Source: a virus (lineage: Duplodnaviria; Caudoviricetes). Taken from it: 64,000 nucleotides of DNA. Under the pieces are notes generated by a model. That model saw nothing but the letters and a program-made list of their open reading frames with translations, was not told where the DNA came from and did no database searches. Below are positions 1 to 64,000 of the stretch, piece after piece. How positions within the stretch are numbered: position 1 is the first letter of the stretch; each line of letters begins with the position of its first letter. The translations under genes were made by a program, and so were the position numbers. The stretch is taken from positions 192,001 to 256,000 of the IMG/VR virus record IMGVR_UViG_3300028591_005215; one strand, given 5' to 3'.

Positions 1-3
1 AGT

Positions 4-2463
4 ATGTATTCAGCAAATAAGTGTAATTTTTTGTGTGTCCAAAACTTTATGGATTTATCCAATGAAGACAATATGCGAAAAATGTTCAAACCAGTTTCTA
101 TGCTTGATATGGATATGCCTGACGTTACACCTAATTTTATAGTAATGTATGCCTATGAAAAATCTTCACATTTGGACATTCAAGGTAGCGGTGGTGATTA
201 TGATTACCCTGACGATTCATTTAGTATAAAGGCAAAGAAAACAGGCACAGGAGCTGAAGCTGATAAGTGGCCAATGCCTTTAAATTCAGGTGAAGATTGC
301 GGATATTATATACCTGCATTTGGCGTGTCTTATGGAAAGCAGTATCAAAGTTATTTCCAAAATGTTTCTGTTTCTATGGATAGCCCTATGGTTACTGAGC
401 AATCTATTAAAGCACAGTTTCAAATAGCTTCACAAAACAATGAATCAGCAAAAAATACTGAAGGAACAGCAACCCGTTCAATGGTGACAATGGGTCAAGA
501 TTTGTTTACAATCTATTCAAATAACTCTTATACCTGTGAACTTGATATGATGGGTGATGCGTGGGTTCAGCCATTGATGTATTTTGAATTGCTTAATGTG
601 CCTATGTTTAGGGGAACATATTTAGTGGAAAAAGTTACGCACCATATTGAAGCAGGGCAGATGAAAACACATGTTGTTGGCGTTAGAATGGCTAACACTA
701 CAACTAAGATTAAAAAAGGATGGTATTGGTTGTCAAACCCAACACAAGATGGTGAAATAAGTGAAGAAGATATGGAGCATCAATTGGCAGATGTATCAAA
801 TGATTGTGATTATGAATTTTTTCCACTTGGTGGTACTGCATCAATAAATGGTATGCATATTTCAGTAAATGGTGTTTCTGCTATGGTTCACAACGAAGCT
901 GGAGGTGTAGGTTGGATTAAAAATGGTGGTACTGCTAAAATACTTAATGGTGAAAATATACCTACTATTGGGCCAGGCTTAACATCTAATGTTTGGCCAG
1001 GACTTAGAGAAGGGCAGAAAAAAACAGGTAAAGATATTTTATCACATTATGTTGATGCATTGAAAAATGAAGACAAAGTTGTTAGTGGGATTATAAAAGG
1101 TAAAAAATTGTCACAAGGTGCAATAGATTCCATGTTCCATGCAGTTCATTGGGGTGCTGCGCAAAAATATATTGCAAATTGCACCACATCTGAACAAGTA
1201 GCTAATGCGTGGTTTACTATGCCATTTAATAAATGGAAAAATGCAGAAAGATATGGAAGTGGATGGGCTAAATTATGCGCTGTATGGGGTACAATTGCGT
1301 CAGGGCAAAAGAAGATAACACACACAACGATATCTGGCTTTAATGTATCTGATTTAAAAGGTGCTCAATTTATTGTTGACAAATATTATAACCCACCTGT
1401 TGAATTGGTAAATGCACTGAGCACTACTCCTAAAGCTGTTAATGATAAAACTACTGATAAAAACGGTAAAAATAAAGGTATATGGGATGATTATATATAT
1501 TCTGTTCAGCAGACTGCAATAAATACGCCATCTTGCGGTCTAAACATTCAGACTAAAAAAGAAACACCAAATTCAGGTAGTATTATTTTACAAAATGGTA
1601 CAGGTGGTAGGGACAAATTAGCTGTAGTGTTCGATATTATACTAAGCACTTATTATTCTAACATTCAAGAATTATGGTGGGTAGCAGCAAATGAACATGA
1701 TAATGGTGGACCAATGAGAATTGACCTTGTTCTTGCTAAAAAACCTAATGGAAATTCCATAAAAGTTGGTATGAAAATTAATGGAAGCAACACCCATTTT
1801 AATGGTGTTAATAAAAATACTAATGAAAAATATAGGCGTTCTATAGTTAAATTTTATTCCAAAAATAGTAGGTATAACCCAAAAAATCCTGATAAATGCG
1901 TCTATGGCCGTGTTGTGAAATCAAAGATACCTGTTGAAGATTGGGAAAATCTAAAGCCAACTGCTTGCTCAGACTTGTTAGCAGGTGGTGGTACTGGTGG
2001 CGTTCTTGATGCCAATAAAAGAATTGGTAATTGGGATGTTGGTAAATCTTGCGTTTACGCTAATACACACGCAAGAAACACCCATAACGGCTATCATAAA
2101 GGACAGTGTGCTTATGCAGTAGAAGTTGCCATTAGCGAAGGTGGGGTATCAAAAATTAAAATTGGTGGTAACGGTCACGCAGATAATTTACATTATGATG
2201 GAATTTTGGAGCAAAAAGGATGGGTAATAGTAGGACAAGGTCATAGTATGTCAGACGTATTACCTCAATTACAAGAAGGTGATACTTGTGTAAGTAATGC
2301 ATTTGACGGTAGAAGCCCTTCTAATGCAAAACATGGCTTCCATTTTTGCATATACACAGGCACTGAATGGGTTTCTGATTATCATCAAGGTTCTGCATTT
2401 AGTCCTTATGGCTCAAAAACAAAAAATTGGTGGATTTATCGTTATTCTGGAAGCGGAATGTAA
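4..2463 (+). CDS. Baseplate hub/tail-associated peptidoglycan hydrolase (5'-truncated): hub-like region, lysozyme-like domain, C-terminal CHAP/NlpC-P60-like amidase
   Basis: GTYLVEKVTHHI hub-like motif; HNE...PTIGPG lysozyme-like motif; GQCAYAV...GD...HFCIYTG.EWVSDY Cys/His amidase motif; frame is open to the window edge. Confidence 0.65.
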   Translation: MYSANKCNFLCVQNFMDLSNEDNMRKMFKPVSMLDMDMPDVTPNFIVMYAYEKSSHLDIQGSGGDYDYPDDSFSIKAKKTGTGAEADKWPMPLNSGEDCGYYIPAFGVSYGKQYQSYFQNVSVSMDSPMVTEQSIKAQFQIASQNNESAKNTEGTATRSMVTMGQDLFTIYSNNSYTCELDMMGDAWVQPLMYFELLNVPMFRGTYLVEKVTHHIEAGQMKTHVVGVRMANTTTKIKKGWYWLSNPTQDGEISEEDMEHQLADVSNDCDYEFFPLGGTASINGMHISVNGVSAMVHNEAGGVGWIKNGGTAKILNGENIPTIGPGLTSNVWPGLREGQKKTGKDILSHYVDALKNEDKVVSGIIKGKKLSQGAIDSMFHAVHWGAAQKYIANCTTSEQVANAWFTMPFNKWKNAERYGSGWAKLCAVWGTIASGQKKITHTTISGFNVSDLKGAQFIVDKYYNPPVELVNALSTTPKAVNDKTTDKNGKNKGIWDDYIYSVQQTAINTPSCGLNIQTKKETPNSGSIILQNGTGGRDKLAVVFDIILSTYYSNIQELWWVAANEHDNGGPMRIDLVLAKKPNGNSIKVGMKINGSNTHFNGVNKNTNEKYRRSIVKFYSKNSRYNPKNPDKCVYGRVVKSKIPVEDWENLKPTACSDLLAGGGTGGVLDANKRIGNWDVGKSCVYANTHARNTHNGYHKGQCAYAVEVAISEGGVSKIKIGGNGHADNLHYDGILEQKGWVIVGQGHSMSDVLPQLQEGDTCVSNAFDGRSPSNAKHGFHFCIYTGTEWVSDYHQGSAFSPYGSKTKNWWIYRYSGSGM

Positions 2464-2471
2464 TTTATAAT

Positions 2472-2502
2472 TTTGATTTTTAACATTTTTTTTGTATATT
2501 TG
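2472..2502 (+). promoter_or_regulatory. Bacteroidota primary-sigma type promoter (-33 TTTG, 19 nt, -7 TATATTTG) with internal TTAAC
   Basis: TTTG 2472-2475, TTAAC 2480-2484, TATATTTG 2495-2502. Confidence 0.7.
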
Positions 2503-2531
2503 TTATGAACGAACATTTATTATGAATAAAA

Positions 2532-3128
2532 ATGGAAAAATTAGGGTATATCATTTCTGATAGAAAGATAAACAATATTAAAGATTTTGTCGGGTTTACT
2601 GATGACATTTCATCGGTAGATTCGACAAAACCTGTTTTAATAGTTGGTATTAAAAAAGCTAAAGAATATTGTGGTAAAAATTTTAACATATTAAAGAAAA
2701 AAATCGGACATAATATTTCTTGGACGTTTAAAAAAACAGAACGCAGAGATGATTTTGAAAATGATATTAAAATATTCTATAAAATTTGTATTTTAAATAT
2801 ATTAAATAATATTAATTATTATTATATTAATATTATTAAATTAAAATATTCTAGTATAAAAAAAATATATAATATTATATTTTCTAATGAAAAAAAATAT
2901 ATTTATATATGTAATGATATGATTTATTTACTCCATAAAGATATTATTATTGGGCTTTCATTAAGGATGCTACAGTATTGTGGTATTAAACCAAATAAAA
3001 TTATTGACAGAGTAAAATCTAATAAATCAAATAAAATTTACGAAGAAGATAACCCATTTGTAAAAATGATAAAAAGGGAAATCGTGAATAAGGAATACGT
3101 AGTACCGTATTTCATGTCAATAGAATGA
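2532..3128 (+). CDS. Hypothetical protein
   Basis: 198-aa ORF downstream of a promoter; very AT-rich. Confidence 0.7.
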   Translation: MEKLGYIISDRKINNIKDFVGFTDDISSVDSTKPVLIVGIKKAKEYCGKNFNILKKKIGHNISWTFKKTERRDDFENDIKIFYKICILNILNNINYYYINIIKLKYSSIKKIYNIIFSNEKKYIYICNDMIYLLHKDIIIGLSLRMLQYCGIKPNKIIDRVKSNKSNKIYEEDNPFVKMIKREIVNKEYVVPYFMSIE

Positions 3129-3132
3129 AAAT

Positions 3133-3540
3133 ATGCGAGAAAAAAACATTTTGATAGGTGTTTTTGTGAAAAGAGATAGAATCCTATCATTTATGGAATT
3201 TTTAAAAAACGAATTTAATATTAAATACAAAAAAATCTATGTGCATAAGATAAAAGGAAACGAAATAGAATATTTAGCAACGTTTCCAACGTTTAATAGA
3301 AATTATTTAAAAAAAATAAATAATTCAATTTTATTACACGTAAAAAATGGTTGTTTATTTTCTATTAACGCTTTAAATAAATTAATAGAAAGTAATTCTT
3401 CAAACAAAGATATAGACAATAAAAATATTATAATTGATTGGAACAAATATAAAAACAATCTTATAATTTTAAGCAATAATGTTCTAAACATCAAGAATTT
3501 AAGTAAAATAGAAGATAAAACTTCTTTTTTTATTGATTAA
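3133..3540 (+). CDS. Hypothetical protein
   Basis: 135-aa ORF 4 nt after the previous gene. Confidence 0.65.
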   Translation: MREKNILIGVFVKRDRILSFMEFLKNEFNIKYKKIYVHKIKGNEIEYLATFPTFNRNYLKKINNSILLHVKNGCLFSINALNKLIESNSSNKDIDNKNIIIDWNKYKNNLIILSNNVLNIKNLSKIEDKTSFFID

Positions 3541-3542
3541 GA

Positions 3543-3549
3543 TATTTAT
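3543..3549 (+). promoter_or_regulatory. Putative phage late promoter (TATTTAT)
   Basis: Recurrent motif 14-22 nt upstream of the first gene of virion-type operons. Confidence 0.5.
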
Positions 3550-3566
3550 ATATAAATTAAAATACA

Positions 3567-3920
3567 ATGGCATTTATTACTAAGCATTCACAAGATAAAA
3601 CACCTCAAAAAATTGAAATAGAAGAGTGTAAAAAAACAGTAGAAGCTGTTGAAGAAGAAGTGTTAGGCGCAGCCATTACTATTAATGATAATAAAAAGAC
3701 TGTAGCTGACGAAAGAAAAAATGCAAAGAAAAAGAAAAATAATGTAAGCGAAAACAAGTCAAATATGAATACATCAGAAAAAATAGCAATGGCGCAAAGC
3801 ATTCTCGGAAATAAAGAAAATAACTTTAAAGTTTTAAAATCAGATAAAGGTCTTATTGAAAGAACTGAAAGTTCAAAAACAATTTTAACAGAAGATAATA
3901 AAGAATTATTGATTGACTAA
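3567..3920 (+). CDS. Hypothetical protein, possibly virion/head-associated
   Basis: 117 aa, charged, follows a TATTTAT motif; LIE and LTE motifs. Confidence 0.65.
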   Translation: MAFITKHSQDKTPQKIEIEECKKTVEAVEEEVLGAAITINDNKKTVADERKNAKKKKNNVSENKSNMNTSEKIAMAQSILGNKENNFKVLKSDKGLIERTESSKTILTEDNKELLID

Positions 3921-3925
3921 TAGAT

Positions 3926-4759
3926 ATGGCTGAAACTAATGTAAAGTTTTTAAAAGAAAACAATTTATATGATGCCCATAAACAGTTTATGAGAATGGTC
4001 GAAGGCTATGGTATCTATAAGCCAATCGAAGAAGATGGTGATGATGAAGATGCCAATGGTGGTGCTGACCCTATGGGTGGTGGTACTGATAATGGCACTA
4101 ATCCTATGGGTGGAGATGATACTATGGGAGTACAAGACCCTATGGGTGGTGCTCCTGATGGTAACGCTACCCCTATGGGTGGTGGTCCTGATAATGGCAC
4201 TGACCCTATGGGTGGAGAGCCTGACCCTTCTTCAATGGATATGGGTTCTGGTCCTATGGATAGTATGCCTGAGCCTTCACCAATGGATATGGACAGTGGA
4301 GAAGGTGATGATGAAGATGTAATTGATGTTGATGACCTCACAAAAGCCCAAGAGAAAACTAATGATAAAGTTAATAGTGTCGGTCGTGACTTAGGAACAG
4401 TTGATAAGCGTATTGAAAAGCTATTAGGCGCTCTTGAAAGTATGCAAAGTACTATTGATAAGAATAACGCACAAATAGAAGACTTGAAAAATGAGTTCCA
4501 AAAACGTAATCCAACACAAACTGAAAAATTAAATCTTCGTTCTTTAGATTCATATCCGTTTAATATAAGGCCAACTGATTATTGGGCAGAAAAGAACGCT
4601 AATAGTAATTATGATGCTTATTCTGATAATAACAAACCAACAACTCAAGAGTATACAATAACAAATGATGATGTTGATTATGTTAATGATGATATTGCTA
4701 AAACATTTAGTATACCAGATGACGATATTCAGGACTTTAATAAAATATTTAACATGTAG
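3926..4759 (+). CDS. Putative prohead core/scaffold-like protein with PMGG repeats and a coiled coil
   Basis: Acidic low-complexity linker, heptad region (LESMQSTIDKNNAQIEDLKNEF), N-terminal LKE/MVE/IEE motifs. Confidence 0.5.
   Translation: MAETNVKFLKENNLYDAHKQFMRMVEGYGIYKPIEEDGDDEDANGGADPMGGGTDNGTNPMGGDDTMGVQDPMGGAPDGNATPMGGGPDNGTDPMGGEPDPSSMDMGSGPMDSMPEPSPMDMDSGEGDDEDVIDVDDLTKAQEKTNDKVNSVGRDLGTVDKRIEKLLGALESMQSTIDKNNAQIEDLKNEFQKRNPTQTEKLNLRSLDSYPFNIRPTDYWAEKNANSNYDAYSDNNKPTTQEYTITNDDVDYVNDDIAKTFSIPDDDIQDFNKIFNM
4058..4220 (+). repeat. Imperfect ~33-nt coding tandem repeat (CCTATGGGTGG core, five copies; PMGG peptide)
   Basis: Repeated cctatgggtgg and gataatggcact blocks. Confidence 0.8.
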
Positions 4760-4761
4760 CT

Positions 4762-5142
4762 ATGAGTAAGGTTGTTAAACTATCTGAAGAGAAATACAAA
4801 CGTTTAATAGAAAATGATGAATATATAACATATGATGACGATTATTCTTTTGATGAATTTGCAGGACAAGATGAATTTGAAGAATTTATAGCATCATATG
4901 CTCGTCAAAAAGGTATAGATTGTGAGAATGAGGATGGCTTTTTAGTTATTTGCATTGGTGAATATGCAGATGGCAAAGCATATATAGACTATGACAATGA
5001 TTCTAATTCAGCAAATATTTTTAAAGTTGAATTTCAATGCAATTCTATGGAAGAAAATAAAGATGCTATAGAACAAGTTCAAGAACTATTTGCTACCATT
5101 GAAGAGTATAATAATACTCACGGATATGAAGAAATTAAATAA
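4762..5142 (+). CDS. Acidic hypothetical protein with a degenerate leader (MSKVVKLSEEKYKRLIE)
   Basis: 126-aa ORF; N-terminus resembles the KKLIRLTE leader. Confidence 0.65.
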   Translation: MSKVVKLSEEKYKRLIENDEYITYDDDYSFDEFAGQDEFEEFIASYARQKGIDCENEDGFLVICIGEYADGKAYIDYDNDSNSANIFKVEFQCNSMEENKDAIEQVQELFATIEEYNNTHGYEEIK

Positions 5143-5272
5143 GTCTATTATTGTTTGAGTATTAAAAAAGTAGCTATATAGAAATTAGACCCAAATAAGT
5201 GAGAAATATAGGTAGAAACAGTTACATTTTTGCTTATGCTGAAATATATTATTAATAATAAACTCTAAAAAT

Positions 5273-6142
5273 ATGGTTGCAGAATATATTATTAGACAAA
5301 TTCTACAGCGATATAAAATGTTGTGTACCAAATATCCGCAGTCGCCATCGTTCATACAAAATACTAAAGGTGACTCTTTTTATTTGATAAGTAATAGAGG
5401 TGAAGGTTTTCAGCCCACACAAATCAGACTATCAAATCATGGCACATATTTAGAGACATGGTGTGATAGAAACGAATTGGGCAATAGTGTAGAAAGGTTG
5501 AACCCTGCTCTCTGTACCAATATCTCTATCGTCTTTGTTGATGAAGGTGAAGATTTGACGAAAGATTGTAAAGGGATGCCAAATTGCGAAGGTTGTGAAA
5601 TAGAGCCATGTAAGCCACAAACGTTTGAGGGACAAGACCAAATAGGTAGACCATTCACCGTGATTCAATATGTATACAGTAGTAAATGTATCAGAAGAAA
5701 ATACATAAACGGCCTAACGAAAGCAATTGCGGAAGCGAGTACAAAAGGAAAATACATAGACCCACTTGCAGACCTTTATAGAGCTGCAAAAGAGAAAGAA
5801 TTTCACTCATCAACGAAATTACAAAATAACAAAGGGCTAAAGCCTGAAAATAGACAATATAAAAGAAATACAAATATGAGTAAAAAACTTATAAGATTAA
5901 CAGAATCAGACCTTCATAAGATTGTGAAAGAGTCCGTGAATAGAGTGATGAAAGAAGGAGTTGAATTTAGTAGTGAAGACCCTCAAGAAGAATGGATGCA
6001 TTATCAAAACAAATTACAACAAGAATTTGATGAACTTGGGTTAATGGTTCTGAACAAAATACCTAGAAACGACCCTGATAGACAAATAATTCAAAGGTAT
6101 ATTAGGATGATTCAAACACATTTACATACTTTAGAAAATTAA
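5273..6142 (+). CDS. Accessory protein with an internal KKLIRLTESDLH leader module (possible second start at 5876)
   Basis: 289-aa ORF; leader starts at aa 202; N-terminal part has S.Y...IRLSNH and a Cys cluster. Confidence 0.7.
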   Translation: MVAEYIIRQILQRYKMLCTKYPQSPSFIQNTKGDSFYLISNRGEGFQPTQIRLSNHGTYLETWCDRNELGNSVERLNPALCTNISIVFVDEGEDLTKDCKGMPNCEGCEIEPCKPQTFEGQDQIGRPFTVIQYVYSSKCIRRKYINGLTKAIAEASTKGKYIDPLADLYRAAKEKEFHSSTKLQNNKGLKPENRQYKRNTNMSKKLIRLTESDLHKIVKESVNRVMKEGVEFSSEDPQEEWMHYQNKLQQEFDELGLMVLNKIPRNDPDRQIIQRYIRMIQTHLHTLEN

Positions 6143-6320
6143 GCAGCCACAAGCCCAACCTTAATCTCAGACCACTTACAAACGAGTTAAATGGATTTTT
6201 CAAACATATTGGTAAATCTCTCTAATTCGCTCATTTTCTTGTATTCAAACGGCATACAGCATAGTCAATGTATGACTGAAGGTTCTCATCACTTACATCG
6301 TGATAGTAACTGCTAATCAT
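6139..6320 (-). pseudogene. Decayed C-terminal fragment of an IS1595-family (ISXO2-like) transposase
   Basis: Minus strand reads MISSYYHDVSDENLQSYIDYAVCRLNTR/KMSELERFTNMFEKSI*LVCKWSEIKVGLVAA*, matching YH.VS..LQ.Y.DE..(F)R.N.R; one frameshift and one internal stop. Confidence 0.7.
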
Positions 6321-6326
6321 ACATGC

Positions 6327-6382
6327 AATTCCTCATTAATTATAAGAATTAAAATATTTATAATTAATGAGGAATTTTTTTT
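6327..6382 (+). terminator. 19-bp inverted repeat followed by a T-tract
   Basis: aattcctcattaattataa (6327-6345) / ttataattaatgaggaatt (6358-6376). Confidence 0.7.
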
Positions 6383-6410
6383 GCTTTTAACAAAATTTAA
6401 TATATATTTG
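6380..6410 (+). promoter_or_regulatory. Bacteroidota-type -33/-7 promoter for the ssb-tdk-recA operon
   Basis: TTTG 6380-6383, TTAAC 6387-6391, TATATTTG 6403-6410; 19-nt spacer. Confidence 0.75.
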
Positions 6411-6466
6411 TATTGTAAAATTTAAGCACATATTGATGTGCATTATTAATATAAACATTAAACATT

Positions 6467-7465
6467 ATGAGTAACAATTTTGGCGTTAATATTGACGCAG
6501 CAGCTGTTATCAGTCAGAACGAGCGGGAAACATATGTACCTGCTAAAAAGAAAACTGAATTTAATCCAAAAAATTATTTGAACGCACGTCTTGGAAAAGG
6601 TGAAACAACAAAGAAATTGAGGATTAGGTTATTACCATTTTCAAAAGAAGGGGGGAGTCCTTTCCAGAAAGTATCAATTCACACAGTTAAAGCAACTAAA
6701 GAAGGTGGGCAAGGGTGGAGAACCTTTGTATGCCCTGTTCATTCACATAAAGGTGATAAATGTCCTTTCTGTGAAACATCTGAACAGGCTAAACAATTGC
6801 GTCTTAAAACAGTAAATGAAGTTGAAAAGAAAAAGTACGGTGATATTGAATTTATGAATCGTGCTAAAGACGCTTGGATTGTTAGATGTATTGAACGTGA
6901 CCATGAAGAAGATGGTGTTAAATTCTGGCTTTTTAATGCTTCACGAAAGAAAGATGGTGTTTATGATAAAATCATCAATCTATTTAATGAAAGATGGGAA
7001 GAAGCAAAAGAAGTTGGTGAACAGTACAACATTTTTGATTTGAATGACGGAAAGGATTTAAACATTACTTTATCTAAAGACCCTAATAATAAAACAGTAA
7101 TACAAATTACTGATGCTAGTAGACCATCACCACTTTCAACTGACTACGACCAAGCACTTTCATGGATTGAAGACCCTAAGAAATGGGATGAAGTTTATAC
7201 AGTCAAACCATATGATTATATGGCTATTGTAGTTCAAGGAGGGTATCCTGTTTTCGATAAGCAAACACAAAAATATGTTGACAAGGAAGAACTTGACAAA
7301 CGTAAGGAAATCGAAAAACAGCAAGAAATTACGGAAAACTATACTGAACAAAAGAAAGATTTTACGCAATTTGTCGAAGATAAAATCGAAACAGCAGAAG
7401 AGCCTGTTAAAACTGTAGGTACAGCTTCTAAAATGTTTGTAGATGAAGAAGATTTGCCTTTCTAA
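6467..7465 (+). CDS. Single-stranded DNA-binding protein, T4 gp32-like
   Basis: IRLLP...PF..H, C...CPFCE Zn site, GVKFW.F, FDL..GKD; acidic tail DEEDLPF. Confidence 0.8.
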   Translation: MSNNFGVNIDAAAVISQNERETYVPAKKKTEFNPKNYLNARLGKGETTKKLRIRLLPFSKEGGSPFQKVSIHTVKATKEGGQGWRTFVCPVHSHKGDKCPFCETSEQAKQLRLKTVNEVEKKKYGDIEFMNRAKDAWIVRCIERDHEEDGVKFWLFNASRKKDGVYDKIINLFNERWEEAKEVGEQYNIFDLNDGKDLNITLSKDPNNKTVIQITDASRPSPLSTDYDQALSWIEDPKKWDEVYTVKPYDYMAIVVQGGYPVFDKQTQKYVDKEELDKRKEIEKQQEITENYTEQKKDFTQFVEDKIETAEEPVKTVGTASKMFVDEEDLPF

Positions 7466-7491
7466 AATAATGATTAAGCATTAGACGGTTA

Positions 7492-8103
7492 ATGGCTAAA
7501 CTAACATTTATGTTCGGTGCTATGAATTCGAGAAAGAGCTTGGATTTGTTAGCAACTGCATATAATTTTGAAGAAAAAAACATACCTTTTATAGCACTCA
7601 AATCATCCCTAGATACAAGGGATGAAGGCGTTATAAGGTCAAGGGCAGGACTTGAAAGAAAATGCACAATTGTGACACCAGATGTCAATATTTATGAAGC
7701 AATTCATCAATATAATAATGTTTTAGCAGTACAAGGTGGTGAAACGTTAAAATGGATATTAGTTGATGAATGCCAATTTCTTACAGAAGAACAAATTGAC
7801 CAATTGTCTGATATTGTGGATTATATGAACATTACCGTGATGTGTTACGGATTGAGGACTGATTTTAAGTCACATTTATTTCCAGCATCTAAAAGACTTT
7901 TTGAAATAGCTGACAATATTGAAGAAATTAAATCATCTTGCGAATGTGGTAAGAAATCTATTATTAATGCAAGATTTGATAATAATAATAATGTTGTTAC
8001 AGAAGGCTCACAAATTCTTGTAGGTGGTAATGATATTTATCAGCCATTGTGTAGAAAATGTTGGAAAGAAAAAATAAGAGAAAGTAAAAAAGTTATGAAA
8101 TAG
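7492..8103 (+). CDS. tdk: Thymidine kinase
   Basis: GAMNSxKS P-loop, VDECQF, YGLRTDF, C-terminal CEC...CRKC Zn site. Confidence 0.93.
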   Translation: MAKLTFMFGAMNSRKSLDLLATAYNFEEKNIPFIALKSSLDTRDEGVIRSRAGLERKCTIVTPDVNIYEAIHQYNNVLAVQGGETLKWILVDECQFLTEEQIDQLSDIVDYMNITVMCYGLRTDFKSHLFPASKRLFEIADNIEEIKSSCECGKKSIINARFDNNNNVVTEGSQILVGGNDIYQPLCRKCWKEKIRESKKVMK

Positions 8104-9305
8104 TGGTTAAACAAGCTATAAAAAAGAAGAATTTTGCACGTCCATCAATCGCATCAATTAAGGAAAAGATGGGTCTTAATATTAAGAATGATGACTTAAC
8201 AGTTTCAAGTGCAAATAAACCTATTGAATTTATTACACTACCTGAAGCGTTCGTTAATGCAACTAAATTACCAGGAATTCCTAAAGGTGAATTGTCAATC
8301 GTATATGGGTGGAGTAATACAGGTAAAAGTACATTAATTAACTGTGTTATTGCATCTTGTCAAAAGTCAGGCATTTTGCCTGTTATATTTGATACCGAAT
8401 CACATTTTGATTTTAAATATGCTATTGATTGTGGTATGGAAGCAACACCTGTATATGGCGATGTGGAAGTTGAAGACGTTGATGAAGAAACAGGAGAAGT
8501 AACAGGTACACACACTGAAACACAAATTGTAAACTACGATGGTGATTTTATGTATTTTGACGGTGCTATCCTTTGTGAACTCTATGGTCATAATGATTAT
8601 TCGACAGGTAAAGAAACAAAGGTAAAACGAACAGTACCAGTTCTTGAAGATATTGCATATGCAATTAATAAAATTCTTGATATGCAAGATGCAGGTGAAA
8701 TTCAGCAAGATATTTGCTTCTTATGGGACTCAATTGGTTCAGTAATGTCTTATAAATCATTTGCAAGCAAGGTTGGAAATAATATGTTCGATGCAGGTGC
8801 TATGCAAACTGCATTTAATATGATTACAAATAATCGTATACCACTTTCTAAGAAAGTTAGTTCACCTTATACAAACACAATGTTCTGTGTAAATAAGATT
8901 TGGTTGGACTCTATGTCAGCACCTATGGCAGCACCTTCAATCGAATTGAAGGGTGGTAAGTCTATGTATTTTGCTGCGCACGGATTGATTATACAATTAG
9001 GTGGCGTTGTTAAGGCTTCAATTAAGCATCTTACGGCTACAAGTAAGGGACGTAATTACAATTGGGGTACATTAACTAAGATTAAGGTAATTAAGAATCA
9101 GTTGAGCACACCTTATAATCTAACTTATGAAGGAACAATGATTTGTGTTCACAATGGGTTGATTAGTGAAGACCAACAGGATGCTTATAAAAAGAATTAT
9201 GTGCCTAAGATTATGGCTGAACTTGAAAAGTCAGAAACTGGCCAAGATGTTGTAGTCGATTCAAAAGATATTACTTTTGATGAAAAAGAAGTTGATGAAG
9301 ATTAA
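8103..9305 (+). CDS. RecA/UvsX-like recombinase (GTG start)
   Basis: GIPKG...GWSNTGKS Walker A, FDTE, LWDSIG Walker B, KGG, KNQ. Confidence 0.85.
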   Translation: MVKQAIKKKNFARPSIASIKEKMGLNIKNDDLTVSSANKPIEFITLPEAFVNATKLPGIPKGELSIVYGWSNTGKSTLINCVIASCQKSGILPVIFDTESHFDFKYAIDCGMEATPVYGDVEVEDVDEETGEVTGTHTETQIVNYDGDFMYFDGAILCELYGHNDYSTGKETKVKRTVPVLEDIAYAINKILDMQDAGEIQQDICFLWDSIGSVMSYKSFASKVGNNMFDAGAMQTAFNMITNNRIPLSKKVSSPYTNTMFCVNKIWLDSMSAPMAAPSIELKGGKSMYFAAHGLIIQLGGVVKASIKHLTATSKGRNYNWGTLTKIKVIKNQLSTPYNLTYEGTMICVHNGLISEDQQDAYKKNYVPKIMAELEKSETGQDVVVDSKDITFDEKEVDED

Positions 9306-10573
9306 TGGGTAGTAAAAAAACATTAGCAGACTTTGCTAAAGATTTAAAAAATGTTTGGGGAGATAGGTATACTATTTCCCCAAATACTGTTTATGTAAAC
9401 ACACATACTAAATTAAAAATAATATGTAAAAAACATGGCGAATTTGATGCTGAGCCAAATAGTTTATTACATGGACACGGTTGTAAAAAGTGTAGAGCAG
9501 AAACTGTAGGTAAAGATAGAGTTTTAAAAAATGAAGACGTAATCAATAATATAAAAAAAATACATGGTGATAAATATGACTTGTCTAAAATAAACTATGT
9601 GAATGCAAGGACAAAAATTACACCTATTTGTAAAAAACATGGCATGTTTTATATTAGATATTCTGATTTAATGAATGGACATGGTTGCCCTATATGTAGT
9701 AGTAACATTTCTAATCCAGAAAACGAAATATATGAATTTGTCAAGCAATATTTTGATGACGCAATACATAATGATAAAACAATAATAAGCCCTTTAGAAA
9801 TAGATATATTTATACCTTCAATAAATGTTGGGATTGAATACAATGGATTAAGATGGCATTCAGAAGAATTTCAAAAAGATAAAAATTATCATCTCAATAA
9901 ACTTAATAAATGCAACGAAAAAGGCATAAAATTAATACAGATTTTTGAAGATGAATACATTGAAAATAAATCTTTAGTTAAAGAAAAAATATTACATATA
10001 TTAGGTGTAAATAATAACTTGCCAAAAATAATGGGTAGAAAGTGTACAATTAACGAAATTAGCAAAGAAGAAGCGGAAGTATTCTTGACAAAGAATCATA
10101 TACAAGGCTTTGCTAGTTCATCAATTTACCTTGGGTGTTTTTATAATGATTTATTGGTTGGCGTCATGTCTTTTCTAAAAGAAAAAGAAGGTTACTGGAA
10201 CCTTACAAGATTCGCATCTAATAATGAATATATTTGCAATGGTGTAGGTGGTAAATTATTTAAATATTTTACTAAAAAATACGACCCAATAGAAGTTAAA
10301 TCTTTTGCTGATAGAAGATGGACAACTAATCCTGAGGATAATTTATATATAAAATTAAATTTCAAGCTTACAAACATTTTAAGACCAGATTATAGGTATG
10401 TTTTTAGGAAAGAATACGGGTTAAAACGTGTGCATAAATTTAATTTTAGAAAACAACATTTGAACAGGAAATATGGTTTACCATTAACTATGACTGAGTC
10501 AGAAATGACTGAAGCTTTAGGAGCATATAAGATATGGGATTGTGGCTTATTTAAATATGTTTGGAAAAAATAA
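9305..10573 (+). CDS. Free-standing putative homing endonuclease: 2 Zn-binding repeats + PD-(D/E)XK (Vsr-like) nuclease + GNAT-like C-terminal domain
   Basis: ICKKHG.F...L.GHGCxxC x2; EIDIFIP...GIEYNGLRWH; FL..NHIQG...GVMSF...LTRF...GGKLFKYF...SFADRRW. Confidence 0.7.
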   Translation: MGSKKTLADFAKDLKNVWGDRYTISPNTVYVNTHTKLKIICKKHGEFDAEPNSLLHGHGCKKCRAETVGKDRVLKNEDVINNIKKIHGDKYDLSKINYVNARTKITPICKKHGMFYIRYSDLMNGHGCPICSSNISNPENEIYEFVKQYFDDAIHNDKTIISPLEIDIFIPSINVGIEYNGLRWHSEEFQKDKNYHLNKLNKCNEKGIKLIQIFEDEYIENKSLVKEKILHILGVNNNLPKIMGRKCTINEISKEEAEVFLTKNHIQGFASSSIYLGCFYNDLLVGVMSFLKEKEGYWNLTRFASNNEYICNGVGGKLFKYFTKKYDPIEVKSFADRRWTTNPEDNLYIKLNFKLTNILRPDYRYVFRKEYGLKRVHKFNFRKQHLNRKYGLPLTMTESEMTEALGAYKIWDCGLFKYVWKK

Positions 10574-10609
10574 TGAAAGAAACTTTTCATTCTTTTTTTT
10601 TGCTATAGA

Positions 10610-10616
10610 TATTTAT
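10610..10616 (+). promoter_or_regulatory. Putative late promoter (TATTTAT)
   Basis: 17 nt upstream of ATG 10634, just after a weak hairpin/T-tract. Confidence 0.5.
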
Positions 10617-10633
10617 TAATAAAAAATACTAAT

Positions 10634-11308
10634 ATGGCAAAGAAATTAATTAGACTAACTGAAAGTGATTTACATAGAATTATCGAAAACTCAGTAAAAA
10701 GAGTTTTGAAAGAAAGTCAATTGAATGAACTTGATTGGAGGACATACGCAAATGCATCAAGGAAATGGGCTGACCATTTAATGCAGCATCCAGATGACCC
10801 AAGAAGGAAATCTGGCATTGTAGGACATACTGATAGCACAGGTACGCATGATATTACTACTGATAATAGATTGAGGGGATTTAATGATGCTATGAGGAAG
10901 AGCTTTAATGATGAATATGGGTATAATGCGCTTACAAGTGATGAAGTTGAGAAAAATGGTCTTGGCATACGTGACAAAGAAGGGTATTATGAAATGCCTT
11001 TTGAAACTGATAATATAGGTATGCGTGGATATTATGACCACCTATCTACAGAAACAGGTACAAATGCACCTGGTGGTAAACGGCACAAAATTCACAGAAT
11101 GGAAGACCAATTTGACTTACCTAATATATCAAATGGTGAAACATCAAGTGAACCGCATCGTGCATATAATAAAAAAGGCACATGGTCTAAAGAAAGAAGA
11201 TATGATATGAGCCCAGTAGATGATAAATTTGATAGCTACCCTTATATGAGAGCAAGAAATAGAGGTAATAAAGCTATTATGGACTATCAAAAGAATGGAT
11301 GGAAATAA
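10634..11308 (+). CDS. Accessory protein with an N-terminal KKLIRLTESDLH leader (putative head-packaged protein)
   Basis: MAKKLIRLTESDLHRIIENSVKRVLKESQLNE followed by an unrelated domain. Confidence 0.75.
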   Translation: MAKKLIRLTESDLHRIIENSVKRVLKESQLNELDWRTYANASRKWADHLMQHPDDPRRKSGIVGHTDSTGTHDITTDNRLRGFNDAMRKSFNDEYGYNALTSDEVEKNGLGIRDKEGYYEMPFETDNIGMRGYYDHLSTETGTNAPGGKRHKIHRMEDQFDLPNISNGETSSEPHRAYNKKGTWSKERRYDMSPVDDKFDSYPYMRARNRGNKAIMDYQKNGWK

Positions 11309-11340
11309 AATCTGTTGAATGAAAATATTCATTGGTATAC

Positions 11341-11372
11341 AAATCCAACTCATTTCTGAGTTGGATTTTTTT
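11341..11372 (+). terminator. Intrinsic terminator
   Basis: aaatccaactca-tttc-tgagttggattt plus T-tract. Confidence 0.85.
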
Positions 11373-11384
11373 ATTTACCAAAAA

Positions 11385-11391
11385 TATTTAT
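11385..11391 (+). promoter_or_regulatory. Putative late promoter (TATTTAT)
   Basis: 19 nt upstream of the neck gene ATG, directly after a terminator. Confidence 0.55.
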
Positions 11392-11410
11392 TAGTAATAA
11401 GATTTAAATT

Positions 11411-12568
11411 ATGATTATTACAGATAAAGTAAAAGACTTATTTAAAATCGCCAGAACTTTATGCGGTGCTCCAATCAGAAGTGTCCAGTTAACTGATGAC
11501 CAAATGTGCGACTTGCTAAAAGTTGCTATTGGTGATTATGCTGAAGTTGTGCAAAATTGGGTAATTGAATCGCAATGGATTAATGCCCAAGGTAGTCAAA
11601 TGATGCTTAAAGACCCTTCACAAGCAGCGTATGCCCTTACCATTAGGACGTTAGATTGGTCAAGGGACTATTCGTATTGGTTTTCACGTGAAGTTGGACT
11701 ACAGCAAAGAGGTAATTATGAATTGAAGAAAGATTTCTTTAAAATTGAGGCTGGTAAACAAGTGTATATAATACCTGCAGGACGAGAAATAAATAAAGTA
11801 CTATATATAACACCATCAACAACAAAAGCAGCTCTATATGGAACGTATGGGTCGTTTGATGGAGGTTTTGCTGGTGGCTTTGGACAAGTAGGAGATATTA
11901 ATCACCCAATGGGAATGCTAGGTATGTATGTTGGGTCAGTTTATGATGTTGCATTGCAAGCTGCTGACTTGAAATACAAGAATTCATTAATTAGAGGTGA
12001 TATGGCATACGAAGTTACTGCTGGTCCTAATGGTACACATCTTGTACATTTACTTTCTACACCAGGTAGTAGAAATAGCATGGGCGGAGTTTCTGCTGAT
12101 GATAGTTGGGGATGGAATCAATTCAAAGATTGCTATTGCTGGTATACATACTATGACGTAAGTAATACTGATGAAGAAGGCGCTACACAATGCCTTATTG
12201 ACAATAAGGATGATGTGTTAATAACACCAGACCAAGTCCCTTTGGATGAAATGCAATATGAATTAATGAACAACCCTACGCAACAGATAATTAGGCAATT
12301 GTTTGTTGCTGAATGCATGATAACATTAGGTATTATAAGGGGTACTTACTCAGGTACAGTGAAAATCCCGCAAGCAGAGATGCAGATGGACTATCAGATG
12401 TTACTAGAAATGGGCAAAGCTGAGAAGGAAAGAGTGTTTAATAACTTGAAAGAAAGGTTAAATGAAATGCTTCCTTGGAATCAATTACAGCATCAAGCAG
12501 ACTTAACTGATAATTTAATGAAAGTTTTACAGCAAAAACCAATGCCATTTAATTTTATGGTGAGATAA
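11411..12568 (+). CDS. Neck/head-completion protein, T4 gp13-like
   Basis: LCGAPIRSVQLTDDQMCD...AI..Y N-terminal signature; G.IRG.YSG...IP near the C-terminus. Confidence 0.75.
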   Translation: MIITDKVKDLFKIARTLCGAPIRSVQLTDDQMCDLLKVAIGDYAEVVQNWVIESQWINAQGSQMMLKDPSQAAYALTIRTLDWSRDYSYWFSREVGLQQRGNYELKKDFFKIEAGKQVYIIPAGREINKVLYITPSTTKAALYGTYGSFDGGFAGGFGQVGDINHPMGMLGMYVGSVYDVALQAADLKYKNSLIRGDMAYEVTAGPNGTHLVHLLSTPGSRNSMGGVSADDSWGWNQFKDCYCWYTYYDVSNTDEEGATQCLIDNKDDVLITPDQVPLDEMQYELMNNPTQQIIRQLFVAECMITLGIIRGTYSGTVKIPQAEMQMDYQMLLEMGKAEKERVFNNLKERLNEMLPWNQLQHQADLTDNLMKVLQQKPMPFNFMVR

Positions 12569-12574
12569 TAATAT

Positions 12575-12612
12575 AAGGGATAATTATTTTGACAAATAGT
12601 TGTCCCTTTTTT
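12575..12612 (+). terminator. Intrinsic terminator
   Basis: aagggataattattt...aaatagttgtccctt plus T-tract. Confidence 0.75.
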
Positions 12613-12660
12613 CTTTTTTATAATATTTATTTATATATTTGCTAAAATGGCATAAAATGT

Positions 12661-14529
12661 ATGGATAAACAAGAGAGATTTATACAACGGGCAAATGTAA
12701 TACATAATAATAAATACGATTACTCAAAAGTAGAGTACAACTCAGCTAAAGAAAAAGTTTGCATTATATGTCCTGAGCATGGCGAATTTTGGCAAACACC
12801 AAAGCAGCATTTGAAGGGACATGGGTGTAAAAAATGTGCTTCAGCTTTATCAAGTAATAAAAGGTCTTCAACGAAAGAAGAATTTATTGAACGAGCAAAA
12901 TTAGTACATGGCGATAAGTATAATTATAGTAACGTTGAATACGTTAATAATTCAACACCAATTTGCATTATATGCCCTGAACATGGTGAATTTTATCAAT
13001 CACCTAAATCACATCTAAATGGGTCTGGATGCCCAAAATGTTTTGATGAAAGAAGACGTTACATAAGGAAATATGATACTAAACTTTTTGTTGAAAAAGC
13101 TAAATTGGCTCACAATGGCAAATACGATTATTCAAAAGTAGATTATAAAGATTCCAGTGCTAAGATTTGTATTATATGTCCTGAACATGGTGAATTTTGG
13201 CAAACACCTGCACATCATTTAAATGGCGAAGGGTGTCCTAAATGCGCTTTATCTGTAAAATCTGAAGAACAACAAATGACTAAGGGCAGCTTTGTTGAAG
13301 CAGCTAATAAAATACATAATAATAAGTATTCATACTATAAATTTATTTACAATGGTGGTAAAGAAAAGTCAACTATAATTTGTCCTGTTCATGGTGAATT
13401 TGAAATGACACCAAATGCACACTTAAGAGGCCAAGGATGCCCTATTTGTGGTATAGAAGCAACTGCTAATAAATTAAGAGGAAATAAAGAAGACTTTATA
13501 AAAAAATCTAAAGAAATACATGGTGATAAGTATGATTACTCAAAAGTTAATTATGTAAATTATAAAACTAAAGTAGAAATTATTTGCAAAAAGCACGGGT
13601 CATTCCTAATTACACCATGTAATCATATTCAAAATCAAGCAGGATGTCCTAAATGCACTCATCAGCAATCTAAATCAGAAAAAGAAATTTATGAATACAT
13701 AAATAATTTAAATGTCTTCTGCGAAGAAGGTGATAGGGGAATTCTTAAAGGGAGAGAAATAGATGTGTTTGCCCCAATATTTCGTGTTGGCATTGAATTT
13801 GATGGACTAAGATGGCATAGTGAATTGTATAGGGATAAATCTTATCACTTAAACAAGACAATTGAATGTGAAAATAAAGGAATAAGATTGATACATATAT
13901 TTGAAGATGAATGGCTAAATAAACGTGATATATGGGAATCAATGCTTAGAAATGTATTTCATAAAATAACAAATAAAATTTACGCTAGAAAATGTACTTT
14001 AAAACTTGTACCTGAACGTGATAAAAAAATATTTTTAAACGGTAATCATATACAGGGCAATGCTAATAGCTCAATTAATTTAGGGTTATATTATAATGAT
14101 GAATTAGTGTCGTTAATGACTTTTGGCAAACCAAGAATAAATATGGGTGGAAAAGATAAAGATGGGTATTGGGAGCTTGTTAGGTTTTGTAATAAAATAA
14201 ATACTTCAGTTGTAGGTGGGGCAAGTAAATTATTTAAGCATTTCGTTAAGAATTATGACCCAATTAATATAGTATCTTATTCTGATAAAAGATGGTCAAC
14301 AGGTGGACTATATGACAAATTAGGGTTTATACATGACCATGATTCAAAGCCAAATTATTATTATGTTATTAATAATGAAAGAAAAAATAGATTTGGGTTT
14401 AGAAAAGATAAATTAATTAAAGAAGGCTTTGATAAAAATAAATCAGAACATGAAATAATGTTAGAAAGAAAAATATATAGAATATATGACTGTGGATGTA
14501 GGTGTCATATATGGAAAAAATGTAAATAG
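12661..14529 (+). CDS. Putative homing endonuclease: 5 Zn-binding repeats + PD-(D/E)XK nuclease + GNAT-like domain; paralogue of 9305..10573
   Basis: Five H..KY.Y...Y...IICxxHG.F...P..H....GCxxC repeats; EIDVF...GIEFDGLRWH; NHIQG, ELVRFC, GGASKLF, SYSDKRW; TATTTAT (12624) and TATATTTG (12634) upstream. Confidence 0.75.
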   Translation: MDKQERFIQRANVIHNNKYDYSKVEYNSAKEKVCIICPEHGEFWQTPKQHLKGHGCKKCASALSSNKRSSTKEEFIERAKLVHGDKYNYSNVEYVNNSTPICIICPEHGEFYQSPKSHLNGSGCPKCFDERRRYIRKYDTKLFVEKAKLAHNGKYDYSKVDYKDSSAKICIICPEHGEFWQTPAHHLNGEGCPKCALSVKSEEQQMTKGSFVEAANKIHNNKYSYYKFIYNGGKEKSTIICPVHGEFEMTPNAHLRGQGCPICGIEATANKLRGNKEDFIKKSKEIHGDKYDYSKVNYVNYKTKVEIICKKHGSFLITPCNHIQNQAGCPKCTHQQSKSEKEIYEYINNLNVFCEEGDRGILKGREIDVFAPIFRVGIEFDGLRWHSELYRDKSYHLNKTIECENKGIRLIHIFEDEWLNKRDIWESMLRNVFHKITNKIYARKCTLKLVPERDKKIFLNGNHIQGNANSSINLGLYYNDELVSLMTFGKPRINMGGKDKDGYWELVRFCNKINTSVVGGASKLFKHFVKNYDPINIVSYSDKRWSTGGLYDKLGFIHDHDSKPNYYYVINNERKNRFGFRKDKLIKEGFDKNKSEHEIMLERKIYRIYDCGCRCHIWKKCK

Positions 14530-14557
14530 CAGAAATTATAATCTGCTATTTTTTTTT
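14524..14557 (+). terminator. Intrinsic terminator
   Basis: aaatagcaga...tctgctattt plus T-tract. Confidence 0.75.
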
Positions 14558-14726
14558 ATTTTATTAACATTTTTTATATATTTACAAAAAATTATATAGG
14601 CAATTGCTTCAAGCTTTTTTTGCGTTGAGAAGGGACGAAAATATGTGGACATAGAAATTATCTATTGACACATAAAAGTCGCACAGAAGCGAATTAATAA
14701 AGCTATAAATGAATTAATTAAAGAAG

Positions 14727-15896
14727 ATGGTAAAACAAGTAGTTAAAAGGGTAAGAAAAATAGCTAATGGTATAAATGATGAGAAATTATTATATACATT
14801 ATTAATAGATGGTAATTCACTTTTGAAATCTTCACTTGTTAATAAAGAAATGAATTCAAAAGGGCAAGAATATGGTGCAGTGTGGAATATGTTAAGACGT
14901 ATAGGTGAACTTTTACTTAAAAAGGACTTTAATTATTGCATAGTTGCTTGGGACGGTAATGGTTCTGGCGTGCTTAGATATAAGTATTATCCTCTTTACA
15001 AAGCCAATCGTGATAAGCATTATGATAATTTTGTTGCGCAAACTGATTATGATAAGAAAATAGCTGATTATTGTAGAAAGGTATTGGCTTATCATAAAGG
15101 AAATAAAAAAGAAGTTAAACGTTCTGAAACTGATGATGAATCATTTGAAAGGCAACGAAGTATCATACAAGAAATACTTGACAACCTATATGTGAGACAA
15201 TTTATGTATGATGATGTAGAAGGTGATGATTTAATTGCGTATTATTGTAAAAATAAAAAGCAAAACGAACGAATTGTAATAGTTTCAGAAGATAGGGATA
15301 TTACGCAGCTTATTAATGATGAAATATGCATATGGATTCCATCAATTCATAAATTTATAACGCCCAATAATGACGTAGAAGAATTAGGCTACACTCATGA
15401 AAATGTTGTTTTGAAAAAAATTATTTGTGGTGATGCTTCAGATAATATATATGGCATTAAAGGTGTTGCTGAAAAGGGTTTACTTAAACAATTCCCAGAT
15501 TTAAAAGACAAAAAATGTACTTTAAATGAGATATTAGAGCGTTGCGAAGAAATACAAGGTGAAAGGACTAAAGACAAGAAAAAACCTCTTAAATCGCTTG
15601 AAAACATCCTTAATCGTGTAACAGACGGATGCCAAGGTAAAGATATATTTGAAATAAATGAAAAAATTATAGATTTATCTGTTCCTTTATTAACAGAGGA
15701 AGCTGAAAACGAATTGAAAATTGAATTGTATGCGCCAATAGACCCTGATGATAGGGACATTAAGAATGTTTATAAAATTATATATGATAATGATATGAAA
15801 AGATTACAAAATGAGACGATATTTGGTAATGTTTTTGGACCTTTTGAACGAATTTGTAAGATGGAAAAAAAATATTTTGCAGAAAATCATAAATAA
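14727..15896 (+). CDS. 5'-3' exonuclease / T4 RNase H-like flap endonuclease
   Basis: LIDGNS, AWDG, YKANR, EGDDLI, SEDRD, GDASDNI.GIKG (H3TH). Confidence 0.9.
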   Translation: MVKQVVKRVRKIANGINDEKLLYTLLIDGNSLLKSSLVNKEMNSKGQEYGAVWNMLRRIGELLLKKDFNYCIVAWDGNGSGVLRYKYYPLYKANRDKHYDNFVAQTDYDKKIADYCRKVLAYHKGNKKEVKRSETDDESFERQRSIIQEILDNLYVRQFMYDDVEGDDLIAYYCKNKKQNERIVIVSEDRDITQLINDEICIWIPSIHKFITPNNDVEELGYTHENVVLKKIICGDASDNIYGIKGVAEKGLLKQFPDLKDKKCTLNEILERCEEIQGERTKDKKKPLKSLENILNRVTDGCQGKDIFEINEKIIDLSVPLLTEEAENELKIELYAPIDPDDRDIKNVYKIIYDNDMKRLQNETIFGNVFGPFERICKMEKKYFAENHK

Positions 15897-15897
15897 T

Positions 15898-15928
15898 TTT
15901 GTTTTTAACGTTTTTTAATATATATTTG
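15898..15928 (+). promoter_or_regulatory. Bacteroidota-type -33/-7 promoter for the helicase operon
   Basis: TTTG 15898-15901, TTAAC 15905-15909, TATATTTG 15921-15928; 19-nt spacer. Confidence 0.75.
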
Positions 15929-15975
15929 CAGCACAATTAAACAAAACATTGTTAAACATTTAATTATTAATTTTT

Positions 15976-16734
15976 ATGACAGAAAAAAATTACAAAGAAG
16001 AGAGATTTGAATTTGCATTGTACGTTAACAACAATTTGATTTGCAAGCGAAATTTTAAAATCAATAATTTCATTCCTCATAGTATGGAATCTTTAGATTT
16101 TAAGGAAACTGTAGACGAAATTGTTGCTACTATTGATGACGATTTGAAGTCTAAGAGTCGTGTGTACACTTGGTACTATGGTGATGTTTCAGGGACATCC
16201 CAAGAACCTCTCGATGAATTTGTAAAGCCAAAGCCTGAACCTTGGGAATGCACTTTTAAATTTGTTATTACTGATAACAAAGTGCCTGTAATTGAAAAAA
16301 TTTGGGATGGCGGTGTTTACCCTAAGACTATTAGAGATAAAGTAGATATCGCAAATAAAGTGGTAAAAATCACAAATAAGGATGGTAGGACTTATACCTA
16401 TGATAAAGAATCATTCTTTGAAAACAATAAGGATAGATTGTCACCAGAATTGTATTGCTTACAGGGTATGATTATGGATAAACAAGATTTACTTATTTAC
16501 ATTACAAAGAAAATTTGCGAAAATTGTTCACCACGTGAAAATGGCTTTAAAACTACAAGCGATTATACGTTTGTTGAACAGTTTGGCAATGATAAGATTA
16601 CCGTTAAAAACGGTGCTAAGTCTAAAGCCAAAAAATATAACTTCAATATTGATACTTACAATAGAAAAGTAGATTCTATTTGGGGTAAGGCAGTGGCTGA
16701 AAAAACTAAAGCATATATTAGTACACTTTATTAA
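15976..16734 (+). CDS. Hypothetical protein directly upstream of the helicase
   Basis: 252-aa ORF, no recognisable motif. Confidence 0.7.
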   Translation: MTEKNYKEERFEFALYVNNNLICKRNFKINNFIPHSMESLDFKETVDEIVATIDDDLKSKSRVYTWYYGDVSGTSQEPLDEFVKPKPEPWECTFKFVITDNKVPVIEKIWDGGVYPKTIRDKVDIANKVVKITNKDGRTYTYDKESFFENNKDRLSPELYCLQGMIMDKQDLLIYITKKICENCSPRENGFKTTSDYTFVEQFGNDKITVKNGAKSKAKKYNFNIDTYNRKVDSIWGKAVAEKTKAYISTLY

Positions 16735-16753
16735 TTTTTTACGGAACATATAA

Positions 16754-19261
16754 ATGACAGGACGTAACGAAAAAAAAGACTTAGGTTTTTTAGGTGAAGA
16801 CTTTCAGTATAAATTAGTAAAAGAACTTACTGATGACAAAGAACTTTTCAAAGATTTAAGTAGCGTCATTGACCAGAATATGTTCACTGACCCAAGGTTA
16901 AAAACTTATGTAGGTGTAATGAAGGAACACTATGGAAAGTATGATAGTGTTCCTTCATACGACATTATACAAACGCAATTGTTTGAAAAGTCACATAATG
17001 ACACTGAAAGGGAATTTTATGCTGCTACGGTTGATAAAATCAAGCATACACCTACTGATGGGGCTGAATATATTAGAGATACTGCAATAAAGTTTTTTAA
17101 ACAGCAAAATATAATAAAAACTGCAAATGAAATTTTAAAAATAGCAGGAAACGGTGATACAACCCATTATGATAGATGCGTAGAACTATTAAATAATGCA
17201 TTGAACACAGGTGTTCATAGTGACTTGGGGTCAGGTGTTTTTGATAATGAAGAAGAAACATTATCTGATGATTATCGTATACCAATTCCAACAGGAATCG
17301 AAGGCATTGATGATACACTTGAAGGTGGTGTTGGCAAAGGTGAACTTGGTGTTATTGTAGGCCCAAGCTCTTTTGGTAAATCCCAACCACTTGATGCTAG
17401 AATATTAACTCCAAATGGATATAAACTAATGGGAGAAATGTCTGTTGGTGATTATGTAATAGGTTCTGATGGCAAACCTCATGTTGTAAGTGGTATATAT
17501 CCTCAAGGCAAAAGACCAATATATAAAGTTTCATTTTCAAATGGCACTTCATGCGAATGCGATATAGAACATTTATGGAATGTAAGTTCTCTCTATCAAA
17601 GATGCAGTAAAAAATATGCTCCTGATAATTCATTTAAAACTTTATCTTTAAGAGAAATATTAGAAATAGGACTAATTAAAAAAGGCTCTTCAAGATATAA
17701 CTTCAAAGTTCCTGTGGTTAAACCGATTGAATTTGCCGAACAAGAAACTAAGTTTGACCCATATTTAGTAGGTTATTATATTGGTAATGGTTCTTTTAAA
17801 AGAGTTGAAATAACAGTTGAAAAAAACAATAAAGAATACGTTGAATCAATTTTGAAACCAATTTTAAATGAAGATTTACATATTTTTTATAGAGAAAAAA
17901 GAAACATTTATCAGTTTGATATTACAGGTCAAACAAAAAAGAATTTAAAAGAATGTTTTTCTACAGAATGCAAGACAGATGGTAAATTTATACCTAGAGA
18001 ATATTTGTTTAATTCCATCGAAAAAAGAATTGCTGTTTTACAGGGAATAATGGATTCTGATGGTCACGCAAACAATAATGGCTCTTGTAAATTTTGTAGT
18101 AAGAGTAAACAACTTGCATTAGATGTGCAATTTCTTGTTCGTTCCCTTGGGGGGGTTGCAAGTTTAACAGAATCAAGTCCTTCATATTTTTCTAAAAAAT
18201 ATAATAAGAGAATAAATTGCGGTAAACGTTATAGTGTTACTATAAGTATGTGTGATGACTCAATTCCATTATTTAGAATTGAAAGGAAGCAAACAAGAGT
18301 TAAATATCACACACGTGGGGCTGATGCTTTGTTTATGACAAACGCTGAATATGTTGGAGAAAAAGAAGCACAGTGCATAATGGTAGATTCTGATGAACAT
18401 TTATATGTTACAGAGGATTTCATTGTAACTCATAACACTTCTTTGACAACAGCAATTGCAGGATATGCATCAACGTATCCTTGTGAACAAAACAATTATG
18501 AAGGCTTTAAAGTTCTTCAAATAGTTTTCGAAGATAGAGTAAAACAAATTCAAAGAAAACATTTTGGTAGAATTACAGGTATTGAATCTAAAGATTTGGG
18601 AAAGCCAGAAAACTTAGCAACTGTAAAAGAGCAGCTTGCCCACTATGAAGGTAAAGAAATGATGGAAAATAATTTAAGAATTCTTAGATTACCAAGTGGA
18701 GAAAAAACTGCATGGGATATCGAAAGAATTATTAAAAGATTCATCAACAACGGCTTTAGACCTGATTTGGTTATTGTAGACTATTTTGAATGCCTTGCAC
18801 ATAGGTCAGATTCATCATCTACTGAATGGGAGCAAGAAGGAAAAACTATGCGAAAATTTGAAGCTATGGCAGGCACTCTTAATATAGCTTTTTGGATTCC
18901 ATTGCAAGGAACTAAAGAATCCGTTAATATGGAACTTGTAACTATGGATAAAGCAGGTGGCTCTTTCAAAAAGATTCAAATTGCACATATTGTAATGTCA
19001 ATAGCCCGTTCTAATGAAGATATTGCTGAAAATAAGGCAACTATTGCTATTTTAAAGAATAGAGCAGGCAAAGCAGGCAAAGTGTTCAATAATGTAGAAT
19101 TTAACAATGGTACATGTAGGATTAGTACTGCTAATTGCGATGATGGACTTGACTCAATGTTTGCTTTCGATAAAAAGCAGCAAAAAGACAGAGATAATTT
19201 AGCTGCTGAAATTTTTAAGAAATTTAAAACGGAACATTCGGCAAGAAATGCATCTAAATAG
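16754..19261 (+). CDS. dnaB: Replicative DnaB/gp41-like helicase precursor containing an intein (483 aa after splicing)
   Basis: IPTG...D..L.GG..KGEL; Walker A GPSSFGK|T split by the intein; VIVDY; LKNR.G. Confidence 0.9.
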   Translation: MTGRNEKKDLGFLGEDFQYKLVKELTDDKELFKDLSSVIDQNMFTDPRLKTYVGVMKEHYGKYDSVPSYDIIQTQLFEKSHNDTEREFYAATVDKIKHTPTDGAEYIRDTAIKFFKQQNIIKTANEILKIAGNGDTTHYDRCVELLNNALNTGVHSDLGSGVFDNEEETLSDDYRIPIPTGIEGIDDTLEGGVGKGELGVIVGPSSFGKSQPLDARILTPNGYKLMGEMSVGDYVIGSDGKPHVVSGIYPQGKRPIYKVSFSNGTSCECDIEHLWNVSSLYQRCSKKYAPDNSFKTLSLREILEIGLIKKGSSRYNFKVPVVKPIEFAEQETKFDPYLVGYYIGNGSFKRVEITVEKNNKEYVESILKPILNEDLHIFYREKRNIYQFDITGQTKKNLKECFSTECKTDGKFIPREYLFNSIEKRIAVLQGIMDSDGHANNNGSCKFCSKSKQLALDVQFLVRSLGGVASLTESSPSYFSKKYNKRINCGKRYSVTISMCDDSIPLFRIERKQTRVKYHTRGADALFMTNAEYVGEKEAQCIMVDSDEHLYVTEDFIVTHNTSLTTAIAGYASTYPCEQNNYEGFKVLQIVFEDRVKQIQRKHFGRITGIESKDLGKPENLATVKEQLAHYEGKEMMENNLRILRLPSGEKTAWDIERIIKRFINNGFRPDLVIVDYFECLAHRSDSSSTEWEQEGKTMRKFEAMAGTLNIAFWIPLQGTKESVNMELVTMDKAGGSFKKIQIAHIVMSIARSNEDIAENKATIAILKNRAGKAGKVFNNVEFNNGTCRISTANCDDGLDSMFAFDKKQQKDRDNLAAEIFKKFKTEHSARNASK
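17381..18436 (+). mobile_element. Intein (352 aa) with LAGLIDADG endonuclease domain, inserted in the helicase Walker A
   Basis: Starts SQPLDARILTPNG; block B CDIEHLW; ends DFIVTHN followed by T(+1); PYLVGYYIGNG and LQGIMDSDG blocks. Confidence 0.92.
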
Positions 19262-19314
19262 TACAAAGTTTATTTTTTTAACGATAAAAAAAAAATAAAA
19301 AAATTTTTTAACGC

Positions 19315-19357
19315 AAAATTGGCTGTTCTAAGGGGATTAGCACAGCCAATTTTTTTT
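19315..19357 (+). terminator. Intrinsic terminator after the helicase
   Basis: aaaattggctgt...acagccaatttt plus T-tract. Confidence 0.8.
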
Positions 19358-19474
19358 ATTTAATTTTTTAATTTGAATTTTATGAAATGTGCTTCTATTT
19401 ATTTCTACAACGTTAACGTGATAGAATATACAAGCAAAAAAATAATAAAATAAGAAATATATAAATAAAAAAGC

Positions 19475-22400
19475 ATGAAAGTTTTAAAACGTGATAAAAC
19501 CGTTGAAGAGTTTCAGATTGATAAGGTAGAAAAAGCGATACGTGCAGCTTTTGAATCTTTAAAAAAAACACCTGAATTAGATGCATTGGATTGTATTAAA
19601 TCAATATACAATGAAAATGAAGATATTGTGGTTGATGTTGAAGAAATTCAAGACAATGTGGAACGATGCTTAATGGGTTCAAATCCAGACGTAGCGAAAG
19701 CGTATATTATATATAGATATGAGCATAAAGTAATTAGAGAAAGTCAAAGCAAACTTACTAAGGGTTTACGTAAAAAATTATTGGCTGAAGATGTTCAGAA
19801 TCAGAATGCGAACGTTGATGAATATTCGTTTGGTGGTAGAATAGGTGAAGCAAGTAGATTAGTAACTAAGCAATATGCTCTTGATTATTGTATGTCAAGA
19901 AAATCAAGAAATAATCACCTTAACAATGAAATTTATATCCATAAGCTAAAAATTGTGGCATAAATCAGTAATGATTTATTGAAAACTGCGTGAACACATG
20001 ACTCATGTGGTGTGGGGGTGTACAAATTAAAATATCGTGATATTTATATATGTAAACCTGCTAACGGTATCAGCTAAATAAGGGGAATGAATCAACCACG
20101 AATACGCTGACTAAGAGAACTTACGGTCTATAATATGATAGATAGCAAGCAATACCGTGCTAAACTAAGTTTTTAATAAATTGAGGCATGAATAATTTTT
20201 ATGTATATTTTTGGTTCTATAAAAATACTGACGAAGTATTTTATATAGGAAAAGGTAAAGGAGATAGATTCTTAGAGCGTAAAGCTCATAGAAACGAATA
20301 CTTTAAAAATATATTAAATAAAGAAAGAGATAATGTAGATGTTAAAATATTCAAAAGTAATCTAACAGAAAAAGATGCATTTGAATTAGAAAAAAAACTA
20401 ATTAAAGAATACAAAGAAAAAGGGCAAGCAAAGGCTAATCTTCATGAAGGAGGTTGTGGTGGTAATACTGGTAATTACGATAATCCTGTAAGAAGTAAAA
20501 AGTTAAGTGATTTTGCTAAAAGTAGAGTTGGTAATAAAAACCCTATGTGGGGTAGGACCCATACAGAAGAAGTTAAAAAAAGACTTAGAGAAATTAATAT
20601 AGGTAAAAAATTAACTCAAGAACATAAGGATAAACTTATAAAAGCCAACACTGGCAGAGTAAAAACTAAGTCTGAGATTGAAAAACTAAGATTAGCAAAT
20701 TTAGGTAAAAAACTAAGCAAAGAATCCTACGATAAAATGATGGATAAAGATTGCCCATACCTATATGAAGTATTTTTTAATGGGGAAAAAATATATGAAT
20801 GTTTAGGTCATACTAAGTTGTTTAATTATTGTCGTGATAAGTTTGGCATATCAAGAACAATAATTGAACAAATCATCAAGAAAGAATGGAAGCCTAAATT
20901 TAAAAAACATCAAAAATTATCCAGCCTCAAAATATTAAAAACAGAAAGAAGTGTATCGACTAAAGGCGATGAGTGTAGCCTTGTAGGGTAGAAATGAGTA
21001 CTACTCGAAGTGCGTGGCATCCTAAAGAGGATGGTGAGATAGTCAGTTCAATATAGAAATATATTGAGTAAACGGATTTAGATTCATATGCAGTAGGTAT
21101 GCATAACTGTCTAAGTATTCCTATTGATGATTTATTAGCCAAAGGCTTCAATACAAGACAGACTGATGTTAGACCTGCTAATTCAATTAACACAGCATTC
21201 CAATTGTTGGCAGTAGTGTTTCAATTACAATCATTGCAACAATTTGGCGGTGTATCATACACACATCTTGATTGGTCTATTGTACCATATGTTAGAAAAT
21301 CATTTACTAAGCATCTACAAAATGGCTTAGTATATGTTGAACGTTTAAGTGAATATAAAGCAAATAGATTTATTAAATGGGTTCAGAACGATAAAGAAAA
21401 TCATCCTGACGGAACAATTCATTTTGATGATGAAGATTTTAAGGTAAAGCATGAAGATGCTTGGGAATATGCAATGGCAATGACTGAAAAAGAATTGTCA
21501 CAAGCAGTTGAAGGTCTTTATCATAATCTCAACACATTGCAGAGCAGAAGTGGAAATCAATTGCCATTCACATCTATCAACTACGGCACTTGTACATTGC
21601 CTGAAGGTAGAATTGTGACAAAAGCTTTATTGGAAGGCTCTATTAAAGGTGTTGGTAAATTCCATAAAACACCAATTTTCCCTTGTGGTATTTTCCAATG
21701 TATGAAAGGTGTTAACAGGAAAGAAGGTGACCCTAACTATGATTTATTTAAATTAGCACTAAAGTCTACTTCGCAAAGACTTTATCCTAATTATGTAAAC
21801 GTAGATTGGTCAGTTAATGAGGGGTATGATAGAAATGACCCAAGAACATATACTGCCACGATGGGTAAGTGTAAACTACAGCTCATCGCAAAAATCTCTT
21901 GAACCACGCTCGTGGGTGTCCAGAAATGGGCTAACGGTTAGGTCTTTTTAAGATAAAGATGAGACCGTGTGAAGATTTATCATGATATTATGATAAATAA
22001 CATGTATCGACTATCCCTGATGAATGTAAGGGAGTAGGGATGGAGATAAGCACCATCCCCAAGCGGGAGACTACGAAAGTAGAAGATATAGTCAGTTCCT
22101 TTGGTGACAAAGGGTTAAAACGTGTAGAACATATAATGGTTTTGATATTAATGGTATGGGTCAAATGAAGGACGGTAGAGGTAACTTAGCACCTGTAACT
22201 ATCATTCTACCTACATTAGCAATGGAAGCAGACTGTAATACTGATAAGTTTATGAAACTTTTGGATAAGAAAATTGGCGAAGCTAAAGATATGCTTATTG
22301 AAAGATATGAACTTATGTGTAGGCAAAATCCAGCATCTGCTAAATTTATGTGGGAAAATAATGTGATGTTTGGTTATGACCCTAAAGAAGGCCCTCGTTC

Positions 22401-23067
22401 AGCATTGAAACATGGTACATTAGCAGTGGGCCAAATAGCTTTGGCAGAAACACTTCAGCTTTTAATTGGTAAAGACCATACTACAGATGAAGGTATGGAA
22501 CTTGCTAAGAAGATTGAATCATTGTTTAATAAACGATGCAAAGAATTTAAAGAAAAATATAAACTTAATTTTGGCGTTTATTATACGCCAGCAGAAAATC
22601 TTTGCCACACTGCACTAAATAAATTTAAAGCAAAATATGGTGTTATCAAAAATGTTTCTGATAAGGAATTCTTCACTAATTCAATGCATGTTCCTGTATG
22701 GAAGGAAATGACTCCTTTCGAAAAGATAGACATTGAATCACAGTTAACAAATTATTCAAATGCAGGCTGTATCACTTATGTTGAATTACCTGCTTCAACA
22801 AAGAATAATATAGAAGCTTTGGAAACTATTGTTAATTATGCAATGGATAAAGACATACCTTATTTTGCGATTAATGTACCAAATGATACTTGCAATGATT
22901 GTGGCTATGTAGATGAAATGAATGATACATGCCCTATGTGTGGCGGACACCACATTTCTCACTTAAGACGTGTAACAGGCTATTTAACAGGTGATTATAA
23001 AACAGCCTTCAACGAAGGTAAACAAGATGAAGTAGAACATAGAGTAAAACATATTAAACAATTTTAA
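19475..23067 (+). CDS. nrdD: Anaerobic (class III) ribonucleotide reductase, join(19475..19942,21075..21866,22123..23067), 734 aa
   Basis: ATP cone (MKVLKRD); exon joins restore IYIH|DLDSYAVGMHNC and ATMG|CRT in frame; TPAE; CxxC...CxxC; RRVTGYL glycyl-radical loop. Confidence 0.95.
19943..21074 (+). mobile_element. Group I intron 1 in nrdD (1132 nt) carrying a GIY-YIG endonuclease
   Basis: 5' splice site after U with P1 CCAU|AA pairing to UUGUGG (U.G); P4 AACGGU/ACCGUG; P7 GACUA/UAGUC; terminal G (AAACG). Confidence 0.92.
20188..20991 (+). CDS. Intron-encoded GIY-YIG homing endonuclease with NUMOD3-like repeats
   Basis: FYVY...FYIGKG...R, E..LI, N...GG; NPMWGRTHTEE.K, GKKLTQEHK. Confidence 0.88.
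   Translation: MNNFYVYFWFYKNTDEVFYIGKGKGDRFLERKAHRNEYFKNILNKERDNVDVKIFKSNLTEKDAFELEKKLIKEYKEKGQAKANLHEGGCGGNTGNYDNPVRSKKLSDFAKSRVGNKNPMWGRTHTEEVKKRLREINIGKKLTQEHKDKLIKANTGRVKTKSEIEKLRLANLGKKLSKESYDKMMDKDCPYLYEVFFNGEKIYECLGHTKLFNYCRDKFGISRTIIEQIIKKEWKPKFKKHQKLSSLKILKTERSVSTKGDECSLVG
21867..22122 (+). ncRNA. Group I intron 2 in nrdD (256 nt, no ORF)
   Basis: P1 GAUGGGU| pairs with GCUCAUC (U.G at the splice site); AACGGU/ACCGUG; UAUCGACUA...GAUAUAGUCAGUUC; ends AAAACG before TGT (Cys). Confidence 0.92.
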
Positions 23068-23071
23068 AAAA

Positions 23072-23560
23072 ATGAGAATTTGGAGTATTACTTACCCAGA
23101 TGTTAATAATGGATTGGGATGTAGAGCTACTTTATGGTTGGCAGGTTGTTCACATCATTGTGAAGGATGCCAAAATAAAAAAACTTGGGACTTTAAAAGT
23201 GGTAGAGAATTTACTGAAGAAGACAAGAGTAAATTATTTGAGATATTATCTAAACCATATATCAAAGGACTTACATTAAGTGGTGGCGACCCACTTGATT
23301 CCTTTGATGACGTGTTAAATTTAGTTAAGGAAATGAAAGAAAGATTTCCATCTAAAGACGTTTGGTTGTATACAGGTTATACATTAGAAGAGATACAAAA
23401 TTGTAATAAGAAAGAAATTTTACCTTATGTGAATTATTTAGTGGATGGTGAATTCCACATTAAAGAACGTGATATTACATTAAAATTTAAGGGTTCTAAA
23501 AACCAAGTAATATGGGAAAAAGATAACGAAGGAAATTTTATTAAAAGCGAATTAAATTAA
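23072..23560 (+). CDS. nrdG: Anaerobic RNR activating enzyme (radical SAM)
   Basis: D..NG.G.R, GCSHHCEGC, GLTLSGGDPL, WLYTGY, VDG.F, GS.NQ. Confidence 0.95.
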   Translation: MRIWSITYPDVNNGLGCRATLWLAGCSHHCEGCQNKKTWDFKSGREFTEEDKSKLFEILSKPYIKGLTLSGGDPLDSFDDVLNLVKEMKERFPSKDVWLYTGYTLEEIQNCNKKEILPYVNYLVDGEFHIKERDITLKFKGSKNQVIWEKDNEGNFIKSELN

Positions 23561-23562
23561 TC

Positions 23563-23591
23563 AAAGGTGAGCAGAAATGCTCACCTTTTTT
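23563..23591 (+). terminator. Intrinsic terminator
   Basis: aaaggtgagca-gaaa-tgctcaccttt plus T. Confidence 0.88.
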
Positions 23592-23613
23592 CTATTTATA
23601 TAAAAAGTGAAAT

Positions 23614-23940
23614 ATGAAAAAAATATTATTTATTACTTTGTTCGGGTTCTTTATAGGGTGCACTCCTAAAGAAGTCATGACAAATGATATTCCATTCGGA
23701 AGCTCAATGCGAAATGTTGTTGATAACCTTTTCACTGTAGAACAATTTGATTCTATTTGCGTTAGTGATAGTATTCCTTCTGATTTAAGTAAATGGCAAA
23801 AGCTACAGTATAGGGATTTTGAGACAGGTACAGGTACAACTGACTATTTGTTCATTAAACGTATCGGTCAGAATGAGCAAATATATAGGGTATCTAAAAC
23901 ATTAGATAAATATAAAGTTACAAAAAGAGAGGTGAAATAA
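23614..23940 (+). CDS. Putative lipoprotein
   Basis: MKK + hydrophobic core + FIG-C lipobox-like site; TATTTAT at 23593-23599. Confidence 0.65.
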   Translation: MKKILFITLFGFFIGCTPKEVMTNDIPFGSSMRNVVDNLFTVEQFDSICVSDSIPSDLSKWQKLQYRDFETGTGTTDYLFIKRIGQNEQIYRVSKTLDKYKVTKREVK

Positions 23941-23948
23941 AAAATATT

Positions 23949-24575
23949 ATGAATTATGGGTTTGTACCATCTAAAATGGATGGAACTGAAAAAAAATTTG
24001 TTACTGTTGAAGGGTTAGATTTACCTGAATCGTATTCTTATGTTAATTTTTTGCCACCTATACTAAACCAAGGCGAAAGGCCTATTTGCGTACCTTGTTC
24101 AATATCAGCACATTTAAATTGGAATAAAAATGTTGATACTGATGGTGATAATAAAAGGGACAATAATGTTAAGTTACTTGATATTTATGCAAGTAGAACT
24201 ACAGGTGGGGATAATGGCATGACATTTAAAGATGCTTTGAAATATATTAAACACAATGGTGTACGTTCTGACGCAGGTGTTTTAAAAATTGATAAATATG
24301 CCTTAGTAGGTGGTGCTTTACAAATTAAACAAGCTTTATTGCTAAATGGACCACTTGTTGGTGCATTACCTGTTTATAGTACAGATAAATATTTCTGGCG
24401 TGATGAAGGATATTCATCTTTTATGGGTGGTCATGCAATATCAATAGTAGGATATGATAAAAATGGGTTGATAATTAGGAACTCTTGGGGTACATCGTTT
24501 GGTGATAATGGTTACACCCATATAAATTGGGATGAATTGAGAACATTTAAAGAAATGTGGACAATTATAGATTAA
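23949..24575 (+). CDS. Papain-family (C1) cysteine peptidase
   Basis: NQG...CV, GGHAISIVGY, IRNSWG..FG.NGY. Confidence 0.85.
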   Translation: MNYGFVPSKMDGTEKKFVTVEGLDLPESYSYVNFLPPILNQGERPICVPCSISAHLNWNKNVDTDGDNKRDNNVKLLDIYASRTTGGDNGMTFKDALKYIKHNGVRSDAGVLKIDKYALVGGALQIKQALLLNGPLVGALPVYSTDKYFWRDEGYSSFMGGHAISIVGYDKNGLIIRNSWGTSFGDNGYTHINWDELRTFKEMWTIID

Positions 24576-24583
24576 GTGAATAT

Positions 24584-24621
24584 TAATGCCTTGGGTATCA
24601 AAATCCAAGGCATTATTGTTT
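24584..24621 (+). terminator. Hairpin/terminator
   Basis: taatgccttgg...ccaaggcatta. Confidence 0.7.
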
Positions 24622-24677
24622 AATAAACACCATAAAATTATATAATTTAGATAATTATAGTTAATAAAAATATTACT

Positions 24678-25067
24678 ATGGCTAAAATTCAATATTTTGG
24701 TATAAAATACCCATTTACAAACAAAGATTTCCAAAAATTCTTTATGGATGTAAATAACGACGAAAAAGATAAAGTCAGAAGCCAAATAATGCACGTAATT
24801 TTTACACCAAAAGGACAAAGACTCCGTGAGCCAGATTTTGGCACTGATTTAATTAGATATATTTTTGAGCCAAACGATAATATAACATGGGATGGTTTAA
24901 AAAACGAAATAACTGATTCAGTACAACGTTATGTAGATAACGTTATTCTAAATGACATACAAGTAGCTAAAAGTGATGACGAAGCTAATGCAGTATATGT
25001 TAGAATAGACTATTCGGTTAAGCAAGGAAATAAATTATCAAAAGATAGTATTGTAACAGAATTATAA
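24678..25067 (+). CDS. Baseplate wedge subunit, gp25-like
   Basis: FTPKGQR...PDFGTDL...IFEP. Confidence 0.88.
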   Translation: MAKIQYFGIKYPFTNKDFQKFFMDVNNDEKDKVRSQIMHVIFTPKGQRLREPDFGTDLIRYIFEPNDNITWDGLKNEITDSVQRYVDNVILNDIQVAKSDDEANAVYVRIDYSVKQGNKLSKDSIVTEL

Positions 25068-27070
25068 TGGACAAAAAAATCAATTATTTAGCAAGGAATT
25101 ATTCTGATTATCGTTCAGAGTTAATAGATTTTAGCAAAAAATATTATCCTGAGTTATCAGACGATTTCAACGATTCGTCTGTTGGCGCTTGGTTTGTTGA
25201 TTTAGTATCATCAGTTGCGGATAATTTGTCGTATCATATAGATAGGATGTATCAAGAGACTAATCCTAATTCTGCAACGTTAAAAAGTTCTATTTTAAAC
25301 AATGCACGTTCTAACGGGTTGAAAATACCAGGTGCTAAAGCAAGTATGTGCGAAATTAGGCTAAGTTGCGTTTTACCTGTTAATGATACACAAGAAAATA
25401 ATCTATCAGCCCCTAATTGGAATTATGCACCTATTGTTAGAAAAAATACAATAGTATCGGCAGGTAATTATCAATTTCATTTGACTGAAGATGTTGATTT
25501 TGCTGAACAATTTAACAGTGAAAGTTTTTCTAACAGGTCTTATGAACCTAATAGGAATTCTAACGGGTCAATTACAAGTTATACTGTTTCTAAAACAACT
25601 ATAGCGGTAAATGGCGTGTCAAGAATTTTTAAAAAAGTTCTTCAATCTACTGATATTAAGCCATTTATGGAAATAGTTTTACCAGATACTAATGTAATGA
25701 ATATAGAATCTATTATATTTAAAGAATCTTCTGATTTTTCTAATGACCCAGATATACAAGAATTTTATTATGACGAAGAACAGTACAAAGTAGATAAAAA
25801 TGCTGCAATGACATATAGGTATTTCGAAACTAATTCTTTGGCTGACCAATGGAGATTTGGTACAGAATCTAATTTCGATAATAATATTATTAAAGATACC
25901 TTAAATCCTGAACTTTATGAAGATTATGCCATAAATGGGGACGATAACAAAATGGTAAGATATTATAAAGGTAAATGGAAACCTGTCACACAAAAATATA
26001 TCACTGAATACACTGACAATGGGTACATTAAAATTATTTTTGGTAGTGGGGTTAATTATGACGAGATACCTGAAGGAAGTAGCAAATATGGTGAATATCG
26101 TGCAAGCAAAATTATAAATAATGATATGTTAGGTGTGCTTCCAAGGCAAGGGTGGACTATGTATGTTTTATATGAAATAGGTGGTGGCTCTGAAACAAAT
26201 TTAGCAGTAGGGGCAATAAATTCCATTTCATTACTTAATGCACAATTTCATAGTGATGGGCTTAGTGATAAAGTAAAAGGAAGTGTATTAACAAGTATGT
26301 CAGTCACAAACATATCCCCATCTGTAGCAGGTAAAGATGCACCTTCAACTGAAGAAATTAAATATTTAACCAAATACAATAATGCTTCACAGGAACGTTG
26401 TGTGACTGTTAAAGATTATAAAACAAGGCTTATGATGATGCCACCTAAATATGGTGCACCTTTTAGGTCATCAGCAATTGAAGAAAACAATAAAATCGTT
26501 ATCAGCTTATTGGGTTTAGATTCAAATGGTAAACTTGATAAATCTTTGCCAGAAGCCTTAGTTAATAATATTATGGAGTATATGTCACATTATAGGACAA
26601 TAAACGATTACATCGAAATTAAAAGTGGTAAAATATACAATTTAGGCTTTTCAGTAGATGTTTTTATTGATAAATCATATAATTCAGCTAATGTCATAGA
26701 GAATATTATTAATAAGATAAAAGATTATATGTCAGTTGAAAAACATGACATGGGTGAAGATATTTTCATTGGCGATTTAGAAAAAGAAATAACACTAATA
26801 GATGGTGTATTAAGCTTGATTTCTTTAAGGGTTTATAACATTTATTCAGACAATAACGGAAATTACAGTACTGATAAAGCGCCTTACCCTTTGTTAGATA
26901 ATAGTAATGATTGTACACCTAATAACTCACCAACATTTATGATTGGAGAAAGCGTATACAAGCCTATTGATTTAGACTCTATTGACAGGGTATTGTATAG
27001 TGATTATAATTCACAATTTGAAATATTAAACCCTACACAGGACATACAAATAAGATGCAAATTAAAATAA
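25067..27070 (+). CDS. Baseplate wedge protein, T4 gp6/baseplate-J-like
   Basis: NYLARNY...ELI, D.LSY.ID, IIFG.G, GG...N, SQERCVT.KDY. Confidence 0.8.
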   Translation: MDKKINYLARNYSDYRSELIDFSKKYYPELSDDFNDSSVGAWFVDLVSSVADNLSYHIDRMYQETNPNSATLKSSILNNARSNGLKIPGAKASMCEIRLSCVLPVNDTQENNLSAPNWNYAPIVRKNTIVSAGNYQFHLTEDVDFAEQFNSESFSNRSYEPNRNSNGSITSYTVSKTTIAVNGVSRIFKKVLQSTDIKPFMEIVLPDTNVMNIESIIFKESSDFSNDPDIQEFYYDEEQYKVDKNAAMTYRYFETNSLADQWRFGTESNFDNNIIKDTLNPELYEDYAINGDDNKMVRYYKGKWKPVTQKYITEYTDNGYIKIIFGSGVNYDEIPEGSSKYGEYRASKIINNDMLGVLPRQGWTMYVLYEIGGGSETNLAVGAINSISLLNAQFHSDGLSDKVKGSVLTSMSVTNISPSVAGKDAPSTEEIKYLTKYNNASQERCVTVKDYKTRLMMMPPKYGAPFRSSAIEENNKIVISLLGLDSNGKLDKSLPEALVNNIMEYMSHYRTINDYIEIKSGKIYNLGFSVDVFIDKSYNSANVIENIINKIKDYMSVEKHDMGEDIFIGDLEKEITLIDGVLSLISLRVYNIYSDNNGNYSTDKAPYPLLDNSNDCTPNNSPTFMIGESVYKPIDLDSIDRVLYSDYNSQFEILNPTQDIQIRCKLK

Positions 27071-27072
27071 CT

Positions 27073-27273
27073 ATGTGTAAAAACTGTAAACGTATTAGAA
27101 CATATAAAGAACTTAGAACTTCTATAAATAATGGTGAAAAAAAACTTAAATTATCGAAATTTATGAAGATAAGGGTTCTTTTAAAACACATAGCATTTAC
27201 ATTTAAGGAAAATGTTATGTTTGCTTATAATTTATTTCGTTATGATGACTTGAAACAATGGACAAAACTTTAA
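27073..27273 (+). CDS. Small basic hypothetical protein (MCKNCK...)
   Basis: ATG 2 nt after the gp6 stop; fills the gap before the next gene. Confidence 0.45.
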   Translation: MCKNCKRIRTYKELRTSINNGEKKLKLSKFMKIRVLLKHIAFTFKENVMFAYNLFRYDDLKQWTKL

Positions 27274-30200
27274 GAATAAAAGCGGATATTGGTAAAGATA
27301 AAGTGTTGCATTTAAATATGAAGCAAAATGTTGATTTATTTGAAATATTATCTTTACAATTATCCCAAGAAGATGCTTATAAAATACATTCTGCTAATTA
27401 TGGCGTTATTGTTGGACGAGTATTAGCTAATGATGCATTTGGTATACCAAATGCAAAGGTTTCTGTTTTTATACCATTGACTGACGAAGATTCACTAAAT
27501 AATGATTTAGTGAATCTTTACCCTTATAAGGAGGTTAATGATACTAATAAAAACGGCAAAAGATACAACATACTACCAAATTATTCTGAAAATAAATGCT
27601 ATAGCAAAGTAGGCACTTTTCCTTCAAAAAGGTTGGTGTTAGACAATGATTCTATGTTGGAAGTTTATGACAAATATTATAAATATACAACAACTACAAA
27701 TAAAGCAGGTGATTATATGATTTTTGGTGTACCTACAGGTAGTACACAAATTCATGTGGACATTGACCTTTCTGACATAGGTATCATTTCGCAAAAGCCT
27801 AGAGATTTAATATCTAAAGGATATAGCATAAACCAATTCCAAAGCCCAACAAAGTTTAATGAAAGTAATACTTTAGATGATTTAGCACAGCTTTACAGTC
27901 AAAATGAAACAGTAATGGTTTACCCTTTTTGGGGTGATGAAAATTTCGAACAGATTGCTATTTCAAGGAAGGATGTAAGCATACAATATGAATTTACTAC
28001 ATCTTGTGTGTTTTTAGGGTCAGTTATTACTGACAGTAGGAATAACAACATATCATTTGATTGTGACGTAAGTGAAAATATGGGTGAAATGTCACAATTA
28101 GTGCCAAACGAAGGCACTATAGAAATGATAAGAAAAACACCTTATGGAAATGTAGAAGAATTGGTAATCAAAGGAAACCAACTGATAGATTCAGATGGGA
28201 CGTGGTGCTATCAAATACCTATGAATTTAGACTACGTTGGAATGGATGAAAAAGGCAATATTGTGCCTACCAACGACCCTACTAAAGGAATACCAACAAG
28301 GGCAAGTGTTAGATTTAGATTTTCGTTAACCGAAAATAGTGATAGTACAATATCAAGGCACAAAGCTAAATATTTAGTCCCAAATAACCCTAAAATAAAT
28401 GATGGTGGCCTACGTTCCCCTATTTTGGTTGACGATGATTATGATAATATGTATGAATTTGGTACTAATACACCTGATTCTTGCTTTAGGGATTTATTAT
28501 GGGATTGTGTATATAGTGTCAAGAATTATATACCAAGAACACAAATAAATAATTATTTATCGCAATATTACACAGGTATAAAGGGTGTTAATAAAGAATC
28601 GTCTAGCAGCAAAAACATTTTTCCTTACAATAAGATAAGAACAAAAGTTAATCTTTCTACAAATGAAATATTAAGTAACTTTTGGGATGACTTTTTTAGT
28701 GAAAAAGCAGAAGTAAAACAATTCCAATATGTTTTTTGGGATAGCGCTGTAAATAGAACACAATATCCAGAACTTGACACATATATAGAAAGTGTTCTTG
28801 AAGAAGATGACGCAATATCGTTAGATTTCTATAATGATTGGATAAATGGGTGCTTATATTTTCCATTATGGTATTGGAGGAATAACGCAACTAATTCATT
28901 AAATGGCAATGTTTCCTACATTGATACATTTTGCTCAAGCAGTAAAAGCTATAATAATTTAATTTTAGCTGATACTGGCAATTTGCCAATATGCTTTGAG
29001 GGGTATGGTGGACTTGCATCCGATACGATGTATGTTAAAAATCATTTAATATATGATAATAATAAGAATGCATTAAATGACGCCCCAAGAACTAATGGCA
29101 AATATTCTTTTTTTTATAGAATTTTTAATTATTTTAGAAATTTATATACAACATATTTTGATGACGTTGTATATAGATATGATAAAATAATAAACTATAT
29201 GAAACTGAATAATGGGTTAATTAAAAATGTATTAAATAAAGATGGTATTAACATATATTATTACAATTCATCGCAATATTCAGAAGGTACTTCTAATAAA
29301 ATAATTAGAAGACTATATTCAACTGATATTATCCTATTAGGCAGTTTATCTGATTCTGATATTAATGGAATACCTAAATTTAGTAACATTTACCCTATGT
29401 CATCTTGTAATTTACCGCCTATGGGTACGCATAGTGATGATGAAGGAAATAATAGTGTTACGGGTATGCATTGGGGTACATCTAAAGATGATGAAAATAT
29501 AGACCTTGATGATGAAGGCTATAGAATGAGGAAAGGCTTATTCTTTGGCACAAGAAGAAATTGGTACACTTTTTATGAATATATATGGTTGCTTATTGGT
29601 AGAAAAGAATACAAAAGTATAATTACTGCATATACTAGCCCCAAAACATTTATTAATCTTGAAAGAATTTGCGAACTTGGCGTATCTCTTGATATGCCTA
29701 TAGCAGATAAAAACGGTGATGGACTAATAACTGTAGATGAAATACAAGATAATTATTCAAGGCAAATTTTCTCAACATTAAATTCGAATACACTATTAGT
29801 GTCAGATGATTCTGTTAATAGTATCACAGGATACAATTTTTATAAATTGAAATATCTTTGCCCTTATGATTTTAATGGGTTATTAAAAAACTATAAAGAA
29901 TATTATGCAAATGATTCAGATGCTACTATACCTGAAGAAGAGAATGGTTTTGATGAAGTTGACAATGATTATCTTAAATTCAGGTTTGGTGAAACACCTA
30001 AGTTTTATATAAAAAGGCCTAATGATGAATACTTTTTCCCTTTATATAATAATTCATTTTATTTTTATTTTGGTATTAATGAAGGTAGTACTGCAATAGA
30101 TAAATTTAAACGTGATTATATAGATGAATGCTTAACCGATTCTGATAGTACGTCAAATATGAATGTACAAATAAATTATACTGCATCAACTTATTGTAAT

Positions 30201-30788
30201 GACAATAATGGTGTAGTAACAATAAATTGTACTAATTGTCATAAATTTGAATATACATTTGGTGAAAATGTTGGCGTTAGTAGCGATGATAGTAATATAG
30301 TAACTATTAGTAATTTAGCAAATGGTACGTATCACACCGAAGTAACTGGTTATGATTCTAATGGATATAAAGTCGGCAGCTATGCAAATACAATAAAAGT
30401 TTATCCTACACCTATAAAATTTGAATTAACTTCAACTAATGGTACAACAGAAAGTGAAGATGAAGTAGGTTCTATATTAATTAATTACATAGAACTTTAT
30501 GGGTCTAATCAAAATATCATTGACTTTAATGATAGAAATAATTTTGCAACACTTTCTTCTAATGGTGGGAACGAAACTTATAAAGTTAAAGTTATTTTTT
30601 CAGGAAATTCTGATTATGATGGAAGATTATTTTTTGATAGTAATTTAGGCAAAATATTTTTTGTTTTTGAAACTAAAAACATACCTGCTGGAATTTATAG
30701 TATTACATTGCAAGAATATTGTGGGGAAAGCCCTACAGAAAATAAACTTACACGTAGTATACAAATAAACGATACTGATGGACAATAA
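27258..30788 (+). CDS. Large virion structural protein (baseplate/tail)
   Basis: 1176 aa in the baseplate operon; GVIVGRV...GIPNAKVSV beta-sandwich-type N-terminus; Ig-like C-terminus. Confidence 0.65.
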   Translation: MDKTLRIKADIGKDKVLHLNMKQNVDLFEILSLQLSQEDAYKIHSANYGVIVGRVLANDAFGIPNAKVSVFIPLTDEDSLNNDLVNLYPYKEVNDTNKNGKRYNILPNYSENKCYSKVGTFPSKRLVLDNDSMLEVYDKYYKYTTTTNKAGDYMIFGVPTGSTQIHVDIDLSDIGIISQKPRDLISKGYSINQFQSPTKFNESNTLDDLAQLYSQNETVMVYPFWGDENFEQIAISRKDVSIQYEFTTSCVFLGSVITDSRNNNISFDCDVSENMGEMSQLVPNEGTIEMIRKTPYGNVEELVIKGNQLIDSDGTWCYQIPMNLDYVGMDEKGNIVPTNDPTKGIPTRASVRFRFSLTENSDSTISRHKAKYLVPNNPKINDGGLRSPILVDDDYDNMYEFGTNTPDSCFRDLLWDCVYSVKNYIPRTQINNYLSQYYTGIKGVNKESSSSKNIFPYNKIRTKVNLSTNEILSNFWDDFFSEKAEVKQFQYVFWDSAVNRTQYPELDTYIESVLEEDDAISLDFYNDWINGCLYFPLWYWRNNATNSLNGNVSYIDTFCSSSKSYNNLILADTGNLPICFEGYGGLASDTMYVKNHLIYDNNKNALNDAPRTNGKYSFFYRIFNYFRNLYTTYFDDVVYRYDKIINYMKLNNGLIKNVLNKDGINIYYYNSSQYSEGTSNKIIRRLYSTDIILLGSLSDSDINGIPKFSNIYPMSSCNLPPMGTHSDDEGNNSVTGMHWGTSKDDENIDLDDEGYRMRKGLFFGTRRNWYTFYEYIWLLIGRKEYKSIITAYTSPKTFINLERICELGVSLDMPIADKNGDGLITVDEIQDNYSRQIFSTLNSNTLLVSDDSVNSITGYNFYKLKYLCPYDFNGLLKNYKEYYANDSDATIPEEENGFDEVDNDYLKFRFGETPKFYIKRPNDEYFFPLYNNSFYFYFGINEGSTAIDKFKRDYIDECLTDSDSTSNMNVQINYTASTYCNDNNGVVTINCTNCHKFEYTFGENVGVSSDDSNIVTISNLANGTYHTEVTGYDSNGYKVGSYANTIKVYPTPIKFELTSTNGTTESEDEVGSILINYIELYGSNQNIIDFNDRNNFATLSSNGGNETYKVKVIFSGNSDYDGRLFFDSNLGKIFFVFETKNIPAGIYSITLQEYCGESPTENKLTRSIQINDTDGQ

Positions 30789-33700
30789 TAAGATATTTTT
30801 ACCTATAAATAATAGCAAAAAATCCAATAATTCATCTTTTTATTTGGATGTAGATTTATTATCCAATAAAAAGATGTTTACTGACAATAATATTGTTGGA
30901 ACGATAAATGCATATGATAGGTATAGGTATGAGAGAAAACAAAGTAATAAAGTAAGACTTACTGTTAATATTAACGCTATATGCAGTAATGTTTTATTTA
31001 ACCCTGTTACTGAAATAATTAGGTATGAGGGTTCTGACAGTGCAACATCTATTAACTACGAAACTATTAAAAATGGGAACATAAAGGATAAAGACGGTAG
31101 TAACCCTATAAAACCTAAAGATGGTGATGATAAATCATTTGAATGGAATTCATATCAAGCAGTGCGTGATACTCAACTATCAAATGGAGATTATGGGTTT
31201 ACTTATCATTGCGGTACTGATATTTTTAATAATCATTTATTCAGGAACAATTCTTTTAACCTTGTATTATATAACGATGATAAAAAGTCTAATATAGATG
31301 AAACATTTAATACAATAGATGATTGGATGCGTAACGAAAAAGGTGAAATTATTAAAAGGGGTTTTATTGCTGAAGAAGATGGTAATATTATATATTCTAT
31401 AACAGGACTTTATATACAAGCAGAACCGCACCTTAAAAATGGGGTTGTTGATTATCATGATATGTACTGCACGTTTAATATTAATATTTTTGCATCAAAA
31501 AATATAAAAAATTCTCCAGAGAATACATTATTTGGCAAATTTTTTATTAGTGATGATGGAAAAAATGAAAAATACGAAGTAGAATATCATTATACTGGTT
31601 TTGAATTAAAAGAAAATAAAGAAACAACTTTATTAATACAAGATGTATATGTAGGCTCTACAACAAGATGGGATAAGTTAAATTTCGGAATGGATGACAA
31701 TTATTCTGACTATGCTTTGTCAGTTAATTCCAGAATTGAAAATATGTATAACAACAAATATCCAGTGTCTTATTATTTAAAAGATTCGTCAGCATATAAG
31801 AAATTTTACAAGCAATCACATCTTTATCAAAAAAACGGCTTTAATAGTTTTGATAACTCATTAAAAAATAACTTATTAGAAGTCAACGGGTGGTTTGGTT
31901 TTAAAAATAAAGGAAAAATTCAATTAAAAAATTGCACTGTATTAAATAGCAGTAAAAAATTACCTATATATAATGTTATTAATAACAAATTGAATGGCGA
32001 ATTTATTGATATGTATCCAGAACGTGATTTATTTTCATTCACACCGAAATATAATGAATATAGGAATAGAATAGAGCCTAATTGGGACTATTGCTTGACA
32101 TATCCTAGTTCGTCTACAACTGAAGGTATTAGTTTTATTAATAGTGAAATTAATAGCCTTAAAATAGAAGTATTTAATGAAAATATTAAAGATGATAATG
32201 GTGTTGATGTAATAACTTTTTATTCTGTTTCACAGCATGGTTTAAGTGAAGGCGACTATGTAAACATTTATTCAGATAATGAATTGATTATATCAAATGC
32301 CACAGTTTCATTAGTATATAGTAAATATATATTTCAGATATACAGAAATGGAGTGACAATTTCGAATAAATGGTATGAACTGAAAGATGAAGATACTAAA
32401 GGAAATACATTAGTTGTTGATGGCATAACATATTTTAAGAACCAATCTCTAAACAATGTTAGATATGTAGAAACATATGAATCCAAGAACTATGTATATT
32501 GTGCCGTTCCTGATACTAATAAAATTTCATTGGACAGAACTACTACTAACATTTCTTTCAAAAAAGTTGTAAATGGTATTGAATGCAATTATTATGTAAG
32601 AATTTTTTCAAAAATACCTAATTTTAAGTTTTCTGACATCGAAATAAATGATAAAACACTGTATGATAATGATAGTACATTAATAGCTGATTATTCTAAT
32701 AGTGATAATATGTTCGAAAGTCACATAAATAAATTAGGATTTTCAAAGAATATATATGGTGATAGCATAAATGAAATCGTTTTTACTGATGATATAGATT
32801 TGTCATATTTAAAAGATAATCTTGGTAGACCATTAAGTGATATTTATTTGTCAATATTTAAGCGTAATAAAGGATATAAAAAATGGTATGGAATAGATGA
32901 CTATGGCAATCCTACAGAATGTAATACAAAAGATAGCGAAATTGAATATTCACACTGCTTCGGTAAAAATAGCTGTGGTTTTATTTTATCAGATGAGTCA
33001 TCGGATGATACAAGATATGAAGATGTACGTTCAATATGCACTACAGGTAAAGAAGGTGTTATAATGGGTGTGATAAACAAAGATGCAACTAAAAGATATG
33101 GTGCTGATGAAATAATCTTTGATGCTGATAAAAATTTCTATGGAGATTTATGCTATTATTCACCTACTGATGCTAATGAGGTGTGTATACAGCCTATATT
33201 CAATAGATTTAATACAGCGCAACGTGAATTAACAAAAAGCAATAGTATTGCTTACAAATCATTTAGTTCATTTACATATGATGAAATAATAAATGATGAA
33301 GGTCACACAAGAGAACCGTCATCAACATACCATAAAAATCATTCAGAACAGAGGATTTATAACCCACTTACAAGGGATGAAGGCTATTACTATAAAGCGC
33401 ATTATAAAATACCTGTTAAGACTATTTCAGCAGATTTAAGCAAAGAAAAAGCTATAACACATACAATTTTATCTTTAGAATATCAAGATGATGAATTAAT
33501 AATATATACTGACGATGTTAATTATTTTTCCATTAATGATAAATTTACTATATACGATAAAATTGATAATGTATTGTATAATGGCATAGTTTCAAAATTA
33601 ATTACTGATAAAAAATTTTTGTGCTATATTTTAGATGAAAATAATATTGATGTCAAATTACCTTATATAAATGATATATCAAGATATATATTATTAACAC

Positions 33701-34020
33701 GTGATGATACAACCCCATCATATGCAAAAATAATTAAAGATGGCTCTTGCGAATTTTATTGGCGAGATGTTATACAAAACGGCTTTGATGATAATTCAAA
33801 TGTTGAAGAATACCCATTTACAAACAATGCGTTATATATCAATAGAAATATAAATTTTTATTTGAGAAGACAAGACGCTGATGGTAGCTTAGGATTAAAT
33901 TATAACTATAATGTTAGTCAAAGTAATAATTACACATTATCTTATGAATTTGATTCTGAAAAAATGCCAGAAGAAATTGAAGATAACTACACATCTGAAG
34001 AAAATTTGAAAGAATGCTAA
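30778..34020 (+). CDS. Large putative virion structural protein
   Basis: 1080 aa, overlaps both neighbours in the baseplate operon. Confidence 0.6.
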   Translation: MDNNKIFLPINNSKKSNNSSFYLDVDLLSNKKMFTDNNIVGTINAYDRYRYERKQSNKVRLTVNINAICSNVLFNPVTEIIRYEGSDSATSINYETIKNGNIKDKDGSNPIKPKDGDDKSFEWNSYQAVRDTQLSNGDYGFTYHCGTDIFNNHLFRNNSFNLVLYNDDKKSNIDETFNTIDDWMRNEKGEIIKRGFIAEEDGNIIYSITGLYIQAEPHLKNGVVDYHDMYCTFNINIFASKNIKNSPENTLFGKFFISDDGKNEKYEVEYHYTGFELKENKETTLLIQDVYVGSTTRWDKLNFGMDDNYSDYALSVNSRIENMYNNKYPVSYYLKDSSAYKKFYKQSHLYQKNGFNSFDNSLKNNLLEVNGWFGFKNKGKIQLKNCTVLNSSKKLPIYNVINNKLNGEFIDMYPERDLFSFTPKYNEYRNRIEPNWDYCLTYPSSSTTEGISFINSEINSLKIEVFNENIKDDNGVDVITFYSVSQHGLSEGDYVNIYSDNELIISNATVSLVYSKYIFQIYRNGVTISNKWYELKDEDTKGNTLVVDGITYFKNQSLNNVRYVETYESKNYVYCAVPDTNKISLDRTTTNISFKKVVNGIECNYYVRIFSKIPNFKFSDIEINDKTLYDNDSTLIADYSNSDNMFESHINKLGFSKNIYGDSINEIVFTDDIDLSYLKDNLGRPLSDIYLSIFKRNKGYKKWYGIDDYGNPTECNTKDSEIEYSHCFGKNSCGFILSDESSDDTRYEDVRSICTTGKEGVIMGVINKDATKRYGADEIIFDADKNFYGDLCYYSPTDANEVCIQPIFNRFNTAQRELTKSNSIAYKSFSSFTYDEIINDEGHTREPSSTYHKNHSEQRIYNPLTRDEGYYYKAHYKIPVKTISADLSKEKAITHTILSLEYQDDELIIYTDDVNYFSINDKFTIYDKIDNVLYNGIVSKLITDKKFLCYILDENNIDVKLPYINDISRYILLTRDDTTPSYAKIIKDGSCEFYWRDVIQNGFDDNSNVEEYPFTNNALYINRNINFYLRRQDADGSLGLNYNYNVSQSNNYTLSYEFDSEKMPEEIEDNYTSEENLKEC

Positions 34021-36848
34021 AATATAGTTTAAAAGCACATATGACGCCAGAATTAAATAAGTTAAGCGTAAGGGAAACTTATTTATCAAAAGATTTGTCT
34101 TACATATCTGGTGTTACTGACTATTTCGAAGGCATAAGGGATGGCGAAGAAGTTTCTTTGTCAAGCCCTTATGTTGAAAATAAAATCCAAACTAAAATAA
34201 ATTTAGACTTAGTCAGAAGACAAGGGTATGTTATAACTAAGGAACGTAAATCTATTAATTCAGTAGACGTTATTGATTATGATGAAGTAAAAACTGTTCG
34301 TTATATTGAATATAACGGAAATTTTTATTACGAATATGCAAACAATGGACTAAAAGGATTTTTAATAGAAGGATTTTTTTATAGGACAAATGATGATACT
34401 GTTACAATCACAGTAAAAAATTGGATAGAAAATGGTGTTGTATGGATAAAGGGTGAAAAATATAGGGTAGACACTAATTTAATACCAAATGATGACTATA
34501 AAACAGGTTACGAGCCACCAGTAATAAAAAAATATGGCAACGATGAACTGTTAACTACCATAGATGACAATGAAATATCAGTAAAGGACTATGAATATAA
34601 TAAATGGTTTAATTGCTATAAATTTTTAATAAAAGCTTCAGATAATAATGAAATTGACGTAGTAAGCTCAACACCTGCGATGTATTATCCTTTTATCATA
34701 TACAAAAATGACGTCTATGATTTTTTTGACTATGGTGAAGGAAATGATACTGAATATGGAGTACTAGTTGAAGGAAATTTTTATAAAAATGATTCTTTTG
34801 ATAGTGTAGAAGAATATAATTATACTGATGAAGCTACTTTAAAAGTAGGTGATGAAGAAGTAAACATTGAATCCTTGCTTAAAACTAATGAATCAGCTAT
34901 TTACTCAGTTTTAAAAAGCAAAACTGATATATCAACATATAAATTATATGATATTATAATAGCAGAAAGCAACTACCCATATTCTGAACTTGACGTAATA
35001 GACGACACTTTTGTCTTTTTTGATAATCAGAAATATTTGATTAAAAATAATGTTGGCGACTATGTTACAATAAATAATGAAGACTATAAAATAGAATACA
35101 CTGATTCTGATTTACTTTCAGGTAAAATAGTAGTTAATGGTAACTCAATTCCTTTAACATTTTTCAATGAAGAAATTGTAAATGAAGATACTACTAGCAA
35201 TGAGATGAAAACTATTAAGAAATGCTATTACACTAACAAAATATATACAAAAAGTGGTGATAGCGTGATTTATTCATATCAAAATGAATCAACTGACGTT
35301 TCAGCATACACTGTTACTGAAGTTGATGGCATAGTTATAGATGACGTTGTTTATCCAATATACTACACAAAAGATGGCACTTCAAAATTCTGCAAATTAA
35401 ATAAACCTGAAAAATATGAATTTGAGATTATTGATATATTAGGTAGTGATTCATTGCTATTAAGTCCTGTAGTTAATAATGACGATTATGTAATAAAAGA
35501 AACTGTTAACAGAAAATTATATAAAAATTTAGAATCTTTTCACTTTTATCTAAAAAATAATATTTTTGGCGATGATAATATTACACCTGAAGTGGCAGCA
35601 GTATTGGCTGCAACATCAAATAGACCTATATCAACTAAAGACGTTAATTTAACCTTAAATAAATTAGCTATCTACCAAATAAGTGACTATATAACATTAC
35701 CTATATCTTTGGGTAATAAAATAGGTGCTAATGTTAATGCTGATGATGTTTTGCAAAATGAATTTGTGAACGAAAAAACAGAAGAGGGTGTTAATTCAAT
35801 AGTAGATATGGAAAAAGATGTATATTACCCTGGTTATTATATGGGTGATGGGTTTGCACCAATTACTAAATTAGTTTTTAACTTACATTTTAGGACAAGG
35901 AATAAAGATTCATGGAAAATAAATGAAGATAACACTGAAGAATTAGGTGGAATACCAATTAAAGGCTATATAAAACCATTTAATTCAAATGGTGAAATAT
36001 CAGTGGATAAAAAAGAAATAGTCAATTATGGGACAAATTTAGCCAATTCTAATTGGTTTGTAATTGACAATTATTATTATGACTTGTATGAAGATAAACT
36101 TCTTTTGCAAAATTCATCTGATTTAATGGGATTATTGAATTTTACGGATGAAGATGTTAAGTATAGGAAAAATAAAATAGGGAAATCGTTTTTAAGATTA
36201 TCATTTTACAGTACTAATAGCCCGCATACACAAGTTTTGCTGTCAACTTCTACAATATTTATGGATGAAAATTCTTTATATAAGAAATATATGGATTTTA
36301 GTTCTAATGGGAATTTTATTAATGTTAACACAAATGAAATAACTAAAAATATTAATGTATTATCAGAAAATTATACTAATGGCAATGTAATAGAAATTAA
36401 AACTAATAAAAGATTAGATAGCAGTATTACTGTCAATAATAAATATTCAACAAATACTTCTTCAGAAGGCTTTTATTTATATTTATTTAGAGATTATTCA
36501 ACAAAATTAAGGGAAAACACTATATATCTTAAAATAGATTTTTGTCATGCAGGTACAGGTTTAGTTTTACCTTTCATAATACCAACTAATGAAGAAGGGA
36601 CTGAACCTTTATATATGGATAATTATTCTGATGTTGAATTAATGAAAAAAGGTGTGGCTATGACAGATTTATACAATAAAATGTATATACCAATAAAAGT
36701 TATTTATTCTGAAAAAGATAAAAAATACTTTTATTATTTACCTGAACGATTTGTAGAAAATGATAAAATGGGTGTTGAAAATAGCACTATGTTATTTAAC
36801 TTATTTGAATTAAAAATTAAAAATCAATCTTATGAAACAGATTATTAA
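34014..36848 (+). CDS. Large putative virion structural protein
   Basis: 944 aa, beta-rich, operon context. Confidence 0.6.
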   Translation: MLKYSLKAHMTPELNKLSVRETYLSKDLSYISGVTDYFEGIRDGEEVSLSSPYVENKIQTKINLDLVRRQGYVITKERKSINSVDVIDYDEVKTVRYIEYNGNFYYEYANNGLKGFLIEGFFYRTNDDTVTITVKNWIENGVVWIKGEKYRVDTNLIPNDDYKTGYEPPVIKKYGNDELLTTIDDNEISVKDYEYNKWFNCYKFLIKASDNNEIDVVSSTPAMYYPFIIYKNDVYDFFDYGEGNDTEYGVLVEGNFYKNDSFDSVEEYNYTDEATLKVGDEEVNIESLLKTNESAIYSVLKSKTDISTYKLYDIIIAESNYPYSELDVIDDTFVFFDNQKYLIKNNVGDYVTINNEDYKIEYTDSDLLSGKIVVNGNSIPLTFFNEEIVNEDTTSNEMKTIKKCYYTNKIYTKSGDSVIYSYQNESTDVSAYTVTEVDGIVIDDVVYPIYYTKDGTSKFCKLNKPEKYEFEIIDILGSDSLLLSPVVNNDDYVIKETVNRKLYKNLESFHFYLKNNIFGDDNITPEVAAVLAATSNRPISTKDVNLTLNKLAIYQISDYITLPISLGNKIGANVNADDVLQNEFVNEKTEEGVNSIVDMEKDVYYPGYYMGDGFAPITKLVFNLHFRTRNKDSWKINEDNTEELGGIPIKGYIKPFNSNGEISVDKKEIVNYGTNLANSNWFVIDNYYYDLYEDKLLLQNSSDLMGLLNFTDEDVKYRKNKIGKSFLRLSFYSTNSPHTQVLLSTSTIFMDENSLYKKYMDFSSNGNFINVNTNEITKNINVLSENYTNGNVIEIKTNKRLDSSITVNNKYSTNTSSEGFYLYLFRDYSTKLRENTIYLKIDFCHAGTGLVLPFIIPTNEEGTEPLYMDNYSDVELMKKGVAMTDLYNKMYIPIKVIYSEKDKKYFYYLPERFVENDKMGVENSTMLFNLFELKIKNQSYETDY

Positions 36849-39800
36849 GAAAATATCAATGGAAGATATGAAATCAAGATTACCTGGGATTATACCTTCT
36901 TTAAATAAAAAATGGGTTATTAATTATGGTAATTATTATTCTGAATATGAATCATATTCAGAAGCATACCGTGATGCAATAAACGCATCCATTGATGTTT
37001 CTAAAATCGAAGAAAAAGTTGAATTTACTGACATATATACTGATAATATAGCTAATGCCAAAATTAATGGAAATTATGGTATGATTCCAAGTGATATAGA
37101 AATACCTTATGAATATATTGACTATATAACTGATTATACAGATATATACATTAATATACCAGATGATAATGGTGGGTATTACACAATTAATCAAATAAGT
37201 AAGAAAGACTTATTGAATAGGGCTGAAGAAGGGTCTATTTATTATTTCTATTACGGAAGGGATATTTACTCTATTAACTGTACATCCAAAACAAAATATT
37301 TAGAAATAGTTGACGTTCTTGAACGTGCCAAAAAACATAAGTTTTTAACATATAGAACGTTGCAAAAATGGTATTCATTTTTTAATGAATACCATAATTT
37401 GCTTAATTCTGGTAAAGGTAAAACTAAATATAAAAATGCGCTTGAATATTACGAATATGAAATAGAAGATAAAAGTAATAATGAATTGAAAAAATATGAA
37501 GAATACGATTCATTATATAATTCAAGAGGTGGTGATTATTTTTATAACTGGATTAATATGACTTGTTTGCCTAAATATAGGCTGCCAAAAAAATTCATAG
37601 AAAAAAATGGGTTCTCTTATTTGTATTATGGCACTGCAATTAAATTTTATTATTGGCTTAAAGAACGTTATGAGAAATATAATAAATTTCTTGATAATGC
37701 TAATAAATATACATTTAGTATTAATGTGTCAGAAAAAACAAATGACATTAAAGGGCTTGGTATAGATAATGCTTTGTTTACAAGCGAACTTGTTGATAAA
37801 GATTATTCTGATTACAACCTATATACTATTGAAGAGAATACAAATGACTTAGATTTTAATAGCTTTATGCTAGATGGAGATAATATAGTTAGTTGGCCTG
37901 AAATCATCGTAACACCGAAAGCATATACTGATTCTGATTTAAAAACTATTTGTATGTCTTCTGATGATTGTTGTGACTGCTTTAAATATTTTAAACGTGG
38001 TGGCAATGAGCTTTATTATGATTTAAAGGATTGGGTAGATAGCCTATCTACAAAGCCAACATCATTAAAATCAGCATCATTAGTCATACCAATAACTTTA
38101 TCAGTAAATATTGATGATATTGGCGAAATGGCTATATTTTCTAATGAATACAAAGAAAAAACAAATTATAAACCTACAATTAGCACTGACGAAAACGGTG
38201 GTACTGTTGTTAATAGACCTATAATAACTAATAATGAAACAGGTGACATTTTTGTTGATAATAATGTTTATATGATTAAAAATGAATCAGTTGGATATAT
38301 CCAAAATGATTATAAAGAAAATGTGTTCAACGAAGAAGATTGGATTGATTATACTGGATATTATGTTAACAAACATAAAAATGAATTTGTAACTGACATT
38401 TTAGAATTTGCTTACAATGACAATGGTAAAATAGTATATAATCCTTCAGATGAAAATATGTCTATTGACTATGATATAAACTATTATGATAATGGATTTT
38501 TCCTAATAAATGATAAAATTTATCCTGTAGAGCTTAAAAAATATGTTTATTATAAAGGCTTCAAAAATTCATTGGCTAATGGACTTATGCTTTCAGTAGA
38601 TGAAACTGCTGACGGCCAATATTACACTAAAATAAATAATAGGATATTTTACGCAATAAAAAAAGGTAACAATTATTATTTTAATTTTAAAACTTATAAA
38701 GCATGCATTGATACATCTGATTATGATTGTGAAGTATTGCCTGAAAAGGATGGTAAAATAGGTTGCATAAAATTCGCTAATACTTTATATGTAGCAGATA
38801 AAAATGTTTTAACGATTGATATAAATGGCACTGATACAACTTTTACTAAAATAGATGGGTATGTTGACACTAAAGAAGGAAGATTCTACATTAAAGATAA
38901 TAAAATTTTTGAAATAGAATCTGAATTAAGTAATGTAGATTGGAAAAAATATGATGTAAAAGATGGCAAATTAAAAATTGTACATCCTTATACCATATAT
39001 AAATGTGATGAAATAAGTGGCCACACAAATTCTAAATTGGACTTATTTAGGCAAACTAACGTCTTGCATGATGATTTAGGTAATGAAATGCCTGGATACT
39101 ATGAACCTTCATATGATGAAAGGACAAAAACAAAATATGCCCAACCATATAATGATTGCTTACTTGATTTATATTATAAGGTTGGTAATGTTTCACAATT
39201 GTCTAAAAATAACAATTTAACCATAGATGGTGATTCAGAAAAACAATTTTTCAATGGCAATATTATGGAATCAATGGAAATATACCACACAATAAATGGT
39301 AAGAAATTAGAAAAAAGTTCTATAATATTAAATAATTCCATGAACGATTATGACAAAAAGAATGTTTTAACTACAATAGAATTGTCAATGGATATAGTGA
39401 ATACTTTTCTCAATAGTGATAATGAAAAAGAACTTGAAAAATACGTAGATGACATTTCCAATTTAAATGAAGCTGTCATTGAAACACATTGCGTTTTTAC
39501 CTATTATATAGGGGCTATTCTAAGAGAACGTATTACGCTAAAAGAATATAATGAATATAGTGGGTATGAACTTGCAGCTGGTAAAAATCATGGGGTTAAG
39601 TATGTGGAAGACGATGTATTAAAATTGGAAAATTGTTTATATAATTTATTGGATGGCTCTTCTTTTACTCTAAGATATTATAATATTATTCAAAACACAA
39701 GAAGAATCACACTTAATGATTATAATAATCAACTAAAGGATGTGAATGACGCTATATTTTATAGTAATATAAAATTATTAGGCTTAGATAATAATGGTGA

Positions 39801-40053
39801 TGTAGTTGTCACTAAAGAAGAATTCACACATGAAAATGGTTTTGACCAATTAAATAACACAATAGCTGCGCCTGTTTTCAGAAAAGAATATGATTTTGGC
39901 GTAGCATTACCTCAAAATATCAAATCTGATATTTATATAGACAGAGGTATAAACAAAGCCTTAGACAAACATTTAAGGCTTCAAGAGATAAGTGATATGA
40001 ACTCTTTACTACAATATGGTAATGGTTCAGTTTTTAATATAATAGAAAATTAA
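36832..40053 (+). CDS. Large putative virion structural protein
   Basis: 1073 aa, operon context. Confidence 0.6.
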   Translation: MKQIIKKISMEDMKSRLPGIIPSLNKKWVINYGNYYSEYESYSEAYRDAINASIDVSKIEEKVEFTDIYTDNIANAKINGNYGMIPSDIEIPYEYIDYITDYTDIYINIPDDNGGYYTINQISKKDLLNRAEEGSIYYFYYGRDIYSINCTSKTKYLEIVDVLERAKKHKFLTYRTLQKWYSFFNEYHNLLNSGKGKTKYKNALEYYEYEIEDKSNNELKKYEEYDSLYNSRGGDYFYNWINMTCLPKYRLPKKFIEKNGFSYLYYGTAIKFYYWLKERYEKYNKFLDNANKYTFSINVSEKTNDIKGLGIDNALFTSELVDKDYSDYNLYTIEENTNDLDFNSFMLDGDNIVSWPEIIVTPKAYTDSDLKTICMSSDDCCDCFKYFKRGGNELYYDLKDWVDSLSTKPTSLKSASLVIPITLSVNIDDIGEMAIFSNEYKEKTNYKPTISTDENGGTVVNRPIITNNETGDIFVDNNVYMIKNESVGYIQNDYKENVFNEEDWIDYTGYYVNKHKNEFVTDILEFAYNDNGKIVYNPSDENMSIDYDINYYDNGFFLINDKIYPVELKKYVYYKGFKNSLANGLMLSVDETADGQYYTKINNRIFYAIKKGNNYYFNFKTYKACIDTSDYDCEVLPEKDGKIGCIKFANTLYVADKNVLTIDINGTDTTFTKIDGYVDTKEGRFYIKDNKIFEIESELSNVDWKKYDVKDGKLKIVHPYTIYKCDEISGHTNSKLDLFRQTNVLHDDLGNEMPGYYEPSYDERTKTKYAQPYNDCLLDLYYKVGNVSQLSKNNNLTIDGDSEKQFFNGNIMESMEIYHTINGKKLEKSSIILNNSMNDYDKKNVLTTIELSMDIVNTFLNSDNEKELEKYVDDISNLNEAVIETHCVFTYYIGAILRERITLKEYNEYSGYELAAGKNHGVKYVEDDVLKLENCLYNLLDGSSFTLRYYNIIQNTRRITLNDYNNQLKDVNDAIFYSNIKLLGLDNNGDVVVTKEEFTHENGFDQLNNTIAAPVFRKEYDFGVALPQNIKSDIYIDRGINKALDKHLRLQEISDMNSLLQYGNGSVFNIIEN

Positions 40054-40063
40054 AAGTAATATA

Positions 40064-40966
40064 ATGTCAGCAGGAGTATATGGCATTTCAGTGCCAGCAA
40101 ACATAGATTCTTCATTGGTGGATATTTATTATGCATATCATAAAACCAGAAATAGTGATAATTCACGAAATGCAGTATTTACAAAATTGCCATCAAGTAT
40201 TTTGGCAAATGCACTATATGATGGTGGTGATTCAACTGATAATGTTCTTGAAGGTATGTATAATCTTAAATTGCCTTTGGAATATTTCAATCAAAAAGGG
40301 TTCTATACAATTTACATAAAGCCAAAAGAAATACCAGCAGTTATTGCTGATATTAGCACGCTAGCTGCACATTCTAATATAAATGGCATAGTATTAGATT
40401 CATCAAGTATTGAAGATTCTTTAATAAGGACAAAAGTTTTGACAAATAACTCATTAGTTGGGTGGAGGATAATTTATATTGACGATAATGGTGATAGACA
40501 AGACTATTATAGGCTAATAACTAGCAATAACAAATGCGAACCTATAGTAATGGCTTCTAATAGCTCAAGTGATAAATCATACACATATAGGTATAATGAA
40601 AATTCTACATTATCATTTTTAACTGTAACACCGTCTTCAGCACCAAGTTTTAAAGCTAATGCTGCGCCTTATATTGGAAAACCTACGCAGCGTATTTTGC
40701 TCGTTAATACGATGTTTGAGCCTGTTATGATAGATTTAGAATTAGTAGAGCATGATGCTGACACTATTTCAACAATGCTTGAAGGTTCGCAACTTAGAAG
40801 CCTTGATAACGGCTTAATCACTACATTTAATAGTGATAATGAAATTTATAATCAGTCTGAAAACTTTACACTTAAAGATAGTGAAACAGGACAACCTATT
40901 TATGAAGTAAAACAAAACAGAACAAATAATGTTGACTATTCTCAAACATTAGATGATAAAATTTAA
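40064..40966 (+). CDS. Putative baseplate/tail structural protein
   Basis: 300 aa, operon context. Confidence 0.6.
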   Translation: MSAGVYGISVPANIDSSLVDIYYAYHKTRNSDNSRNAVFTKLPSSILANALYDGGDSTDNVLEGMYNLKLPLEYFNQKGFYTIYIKPKEIPAVIADISTLAAHSNINGIVLDSSSIEDSLIRTKVLTNNSLVGWRIIYIDDNGDRQDYYRLITSNNKCEPIVMASNSSSDKSYTYRYNENSTLSFLTVTPSSAPSFKANAAPYIGKPTQRILLVNTMFEPVMIDLELVEHDADTISTMLEGSQLRSLDNGLITTFNSDNEIYNQSENFTLKDSETGQPIYEVKQNRTNNVDYSQTLDDKI

Positions 40967-40980
40967 GTTAATTTAAGGGT

Positions 40981-43900
40981 ATGCCATATATAAAATCACA
41001 TTCTAATTATGTGCTTAAAAAAAAGCACCAACTTACTAATAGTGGTACTATCTACGAAAGGGATATTACCACTATTGGTGGTAAAAATAGTTTCACAAGT
41101 AATCAAACCCCAATTTACCAAACAGGTAATTTTATAATTACAGTGAATAATGATGATAATGTTAAAAAAGATTCACATAGTGTTAATTGGGAAGAGCATT
41201 TTAGTGGTGATGTTTGGACATTAAGCACGTTACAAGATTATATTAAAGATGAAACATCATCTGAAGATGAATCAATCGTAATTAAAAGGGATTATTACAA
41301 TTTAAGGGATTTTGCATATTTCGGCTCTTGTTCAGAATTAATAAGAGCTTCAATAAATGACATTATTAATAAATTCCCTGGTGAATTGTTTATACCATTT
41401 GACAATACAACTGTATCGTCATATACATATGTTGAAGATGTGTGGGACTTGGATAAAAATGGAAACCCATTTTCAACCTCTAAAACATTAAGCGGTGAGA
41501 CAACTGATACTGAAGAAATAATAAGCAGAAATGGCTCAGTGACTGCTACAACTGTAGTAGGTGGTATTCCTGTGTTTTACACTGATAATTCAGAATTTAA
41601 TAGTGGTACTAATGGCGCATTAAACGATGATGGTAACGGAAATTCTAAAACAAAGATTAAAAGACTTGGTGGAGATAATTATTTCTTGGTTGATAATCCG
41701 TTTAATGTTAATATTCACACGGCATTTAAGAAAAGTAGTGAAATAACTGATGATAATTTTCTTAAATTTTTTGCCAATGAAGGGTATAAAAATTATGAAT
41801 TAATAGGTAATAATGGCGAAGCCCATAAATTTAATTGGGTAGTTAAAAACCATTTAGACAAACTTTGTGTTGGTGAAAAAATTTGTGACGTTGAAATAAC
41901 GTGTGTAGATAGCAGTGAAACCTTCGTTATAGAAGCTTGGGTAAGCAATAATAAAGAAATAAAATATTTAATTGACCTATCAAAATATGATAATCTAATA
42001 GAAAATGGCGCTTTCAAATATAGCATAAGACCTAAAGTGCAATTCTTAGACGAGTTTTTCAAAAGTCTTGATATGTTTGAAAGAATATTAATGAATAAAG
42101 ATTCTTCCCCTAAATATACTGCTTATTTTAATATTTTAAGAGAAAATGAATATGGGTACTATAGTAATATAGAATCATTTACATTCCCAACTACATACGG
42201 CAGTTATAATATTGGTGCTGATGGTGTTTCATTTGACGCTTACATACAGAATTTAGTTGATATTGCTAATTTCTACGATGAAAGATTTTGCGATAATATG
42301 TATAGGTCAATGACCCATGAATCTATTAAAAACTTTGACTGGACATATAGAAAACTAAAGACACAAGAAGAATCTGAAGATATTATTAGTGCAGGAGATA
42401 AAATATCAAAAATAATTAGGCTTTTTGGAAGAGAATTTGATGAAATTTTATCATACATTAATGCTATAGCTAGTTATAGAACTATAACATATGATGATAT
42501 AAACAATTTACCTGATTATTTTTTCACTGATGCATTGGAAAATAATGGATGGGATTTTAAACAAATAACACCTTATACATTAATAGAATATACTGGTGCA
42601 TCTAAAACTGACATTTCAGATAAAACAACAGAAGATGATGAAAAAAGTAACACATACAATGGAAATGCTTTAAAAAGGCTATTTACGCAAGATACAAGTT
42701 TTTTAGTAAAACCATATGATAAAAAACTTGACATTTATCCTGATGGTTACTTTTTTGGGTGCACACCAAATCATCAAGAAACATCTGAACAATTTACTTT
42801 AGACGTAAATAATCAATCTTGTGAGTCTGCACAAACTATCGTATTTAATTACGAAGAGCAAGAAACTGATATACCTGTTGAATCGTACAGTAGAGAATTT
42901 GAAAATGGAAGAGAAACGTGTGGCTATGGTAAGTTTACGAATACTGGTGGAACTGTATTTTCAGCATCCACTGAATCATCAGAACTTGATAGTGGAAGTA
43001 CAATAGATTATCCAAAAAATGAAATAACTTCGTATGGCGGAGAAAATATAACTGGCAACACATTTATAAGTCCTTGTAATAATAACATCTTAGAACGAAT
43101 TAAAAACTATTCTTCAGAGAAAGAATGGTCAATGCCAGAAGTAAATGTTGAATTTGAAAAACGTTTAATTCTTAACTCTAAAGAAATATGGAAGCATAAA
43201 GGAACACAAGATAGTGTAGAAATGATTCTTGGTATGTTCGGAATGAGAAGTAAAAGATGGTATGATGCTTTACCTTTATATGAAAAAGAAAGCTACATTA
43301 GTAGTAATGGTGGAGTTGGGAATTATAATAGATATGATTTTGAAATAAAAGAATATACATCTTTTACAACAAGAATAGAAGACCCTTATGTTAACGGCAT
43401 TTTAGATTATAAATATAATTGGGTTAATAAAGCTAAGAATATTTCTTATTCAGTATATGGCAATGATGATTATGAAGATTACCAAGGTCTACCTGTAATG
43501 TATCGTGATATTGATGGTAAACGTTATCTTTACCCAAATTTTGATAAAAACAAAGTTTATGATGGGAATCCTTATTACCAAATGAATGGTGGGTGGACAT
43601 CAACATACCCTTATATGTTTGATAAAGATAATAACATTGTGACTAAACCAAACGACAGCAAAATCTATCAGGAAACGCTTAGAAATATTAAAAATGTTGA
43701 TAAGCTTCAAGACCTTTTTGATTTACCAGTGCAAAGTTTAACAAATGGTGAAATTTACTATGTAACAAACTTATCAGGTTCTTATGCAGTTGTGGATGGC
43801 GTTGTATATGATATAATAACTGAAAGTGATGGTGTTACCGATTATAGATATTTTGAAGTGCAAATAGTTAATAATTCAATTGTAGTAGGTGAAGCTTATT

Positions 43901-44913
43901 TTAATGACTATGTGATTGTAAGTAACCCATTTGAGCCAAATAATAAGAGAAGGTATGATTTAACTGATGATGACATTAATGGTCAAAATATAAAAGTGTA
44001 TTTAATTAAGCCTGATGGTAATGAAACAATATATTTGTATTCAGACCAAGATTCAGTATCAACGTTTACTGTTTTTGAAAATGGTAAATACATGGAAGGT
44101 GATAATTTTACTCATTATTTTAGGATAAATGATGTTTATTCAGTAGGTGAATTAAGTCCTTTAGGGTGGGAACAGCTTAAGAATACTGATTATGATTTTT
44201 ATCGTATAAATTCAGATGAAGATTATTTCAAAGGTAATAACCCACATACAGGACATTTGCATTATGATAACGGTCATGAATATTTTACATACTTTAGTAA
44301 CTTATTTAAATACTCATCTAATAATTCATTAATAGATGAATCAATTCTTATTGATTATCCAAACTATGCAAATATATCACTTCACAACGATATTGATAAC
44401 TTTGGGTTTAGTGGGTTAATTAAAGATGATGAATGCGACCTATCTTATGATGATTTTTTAATTGAAGACAGCAAAATACATTATTTTGGGGATTGGTTTG
44501 AATCAAGAGCAACCATTACTACTGTAGATGACAATGGAACTATTAAACGTAATTTCTTTGACACTGTAAATTATTATTATTTTAATAATGATATTATTAC
44601 TAAAAATAATGAAATACCTTATAATGTTTCAGATATTAGTCCTAAAGAAATGACTTGTAGAAATAACCCTAATTTTTCTTACGGTAAAATTAAAAAAGAA
44701 GAAGCGAAATTAATAGATGGGTGCACTAACCAAATAGTTAATAATAAAATAGTTAAAATTATTTTCTATTTAAGAAATGATAGTTTCTATAGTAAATCAG
44801 CATTGGAGGAAATGAAATACTTACAATCTATAGTAGTACCTTATATGAATCAGGTAATTCCAAGTGGTGCAATTTTAGAAACTTGTTATATATATAATGG
44901 TCAAAAGATGTAA
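40981..44913 (+). CDS. Large baseplate wedge-type protein (gp7/P2 gpI-like motif)
   Basis: 1310 aa; IWKHKGTQDSVEMILGMFG motif; C-terminal QVIPSGAI. Confidence 0.55.
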   Translation: MPYIKSHSNYVLKKKHQLTNSGTIYERDITTIGGKNSFTSNQTPIYQTGNFIITVNNDDNVKKDSHSVNWEEHFSGDVWTLSTLQDYIKDETSSEDESIVIKRDYYNLRDFAYFGSCSELIRASINDIINKFPGELFIPFDNTTVSSYTYVEDVWDLDKNGNPFSTSKTLSGETTDTEEIISRNGSVTATTVVGGIPVFYTDNSEFNSGTNGALNDDGNGNSKTKIKRLGGDNYFLVDNPFNVNIHTAFKKSSEITDDNFLKFFANEGYKNYELIGNNGEAHKFNWVVKNHLDKLCVGEKICDVEITCVDSSETFVIEAWVSNNKEIKYLIDLSKYDNLIENGAFKYSIRPKVQFLDEFFKSLDMFERILMNKDSSPKYTAYFNILRENEYGYYSNIESFTFPTTYGSYNIGADGVSFDAYIQNLVDIANFYDERFCDNMYRSMTHESIKNFDWTYRKLKTQEESEDIISAGDKISKIIRLFGREFDEILSYINAIASYRTITYDDINNLPDYFFTDALENNGWDFKQITPYTLIEYTGASKTDISDKTTEDDEKSNTYNGNALKRLFTQDTSFLVKPYDKKLDIYPDGYFFGCTPNHQETSEQFTLDVNNQSCESAQTIVFNYEEQETDIPVESYSREFENGRETCGYGKFTNTGGTVFSASTESSELDSGSTIDYPKNEITSYGGENITGNTFISPCNNNILERIKNYSSEKEWSMPEVNVEFEKRLILNSKEIWKHKGTQDSVEMILGMFGMRSKRWYDALPLYEKESYISSNGGVGNYNRYDFEIKEYTSFTTRIEDPYVNGILDYKYNWVNKAKNISYSVYGNDDYEDYQGLPVMYRDIDGKRYLYPNFDKNKVYDGNPYYQMNGGWTSTYPYMFDKDNNIVTKPNDSKIYQETLRNIKNVDKLQDLFDLPVQSLTNGEIYYVTNLSGSYAVVDGVVYDIITESDGVTDYRYFEVQIVNNSIVVGEAYFNDYVIVSNPFEPNNKRRYDLTDDDINGQNIKVYLIKPDGNETIYLYSDQDSVSTFTVFENGKYMEGDNFTHYFRINDVYSVGELSPLGWEQLKNTDYDFYRINSDEDYFKGNNPHTGHLHYDNGHEYFTYFSNLFKYSSNNSLIDESILIDYPNYANISLHNDIDNFGFSGLIKDDECDLSYDDFLIEDSKIHYFGDWFESRATITTVDDNGTIKRNFFDTVNYYYFNNDIITKNNEIPYNVSDISPKEMTCRNNPNFSYGKIKKEEAKLIDGCTNQIVNNKIVKIIFYLRNDSFYSKSALEEMKYLQSIVVPYMNQVIPSGAILETCYIYNGQKM

Positions 44914-44915
44914 TT

Positions 44916-45812
44916 ATGGATAAATTTGAAGCATTTTACAACGAAGGCATTGTATACATTAAATCAAACACTAATTGGAGTGCCAAGGTTAAAGGTAATA
45001 TAATGCTATCTTCATATAGCGGTGTTGGTGATGGAGAATTAAAAGTTTTTCCATCACCAGACATGAAATATGGATATGGCGAAATATTTTTTACATATGG
45101 TGATTTGTTTTGCAGCAATTACAATAAATTATACATAAGTCTTTTCAATAAATCATATTTTAAAGCAGTTCCTAATTATTTATGCTTCAATGGCGAAAAT
45201 TCAGTAGCATATTCAACAATTTACGCAAATGATGATTATGAAATATTAAATCCATCGACAGAAAAATTCACTGCTATAAAATATGATAATAGTAAAATAA
45301 TGGTGGTATCTAACACAAGTGAAAACTTTGGTTGTGATGATAATGAGGTACTTAAATTAAAAGACGCAAATAATAATTTGATATTCATTGACTTATACCA
45401 ATGCATTGATGAAAACATAGATGATAATTGCATACTTAAAGCAAGCTATACTAATATAACTGAACATTCAGCAAATGTTAAGGTAACATCACTTATTGGT
45501 TCTAAATATGCAAATTTTAAATGGGAAGAAGTTAAAGGCGTCAAAATAACAAAATTAACAGGTAATAGTTTATTATGTGAGTTTGACGGTATTGATAAAT
45601 TCACACTTAAACTGTCAAATGCATGCACTAACATATCTATTGATATATATGCTTCATATGATGATGATAAAGTGTTTAATGTTGCAATGCAATGCAACGG
45701 TATAACAGATAAATCACATATTTTCTTGAGTGTAGTATCAACATCAGTTGATAATCCAGAAGAAGCTAATAATTTGATTGACGAAAATCAAAAGACTGCA
45801 AATTTATGCTAA
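44916..45812 (+). CDS. Virion protein with a BACON-like N-terminal domain
   Basis: IKSNTNWSA...LSSYSG.GDG.LKV pattern. Confidence 0.5.
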   Translation: MDKFEAFYNEGIVYIKSNTNWSAKVKGNIMLSSYSGVGDGELKVFPSPDMKYGYGEIFFTYGDLFCSNYNKLYISLFNKSYFKAVPNYLCFNGENSVAYSTIYANDDYEILNPSTEKFTAIKYDNSKIMVVSNTSENFGCDDNEVLKLKDANNNLIFIDLYQCIDENIDDNCILKASYTNITEHSANVKVTSLIGSKYANFKWEEVKGVKITKLTGNSLLCEFDGIDKFTLKLSNACTNISIDIYASYDDDKVFNVAMQCNGITDKSHIFLSVVSTSVDNPEEANNLIDENQKTANLC

Positions 45813-45816
45813 TCAT

Positions 45817-45851
45817 AAAAACCTTGCTTAATAATTAAGCAAGGTTTCTTT
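45817..45851. terminator. Bidirectional terminator between convergent genes
   Basis: aaaccttgcttaat-a-attaagcaaggttt, overlapping the sbcD stop. Confidence 0.75.
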
Positions 45852-46652
45852 GTTATTATCCATATCATCTACGGATGAAATTTGAAAGTCATACAACCCA
45901 TAGGTTGTATCTAAATCAATGAATTTATGTTCTTTTTTTTCCAAGTCCCACACACAAAAACCATGCTGTGTTATAGTTTCACCAAAACTTTGTTGTATTA
46001 ATGACCCAGGGTATACAATATTAACATCACCACGTTTTATTTCTTGCCGTTTATGAATATCACCAGCAATGACAAAATCGCAACCATTAAAAGTATCACC
46101 ATCAGTTCCGTCTTGCATAACAGTGCCATTGTTTAGCGTTGCACCAGCTACTGTTCCGTGATACAACCCAATAACTGTATTATTAGGGTTTTCTTCCCTT
46201 GCTTGTTCAATGTCAGGCCGTCTAAAATCAGAATATATTGAAAATAATGCCCACGTTACATTATCATCTATTAGTGTCCCACTATCATAGCCTAAATATG
46301 AATCTACAAACACTGAATTCTGAAAATTGGCAGTTTCGAATAAAGCTGTCATAGTATCTTTTCTGCTTGTATTATTAACTATTAGGTCATGATTACCACT
46401 AATAATTATTACTTGTGCAATGTTTTCCAATTCCCTAATAAACAAACTAGCAAACACAAATAATTCATTAGAAATTGTATTTTTTTGGTGGAATAAATCA
46501 CCTGCTATCACAATTCTAACTTCTTCTTTCTTATACGGCTTTGCAAGTTCACTACATTTTCCAATAAATTGCGTTAATTGTTCAGCATATTCTTCGTGTC
46601 TTTGATAGTTTCTTATATGTATATCAGCAGCATGTATAATTAATTTTATCAT
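45828..46652 (-). CDS. sbcD: Mre11/SbcD/gp47-like metallophosphoesterase nuclease (short form)
   Basis: ADIH, AGDLFH, GNHD, YHG, GDIH, YPGSLIQQ.FGE. Confidence 0.85.
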   Translation of the reverse strand: MIKLIIHAADIHIRNYQRHEEYAEQLTQFIGKCSELAKPYKKEEVRIVIAGDLFHQKNTISNELFVFASLFIRELENIAQVIIISGNHDLIVNNTSRKDTMTALFETANFQNSVFVDSYLGYDSGTLIDDNVTWALFSIYSDFRRPDIEQAREENPNNTVIGLYHGTVAGATLNNGTVMQDGTDGDTFNGCDFVIAGDIHKRQEIKRGDVNIVYPGSLIQQSFGETITQHGFCVWDLEKKEHKFIDLDTTYGLYDFQISSVDDMDNNKETLLNY

Positions 46653-46675
46653 ATTTAACTTTTATTAATATAGTG

Positions 46676-46706
46676 CAAATATATCTAAAATTATGTTAAA
46701 ACCAAA
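46676..46706 (-). promoter_or_regulatory. Bacteroidota-type -33/-7 promoter for sbcD
   Basis: Minus strand: TTTG (46706-46703), TTAAC (46699-46695), TATATTTG (46683-46676); 19-nt spacer. Confidence 0.7.
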
Positions 46707-46707
46707 A

Positions 46708-46714
46708 TATTTAT
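46708..46714 (+). promoter_or_regulatory. Putative late promoter, back-to-back with the sbcD promoter
   Basis: TATTTAT 19 nt before ATG 46734. Confidence 0.5.
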
Positions 46715-46733
46715 ATTAAAAGTTTTTTTAAAA

Positions 46734-48812
46734 ATGGTAGATAGTAGAAAAAGAAAAGTTGAATGGGAAGGCGAAATACCTGCGTCTGCATTGTCATGGG
46801 TATCATTTGTCGAAACAGACAGCTATGGTTACGAATTCACTACTGACGAAGATGGTAATGGCAAAATTATCGTTTCATCTGATGATAATGATGCAAAACC
46901 TATAGATTATGTGAAAATAAAATTACAACCTGCATATGGCAAACCTGGGGATGCTGACTATAGAACTTGTTCTATTAAATTCAAACAGCTTGGTTTTGCA
47001 AATCCAAAAACATGCGAAGCACACATTAAACAAAAAGTATTAAATTCATACAGGAATGATTTGTTTTACAAAGTATTGAAAGATGCTACACCACATTTAA
47101 ACTTTAAAGAAAACGATAGAAGCATAAATGATAGCACTGGCTTTGATTATAGTGGTGGCACAATACAATTTGATTGGTATTTTGAACTTGAATACATTGA
47201 TTATTGCTACTATTCAGGTACTAATATTCTTGCAGTAGATGACAATGGTAATTATATACAATCAGGTACAACTAAAGAAAAATGTACGTCATCAGAAAAT
47301 GCGGTGTGGGAATGTAATAACAAAAACGCAATAATATATGATGATGGAACATTATTAATGGGTGATGTCAGTGAAGACACTATATTTGACGTTACACTTA
47401 AATATAAAGGGTATGATAAAGAAGCTAAACAAACAGTTAGGCAAACTAATAATACAAAAAATGTTACTTATAGGGTTAACACTAACATAAAAGACGCTAA
47501 TGTAACATTTAATTATTATTATAAAAAGGCATATACTACTGTTAAATTAGCCGATGGGATAAGTGATAAAAAACAATATGTCTTTAATGTAGAACCACCA
47601 ATTTTAAACTTTACAAATTCTACAGATATAAAATATGTAACAGTAGATTCGTTACGCTCATCTAATGAGCCATTATATTATGCTGAATGCGAAATACCAC
47701 AAATTGCGACAGATGTCACAGCTTCAATACAATATAGTGGCATTAAAGATAAGCACTATAACATATCAATTGAGCCAAATACGTGGAACGCTAATTTGTC
47801 TGACGAATTAAATGTAACTGTATCAGCTTCAGAAACCGTGTCTGAATATGATGGCACTAAAGTATCAATTAGTTTTGAGGAAAATGTTTATGAAAAAGAT
47901 ATTATCATCAAAACTGTTACAACAAATAGCTTAACGCCTTATTCAGTAAGCTTACCAGAAAATGTTGAAGACTTATCTGAAGGGAAAGGTACTAATCTAA
48001 AAATTACATCAGATAATGTGGTTGGTGTTGCAAAATATTCAGTTAATGCAGATACAAATGTTTATGATACATTAACTATAAGCCGTAACATACCTAAAGA
48101 ATATGTGTTTACTTGGAGTGATGGCACTACTACACCAAAAGAAATTGATTTGGAATATAGTGATGATGTTTTGAAGAGAGTAATAAGCAATGTAATATCT
48201 ACATATGGTGGTGAAACCAACGATTATACGTTAAGCTGCGCTAATAACAATGTATTAATTGATAATTCCACAAAAACAGTTTCTTTTAAATCTAAAAGCA
48301 CTTATGTTGATGCAACATATTTAACAACACCATATAAGGGAAATGGTTTTACTAAATCATATGGGTTTGTTACTAAATATGTTATATCATTAACGCAGTC
48401 TAATAGTGCTAAAAAATTAACATTAAATGTGAATTATTATCACAAGTCACCTTGTGATATACATTTTTCTAAAAATAATAATAAACAATTGCTTATTAAA
48501 ATAAATGATGGCGCTACTAATAAATTACCTAATAGCGTAACTTATTATAGTTTTGATATTACAGCACAATATACAGTAAATAATGAACCTTATGACCCAT
48601 CTAATGTTAAATCAATTACAGATATATTAGACCCATATTTTTCATCACATTTGTATGCTATATCAAATTACATACCTGAGTTGTCTGAACCAAGTGTATA
48701 TATCTATGATTTTAGACTACCAAATAGTACACTTAATCGGTCAAATATAAACGAATATTTACCAAATGAATGGTATACTGAATATAATGAAATTATAGAC
48801 GAAAATAATTAA
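46734..48812 (+). CDS. Ig/BACON-like repeat virion protein (fibre/adhesin candidate); paralogue of the next gene
   Basis: Shares K.EW.GEI...W.SF...GYE..T...KIIV..DDN, F.QLG and TY.VNTNI.NA..TF blocks with 48815. Confidence 0.55.
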   Translation: MVDSRKRKVEWEGEIPASALSWVSFVETDSYGYEFTTDEDGNGKIIVSSDDNDAKPIDYVKIKLQPAYGKPGDADYRTCSIKFKQLGFANPKTCEAHIKQKVLNSYRNDLFYKVLKDATPHLNFKENDRSINDSTGFDYSGGTIQFDWYFELEYIDYCYYSGTNILAVDDNGNYIQSGTTKEKCTSSENAVWECNNKNAIIYDDGTLLMGDVSEDTIFDVTLKYKGYDKEAKQTVRQTNNTKNVTYRVNTNIKDANVTFNYYYKKAYTTVKLADGISDKKQYVFNVEPPILNFTNSTDIKYVTVDSLRSSNEPLYYAECEIPQIATDVTASIQYSGIKDKHYNISIEPNTWNANLSDELNVTVSASETVSEYDGTKVSISFEENVYEKDIIIKTVTTNSLTPYSVSLPENVEDLSEGKGTNLKITSDNVVGVAKYSVNADTNVYDTLTISRNIPKEYVFTWSDGTTTPKEIDLEYSDDVLKRVISNVISTYGGETNDYTLSCANNNVLIDNSTKTVSFKSKSTYVDATYLTTPYKGNGFTKSYGFVTKYVISLTQSNSAKKLTLNVNYYHKSPCDIHFSKNNNKQLLIKINDGATNKLPNSVTYYSFDITAQYTVNNEPYDPSNVKSITDILDPYFSSHLYAISNYIPELSEPSVYIYDFRLPNSTLNRSNINEYLPNEWYTEYNEIIDENN

Positions 48813-48814
48813 TC

Positions 48815-50857
48815 ATGAATAAAAAAATAGAATGGTACGGTGAAATAACAGGTGATGGGAGAACTTGGCTATCATTTACTTATGATGATACTAAGGGTTA
48901 CGAATATGACACAACCACTAAACCTAAAAAAATAATAGTAACTACAGATGATAACAATGGAAGCTTAACTGACATAATTGGGTTGGATTTAGAACCAAAT
49001 ACAACACAATATATTAGAAAAACAAACGTTGAATTTTATCAGTTAGGCGGGAAGCATATATCTTACGAAGTTACACAAAAAGTAGGGCATAGTTTTATTG
49101 AAACGAGTACTTATGAAGAAATATCTACTTGGGTATTTAATTCAATGTCAATTTCACCTGTTAGTGAAACGTGTGAATGCGACACTACTGAATACACATT
49201 TAAAGCAATTTATTCTCATAAGCCTAAATATGTAACATATTCTAAAGGGTATTATGCTGATAATCCTGATGAGGAAATTAAGATAGTTAAAAGTGAAAGA
49301 TATGGTGATGTACAATATATTTCAGACCCATCTAAATTTATTTGGGCTACAGATAATGGCACTATAACTAATGGTAAGTTAACATTTAATGAAAATGTAG
49401 ATAGGAACAATTATGTTTTATATAACGTAACTGCAACATATAGAGATAATTATAATGAAAAAAACGCAACTGGCGTACTAAAGCAAAAAGCAAATGACAA
49501 AACTGCAACGTACACGGTTAATACTAATATACCAAATGCAACAGCAACATTCACAATTGATAACGAAATTATATCAGCTATAACAGTAGCATATGTTTCT
49601 GATAATGAATATACAGCCATTTGTGAAGGACCTTTAAATTCATCTTTAAAAGTAGCTATTACAGGTAGTAAAAATGAAATAATCACTTATTCTTTAGATG
49701 TGTCACCAAAAAAATGGGATATTAAGGAATCAAGTGCATTAACGGTAACAGTTACAAGTAATAAACATGTTGAAGAAAATGATTTTTCTAACAACTCTTA
49801 TACGTATCCTGATAATATATACAACGCTACTATCAATATAAATAGAAAAACAAGTGATAGTGAAGCATCTTATTCAGCTATTCTTCCTGATGGTATAACT
49901 GATGAATCGGTAGATGGCAATTTTACATATCTAAAAGCTGCTGAAGGGAGTTTAAAGGATGGTGGCGAAATAACATATTATTTAACTGAATCTGAAGACA
50001 TAAAAGCTAAGATAAGTGTAAGTAATTCAACAAGTGATGACAAATTTTTGGAAGATAAGATGATGACATTAGTTTATGACTATGGTATAGTTGGTAGAAC
50101 TTTAGAGACAAGGCCTCAGATTATGCTTTATAGGTCAAAAACTAATAGTAGCGTAGAAGCAATATATGTAGCCACAACATCGCAATCTACTCTTCATCAG
50201 GGGACATTTGATGTTATAGAAATTAAAAAAACTGACAAAACATATATAACTGACGATGGTACTTTTTATGTTTTAAACATTTCAAATCATCACGAATTAG
50301 TTGTTAATGGTAATAAAGTTATAGTTTTTTTAAAGCTTATAGGTGATGACGTACCAGATGAAATGCAATACTATAACGGAAATATAACAGCAGTAAGAAT
50401 ACCTACGCCATATACAAAACTTGATAATGCTTGTTTGTATTGTAACACCAGCTTGCATCATTTGTTTTTAGGGAATACAATTAGTTTACTTGTATCAGAT
50501 TGTTTAGCAGGTTTTGCTTCAATAAAAGAAATATATTTTGGCTATGAAGAAGCGCCTACTTTGAATAAAGGTAACGGTACAGGGCATACTTTTAGAGATA
50601 CTTATAGAAACTCGCAAGCATCAAGTAAAGATTGCATTATTTATGGAGTGAAAGGAAGTTATGATAGTTATCATGTTGATAGTAATGACCCTTGGCAATG
50701 GGATGGGTGTATATATGCTGACGTTTCAGGTCGTTCAGATATTAACAATAATACGAAAACATGGAGGATTGATACTGACACTTATACAGTAGATAAAGAA
50801 CTTGAAATCTTCAAGGAAAAGGTAATTAATGCTAATACAGGTGACCCTATTGTATAA
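48815..50857 (+). CDS. Ig/BACON-like repeat virion protein with C-terminal BspA-type leucine-rich repeats
   Basis: ITAVRIP...LDNACLYCNTSLHHLFLGNTISLLVSDCLAGFASIKEIYF...APTL pattern. Confidence 0.55.
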   Translation: MNKKIEWYGEITGDGRTWLSFTYDDTKGYEYDTTTKPKKIIVTTDDNNGSLTDIIGLDLEPNTTQYIRKTNVEFYQLGGKHISYEVTQKVGHSFIETSTYEEISTWVFNSMSISPVSETCECDTTEYTFKAIYSHKPKYVTYSKGYYADNPDEEIKIVKSERYGDVQYISDPSKFIWATDNGTITNGKLTFNENVDRNNYVLYNVTATYRDNYNEKNATGVLKQKANDKTATYTVNTNIPNATATFTIDNEIISAITVAYVSDNEYTAICEGPLNSSLKVAITGSKNEIITYSLDVSPKKWDIKESSALTVTVTSNKHVEENDFSNNSYTYPDNIYNATININRKTSDSEASYSAILPDGITDESVDGNFTYLKAAEGSLKDGGEITYYLTESEDIKAKISVSNSTSDDKFLEDKMMTLVYDYGIVGRTLETRPQIMLYRSKTNSSVEAIYVATTSQSTLHQGTFDVIEIKKTDKTYITDDGTFYVLNISNHHELVVNGNKVIVFLKLIGDDVPDEMQYYNGNITAVRIPTPYTKLDNACLYCNTSLHHLFLGNTISLLVSDCLAGFASIKEIYFGYEEAPTLNKGNGTGHTFRDTYRNSQASSKDCIIYGVKGSYDSYHVDSNDPWQWDGCIYADVSGRSDINNNTKTWRIDTDTYTVDKELEIFKEKVINANTGDPIV

Positions 50858-50926
50858 AAAAATAAATATAAAAGTAGACTTTTTTTTTCAGTGATATAGA
50901 TATTTATTATTGCAAAGTTTGTTAAT

Positions 50927-51262
50927 ATGAATATAATAATAGAAAGAGTTATTTCGCAAACCATTAATAAGCTCATCAACGAAAACTGTTCAAGGTCATC
51001 AGTCATAACAGAGAACGATGGTGATGATATGGGTATCTACAAAGAACTTGATGATAAGGTTATTGATATTTGTTATCGTCATGATTTCAATGTACAAACA
51101 AGAGTTGGCAACGATTTGGCATATTATGCATTTTTCATTGCAGATGACAGACTACCAAAAGTTCAAGAATCAATACAAATGTTGGAGAAACTTGGACTAA
51201 GAAGAATCAATAATGGGACTTTAAGCGGAACAATACATTATTACACTATAGATTTTCACTAA
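50927..51262 (+). CDS. Small accessory protein with a degenerate leader (IIERVISQTINKLINE)
   Basis: TATTTAT at 50901-50907; its stop codon is the first 3 nt of the IS element. Confidence 0.65.
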   Translation: MNIIIERVISQTINKLINENCSRSSVITENDGDDMGIYKELDDKVIDICYRHDFNVQTRVGNDLAYYAFFIADDRLPKVQESIQMLEKLGLRRINNGTLSGTIHYYTIDFH

Positions 51263-52600
51263 ATAACGTTCCAAGGATGCCCACACGCTTTAGCGGTGGG
51301 AGGAATTGGAACAAATTTTTATTTTTTTTTTTCTTATTTATTTAAACTTTTAAAACTTTCTTTATATTTATAATAAGAAGGGTATTTCCCTTGAGTGAAT
51401 AAAAACACATGACGTACAGAACATATAACATAGAGCTACAAATGAGTGACACAACACACAACTATTGGATGAGCCTATTGACTCAGACAATGGAAGCTTA
51501 TAACTGTTGTGGCAACATCGCTGTACAACAGCAAATACCACTAGGTATTAAGCCCTTCCATGATAATTTGTATGGTATAATCAGAAAGAAGTTCCCACTG
51601 ATTCCAGCACAAGGTGCAATAAAAACTTATAAGGAAGTCCTTTCAACACTCAGAGCAATCAGAGGTAACAAACATAAGAACGCCTCAGTTCCTCAACGTA
51701 AACAACTGTCATTACATCTTGATAAAAGAATGTATTCAAGACTTTCCATTGATGGTATATCCTTGACAACTGAAGTAAGAAACAAACGTGAGTTCTGTAC
51801 ATTTATCCTCTTCGACAAGGTGAGAGAATTATTCTCCACTTGTGTCCCAAAAGACCCTACAATCTTTGCTCGTAACGGTAGACTATTCCTTTCAGTATCT
51901 TTCGAGGTTCAATCCTTGCCTTGCAAGGATGACACCGCAATCGGTGTTGACCTTGGAATGAAGAGATTCTTTGTCACCTCAGAAGGTAAGTCCTTCGTTG
52001 ACAAGAATTACTTGAAACAACGTAGGAAACTACGTTATTTGAAGCGTTGTCTCCAGAGCAAATGTTCTCATTCATCCAAAAGGCATCTTCAACGTTTATC
52101 CCATAAGGAACGTAATGTTTCCAAGAGCCAAGTTGAAAAAGCTTGCAATGTGCTACTTCGTAGCACCAATACAAGTATTCTTGTATTGGAAGACCTTACG
52201 AAGATTAAGACGAAGACTTCCAAGACAAAGGAAGGTTTTAAGAGGACAAGACATAACAATGCCTTGTCTCAAGTCCCATTCTATATGTTCAAAGAACGCT
52301 TGACCAATAAGGCACAACTCGTTGGAAAACGAGTTGAAACAGTTTCTCCAGCGTTTACAAGTCAGACTGACAGCCGAACAAACAAACGTAATGGCATCCG
52401 CCACGGATGCAATTATATATGTTTTGATGGTGTTGTCCTTGATGCTGATTGGAACGCTGCGGTCAATATTGCACTTCGTGCAAAACACCCACTTTCGAGC
52501 AGCGAGCTGCCCTTAAGTGGCAGGGTGCGGTCAATCACCCAATCGTCAGAAGCCTAACGGCTTTATGGCAAGCCACTGACTTTAGGCAGTGGTAGTTGAC
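51260..52600 (+). mobile_element. IS200/IS605-family non-autonomous element (tnpB only, IS1341-like); predicted TAM TCAC
   Basis: LE hairpin CCCACACGC-TTTA-GCGGTGGG preceded by GATG, predicting cleavage after TCAC (51256-51259); RE hairpin CCACTG-ACTTTAGG-CAGTGG preceded by CAAG, predicting end TGAC (52597-52600) by IS608 guide rules; GC-richer than flanks. Confidence 0.85.
51409..52557 (+). CDS. tnpB: TnpB RNA-guided endonuclease
   Basis: RuvC triad intact: GVDLG, VLEDL, DADWNAA; Zn finger degenerate (TSQTDSRT...ICFDG). Confidence 0.92.
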   Translation: MTYRTYNIELQMSDTTHNYWMSLLTQTMEAYNCCGNIAVQQQIPLGIKPFHDNLYGIIRKKFPLIPAQGAIKTYKEVLSTLRAIRGNKHKNASVPQRKQLSLHLDKRMYSRLSIDGISLTTEVRNKREFCTFILFDKVRELFSTCVPKDPTIFARNGRLFLSVSFEVQSLPCKDDTAIGVDLGMKRFFVTSEGKSFVDKNYLKQRRKLRYLKRCLQSKCSHSSKRHLQRLSHKERNVSKSQVEKACNVLLRSTNTSILVLEDLTKIKTKTSKTKEGFKRTRHNNALSQVPFYMFKERLTNKAQLVGKRVETVSPAFTSQTDSRTNKRNGIRHGCNYICFDGVVLDADWNAAVNIALRAKHPLSSSELPLSGRVRSITQSSEA

Positions 52601-52620
52601 TAAATAACGAATTAAATACG
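52480..52620 (+). ncRNA. Predicted omegaRNA (reRNA) scaffold plus guide (guide starts 52601: UAAAUAACGAAUUAAAUACG); 5' end approximate
   Basis: Hairpins CTGCC/GGCAG, AAGCC/GGCTT and the RE hairpin; GTCAA (52530-52534) can pseudoknot with terminal TTGAC. Confidence 0.65.
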
Positions 52621-52629
52621 TATTGAAAT

Positions 52630-52920
52630 ATGACTAAGAAACTTATAAGACTAACAGAAAGTGACCTTCACAGGATTGTGGAGAAGTCAGTAAACAGAAT
52701 ATTGAAAGAATCTGATGATTTTAAGCCAACAGGTTATAAAACCGCATCTAACCTTGGTGGGCATGAGGTGCAAATAAACCCTTCTGGTGACTCTGCTCGC
52801 TTTAAATTCTATGGTGGCGAACCAACAGATTGGATGGAAATAGAATTTGATGAAGATGGCGTTGCATATGTTGAGACAGAAAGAGGTCGTGAACTATTAT
52901 CAGACTATATGAGATATTAA
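52630..52920 (+). CDS. Accessory protein with an N-terminal KKLIRLTESDLH leader
   Basis: MTKKLIRLTESDLHRIVEKSVNRILKE followed by a ~65-aa beta-rich domain. Confidence 0.75.
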   Translation: MTKKLIRLTESDLHRIVEKSVNRILKESDDFKPTGYKTASNLGGHEVQINPSGDSARFKFYGGEPTDWMEIEFDEDGVAYVETERGRELLSDYMRY

Positions 52921-52934
52921 TTATGTAATCAAAT

Positions 52935-52966
52935 AAAGAGGTATACTATTGAAGGTATACCTCTTT
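52935..52966. terminator. Bidirectional terminator overlapping the primase stop
   Basis: aaagaggtatac...gtatacctcttt. Confidence 0.7.
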
Positions 52967-53956
52967 TATTTTTATAGCATTTGCTAAATGTTTAAGTATT
53001 ATTTTTTTTCCTCCTAATTGGAAAAGCAATGATGGGTCGTATTTTTCGTCAACAGGTATATATCTTATTTTATTATACAATCTTCCGTGGTTTAATTCTT
53101 TATATGTTTCAAGAGCAGTTTGAAATGTATCACCGTCAATAAAAATATTAATGTTTGCATTTGCTTTTGCATTTATATCCCAATAAAGTTTAAATTTTTT
53201 ATCAATTACTTTACCAAGTAATGGCACTGAGTTTGGTACTACTAAGTGGTCAAATGGGCCTTCTACGAGTGTAACATCAGCATCCCACTGTATTTTCTCT
53301 TCATTAAAAATAATGTCACGTCTTTCTACCTTTGGGTTATAATACTTTTGCCTTTTTTCATTTCCTGTAAAATCACGACCTGTCCAATAATTAAGCTCAC
53401 CAAATTTATTGTATGAAGGCAAAATTATTCGATTTGAAGCCATTTTATCTTCTTCATCATACATTGTGAAGCCTATATTAAAATCGTGTATTATATCCCA
53501 AGTAATACCCCTTTTTTGAAGATATTCCATTGCTTTTGGTGGATAATATTTATCTTCTCTAAATGGTCTAAAACTTTTTGGTAATTTTACATTGTCTATT
53601 TGCGCTAAATCAACTTTAAATGTTTTAGCAAAATCTATGTTATATAGTTTACTATCTCTTAATGATTGAACACATTCTTTATATTCTTTATAAAGTTGTT
53701 CGTTACCATACAATTTTAGCAACTTATATACTGAGCCATGCATTTCATCATCGTCTTCAGCACCACATTTCCAACAATGAAACACAAAATAATTACATTC
53801 AAGGTTATACTTTTGAAGTTCCCTATTTCCATATTTTTCAGAACAATGTGGACATCCAAATTGCAACTGTGTGTAATTTGCGTCAAATCCTCCTTTCGCT
53901 TCACCTAAAAATGAAGCCAATATAGAATACATTCTTTGAAATTCTGGTGGTAACAT
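52946..53956 (-). CDS. DNA primase (Zn finger + TOPRIM)
   Basis: CPHC...CWKC, YLQKRGI, RIILP, GRDF, VEGPFD, IDGD, YDP. Confidence 0.88.
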   Translation of the reverse strand: MLPPEFQRMYSILASFLGEAKGGFDANYTQLQFGCPHCSEKYGNRELQKYNLECNYFVFHCWKCGAEDDDEMHGSVYKLLKLYGNEQLYKEYKECVQSLRDSKLYNIDFAKTFKVDLAQIDNVKLPKSFRPFREDKYYPPKAMEYLQKRGITWDIIHDFNIGFTMYDEEDKMASNRIILPSYNKFGELNYWTGRDFTGNEKRQKYYNPKVERRDIIFNEEKIQWDADVTLVEGPFDHLVVPNSVPLLGKVIDKKFKLYWDINAKANANINIFIDGDTFQTALETYKELNHGRLYNKIRYIPVDEKYDPSLLFQLGGKKIILKHLANAIKIKEVYLQ

Positions 53957-53973
53957 ATTTTTTTATTTTTTGG

Positions 53974-54004
53974 CAAATATACCTAAAAAAATCAATAAAA
54001 CAAA
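53974..54004 (-). promoter_or_regulatory. Bacteroidota-type -33/-7 promoter for the primase
   Basis: Minus strand: TTTG (54004-54001), TATATTTG (53981-53974); 19-nt spacer; no TTAAC. Confidence 0.65.
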
Positions 54005-54035
54005 ATCAAAAAACTATTTATTAATAAAAAATATT

Positions 54036-54266
54036 ATGGATGATAAGTTAAAATTTACTGATAGTGACCTACTTTATTCAATGATTGAATGTCTCGATTA
54101 TGATAAATCACAATATGGAAATGACGGCCCTTGGTATACACAGGGAGAATATCATGATATTAGTCATTTTGATAACAAAGACGACAAAATAACACCTTAT
54201 GGGGTCACAGATTTAGAAAGATATGAAAATAATAAACCTAAAGGGTTTTGGAAAATATACATTTAA
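54036..54266 (+). CDS. Small hypothetical protein (start re-called at ATG 54036)
   Basis: TATTTAT at 54015-54021, then MDDKLKFTDSDL...; terminator follows. Confidence 0.55.
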   Translation: MDDKLKFTDSDLLYSMIECLDYDKSQYGNDGPWYTQGEYHDISHFDNKDDKITPYGVTDLERYENNKPKGFWKIYI

Positions 54267-54268
54267 AT

Positions 54269-54302
54269 AAAAAAGGAAGGTAAAATAATACCTTCCTTTT
54301 TT
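54269..54302. terminator. Bidirectional terminator
   Basis: aaaaggaaggta...taccttcctttt. Confidence 0.8.
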
Positions 54303-55056
54303 ATTCTAAATATGTTATTCTATGTGTAGTTTTATCCCAATAATTAACATCGTACTCTATTTTATTTTCAGATTCTTCAATATTTGAAATTTTAAATTCT
54401 ATATCGCCTTTTCTAAGTTTATTCAAATATCCTAAACATGCAACGTAACTATCAGTAGCATCAAAATTTTCTTTTTTCAATTCACCTTTTTTATCATAAA
54501 TCCAAGTTATTTGAGGAAATAATTCAGATACTTTCTCTTGAAGAACGGCTTTTTTATCAACTTCCCATGAATAACTTCCAAATAAAACAAGTTTAGAATT
54601 TTTAATTTCGTTCATAATTTTCTTTCTTTCATATTGATTACCTGATTTATTGTATTTTCTAATTGACATCAAATCAGGAAAAGAAAATTTACGAGCATCA
54701 TAGCTTGATATATATTGAGGGACAACACCTAAAATTTCATATGCAGAACAAGATAGCATACCATTGAATCTTAAAAGTGTTCCAACAGTATATTCATTAT
54801 TTGAAGAAAGCAAAGGCTCTTCAATCACCACTTCATCAATACCAATACCTTTAAATTTTTCGAGAAATTCATCAAAAATTTTCTTTTTAATACATAAAGC
54901 TTCTATACCTTTGATTTTATTTGGTACTTTTGGCGAAATATGAGTTAATTCTATAATTTGTCCATAATCTGACCCGTCATCAAGTAAAATAGTAACACCA
55001 ATAGTTTTGGTACTAACGTCAAGCCCCATTAATATTTTATTTCCATTTTTGTCCAT
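54301..55056 (-). CDS. RuvC-like Holliday junction resolvase
   Basis: GLDVSTKTIG, VVIEEP, L.RFNG, FDATDS. Confidence 0.78.
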   Translation of the reverse strand: MDKNGNKILMGLDVSTKTIGVTILLDDGSDYGQIIELTHISPKVPNKIKGIEALCIKKKIFDEFLEKFKGIGIDEVVIEEPLLSSNNEYTVGTLLRFNGMLSCSAYEILGVVPQYISSYDARKFSFPDLMSIRKYNKSGNQYERKKIMNEIKNSKLVLFGSYSWEVDKKAVLQEKVSELFPQITWIYDKKGELKKENFDATDSYVACLGYLNKLRKGDIEFKISNIEESENKIEYDVNYWDKTTHRITYLE

Positions 55057-55140
55057 GATATTATTATAATATATATAATATTATTTTATATATAAAATAT
55101 AATATATTACATGATATTTTAAATATTATTAATATATTAT

Positions 55141-55171
55141 TTTGATTTAATTAACATTTTTTATATATTTG
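55141..55171 (+). promoter_or_regulatory. Bacteroidota-type -33/-7 promoter for the sbcC-sigma operon
   Basis: TTTG 55141-55144, TTAAC 55151-55155, TATATTTG 55164-55171; 19-nt spacer. Confidence 0.75.
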
Positions 55172-55186
55172 CAATAAATCAATAAT

Positions 55187-55522
55187 ATGAGTATAAAAAA
55201 AGATATAGAAAGATATTGTAAAATCAATAATATATCAGATGTTGATGCTTTTATTGATGATTGCTTAATTAAAGGCTTTAATATTGTTAAATATGGGCTA
55301 ACACCTAAAGAAAATTTTGATATAGAAAATGGCAGATTTACTGATAAACCCACACTACAACACACTCAAACAAGAGAAAACGAATGTAGAACAAGCAATG
55401 ATAAACCTGAACGTGTCGAGGTTTTACCTATGGAGCACGTGGTCGAGGGCACTAAAGGTTCAATTATAGAAGAAAAACCTAAAAGGAAAACAACTAAAAA
55501 GATTAAAATTATAAAAAAATAA
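55187..55522 (+). CDS. Hypothetical protein
   Basis: 111-aa ORF after the promoter. Confidence 0.65.
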   Translation: MSIKKDIERYCKINNISDVDAFIDDCLIKGFNIVKYGLTPKENFDIENGRFTDKPTLQHTQTRENECRTSNDKPERVEVLPMEHVVEGTKGSIIEEKPKRKTTKKIKIIKK

Positions 55523-55526
55523 TAAT

Positions 55527-57911
55527 ATGTTAGACATAGGTCAAAACGCACGAATTAACTTACATTGGAAAGTTTCTCCTTATGACTTTTCTAAAGAAAT
55601 GATGAATAGAGCTATTGGTAGTGCATCTAAAAAATACGGTATATCAAAAGAACATATTAAAGTTACGCCAGAATTCATTACTAAGAATGAAAAGGGCGAA
55701 AAAATTGCATTGACAAGTGATATTGTTTCTAATATTCAAGACCCTGTTTTTCAAGTAAAGCTTTTCAAAGATTATTTGAAGCTTAAAAATATAGTTGATT
55801 GTGACTTTGAATTAATTAAAAAAATAGATTCTGAAATAAATGGAAAAATTGATTATAAAGTTTATGACAAGTATAGAAGATTCAGTATCAAATGGATTAA
55901 ATGGGATAATTTCTTGTCATATGGAAATGGCAATCTATTTGATTTTAGTACTTTGCGAGGACTTGTATTACTAAATGGTGATAATCAAAGTGGAAAAACA
56001 ACATTTGCTATAGATTTAATTCATTTTTTGTTATTTGGAAAGACGCCAAAAGTTGCTACACAAGATAAAATCTTTAATAAGCATCTTAAAGAAGCCACTA
56101 ATGTTGTAGTTGAAGGCAGCCTTGAAATAGATGGGGAAGAATATGTAATCAAGCGCACACTTACAAGACCTTCACTTACAAGAAGAACTGAACGTAGTAA
56201 GACTACGCAAAAAGTTGAATACTATAGAATAGTTGGGCAAAATAAAGAAGAATTGACTGAATATATTGATAACCAACAAGAAGAAAACAGTATTCAAACT
56301 AATAAAAAAATCAAAGAAGCAATTGGACGTGAGGATGATTTTGACTTAGTAATGTCAATAACAGAATCTAATCTTGATGCATTAATTGATAAAAAAGATA
56401 CTGAAAGGGGAAGACTTTTATCACGATGGATAGGACTTATGCCACTTGAACAAAAAGATGAACTCGCAAGGGAACATTTTAACACGTCAATTAAGCCTTA
56501 TCTGATTTCAAATCAGTATGATTCTGAAACCCTTAAAAACGAAATTGGCGCATTTAACGTGTCTATTAAGCAGAATGAGCAATTCATTAAAGAATATACA
56601 AATAAAAATATTGAGCTTGATAAAGAAATTGCTTCATTTGAACAAACAAGAAATGCTTTGCTTTCATCAAAATCTACAATTGATGATGAAGTTTTAAAAA
56701 TAGATATTACCACTTTAAATAGGGCGATTGAAGATACCACAGAAAAGGGTAAAATAAAAAAAGCTGAAATAGATTCTGTTACGCATGACATAGAAGATAT
56801 TGGCGAAATTGATTTCTCTATTGAAGAATATGATAAACTTACTGAAAAGTTGAATGAATTATTTGGCGATAGAGCTAAATATGCTGAACAGTATAAATCA
56901 GGTAATCAGCTAATAGAACAATTAAAGAAAAGTGAATATTGTCCTACTTGCGGTAGAAAACTTGATGATGTTGATAATTCTAGCAAAATTTCAGAACTTG
57001 AGCAAAAAATTTCAGAAGTTATTGCAAAAGGAAAAGAAGTTTCTGAAGAAATTAAAGTAATTTCAGAAAAGGTTGAATCAATGAAACTAAATCGTGAAAA
57101 GTATAACCTTAAGAACACTTTAACGATGAAGAAGTCTGCATTAGAAATCAATATTGAAAGACTGAGGAATGATTTAAGAGAAATGATTCTAAAGCGTAAA
57201 GAATATGAAAAAAATGCACAAGCAATTGATAAGAATAACCAATTAGACATTCAAATTAGGAATAATGAAATTATAATTTCAGAAAAGCGAAGAAGCAAAG
57301 AAAATAACTTAGGTTGGATAAACCAAAATAAGGCTAAAATTGAAGAATTCAAAGAAAGAATCTCTGAAAGGGAAATTATAATTGAAAAAATTCAAAATGA
57401 AGAGAAACTAATTAAGAATTGGAAAATATATCTTGATATGGTTGGGAAGAATGGAATTAGTAAAATGGTTCTGAGAAAAACATTACCAATCATAAATGCA
57501 AGACTTGCGCAGTTGCTTTCTGACGTTTGCGATTTTGATGTAGAAGTAACAATTAATAACAGAAACGATATAATGTTTAATTTAATTAAAGACGGTGTTG
57601 TTTCTGATTTATCAAGTGGAAGCGGATTTGAACGAACATGTGCATCATTAGCGTTAAGATTTGTACTTGCAGATATTTCAAGTATTCCAAAAATGAACTT
57701 CACGCTTATCGATGAGTGCCTTGGGCGTGTAGCCAAGGACAATCTGGATAATATCCATAAGCTTTTCGATAAGATGCTTACAAGCTATGATTTTATATTA
57801 CATGTATGTCATTTGGATGAAGCGAAAGATTGGTCTAAAACTCAAATTTATGTAAATAAATCTGAGAATATATCTCATATTAACGTTGAAAAAAACGTAT
57901 ATGCTAAATAA
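55527..57911 (+). CDS. sbcC: Rad50/SbcC/gp46-like ATPase with a ~115-aa N-terminal extension
   Basis: W.NFLSYG, GDNQSGKTT, coiled coil with CPTC Zn hook, SGSGFE signature, LIDE, VCH. Confidence 0.88.
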   Translation: MLDIGQNARINLHWKVSPYDFSKEMMNRAIGSASKKYGISKEHIKVTPEFITKNEKGEKIALTSDIVSNIQDPVFQVKLFKDYLKLKNIVDCDFELIKKIDSEINGKIDYKVYDKYRRFSIKWIKWDNFLSYGNGNLFDFSTLRGLVLLNGDNQSGKTTFAIDLIHFLLFGKTPKVATQDKIFNKHLKEATNVVVEGSLEIDGEEYVIKRTLTRPSLTRRTERSKTTQKVEYYRIVGQNKEELTEYIDNQQEENSIQTNKKIKEAIGREDDFDLVMSITESNLDALIDKKDTERGRLLSRWIGLMPLEQKDELAREHFNTSIKPYLISNQYDSETLKNEIGAFNVSIKQNEQFIKEYTNKNIELDKEIASFEQTRNALLSSKSTIDDEVLKIDITTLNRAIEDTTEKGKIKKAEIDSVTHDIEDIGEIDFSIEEYDKLTEKLNELFGDRAKYAEQYKSGNQLIEQLKKSEYCPTCGRKLDDVDNSSKISELEQKISEVIAKGKEVSEEIKVISEKVESMKLNREKYNLKNTLTMKKSALEINIERLRNDLREMILKRKEYEKNAQAIDKNNQLDIQIRNNEIIISEKRRSKENNLGWINQNKAKIEEFKERISEREIIIEKIQNEEKLIKNWKIYLDMVGKNGISKMVLRKTLPIINARLAQLLSDVCDFDVEVTINNRNDIMFNLIKDGVVSDLSSGSGFERTCASLALRFVLADISSIPKMNFTLIDECLGRVAKDNLDNIHKLFDKMLTSYDFILHVCHLDEAKDWSKTQIYVNKSENISHINVEKNVYAK

Positions 57912-57932
57912 TTTTTTCTAAGTATTTAACTG

Positions 57933-58658
57933 ATGAACGATTATGTTAACGATTTTAACCAAAACGTAAAAACATATTATAAAGAACTTAAAAAATATCA
58001 GCCTATGACGAAGGAACAGGAAAAAGTTCTTCTCGTCAAGGCTAAAAATGGGGATTTAGAAGCACAGCACAAAATTTTAACTGCTAATTTGAAGTATGTG
58101 TTTGAAACTGCTAAATCTTTTAGATGCAATGGTGTTGCCATTGAAGATTTAATTGCAGAGGGCAATGTTGGCATGATAAAAGCTATTCATAAGTTTAACA
58201 CTGATTATGACGTTAAATTTTTATCATATGCAATATGGTGGATTAAGCAGTCTATGCAATCTTTAGTTAAAAAAACACAAATCTCAAAGAGTATTGAAAA
58301 AGGTGACGATGAATTAAATTCAGTTATAAGAGAAAATGCAGTTTCAGATGATGAAGATGACAGGATTATTAAAATGGACGTAGTTTCTTCAAATGAAGAA
58401 GATGAAACAAACGCAGAAATTGAAAAAAATCAAAAAGTTGTTGTTGATAAACTAATGGTTAAACTTGATGGAAGAGAAAAGCTTATAATTGAGCAATATT
58501 ATGGGCTAAATGGGGAAAAAGAACAAAATCTTGAAGAAATTGGCACTAAGTTGGGTATTAGTAAAGAAAGGGTAAGACAAATTAAGAAAAAAGTTTTATT
58601 TAGAATGAGGTCTGAAGTTTTATGTATGGAAACTGGGTCTGATTTTTTGTTTAAGTAA
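57933..58658 (+). CDS. Phage-encoded sigma70-family factor (RpoD/Bacteroidota sigmaA-like, no region 1.1)
   Basis: ANLKYV, DLIAEGNVGMIKA..KF, KFLSYAIWWIKQ, LEEIG.KLGISKERVRQI. Confidence 0.9.
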   Translation: MNDYVNDFNQNVKTYYKELKKYQPMTKEQEKVLLVKAKNGDLEAQHKILTANLKYVFETAKSFRCNGVAIEDLIAEGNVGMIKAIHKFNTDYDVKFLSYAIWWIKQSMQSLVKKTQISKSIEKGDDELNSVIRENAVSDDEDDRIIKMDVVSSNEEDETNAEIEKNQKVVVDKLMVKLDGREKLIIEQYYGLNGEKEQNLEEIGTKLGISKERVRQIKKKVLFRMRSEVLCMETGSDFLFK

Positions 58659-58687
58659 TATTTATATAAATAAAAAAAATATTTTTT

Positions 58688-59035
58688 ATGGTAGAAGTTA
58701 AAAAAACATCAAAGAAAGCTAAAAAGGCTGCAACCAAAAAAATGGAAGAACCTGTAGTTATAGAAAATAAAGAAGAAACAGCTGATGAACCTGTATTGGG
58801 TGAATCTAAGGTTGAAGAAAGTGATGATGAAGAAATTAAAGAAACAATTGATGAAGCAATTAAAGAAGATTTAAATAAAATAGCTGAAAATATTGTTGAA
58901 GAAAACAAAAAAGACGAAGTTGCTGTAAAAACAGAACCAATCGTTGAACATGAAACTGAAAATAAACCATCCAATAAAAGTAAAATTATTAGGAATTTTA
59001 CAGCTACTTGGAATGGTGTGACAATGGATTACTAA
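58688..59035 (+). CDS. Charged hypothetical protein
   Basis: TATTTAT at 58659-58665; Lys- then Glu-rich. Confidence 0.65.
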   Translation: MVEVKKTSKKAKKAATKKMEEPVVIENKEETADEPVLGESKVEESDDEEIKETIDEAIKEDLNKIAENIVEENKKDEVAVKTEPIVEHETENKPSNKSKIIRNFTATWNGVTMDY

Positions 59036-59036
59036 A

Positions 59037-59636
59037 ATGGGTGAAGATATTACTAAAAAAATGCTTAAACGCATAAGAGAAAGTATTGATAGCATGAATA
59101 AAGTTAAACCATTAATTAATGAAGAAAACTTTGAAAAAGATAATTTTTTAAGAAGGTCTGAAATTTTAATGGAAGAAGCTGAAAATACTAATAGAAAAAA
59201 AAAATTAAATGAAGGCGTATTTGATTCTGAAGAAGAAGGCAATAAAAAAGATTTTGTTGTAAAAGCAAGCGACCCTCAATTTAGTAATCTTAGAAATTCA
59301 CAAGAAGAATCTTTAAGAAAGACTGTTGGTGATGTTGAACTTAAAGATGATGCACTTGTTTATCATCCTGATATTGATGATATAACGCTTGATGGTATTA
59401 TTAAAGGCTTAAACATCAAGTTTCAGTTTAGATTTAACGACCCTTCAGGTGATGGTTGCTATATAACTGGTGCTGATTTGCAATTAACTGACGCAAATAC
59501 TAAAACAATTGAAAAGATTAGGGCAGCATTTCAAAATTGGAAACAAGGACTAACAAATGATGGTAACACACTTAAAGATTTGGAAAAAGCAGCTGAAAGA
59601 CAAAGTAAAGAAAATGGAAGTGATTCTGCTGAATAA
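59037..59636 (+). CDS. Hypothetical protein, possibly head-associated
   Basis: Several IRE/INE/LME/LNE motifs in the N-terminal 60 aa. Confidence 0.65.
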   Translation: MGEDITKKMLKRIRESIDSMNKVKPLINEENFEKDNFLRRSEILMEEAENTNRKKKLNEGVFDSEEEGNKKDFVVKASDPQFSNLRNSQEESLRKTVGDVELKDDALVYHPDIDDITLDGIIKGLNIKFQFRFNDPSGDGCYITGADLQLTDANTKTIEKIRAAFQNWKQGLTNDGNTLKDLEKAAERQSKENGSDSAE

Positions 59637-59645
59637 ATAAATTGT

Positions 59646-59674
59646 AAATCCCCTTAGAAATAAGGGGATTTTTT
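59646..59674 (+). terminator. Intrinsic terminator
   Basis: aaatcccctta-gaaa-taaggggattt plus T. Confidence 0.85.
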
Positions 59675-59715
59675 GTGTTTAATAGATATTTATAGGGTAG
59701 AAATTACTGTATATT

Positions 59716-59925
59716 ATGAATGATAATAAATTACGCCAAATAATTAATGAAGAATTAACTAAATCACAGGTTGAATCAATGATTAATTCTAAACTTGAAT
59801 CGTCTTATTCTTCAAAGGATTTTAAAAAAGCCGTTAAAGATTTAAGTGGCGAAGTAGTTAATGAAATTTTTAAACTATTATGGCAGAGAAATAATTTCTG
59901 GAAGAGTAGTGCTACGAGAGTATAA
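59716..59925 (+). CDS. Small protein with an LRQIINEE leader
   Basis: TATTTAT at 59687-59693. Confidence 0.65.
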   Translation: MNDNKLRQIINEELTKSQVESMINSKLESSYSSKDFKKAVKDLSGEVVNEIFKLLWQRNNFWKSSATRV

Positions 59926-59939
59926 TAATAGTTAGATAA

Positions 59940-60290
59940 ATGAAAAAGATAATTATAAACGAAAATAAATTAACTATATTAAAAGAAAGTCAAGAAGAGG
60001 TTACATTTTATAAATTTTTTGTTGAAGTTAAAAACTTTATGAAAGACTTATTAAATGACCCTATAAATGCAAAGCCAAGGGACTTCTTTAAAAATCATGG
60101 TATAAGTAGGAGCGTGTTGATTAATAGGATGTTAGATAAAAATATGCTAACAAAAAAAGAAACTATTAATGAACCAAATGATGCTGATGGAAAAATGAAA
60201 TCAAGGCATTTTATTGAATATAAAGTACCTAAAAAAAATTTTGAAGAAAAAATGCATAGGCTTTATTCATATTTTTTTGAAAATGATTAG
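59940..60290 (+). CDS. Small protein with a KKIIINE...LKE leader
   Basis: 116 aa, operon spacing. Confidence 0.65.
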   Translation: MKKIIINENKLTILKESQEEVTFYKFFVEVKNFMKDLLNDPINAKPRDFFKNHGISRSVLINRMLDKNMLTKKETINEPNDADGKMKSRHFIEYKVPKKNFEEKMHRLYSYFFEND

Positions 60291-60313
60291 TACTATTAAA
60301 ACTATAACTAAAG

Positions 60314-60595
60314 ATGTTAATTAATGAATCAACTATACATAAAATATTAATGGAAACCATTAATGAATTTATAAATGAAGACGGTGCAACTGCTGCTATG
60401 GATGGCGGTAGCTTTAATGGAGCACCTAACGCACAAATTAGTTCTGACGCATCATACGATGTTCCATTAGGAAAAGGTGGGAAAAATAAAAGTACTGTAA
60501 TGAGAAGAACTTTTTGGACTGCTGGTAATTCTGAGAAAACAATGCAAAGCGTTGATGATGAAGATACTGATGTAGTTAATAAAAGGAAAAAATAA
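60314..60595 (+). CDS. Small protein with an INESTIHKILMETINEFINE leader
   Basis: Leader resembles LTESDLHRI..E.V. Confidence 0.65.
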   Translation: MLINESTIHKILMETINEFINEDGATAAMDGGSFNGAPNAQISSDASYDVPLGKGGKNKSTVMRRTFWTAGNSEKTMQSVDDEDTDVVNKRKK

Positions 60596-60601
60596 TATAA
60601 T

Positions 60602-60793
60602 ATGTCTTACGAAGGATTTGATGTTGTAGAAGCACAAAATAATGCTATTAAAAGGGTGCAAGAAGTTGATAAAGAAATACAGAAAGAAATTTCAAAAGGT
60701 AGTATGAGTGACGAGCGTAAAATAACCAAATTAAGATTTGAGCAAATGCTCCGTGGACTTTTTATTACGCAAGACCCGTTGAACCTAAATTAA
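60602..60793 (+). CDS. Small hypothetical protein
   Basis: 63 aa, fills the operon gap. Confidence 0.55.
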   Translation: MSYEGFDVVEAQNNAIKRVQEVDKEIQKEISKGSMSDERKITKLRFEQMLRGLFITQDPLNLN

Positions 60794-60813
60794 ATAAAAT
60801 AAACAAATTAATT

Positions 60814-61674
60814 ATGACAAGAATTGTTTACAATGTAGGAAAGTTAAGAAAAGCTATCAAGGAAAGTGCAGACAATAAGTTTGATAAGAATTCCAAGAAC
60901 GAGTTTAAACCCGTATATGGAAAAGGTGTGCAGGATGGTAACAAGGAGATTAATAGAAAAGCCTACAATGACATTAAAAAAGAAACATCATCATATGATG
61001 GTAATTTAAGTGGTGCTAAAAAGCTAAATAAACTAGGCACAATTACACCTACGGAAAATAGGGGAATGAGTGACTTAGAGTATGATGGTATTTCACAACC
61101 TTTTAAAGATAAAGTTAAATCACAATTAAAAGGTTATACTTCAGCAGATGCTGAAAAGAATCATAGCAAAGATAATTTTGGCAATGCTGAATTTAATTCT
61201 AAGGATGAATCAGAATTTTTTGTTAAGCATGCTAAAGAAGCCAAAAAAGAAAAAGACAAAATGAAAGGAACTGGTTTGACTGGTAGTACTCAAAATAAAT
61301 CAGAAATTGAAAAAAGAAGTGACACTATGTTTGAATCTAAAAAAATTAAAAATATCAAATTCAAGCATACTGAATTTTTAACTGAAGGGCATATGCTTTC
61401 TAAAGTACCTGATGAATTTAAAACAGAAGGGAATAAATTTATGATGAGTGATTCAGAAGGAAATTCTTATATGGTAGAATGGCACACAAATGATGCACCT
61501 GATGTTGAGAAGAAGATTAACAAGAAACTTGTTAATGAAGAAATGAATAGAATCAAATCACTTTACAATTATCATAGCAAAGATTATTTTAACACAACAA
61601 CAGCCAAATCACGTGTGAATGAGAATAAAGAATTCTCTAATTTAATTGATAGGGCAAGGGAATTGATGAAATAA
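60814..61674 (+). CDS. Charged protein, possible prohead core/internal protein
   Basis: AIKE, MFE, LTE, VNEEMNRIKSL and VNE motifs. Confidence 0.55.
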   Translation: MTRIVYNVGKLRKAIKESADNKFDKNSKNEFKPVYGKGVQDGNKEINRKAYNDIKKETSSYDGNLSGAKKLNKLGTITPTENRGMSDLEYDGISQPFKDKVKSQLKGYTSADAEKNHSKDNFGNAEFNSKDESEFFVKHAKEAKKEKDKMKGTGLTGSTQNKSEIEKRSDTMFESKKIKNIKFKHTEFLTEGHMLSKVPDEFKTEGNKFMMSDSEGNSYMVEWHTNDAPDVEKKINKKLVNEEMNRIKSLYNYHSKDYFNTTTAKSRVNENKEFSNLIDRARELMK

Positions 61675-61714
61675 ATGTTTTGAATAATAATGTTATAGAT
61701 ATTTGTAAAAATAA

Positions 61715-62545
61715 ATGGGAACTAAAAATATGGATAAAGACGTTAATATCAGCATTAACGTACCTTCTAACAATGGAAACACTGATGGATATACAACAAA
61801 GGTAAATGTAATTGCAAAGCATATAAAAACGATAGTATCAAGCCTTGCAAATGCTAGTTATGTTAAAATATTTAAAGTGTTTATATCAACTATACTGTTT
61901 TTATTTTGTAGCACAATTGGTTTTTTTGTGTATAATTTATCTAAAAATCAACAAGCTGTAAATACAATTATTGATGAAATGATTGTAACAAAAAAAGAAG
62001 ATGAAGCAAACATGAAAATTCGTGATGCTGTTACACCTCAAATTGATAATGAATTGAAAAAAATAATGTATACAGCGCATGCTGATAGAATAGCAATTTT
62101 TGAGTTGCACAATGGTAAAGAGAATGCTACACGTTTGCCTTTCAGATATGCTGATATGTCTTATGAACAGGTAAATGATAATGATAAAAGTATTAGCTAC
62201 GTTTCGGACGGGTTTCAAAATATTCCGTTAACACATTACACTATACCTTTTTATATAGCTGAAAATACGTATTTTGTAGGAAGTATAGAAGAAGTAAGAT
62301 TAATTGATAAAAGATTTGCTGACCTGATGGATAAAATAGGTGGTAAATATATGTCATCAGTTATTTTGAGGAATGATGGCTCTGATATAGGCTTCTTATG
62401 CTTATTTTATGATACTACAGTACCAATGGATGAAAACAAAAAAGAGGTTGGCGAATTGCTAAAACATATGTCGGATAAAATAAGTCCTCTTCTTGATTTA
62501 AGGGTGCAAAAAAAGAAGTATAAAAATGAAAACCAATTTAACTAA
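61715..62545 (+). CDS. Putative T4 gpt-like holin (N-terminal TM + GAF-like domain)
   Basis: Hydrophobic segment aa ~50-73, then ADRIAIFELHNG...MSYE...IGFLCLFY GAF-like pattern. Confidence 0.5.
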   Translation: MGTKNMDKDVNISINVPSNNGNTDGYTTKVNVIAKHIKTIVSSLANASYVKIFKVFISTILFLFCSTIGFFVYNLSKNQQAVNTIIDEMIVTKKEDEANMKIRDAVTPQIDNELKKIMYTAHADRIAIFELHNGKENATRLPFRYADMSYEQVNDNDKSISYVSDGFQNIPLTHYTIPFYIAENTYFVGSIEEVRLIDKRFADLMDKIGGKYMSSVILRNDGSDIGFLCLFYDTTVPMDENKKEVGELLKHMSDKISPLLDLRVQKKKYKNENQFN

Positions 62546-63242
62546 TAATGGTACTAAAAAAAAGACTATTTTCAAAGTAGTTATTTTCATTTTGTTCATA
62601 CTATTATTGCTTTTTTTAAGCAATAGATGTGCAAACTTTTGCTTGAAAAAAAATAAAATAGAATATGTGGACACTGCTAACGTAAAAATCGTTAAATATA
62701 ACGAAGAAGAAATTGGTAGACTTAGAATAGAAAATGCTAAATTATATGATGCCGTTTCTAGATACCAAAAAGAAATAGATTATTTGTCTCAATTTGCTTA
62801 CGATAAAATATATGATACTGGCAAGGTCGAAACGAATAAAAAAGTAAGTAAAGAAAGCAAAGACAAAAAATCTAATTTAACGGAAGAAGTTGATTCACCA
62901 AGGACATTTGTTTATGAAAACAAGCCTAATGATAGTTTAACTTATAAATTACTAATTAATTCTACAAAAGAGCCTAATTGGTATTCGTTAAATGTTAAAG
63001 TACATGACGTAATAACAGTAGTGAATAAAGATAAAGGCAATGGTCAAAATGAATTAACGATTAAAACTGACAATAAAGCAGATATTAGTGATGTTACTGT
63101 TTTTAAAAAGAAAAAGAAAGTGAACATTTTTAACAAAATAGCAATTGTGCCAGGTGTTTTTTATGGATATGACATAAAAAATAAAAATTTAGGATATGGT
63201 GTTGGCGTTACAATAGGATATAATATATTTGGCACTAAATAG
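62526..63242 (+). CDS. Membrane-anchored protein, spanin-like candidate
   Basis: N-terminal TM, short coiled coil, basic KKKKK, then C-terminal beta-hairpin ...GYGVGVTIGYNIF. Confidence 0.45.
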   Translation: MKTNLTNNGTKKKTIFKVVIFILFILLLLFLSNRCANFCLKKNKIEYVDTANVKIVKYNEEEIGRLRIENAKLYDAVSRYQKEIDYLSQFAYDKIYDTGKVETNKKVSKESKDKKSNLTEEVDSPRTFVYENKPNDSLTYKLLINSTKEPNWYSLNVKVHDVITVVNKDKGNGQNELTIKTDNKADISDVTVFKKKKKVNIFNKIAIVPGVFYGYDIKNKNLGYGVGVTIGYNIFGTK

Positions 63243-63250
63243 AAAAATAA

Positions 63251-63286
63251 CCCCCAATAGGTATTTACTATTGGGGGATTTTTTTT
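63251..63286 (+). terminator. Intrinsic terminator
   Basis: cccccaatag...ctattggggg plus T-tract. Confidence 0.85.
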
Positions 63287-63309
63287 ATCTTTTATGAAAG
63301 AATATAATA

Positions 63310-63504
63310 ATGATAGGAACATTTTTATTAGGTGTAAAAGTTTTTGCCTTTATATTTGCAATTCTTGTTTTAATTAGAGATTGCTATAACTTTTCTAAAG
63401 TTTTGGTACTAAAAGAAGGGAAATATGAAACAACAGTAAAGGGGCAAGTATTGTTGGCTTCATCAATTTCTTATATTATCACAATGTTAATAATAGGTTT
63501 TTAA
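63310..63504 (+). CDS. Small two-TM membrane protein
   Basis: Two hydrophobic segments in 64 aa. Confidence 0.6.
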   Translation: MIGTFLLGVKVFAFIFAILVLIRDCYNFSKVLVLKEGKYETTVKGQVLLASSISYIITMLIIGF

Positions 63505-63517
63505 AGATTTATATATA

Positions 63518-64000
63518 GTGTTACAAAATAAAATAGATGAAATTAAGCCATATTTTAGGTCTTTGGAAACATATAATGATGCACTTATTGTACGTGTCCA
63601 ATTTCCTAACAAATGGGCTGTTTTCCCATCAGACGATGGTAAAATTAAACCAGCACCGTCTTCGCAAGTTGCAAATGAATATTTTTATTATGGTGATGGT
63701 AAAGATGTATCTTTGGAAGATATATTTGATTTCGTTAAAGAAACAATTGAAGTTAACCAAAGTTTAGAAATAAAAGCTAAATTACTTGTAGAAAGAGCCA
63801 AAGAATTACAGGAGCTTTTTGAAACTACTCCATTAGAAAAGTTAAAAACACTTAAATTTGTTATGGAGGACGTTAAAAAGAATAAGCCTAAGAGAAAGTA
63901 TACGAAGAAAAAGAAAATTGAACCTGAAGCAAAAGAATTGGCTGAAAATAAATCTAATCATGAAGATGAAGACACAGTAAAGGTCACAGAAGAAGTTTGT
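63518..64000 (+). CDS. Hypothetical protein, 3'-truncated (GTG start, MLQNKIDEIKPYFRSLETY...)
   Basis: Frame open from 63518 to the window end; absent from the ORF track because it has no stop. Confidence 0.65.
   Translation, partial: MLQNKIDEIKPYFRSLETYNDALIVRVQFPNKWAVFPSDDGKIKPAPSSQVANEYFYYGDGKDVSLEDIFDFVKETIEVNQSLEIKAKLLVERAKELQELFETTPLEKLKTLKFVMEDVKKNKPKRKYTKKKKIEPEAKELAENKSNHEDEDTVKVTEEVC

What the first reader, a model, noticed from the sequence alone, without database searches (positions are those of the whole stretch)
5876..52920. Conserved KKLIRLTESDLH leader fused to unrelated cargo domains: candidate modular capsid-loading system
Seen: a ~27-aa block M(S/A/T)KKLIRLTESDLH(K/R)I(V/I)xxSVxR(V/I)xKE occurs at 5876, 10634 and 52630, conserved also at the DNA level (e.g. 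aaacttataaga.taacagaa...gaccttca in the 5876 and 52630 copies). Each copy is followed by a completely different domain. Degenerate versions start ORFs 4762, 50927, 59716, 59940 and 60314. The three carriers sit between core genes, have a terminator downstream, look GC-richer than core genes, and lie next to selfish elements (IS1595 remnant, Zn-repeat nuclease gene, tnpB). Established: T4 internal proteins carry an N-terminal capsid-targeting sequence removed by prohead protease gp21 after (I/L)-X-E, and this leader ends in xKE (plus LNE in 10634). Inference: a portable tag that packages arbitrary proteins into the head for injection (anti-defence or host-takeover effectors), with the DNA repeat also serving as a recombination platform for cargo swapping.
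Basis: partly seen in the sequence, partly recalled or inferred. Interest (0 to 1): 0.8.

Follow-up and report, generated by a model that had tools for sequence, protein, structure and literature searches.

The report
Shared leader tag on phage cargo
A giant T4-like phage of rumen Prevotella, and its uncultured relatives, put one nearly invariant 27-residue peptide on the front of thousands of unrelated small proteins; it is most likely an address label that loads them into the phage head, and some of these tagged genes travel on a bacterial jumping gene.

Summary
The leader M-x-KKLIRLTESDLHRI(V/I)xxSVxR(V/I)LKE starts ORFs at 5876, 10634 and 52630, and their cargoes are unrelated. The 280-kb genome holds at least 9 copies. 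Of the five "degenerate" versions, only 60314 rises above background.

A 32-column profile finds 5,834 protein clusters (50% identity) carrying the leader, many with two to four leaders in one chain. Codon analysis of 158 copies shows selection on the peptide, not the DNA, and conservation stops at Glu27.

The phage has a T4-type head module: S77 protease, gp23-like capsid protein and an acidic scaffold. Leader genes share the ATATTTAT promoter-like motif of the structural genes and cluster beside the protease gene. The leader contains V-K-E and L-K-E. The capsid protein's only [LIV]KE lies exactly at the T4 gp23-equivalent cleavage position.

Best reading (0.55): a capsid-targeting propeptide like the T4 CTS, longer and used far more widely. 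Packaging and cleavage are unproven.

New here: one IS1595 sublineage carries motif + leader + cargo cassettes in Prevotella chromosomes and in phages. Window 5173-6322 is a decayed copy, and 50870-52920 matches such a passenger region, split by a TnpB insertion.

The scan reached a similar reading before on a neighbouring window of this genome.

The parts
5173..5202 (+). Remnant of the left terminal inverted repeat of an IS1595-family element (CTATATAGAAATTAGACCCAAATAAGTGAG)
   Evidence: Matches the IRL of intact elements in Prevotella loci L087, L092 and L110 (GGCAACTATATAGAATTAGACCCTAATAAATGA).
5273..5875 (+). N-module of about 200 aa (family with the motifs R-x-SNHGT-x-L-x-x-W and QYVY), fused in frame to the leader through the linker ENRQYKRNTN
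   Evidence: 95% nt identical to the Prevotella sp. MA2016 chromosome (L087 3365-4062 = window 5240-5937). An 11-member family alignment (A3) shows it fused to the leader in 10 members and to a truncated leader (MNKKLIRLT) in L143. The model has pLDDT 70-87 over the domain and no PDB fold match. No Pfam hit.
5876..5956 (+). Leader copy 1 (type A, IS-linked codon usage)
   Evidence: In the fusion model it forms a helix from Thr/Glu to Lys-Glu, preceded by a disordered linker.
5957..6142 (+). Cargo 1: 61-aa helical hairpin
   Evidence: P0244 carries a near-identical cargo behind a different N-module.
6157..6320 (-). Remnant of the IS1595 transposase gene (C-terminal ~55 aa, frameshifted)
   Evidence: tblastn with the L087 transposase gives 79% identity over residues 270-298 and 46% over 297-324. 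blastn matches to L087, L086 and L090.
10609..10616 (+). ATATTTAT late-promoter-like motif, 25 nt before the 10634 start codon
   Evidence: The same motif precedes the portal, protease, scaffold, sheath and baseplate-hub genes.
10634..10714 (+). Leader copy 2 (type B, resident codon usage)
10715..11308 (+). Cargo 2: LDWRTYANA...GW(K/Q) family, a recurrent cargo
   Evidence: A paralogue at genome 147807 has a truncated leader. The same family appears behind leaders in P0167, P0176, L026 and G001.
11341..11368 (+). Intrinsic-terminator-like hairpin after cargo 2
   Evidence: 12-bp stem followed by a T run.
50900..51262 (+). ATATTTAT motif (50900-50907) and ORF 50927-51262, which forms a two-gene unit with the 52630 leader gene
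   Evidence: 91% nt identical to L086 3584-3981, where it directly precedes a leader gene inside an IS1595 element. Its own N-terminus is not a significant leader match.
51269..52595 (+). Inserted TnpB element (tnpB 51409-52557) that splits the two-gene unit
   Evidence: Pfam OrfB_IS605 and Cas12f1-like_TNB. The flanks 50870-51268 and 52596-52711 are contiguous in L086.
52630..52710 (+). Leader copy 3 (type A)
   Evidence: 95% nt identical to the copy at genome 154538.
52711..52920 (+). Cargo 3: 68-aa conserved small domain
   Evidence: 37 full-length relatives besides the window's own protein, on contigs up to 384 kb. In distant orthologues the leader drifts with the cargo, but Glu10 and Glu27 stay at 90% or more.
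52935..52966 (.). Bidirectional terminator-like hairpin between cargo 3 and the primase gene
60314..60595 (+). Candidate degenerate leader (MLINESTIHKILMETINEFINE)
   Evidence: 13.4 bits against the leader HMM, versus a maximum of 9.6 in 579 internal control segments. Marginal.

Best explanation
The 27-residue leader is a capsid (prohead-core) targeting propeptide of a clade of 240-410-kb T4-like phages of rumen Prevotella/Bacteroidales.

Proposed mechanism:
1. Leader-bearing genes are transcribed late, from the same promoter type as the head and tail genes.
2. The leader is a short basic stretch (KKLIRL) followed by an N-capped amphipathic helix (TESDLHRIVKESVNRILKE). It binds a conserved component of the assembling prohead core, so whatever is fused to it is enclosed.
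3. The gp21-type (S77) prohead protease then cuts after Glu, at L-T-E10, V-K-E19 and/or L-K-E27. This frees the cargo inside the head, ready for ejection with the DNA.
4. When the leader is internal, one leader would carry two modules and cleavage would separate them.

The tagged cassettes (promoter motif + leader + cargo) are also passengers of one IS1595 sublineage. That element moves them between phage genomes and host chromosomes and reshuffles modules at the leader.

What is shown: the distribution of the leader, peptide-level selection, the head-module context, the shared promoter motif, the matching cleavage-type motifs, and the transposon architecture.

What is inferred: binding to the core, encapsidation, cleavage, ejection, and what the cargoes do.
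For: 1. One tag, many cargoes.
- 9 copies in this genome have mutually unrelated cargo.
- 5,834 clusters at 50% identity match the profile at E<=1e-3, and 1,459 at E<=1e-10.
- 127 representatives have almost no Pfam or PHROG hits.

2. Selection is on the peptide.
- In 158 unique DNA copies, third codon positions have 0.5-1.8 bits of entropy while I6, R7, D12, L13, V21 and E27 are nearly fixed.
- Conservation ends abruptly after E27.

3. T4-type head machinery is present.
- This genome has an S77 protease at 95679-96392 and a gp23-like capsid protein.
- An acidic, scaffold-like gene lies between them.
- 8 of 9 leader-bearing viral records that are >=90% complete have the protease, with 4-18 leaders per genome in the five searched.

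4. Position in the genome.
- A leader gene with an acidic cargo lies between the portal and protease genes (genome 94387).
- Relatives G004 and G001 have 3-4 leader genes beside the protease gene; G003 has two and G005 one within about 4 kb of it. By own knowledge, T4 encodes the small core proteins gp67 and gp68 at this position.

5. Promoter motif.
- ATATTTAT lies 23-50 nt upstream of the portal, protease, scaffold, sheath and baseplate-hub genes.
- It also lies upstream of 61 of 101 stand-alone viral leader genes, peaking at 24-30 nt.

6. Cleavage logic.
- S77-type proteases of T4, phiKZ and SPN3US all cut after Glu, and propeptides often hold several sites (PMC5694885, PMC9026906).
- In the T4 CTS, residues 8 and 10 govern processing (PMC9026906). 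The leader has L8 and E10, but these two positions were imposed by the pattern used to collect the copies.
- The capsid protein has a single [LIV]KE, at residues 42-44. That is exactly where the alignment to mature T4 gp23* places the cleavage.
- The scaffold has [LIV]KE only at residues 12-14 and 26-28. The protease has it at 36-38 and at its extreme C-terminus.
- The leader consensus has VKE at 17-19 and LKE at 25-27, followed mostly by Ser, Gly or Ala.

7. Cargo composition. Cargoes are small (median 82-112 aa), poor in Cys and Ile/Leu/Val, and rich in Asp, Arg, Gly, Pro and Gln.
Against: - There is no virion proteome, no cultured relative (no match in GenBank phage records), and no direct sign of cleavage.
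- The leader is 27 residues, against 10-19 for T4 propeptides, and I could not test sequence similarity to the T4 CTS.
- Tripeptides like [LIV]KE are common in this Lys/Glu-rich proteome (0.18 per 100 aa), so the motif argument rests mainly on one exact positional coincidence in the capsid protein.
- L8, T/S9, E10 and H14 were imposed by the pattern used to collect the 158 copies.
- Single leader genes sit in chromosomes of cultured Prevotella/Segatella that have no detectable S77 protease. A capsid tag has no obvious use there unless a phage infects.
- One 95%-complete leader-bearing record (G035) showed no protease hit.
- The late-promoter assignment rests on motif position only.
Confidence: 0.55

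Rival explanations
1. The leader is a general docking or oligomerisation helix. It attaches diverse small proteins to some other conserved phage or host hub, such as a tail or baseplate site, the capsid exterior, the DNA or a host enzyme. It would not load them inside the head, and the protease would not process it.
For: - The leader is an isolated amphipathic helix with a basic N-terminal strand. Its pattern loosely recalls the strand-helix start of ribbon-helix-helix proteins (own knowledge).
- Several copies lie among tail genes at genome 154-172 kb.
- Late expression fits any virion-associated or late-acting role.
- The leader can sit in the middle of a chain.
Against: - No Pfam family, ribbon-helix-helix families included, matches any of 130 leader proteins.
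- Conservation stops exactly at a Glu preceded by a hydrophobic residue two positions before, and is followed by small residues.
- The same Phi-K-E tripeptide marks the predicted capsid-protein maturation site and the termini of the scaffold and protease.
- The tightest gene clustering is beside the prohead protease.
Confidence: 0.2
2. The leader belongs to the biology of the IS1595 element: it would be the conserved part of an accessory or regulatory protein of the transposon. Under this view the phage copies are mostly leftovers of past insertions.
For: - About 24 of 41 bacterial loci have an IS1595 transposase convergent with the cargo gene, with inverted repeats and a target duplication around the whole unit.
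- In three cultured isolates the only copy of this transposase subtype (in S. bryantii only a remnant) is paired with the only leader gene.
- Two of the three window carriers are IS-linked.
Against: - Only about 10 of 79 viral loci, and 1 of 9-10 copies in this genome, show transposase sequence.
- Resident type-B leaders use phage-typical codons, carry the structural-gene promoter motif and are syntenic in the head module of several phages.
- Among sampled IS1595 copies with 55% or more transposase identity, only about half carry a leader; 0 of 18 more distant copies do.
- An accessory protein with a fixed 27-aa head and thousands of unrelated bodies is hard to reconcile with a transposition role.
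Confidence: 0.07
3. The conserved block is kept for nucleic-acid reasons, as a recombination site for cassette exchange or as a translation-initiation or RNA element. The peptide would be a by-product.
For: - Homology between the Prevotella MA2016 element and the phage breaks inside the leader, near codon 21.
- IS copies with 91-93% identical transposase genes share only the leader between unrelated N-modules and cargoes.
- The first codons are A/T-rich.
Against: - Third codon positions vary freely while the amino acids are fixed.
- Leader pairs within this genome are 50-80% identical, with exact runs of 5-17 nt, except for one pair.
- The upstream 30 nt are not conserved.
- Recombination at the leader is better read as a consequence of its conservation than as the reason for it.
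Confidence: 0.05

Closest known systems
Capsid targeting sequence (CTS) of phage T4 internal proteins IPI-III, Alt and other gp21-processed head proteins
   Same: - A short N-terminal peptide shared by otherwise unrelated, fast-evolving small proteins.
- The phage has a gp21-family (S77) protease, a gp23-like capsid protein and an acidic scaffold.
- Hydrophobic-x-Glu motifs occur in the peptide, with Leu8 and Glu10 at the positions that govern processing of the T4 CTS (PMC9026906; both positions were fixed by the collection pattern).
- Genes carry the late-type promoter motif.
- T-even internal proteins are likewise a diverse set that share only the CTS (PMC3012670).
   Different: - 27 residues against 10-19, and it contains up to three candidate sites.
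- No demonstrated sequence similarity to the T4 CTS.
- Used on thousands of cargo families rather than a handful.
- Often internal, or repeated two to four times in one chain.
- Carried on a transposon and present in host chromosomes.
- Packaging and cleavage have not been shown.
Propeptides of inner-body and ejection proteins of giant phages phiKZ, 201phi2-1 and SPN3US, removed by gp21-like proteases
   Same: - Giant phages with an S77-related protease that cuts after Glu.
- Several redundant sites per propeptide.
- Identical N-termini on paralogous head proteins (SPN3US gp53/gp54).
- C-terminal self-processing of the protease (PMC5694885, PMC9026906). Here the protease ends in IKEILKE.
   Different: Those propeptides are often longer than 100 residues, are specific to each protein family, and are not a single portable tag. 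This phage is T4-like rather than phiKZ-like. No proteomics exists for it.
Encapsulin cargo-loading peptides
   Same: A short portable peptide that is sufficient to load unrelated cargo into an HK97-fold shell (own knowledge).
   Different: Those peptides are usually C-terminal, bind the shell protein directly, are not cleaved, and the cargo is not ejected.
IS1595-family insertion sequences with passenger genes
   Same: - The transposase has DDE_Tnp_IS1595 plus the zinc-ribbon domain.
- There are terminal inverted repeats and a short target duplication.
- Extra genes sit between the ends. Some IS1595 subgroups are known to carry passenger genes (own knowledge, ISfinder).
   Different: The passengers here are modular cassettes built around a phage leader peptide and a phage structural-gene promoter motif. 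I found no description of this.

Membership tests
T4-type capsid targeting sequence / gp21-removed propeptide | The same short peptide sits at the N-terminus of otherwise unrelated proteins of one phage | tested here: met
   9 copies with unrelated cargo in this genome. 4-18 copies per relative.
T4-type capsid targeting sequence / gp21-removed propeptide | The phage encodes a gp21-family (Peptidase_S77) prohead protease and a gp23-type capsid protein | tested here: met
   PF03420 at 75 bits and PF07068 at 214 bits. The protease is present in 8 of 9 near-complete leader-bearing relatives.
T4-type capsid targeting sequence / gp21-removed propeptide | The peptide ends in (or contains) the protease's cleavage motif, hydrophobic-x-Glu | tested here: met
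   LTE at 8-10, VKE at 17-19 and LKE at 25-27, with E27 in 148 of 158 copies. The capsid protein's sole [LIV]KE ends at residue 44, which aligns with the start of mature T4 gp23*. This shows the motif is present, not that it is cut.
T4-type capsid targeting sequence / gp21-removed propeptide | Sequence similarity to the T4 CTS, and a length of 10-19 residues | not tested
   No T4 internal-protein sequence was available from a tool. The conserved block is 27 residues, longer than the 10-19 quoted in PMC9026906.
T4-type capsid targeting sequence / gp21-removed propeptide | Tagged proteins are found in the head, and the peptide is removed during maturation | not testable with these tools
   No cultured relative and no proteome.
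T4-type capsid targeting sequence / gp21-removed propeptide | Late expression together with the head genes | tested here: inconclusive
   ATATTTAT is shared with the portal, protease, scaffold, sheath and hub genes and precedes 61 of 101 viral leader genes. There are no transcription data.
IS1595-family insertion sequence (window 5173-6322) | DDE_Tnp_IS1595 transposase with an N-terminal zinc ribbon | tested here: not met
   The window keeps only a frameshifted remnant of about 55 aa. Intact elements elsewhere have both domains (L087). The window copy is therefore a decayed relic, not an IS.
IS1595-family insertion sequence (window 5173-6322) | Terminal inverted repeats and a target-site duplication | tested here: inconclusive
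   A left-end repeat remnant lies at 5173-5202, but no right end was found in the window. Intact copies have both repeats, and L110 has an AAACTAA duplication.
Ribbon-helix-helix DNA-binding domain | A significant match to an RHH family, and a second helix completing the fold | tested here: inconclusive
   No Pfam match in 130 leader proteins. Conservation ends after one helix. A distant likeness cannot be excluded.

The most novel reading that the evidence does not exclude
One IS1595 sublineage acts as a shuttle for cassettes consisting of a phage late promoter, the capsid leader and a cargo. Copies resident in Prevotella chromosomes would stay silent until a jumbo phage infects. The phage's late transcription machinery would then switch them on, and the leader would load the transposon-encoded protein into the progeny heads. 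The outcome could be payment to the phage (a useful injected effector), hitch-hiking by the transposon, or sabotage by the host. Either way, phage heads would carry proteins encoded by a transposon in the host genome, and the transposon would drive a very large, fast-shuffling library of injected proteins.
Probability: 0.18. Interest if true: 0.9.

Novelty: new variant of a known kind. Interest (0 to 1): 0.7.

Why it matters
If the leader is a capsid address tag, it labels thousands of uncharacterised proteins as candidates for delivery into Prevotella cells along with phage DNA. That would be a ready-made catalogue of likely host-takeover and anti-defence effectors from the rumen and gut. It would also extend the T4 principle of a conserved tag on diverse cargo to a scale not seen before.

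The tag could also serve as a tool for packaging foreign proteins into phages of Bacteroidota.

The transposon link is new. It would show how such cargo libraries are exchanged between phages and hosts and how their modules are reshuffled. It also raises the possibility that genes in the host chromosome contribute proteins to phage particles.

Tried and rejected
- Complex prediction with the scaffold candidate (526 aa) and the 52630 protein: no verdict. It counts neither for nor against binding.
- Foldseek against the PDB and VIA-align wide, using the model of the N-module-leader-cargo fusion. Nothing was found for the N-module. Only generic helical-hairpin matches (Z<8) were found for the 61-aa cargo.
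- Pfam on the three carriers, the N-module, the IS minus-strand ORFs, the scaffold and the acidic leader protein: no informative family.
- Pfam and PHROGs on 127 leader proteins: no family covers the leader.
- megablast of window 5000-13000 and tblastn of the leader against GenBank phage records: no match.
- Full-text search for the motif in papers, and for IS1595 passenger genes in phages: nothing relevant.
- Degenerate leaders at 4762, 50927, 59716 and 59940: rejected as not distinguishable from background.
- Search for a second IS end in the window using the repeat consensus: none.
- A high density of [LI]xE in the scaffold as a mark of a gp22-like substrate: not striking, rank 54 of 294.
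- Conservation of IKE in capsid proteins of five relatives: present in all, but the whole N-terminus is conserved, so this adds little.

Full report
**Observation.** The window is positions 192001-256000 of a single 279,749-bp viral contig with 30.6% GC.
- ORFs starting at 5876, 10634 and 52630 begin with the block M-x-KKLIRLTESDLH(K/R)I(V/I)xxSVxR(V/I)(L/M)KE. They match a 25-residue consensus at 21-23 positions, and nothing else in the six frames of the window comes within 10 mismatches.
- An HMM of the three copies, and a strict jackhmmer run, find 9 copies in the genome. A tenth, at 147807, joins MNKKLIRLT directly to a paralogue of the 10634 cargo.
- The parts after the leader share no BLASTP similarity.
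ORF 50927 scores 5.2 bits and the other three are not among the 30 best N-termini listed.

**How widespread it is.**
- A word-based search with the 96-aa protein of 52630 found 37 full-length relatives besides the window's own protein. It also found about 80 proteins that share only the leader, at 60-93% identity, followed by unrelated sequence.
- A 32-column profile (A1) read against 1.84 billion cluster representatives gave 5,834 proteins at E<=1e-3 and 1,459 at E<=1e-10.
- Many of the best hits carry two to four leaders in one chain, as leader-cargo-leader-cargo. Internal copies are preceded by a conserved linker, NESKN or ENKQYKxNTN, and some internal repeats are half-leaders (ESKLSRIVKESVNRILKE).
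- Of 127 representatives, almost none has a Pfam or PHROG hit, and no family in either library covers the leader.
- The motif appears in no paper of the searched library and in no GenBank phage record.

**What is under selection.** I collected 158 unique DNA copies from the genome and the fetched loci.
- Third codon positions have 0.5-1.8 bits of entropy. First and second positions are nearly fixed at I6, R7, D12, L13, I16, V17, S20, V21 and E27.
- Conservation collapses after E27, and the 30 nt upstream are not conserved.
- L8, T/S9, E10 and H14 were fixed by my collection pattern, so their invariance there is not evidence. The profile alignments A1 and A2 do show them as invariant or nearly invariant.
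- So the peptide is selected, not the DNA.
- Within this genome there are two leader types. Type A (5876, 52630, 154538) uses the codons seen in IS copies. Type B (10634, 64874, 94387, 158382) uses phage-typical A/T-rich codons. Most pairs are 50-80% identical with exact runs of 5-17 nt.

**Phage context.**
- The genome encodes a Peptidase_S77 (T4 gp21-type) prohead protease at 95679-96392 and a gp23-like capsid protein at 98301-100283. The capsid protein matches solved T4 gp23 structures at E of about 1e-27.
- Between them is a 526-aa, extremely acidic, scaffold-like gene. A portal gene lies at 88469-91849.
- A leader gene with a very acidic cargo (94387-94707) lies between the portal and the protease.
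- Relatives G004 and G001 have 3-4 leader genes beside the protease gene; G003 has two and G005 one within about 4 kb of it. Their scaffold N-termini are conserved.
- At least 210 viral-contig loci encode the leader, on contigs up to 412 kb.
- Of the nine leader-bearing records judged at least 90% complete, eight have the S77 protease. The five genomes searched carry 4-18 leaders each. The shorter contigs are rated 11-73% complete, most under 40%, so they look like fragments of similarly large genomes.

**Promoters.** Two upstream motifs stand out.
- TATATATTTGC is the Bacteroidota -7 type (own knowledge). It precedes the SSB, primase and many small genes.
- (G/A)ATATTTAT(A/T) lies 23-50 nt before the portal, protease, scaffold, tail sheath, baseplate hub and other large genes.
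- The second motif precedes the leader genes at 64874, 94387, 134175 and 202634 (window 10634). It also precedes 61 of 101 stand-alone viral leader genes, with a sharp peak at 24-30 nt.
- I read it as the late promoter. This is an inference from position alone.

**Cleavage logic.**
- Proteases of this family in T4, phiKZ, 201phi2-1 and SPN3US all cut after Glu, with few other determinants, and propeptides often hold several sites (PMC5694885, PMC9026906).
- T4 head proteins carry 10-19-residue N-terminal propeptides that give affinity for the core. In the IPIII CTS, residues 4 and 7 matter for targeting and residues 8 and 10 for processing (PMC9026906). The leader has Leu8 and Glu10.
- HMMER aligns residue 28 of mature T4 gp23* with residue 72 of this capsid protein. 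The T4 maturation cut therefore maps between residues 44 and 45.
- The capsid protein contains exactly one [LIV]KE tripeptide, and it occupies residues 42-44.
- The scaffold has this tripeptide only at 12-14 and 26-28. The protease has it at 36-38 and twice at its extreme C-terminus. This fits the self-processing known for this protease family.
- The leader consensus carries VKE at 17-19 and LKE at 25-27, followed mainly by Ser, Gly or Ala.
- This is the best available argument that the end of the leader is a protease site. It is circumstantial, because such tripeptides occur 0.18 times per 100 residues in this proteome.

**The transposon link.** A scan of one genome per prokaryote species found 41 loci. 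Nearly all are in rumen or gut Prevotella and other Bacteroidales, including the cultured Segatella bryantii DSM 11371, Prevotella sp. MA2016 and Prevotella sp. tf2-5.
- About 24 of these loci have an IS1595-family transposase (Pfam DDE_Tnp_IS1595 plus zinc ribbon) convergent with, and immediately after, the cargo gene.
- Comparison of copies defines the element. It runs: left inverted repeat GGCAACTATATA..., a small minus-strand ORF, a variable N-module, the linker, the leader, a variable cargo, the transposase, and the right repeat. L110 has an AAACTAA duplication at its ends.
- Copies whose transposase genes are 91-93% identical share only the leader (about 90% over about 92 nt) between unrelated N-modules and cargoes.
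- Each of the three isolates has one leader gene and no S77 protease. Two of them have one intact transposase of this type; S. bryantii retains only a remnant.
- In a sample of 301 genomes of the same family, leaders were adjacent to 6 of about 12 transposase copies with at least 55% identity, and to 0 of 18 more distant copies.
- In the bacterial loci, 17 of 32 leader-containing ORFs have ATATTTAT within 80 nt upstream, against 11 of 312 other ORFs.

**The three window carriers in this light.**
- *Window 5173-6322 is a decayed copy of this element.* It has a left-repeat remnant at 5173-5202. Its N-module plus the first 61 nt of the leader are 95% identical in DNA to the MA2016 chromosome, with the homology breaking inside the leader. 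It then has a different cargo and an approximately 55-aa transposase remnant at 6157-6320. No exact promoter motif precedes 5273 or 5876, so this copy may be poorly expressed.
- *Window 50870-51268 plus 52596-52711 is contiguous in the passenger region of an element in a Prevotella MAG (L086).* In the phage, a 1.3-kb TnpB element is inserted between the two parts. This separates the 52630 leader gene from the ATATTTAT motif at 50900.
- *The 10634 gene is a resident type-B copy.* It has its own motif at 10609-10616 and a strong terminator.

**Structure.** A model of the 289-aa fusion (pLDDT 66) shows three parts. The N-module is a folded alpha/beta domain. The linker is disordered and includes MSKKLIRL. 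The leader forms an isolated helix from Thr/Glu to Lys-Glu, followed by a helical-hairpin cargo. No solved fold matches the N-module.

**Interpretation.** The most economical reading is a T4-style capsid-targeting propeptide that is longer and used on a far larger scale, with cassettes partly spread by a transposon (confidence 0.55).
- Rivals are: a docking or oligomerisation helix for another partner (0.20); a transposon accessory function (0.07); and a nucleic-acid-level element (0.05).
- Recombination at the leader is visible in the mosaics. I read it as a consequence of the leader's conservation, not the reason for it.
- An earlier agent of this scan reached a similar reading on a neighbouring window of the same genome (e1-5650471). 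Another note mentioned the IS1595 link on other DNA (e1-5459766). I re-derived both points from my own searches.

Noticed in passing
window 51269-52595: A solo TnpB (IS605 OrfB / Cas12f-like) element is inserted precisely between two genes that are adjacent in a Prevotella IS1595 passenger region. The 72 nt after tnpB (52558-52629) may hold the 3' part of its guide RNA.
   Followed up: partly
window 57933-58658: A phage-encoded sigma-70-family factor (regions 2 and 4). It is a candidate for the factor that reads the ATATTTAT or the TATATATTTGC promoters.
   Followed up: partly
genome 88469-91849 (outside the window; L129): The portal gene is 1,126 aa. Portal homology covers residues 61-344 and an HNH endonuclease module covers about 442-711. 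This suggests an inserted intein or a fused homing endonuclease.
   Followed up: no
genome 94722-95447 (outside the window; L142): A Dps/ferritin-like ('starvation-inducible') gene sits between the acidic leader gene and the prohead protease, inside the head module.
   Followed up: no
window 5273-5875; genome 147258-147746; L087, L105, L110, L094, L100, L106, L095; P0159, P0189: An uncharacterised family of about 170-200 aa (motifs R-x-SNHGT-x-L-x-x-W, QYVY and G-x-Y-x-DP) with a confident but unmatched fold. In the 11 members aligned it is fused upstream of the leader (truncated in L143). The weak Foldseek rows included several PD-(D/E)XK-type nucleases, but none was significant.
   Followed up: partly
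G004:C1:250385-250492 and G002:C1:254702-255091 (relatives): Short stand-alone frames resemble pieces of the major capsid protein far from the capsid gene: residues 1-36 at 75% identity, and residues 267-407 at 33% identity.
   Followed up: no
L087 2777-3310, L086 3154-3564, L106 2969-3436, L110 2962-3501 (minus strand): A second passenger ORF of 135-180 aa sits just inside the left end of the IS1595 elements. Its sequence is variable but it often ends in NEQPNQ. It has no Pfam family.
   Followed up: partly
window 9305-10573 and 12661-14526: Two large Zn-ribbon-repeat homing-endonuclease genes (PHROG HNH/homing endonuclease, with a Mom-like region) flank the 10634-11411 late genes. Similar genes are scattered through the head module (genome 91850-92833 and 100403-101914).
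   Followed up: partly

Follow-up and report, generated by a model that had tools for sequence, protein, structure and literature searches.

The closest described counterparts of the element analysed here are ISDra2 and IS608, together with their derivatives without transposase. ISDra2 and IS608 have subterminal hairpins in the same orientation at the two ends, insert 3' of a fixed pentanucleotide that is also the TAM, and carry a TnpB with a RuvC triad, whose structured RNA ends at the right end of the element and has a guide supplied by the flank. In models of TnpB homing (Karvelis 2021, PMC8612924; Meers 2023, 10.1101/2023.03.14.532601), the empty site is the target of the guide and is repaired from the occupied copy. 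A review has put forward 'non-restorative homing' into co-infecting phages, at present as a proposal only (PMC13565253). The group I introns and free-standing endonucleases of phages also spread by cut-and-copy between co-infecting phages, and their junctions record the ends of the copied tracts (PMC13565253). A further group of related proteins, TldR, consists of nuclease-dead repressors of transcription that are guided by RNA to a TAM followed by a short seed, which means that a short match can have a function (10.1101/2023.11.30.569447).

We analysed a window of 64,000 nucleotides (G000:C1:192001-256000 of the virus record) from a giant (jumbo, ~280 kb) rumen phage. The record of this phage spans 279,749 bp, with ~30% G+C and an estimated completeness of 80%. 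The window contains a TnpB element with all the features listed above for ISDra2 and IS608, i.e., hairpins, pentanucleotide, RuvC triad and a predicted structured RNA with a guide from the flank. It differs from both in the absence of tnpA, in a nested left hairpin preceded by a linker that measures only 5-11 nt across the family, in the loss of most zinc-ribbon cysteines of TnpB and, above all, in that the linker of this copy is identical to the element's own flank. It differs from TldR in that the protein keeps its triad and is encoded in a mobile element with intact ends.

The element and its TnpB

The element is of the IS200/IS605 type, covers positions 51260-52600 of the window (1,341 bp) and lies directly 3' of TTCAC, where a phage gene has its stop codon. 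It is flanked by genes encoding proteins of 111 aa and 96 aa, and the locus is adjoined by a gene for a DnaG-like primase (Table 1). The cargo consists of tnpB and a predicted guide RNA only: the list of open reading frames and Pfam gave no Y1 (HUH) transposase (TnpA) within 51260-52600, which makes this a non-autonomous IS200/IS605 member. The same phage carries, ~15 kb from it, a complete IS200/IS605 element (~G000:259,640-261,381) with a Y1 transposase (G000:259693-260055; PF01797, 125 bits) and a 398-aa TnpB. Its hairpins are of the same type as those of the window element and its right end reads ...GGGTAGTTCAC. It is a plausible source of transposase acting in trans, and could mobilise the window element. 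A repeat search of the locus found no inverted repeat joining the left and right ends. Both ends have subterminal hairpins, which are kept across copies with compensatory changes.

Table 1. Features of the element and of its immediate surroundings (positions in the window).
Feature	Position	Strand	Description
Upstream phage gene	50927..51262	+	111 aa, without Pfam family; its last sense codon (CAC) lies within the TAM
TTCAC	51255..51259	+	Transposase target and left cleavage site; predicted TAM of TnpB; left flank of the close copies
Left-end linker TAAATAACG	51260..51268	+	Identical to 52601-52609; relatives have AAAAAACG or TAAAAAACG
Left-end nested hairpin	51268..51312	+	Fold z-score -3.3
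T-run and region upstream of tnpB	51313..51408	+	Terminator-like; promoter-like hexamers at 51341-51368; small hairpin at 51378-51392
tnpB	51409..52557	+	382 aa; Pfam OrfB_IS605 and Cas12f1-like_TNB
Predicted omegaRNA scaffold	52462..52600	+	Overlaps the 3' end of tnpB; consensus fold from 19 copies
Right-end hairpin	52573-52592	+	Inside the predicted omegaRNA scaffold
TTGAC	52596..52600	+	Right cleavage site and last bases of the element; final invariant bases in related copies
Right flank TAAATAACGAATTAAATACG	52601..52620	+	Predicted guide; TnpB target at the empty site; native phage DNA
Downstream phage gene	52630..52920	+	96 aa, MTKKLIRLTESDL... family; start codon 29 nt past the element

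The assignment to the IS200/IS605 TnpB elements, made originally from the sequence of the window, agrees with the Pfam matches, the hairpins and the related copies. The protein scores above the cut-offs of both PF01385 and PF07282. Its RuvC residues, which had been described as intact, are present (D in GVDLG, E in LEDL and D in DADWNAA) and align with the triad of solved TnpB and Cas12f structures, so that the protein is not a TldR. The CCCC zinc ribbon is not kept: the corresponding region (TSQTDSRT...HGCNYIC) has two Cys and one His. The tnpB reading frame is intact in eight copies, and its dN/dS relative to a more distant clade is 0.12-0.16 (~0.13). This purifying selection argues for a protein that is still functional. 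The consensus fold predicted for the omegaRNA from 19 copies spans the last ~140 nt of the element and has 26 pairs, 13 of them with compensatory changes; Rfam had no family match in 50500-53500. In the predicted RNA, the terminal GTTGAC pairs upstream with GTCAAT (52462-52467), which would place the start of the guide at 52601. With its intact triad, its low dN/dS and a guide-RNA scaffold that covaries and stops exactly at the right end, this TnpB looks active. Apart from the anomaly at its left junction, the element is an ordinary phage-borne TnpB element.

Boundaries, TAM and the left junction

The boundaries of the element were defined by comparison with relatives, six of them close and more than 20 distant. 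Pattern and protein searches recovered ~30 copies on viral and metagenome contigs, and the close clade was found only on phage-like metagenome contigs. In prokaryotic genomes, neither pattern searches nor tblastn found a relative of the window TnpB, and the left-end hairpin had no exact match; the phage GenBank collection contained no DNA match to the locus. We defined the close copies as the members of the 90% protein cluster, i.e., six copies at unrelated sites besides the one in the window. The right end reads ...GTAGTTGAC, and every related copy ends in ...GT(A/G)GTTGAC, with divergence starting immediately after it. Since conservation stops at this motif in all copies, the right end is 52600. 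In the six close copies, the common sequence begins immediately 3' of TTCAC (ATCAC in one of them), which sets the left end at 51260 and makes TTCAC the target and predicted TAM. These are the ends that the original prediction had proposed. Its TCAC-type TAM is also consistent with the copies, since the left flank, window included, is TTCAC in 6/7 cases and ATCAC in 1/7. Nor did the comparison reveal a start at ~51268, another TAM or a second close copy beginning with TAAATAACG.

The left end may also explain the choice of site. By inspection, its internal loop GGATG (51275-51279) matches TTCAC position by position, in the manner of IS608, and is likely the guide for this cleavage site. Relatives at 52-78% amino-acid identity have TTCAT as their site, and those with a GGAAA loop use TTCAT, so that the final base of the loop changes together with that of the site (G with C, A with T; again by inspection). 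At the other end, the foot GCAAG was seen on inspection to accompany TTGAC.

The linker is single-stranded through C51267 and the hairpin opens at G51268, with an outer stem GTTCCAA/TTGGAAC, an inner stem CCCAC/GTGGG and a loop of the CTTTAG type. The hairpin is identical in 7/7 close copies and has the same architecture in distant relatives, and the region between it and tnpB is conserved in all close copies except for the length of the T-run. Altogether, the ~140 nt that follow the linker are identical in the seven copies, barring the length of the T-run and three dispersed differences, each confined to one copy. The linker itself varies across the family, in sequence as well as in length. 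In the window copy, the nine bases that follow TTCAC (51255-51268 with the TTCAC) are those that follow TTGAC (52596-52609 with the TTGAC), as originally claimed. This creates a direct repeat of 11 exact bases, ACTAAATAACG (51258, 52599), that matches at 13/14 positions when lengthened leftwards. The claim that such elements do not otherwise duplicate their target also holds, since all six other close copies are without a flanking repeat (Table 2).

Table 2. Junctions of the seven close copies.
Copy	Left flank	Start of the left end	Right flank after TTGAC
L025	TTCAC	AAAAAACG	AACTGTCA
L026	TTCAC	AAAAAACG	TTTCTTAA
L029	TTCAC	AAAAAACG	TCTTTTCG
L031	TTCAC	AAAAAACG	AAAAAGTC
L033	ATCAC	AAAAAACG	TCAAAAAT
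L032	TTCAC	TAAAAAACG	TAATTTGC
Window	TTCAC	TAAATAACG	TAAATAACG

How much of the match is specific to this locus can be read from the relationships between copies. The window copy and L032 are sisters, 97.7% identical and with a right-end hairpin variant in common, and the remaining five sites form a second clade with 91% identity to the window. Because the left end of the family is already (T)AAAAAACG, 7-8 of the 9 matching bases were inherited from the element. The match is completed to 9/9 by an A to T change at 51264, the sole window-unique change among the nine bases of the linker. The T at 51260 is common only to the window copy and L032, and may be ancestral to this pair. Hence, the original statement that the left end copies its own guide seed could apply to T51264, and perhaps to T51260, as the locus-specific bases, and not to the inherited remainder. 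The extra T of L032 is also the first base of that copy's flank and may be inherited, which leaves one clear case, a point against the repair scar discussed below. The window locus was rejected as the ancestral home of the linker, since linkers rich in A characterise the family in its entirety.

The right-hand copy of the repeat has a different history. The leader of a paralogous phage gene (G000:154488-154564, minus strand) has TAAATAACAAATTAA at an equal distance upstream of the start codon. Because this leader carries TAAATAAC at the matching place, the flank is native phage DNA and the direction of the change is from flank to element. At the left, the upstream reading frame terminates in ...TTT CAC TAA, where TAA is provided by bases 1-3 of the element; the CAC-TAA stop is thus preserved, as had been predicted. 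With the usual start AAAAAACG, the frame would gain 10 codons (KKRSKDAHTL, then a stop), and with TAA the native stop is kept. At L032, the extension into the element does occur, in a different frame, and stop-codon restoration was therefore rejected as the cause of the extra T of that copy.

Explanations for the junction repeat

One account combines coincidence with selection: an ordinary transposase insertion at a linker-like TTCAC, in which T51260 was kept for the stop codon and A51264T is neutral. It benefits from the 7-8/9 bases inherited from the family left end, from the A/T richness of both sequences in a genome of 30% G+C, from a linker that is unconstrained and from the leading T already present in the sister copy. 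In addition, the whole scan covered very many windows, among which some rare matches are expected. We consider it unlikely. For a single fixed register, arithmetic from base composition puts the probability of nine matches out of nine at ~1e-5. Among the 693 TTCAC sites of the phage, only the window junction has at most one mismatch with TAAAAAACG, and three sites have two mismatches, i.e., at most 1 in 690 sites is this similar. Window-specific substitutions amount to ~1.4% of the left 650 nt, and the chance that one of them gives this base at this position is ~0.5%. The joint probability is ~1e-5, which is still small across the few dozen copies examined. Selection on the stop codon accounts for the first three bases only. 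We also rejected TAAATAACG as a dispersed motif of the phage, since it occurs eight times in the 279,749 bp of the genome (both strands counted), close to the number that simple arithmetic from base composition gives. The junction match is a real, non-random feature.

Coincidence would also leave unexpected an excess seen in the rest of the family. In 21 other copies, the prefix matches between the start of the left end and the start of the right flank sum to 20, compared with a mean of 11.8 after shuffling (p ~0.01), and three of these copies match over at least 3 nt where 0.7 are expected in shuffled pairings (p ~0.02); in this permutation test the ends of the distant copies were placed by eye, automated TAM assignment being unreliable on them, and we thus treat the excess as suggestive only. 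A search of IMG/VR for close pairs with a right-end pattern, made to assess generality, returned 120 matches, most of them due to chance and 34 of them true ends, and no close pair with complete left ends. A left-end pattern made for a second subfamily gave 3 loci only.

A similarity between element and target could also have been used without a cut by TnpB, either by template switching or short-homology recombination, or by a transposase preferring linker-like targets. The partners of the recombination would be a TTCAC-TAAATAACG site and an element with TTCAC-TAAAAAACG on its left and TTGAC-TAA... on its right, as at L032. We reason that two switches at similarities of 8-14 nt would reproduce the structure exactly, with the nine target bases at either end of the element. 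Recombination is frequent during phage replication, and either version would account for the insertion at the most linker-like TTCAC site and for the excess of matching junction prefixes. However, the ends are intact and of the transposase type, relatives insert at TTCAC without similarity in the flank, and most right flanks are unlike the linker. In the single-strand transposition of IS608 and ISDra2, the strands of target and transposon share one polarity, which precludes pairing, and we know of no described preference of these elements beyond the 4-5-nt site. The transposase pathway, with no known use of similarity past the pentanucleotide, thus does not predict the repeat. Taken together, these points make insertion by similarity without TnpB distinctly unlikely.

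We give even less credence to a self-target maintained by selection, which seems to us quite improbable. The complex of TnpB and guide would bind the left junction without cutting it, and would damp read-through into tnpB or block the transposase, thus stabilising the element. The TAM and the 9/9 seed are correctly oriented, ~85-100 nt upstream of the promoter-like hexamers, and autoregulatory self-binding, one of the two readings offered originally, appears physically plausible. For instance, the TnpB of ISDge10 binds without cleavage when given a 10-nt guide (PMC13507860), and TldR represses with a seed of ~6 nt, its natural guides measuring 9-11 nt (10.1101/2023.11.30.569447). Nevertheless, the match is absent from every other close copy, so it is not a family feature, and the site lies upstream of the terminator-like hairpin, off the promoter. 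Self-targeting would account for the maintenance of the repeat and not for its origin, and is not needed to explain it. As for the boundaries, they could have been misplaced (51269-52609), or the element could be 51269-52600 with a true 9-bp target-site duplication. Any boundary within the exact repeat gives the same empty site, and the window alone cannot decide between them. The copies do: conservation in relatives halts at TTGAC and not 9 nt further, the six close copies share the linker right after TTCAC without a flanking repeat, and the right-hand copy is native phage sequence. We thus discarded both versions, which retain next to no probability.

The explanation that we favour, and whose truth we judge to be evenly balanced on the evidence of a single junction, is that the repeat is a repair scar of homology-directed copying after a cut by TnpB. 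Because TnpB cleaves at a distance of 15-21 bp from the TAM, with 5' overhangs (PMC8612924), the left broken end of a recipient keeps TTCAC and at least 15 target bases. Under this model, TnpB would cut the empty site, and an occupied allele would serve as the template for homology-directed copying, be it an installation or a re-installation of the element. The left broken end of the recipient would consist of TTCAC and TAAATAACGAATT..., and such a tail would usually be mismatched to the left end of the donor and trimmed off as a flap. At the window site, the first 9 bases of the tail would pair with the donor linker TAAAAAACG at 8/9 positions. Trimming would then halt at ...AACG and the polymerase would extend the recipient bases into the element. 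Replication would then yield a left end that reads TAAATAACG, an unaltered right junction and nine target bases on both sides. The preserved host stop, the 11-14-bp direct repeat and the TAM with a 9-nt seed at the occupied site are, in this model, by-products and not necessarily functions. At this TAM and seed, TnpB could bind at most, and would not cut. The likeness of target and linker at 8/9 positions, which the model presupposes, is itself unexplained and weighs against it.

The repair scar is favoured by the six other close copies, which start with AAAAAACG (five sites) or TAAAAAACG (L032) irrespective of their flank. A scar of homing or gene conversion was the other reading offered originally: it gains from the specific change towards the flank and from the native origin of the latter, and with a single junction it falls short of proof. 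We also searched for the empty allele and found none by the routes described next, which counts against the repair scar. The neighbours of the primase in IMG/VR led to one related phage (L034), in which homologues of the flanking genes are absent and a different TnpB, of 436 aa, lies beside the primase. With the 111-aa upstream protein, the sole match was a truncated one at the end of a contig, and the 30 matches to a degenerate empty-site pattern were all A/T-rich chance matches. Searches for proteins identical to the 111-aa protein and to the window TnpB revealed three further assemblies of the locus, which is occupied in 4/4 cases.

The linker as a possible record of homing

A scar of this type departs from the described forms of homing. 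Published models of TnpB homing restore the transposon exactly, whereas the process considered here is inferred from one junction, and the TnpB-homing literature cited above describes, as far as we found, no left end of hybrid origin in which recipient bases are kept. In classical co-conversion, flank markers of the donor enter the recipient, whereas in the repair-scar model it is recipient bases that persist, inside the end of the mobile element. We propose, tentatively and with less confidence than for the junction itself, that the left-end linker of TnpB-bearing IS200/IS605 elements is a rewritable target record, into which homing writes the TAM-proximal bases of the recipient. The junction-prefix excess in the family hints that this may be general.

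Should the match be coincidental, what remains is a TnpB cassette of the ordinary sort, carried by a phage. If the repair scar is real, it would explain why the linker evolves much faster than the rest of the left end. It would also mean that transposon ends called from one copy may be off where the flank has been partly copied. Copies of this kind have a built-in site made of a TAM and a seed as well as the 11-14-bp direct repeat, features that could affect regulation and allow precise loss of the element without transposase. The footprint would separate homing from transposition, at the same time as it creates a partial self-target. Laboratory systems have demonstrated TnpB homing, and to our knowledge natural genomes have so far provided few direct traces of it. 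A junction in which recipient bases replace those of the element would, if the repair scar is true, be such a direct natural trace. If it is also general, it would allow TnpB homing to be detected in nature from sequences only, including homing between co-infecting phages.

Mosaic structure of the element copies

We compared the window element (51260-52600) with related copies at loci on other contigs (L025, L026, L028, L029, L031, L032 and L033). The left ~650 nt are ~99% identical across all compared copies, including at synonymous sites, and the right half diverges by ~15% between the two clades, i.e., the window element and its sister L032 versus the other sites. L026 changes its clade affinity along the length of the element. 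The copies are thus mosaics, pointing to recombination between lineages of the element. The terminal hairpins differ in their conservation. The right-end hairpin, found at the same place in L025-L033, has two variants that are several compensatory changes apart (see table), and the left-end hairpin is invariant in all copies with either variant. The left and right hairpins of one element are thus not kept alike. The tnpB of the window element is under purifying selection despite a degenerate zinc-ribbon motif in the TNB domain (TSQTDSRT...HGCNYIC; window 52340-52440, TnpB residues ~311-344), which, in place of four Cys, has two Cys plus one His.

Features of the element and of the phage (G000, the whole virus record in its own coordinates)
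Feature	Location	Strand	Detail
Right-end hairpin variant, window and L032	window 52573-52592		CCACTG...CAGTGG
Right-end hairpin variant, other clade	place equivalent to window 52573-52592		CCCCTTCC...GGGAGGGG
Repeat of downstream-gene leader	G000:154488-154564	-	DNA-level match
Repeat of downstream-gene leader	G000:197872-197926	+	DNA-level match
Y1 transposase	within G000:C1:259,640-261,381	minus	134-137 aa
TnpB	within G000:C1:259,640-261,381	plus	398 aa

Left ends and aberrant junctions

The left-end hairpin of the window element and the 17-base run, nearly all T, that follows it together span window 51268-51332. Once transcribed, the two would resemble an intrinsic terminator placed just past the stop of the upstream gene, and the element may in this way insulate itself from read-through. 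A simple scan called no terminator at this place, because the hairpin has an internal loop.

Two relatives have unusual junctions. At L020 (440-580), a right end (...GTAGTTGAC) directly abuts a second left end, made of a linker (AATTATTCT), a nested hairpin with a loop insertion and a T-run. This is a head-to-tail junction of two elements, as expected if the second had inserted at the TAM retained next to the resident one; the predicted guide of this copy would be a left-end linker. The copy at L010 (2380-2500) lacks the left-end hairpin: TTCAT directly joins internal element sequence (AATTGATTATTTTTC...), ~70 nt upstream of tnpB. Either this copy derives from one whose left end was deleted, or its junction is aberrant.

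Phage sites and a second, complete element

In a related phage (L034; primase 76% identical), a different TnpB of 436 aa directly adjoins the primase gene (L034:5173-6483), and TnpB elements may land repeatedly in the vicinity of the primase. The leader and first ~17 codons (MTKKLIRLTESDLHRIV...) of the gene downstream of the window element (window 52601-52680) recur at two other places of the phage with 85-89% DNA identity, each time preceding an otherwise different gene. A perfect 30-nt palindrome (AGATTCACTAAATAATGATTTAGTGAATCT; G000:C1:219,486-219,515, window ~27,486-27,515) has TTCAC on each strand, followed by 5-7 nt that match the predicted guide seed.

The same phage carries a complete IS200/IS605 element ~5 kb past the right edge of the window (G000:C1:259,640-261,381; L037/L038). 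At its left end, TTTAT|AAAACCG is followed by a nested hairpin; the right end reads ...CCCACAAATCTTTAGTTTGTGGGTAGTTCAC. Since its hairpins match those of the window element in type, its transposase is a possible candidate for serving the window element in trans.
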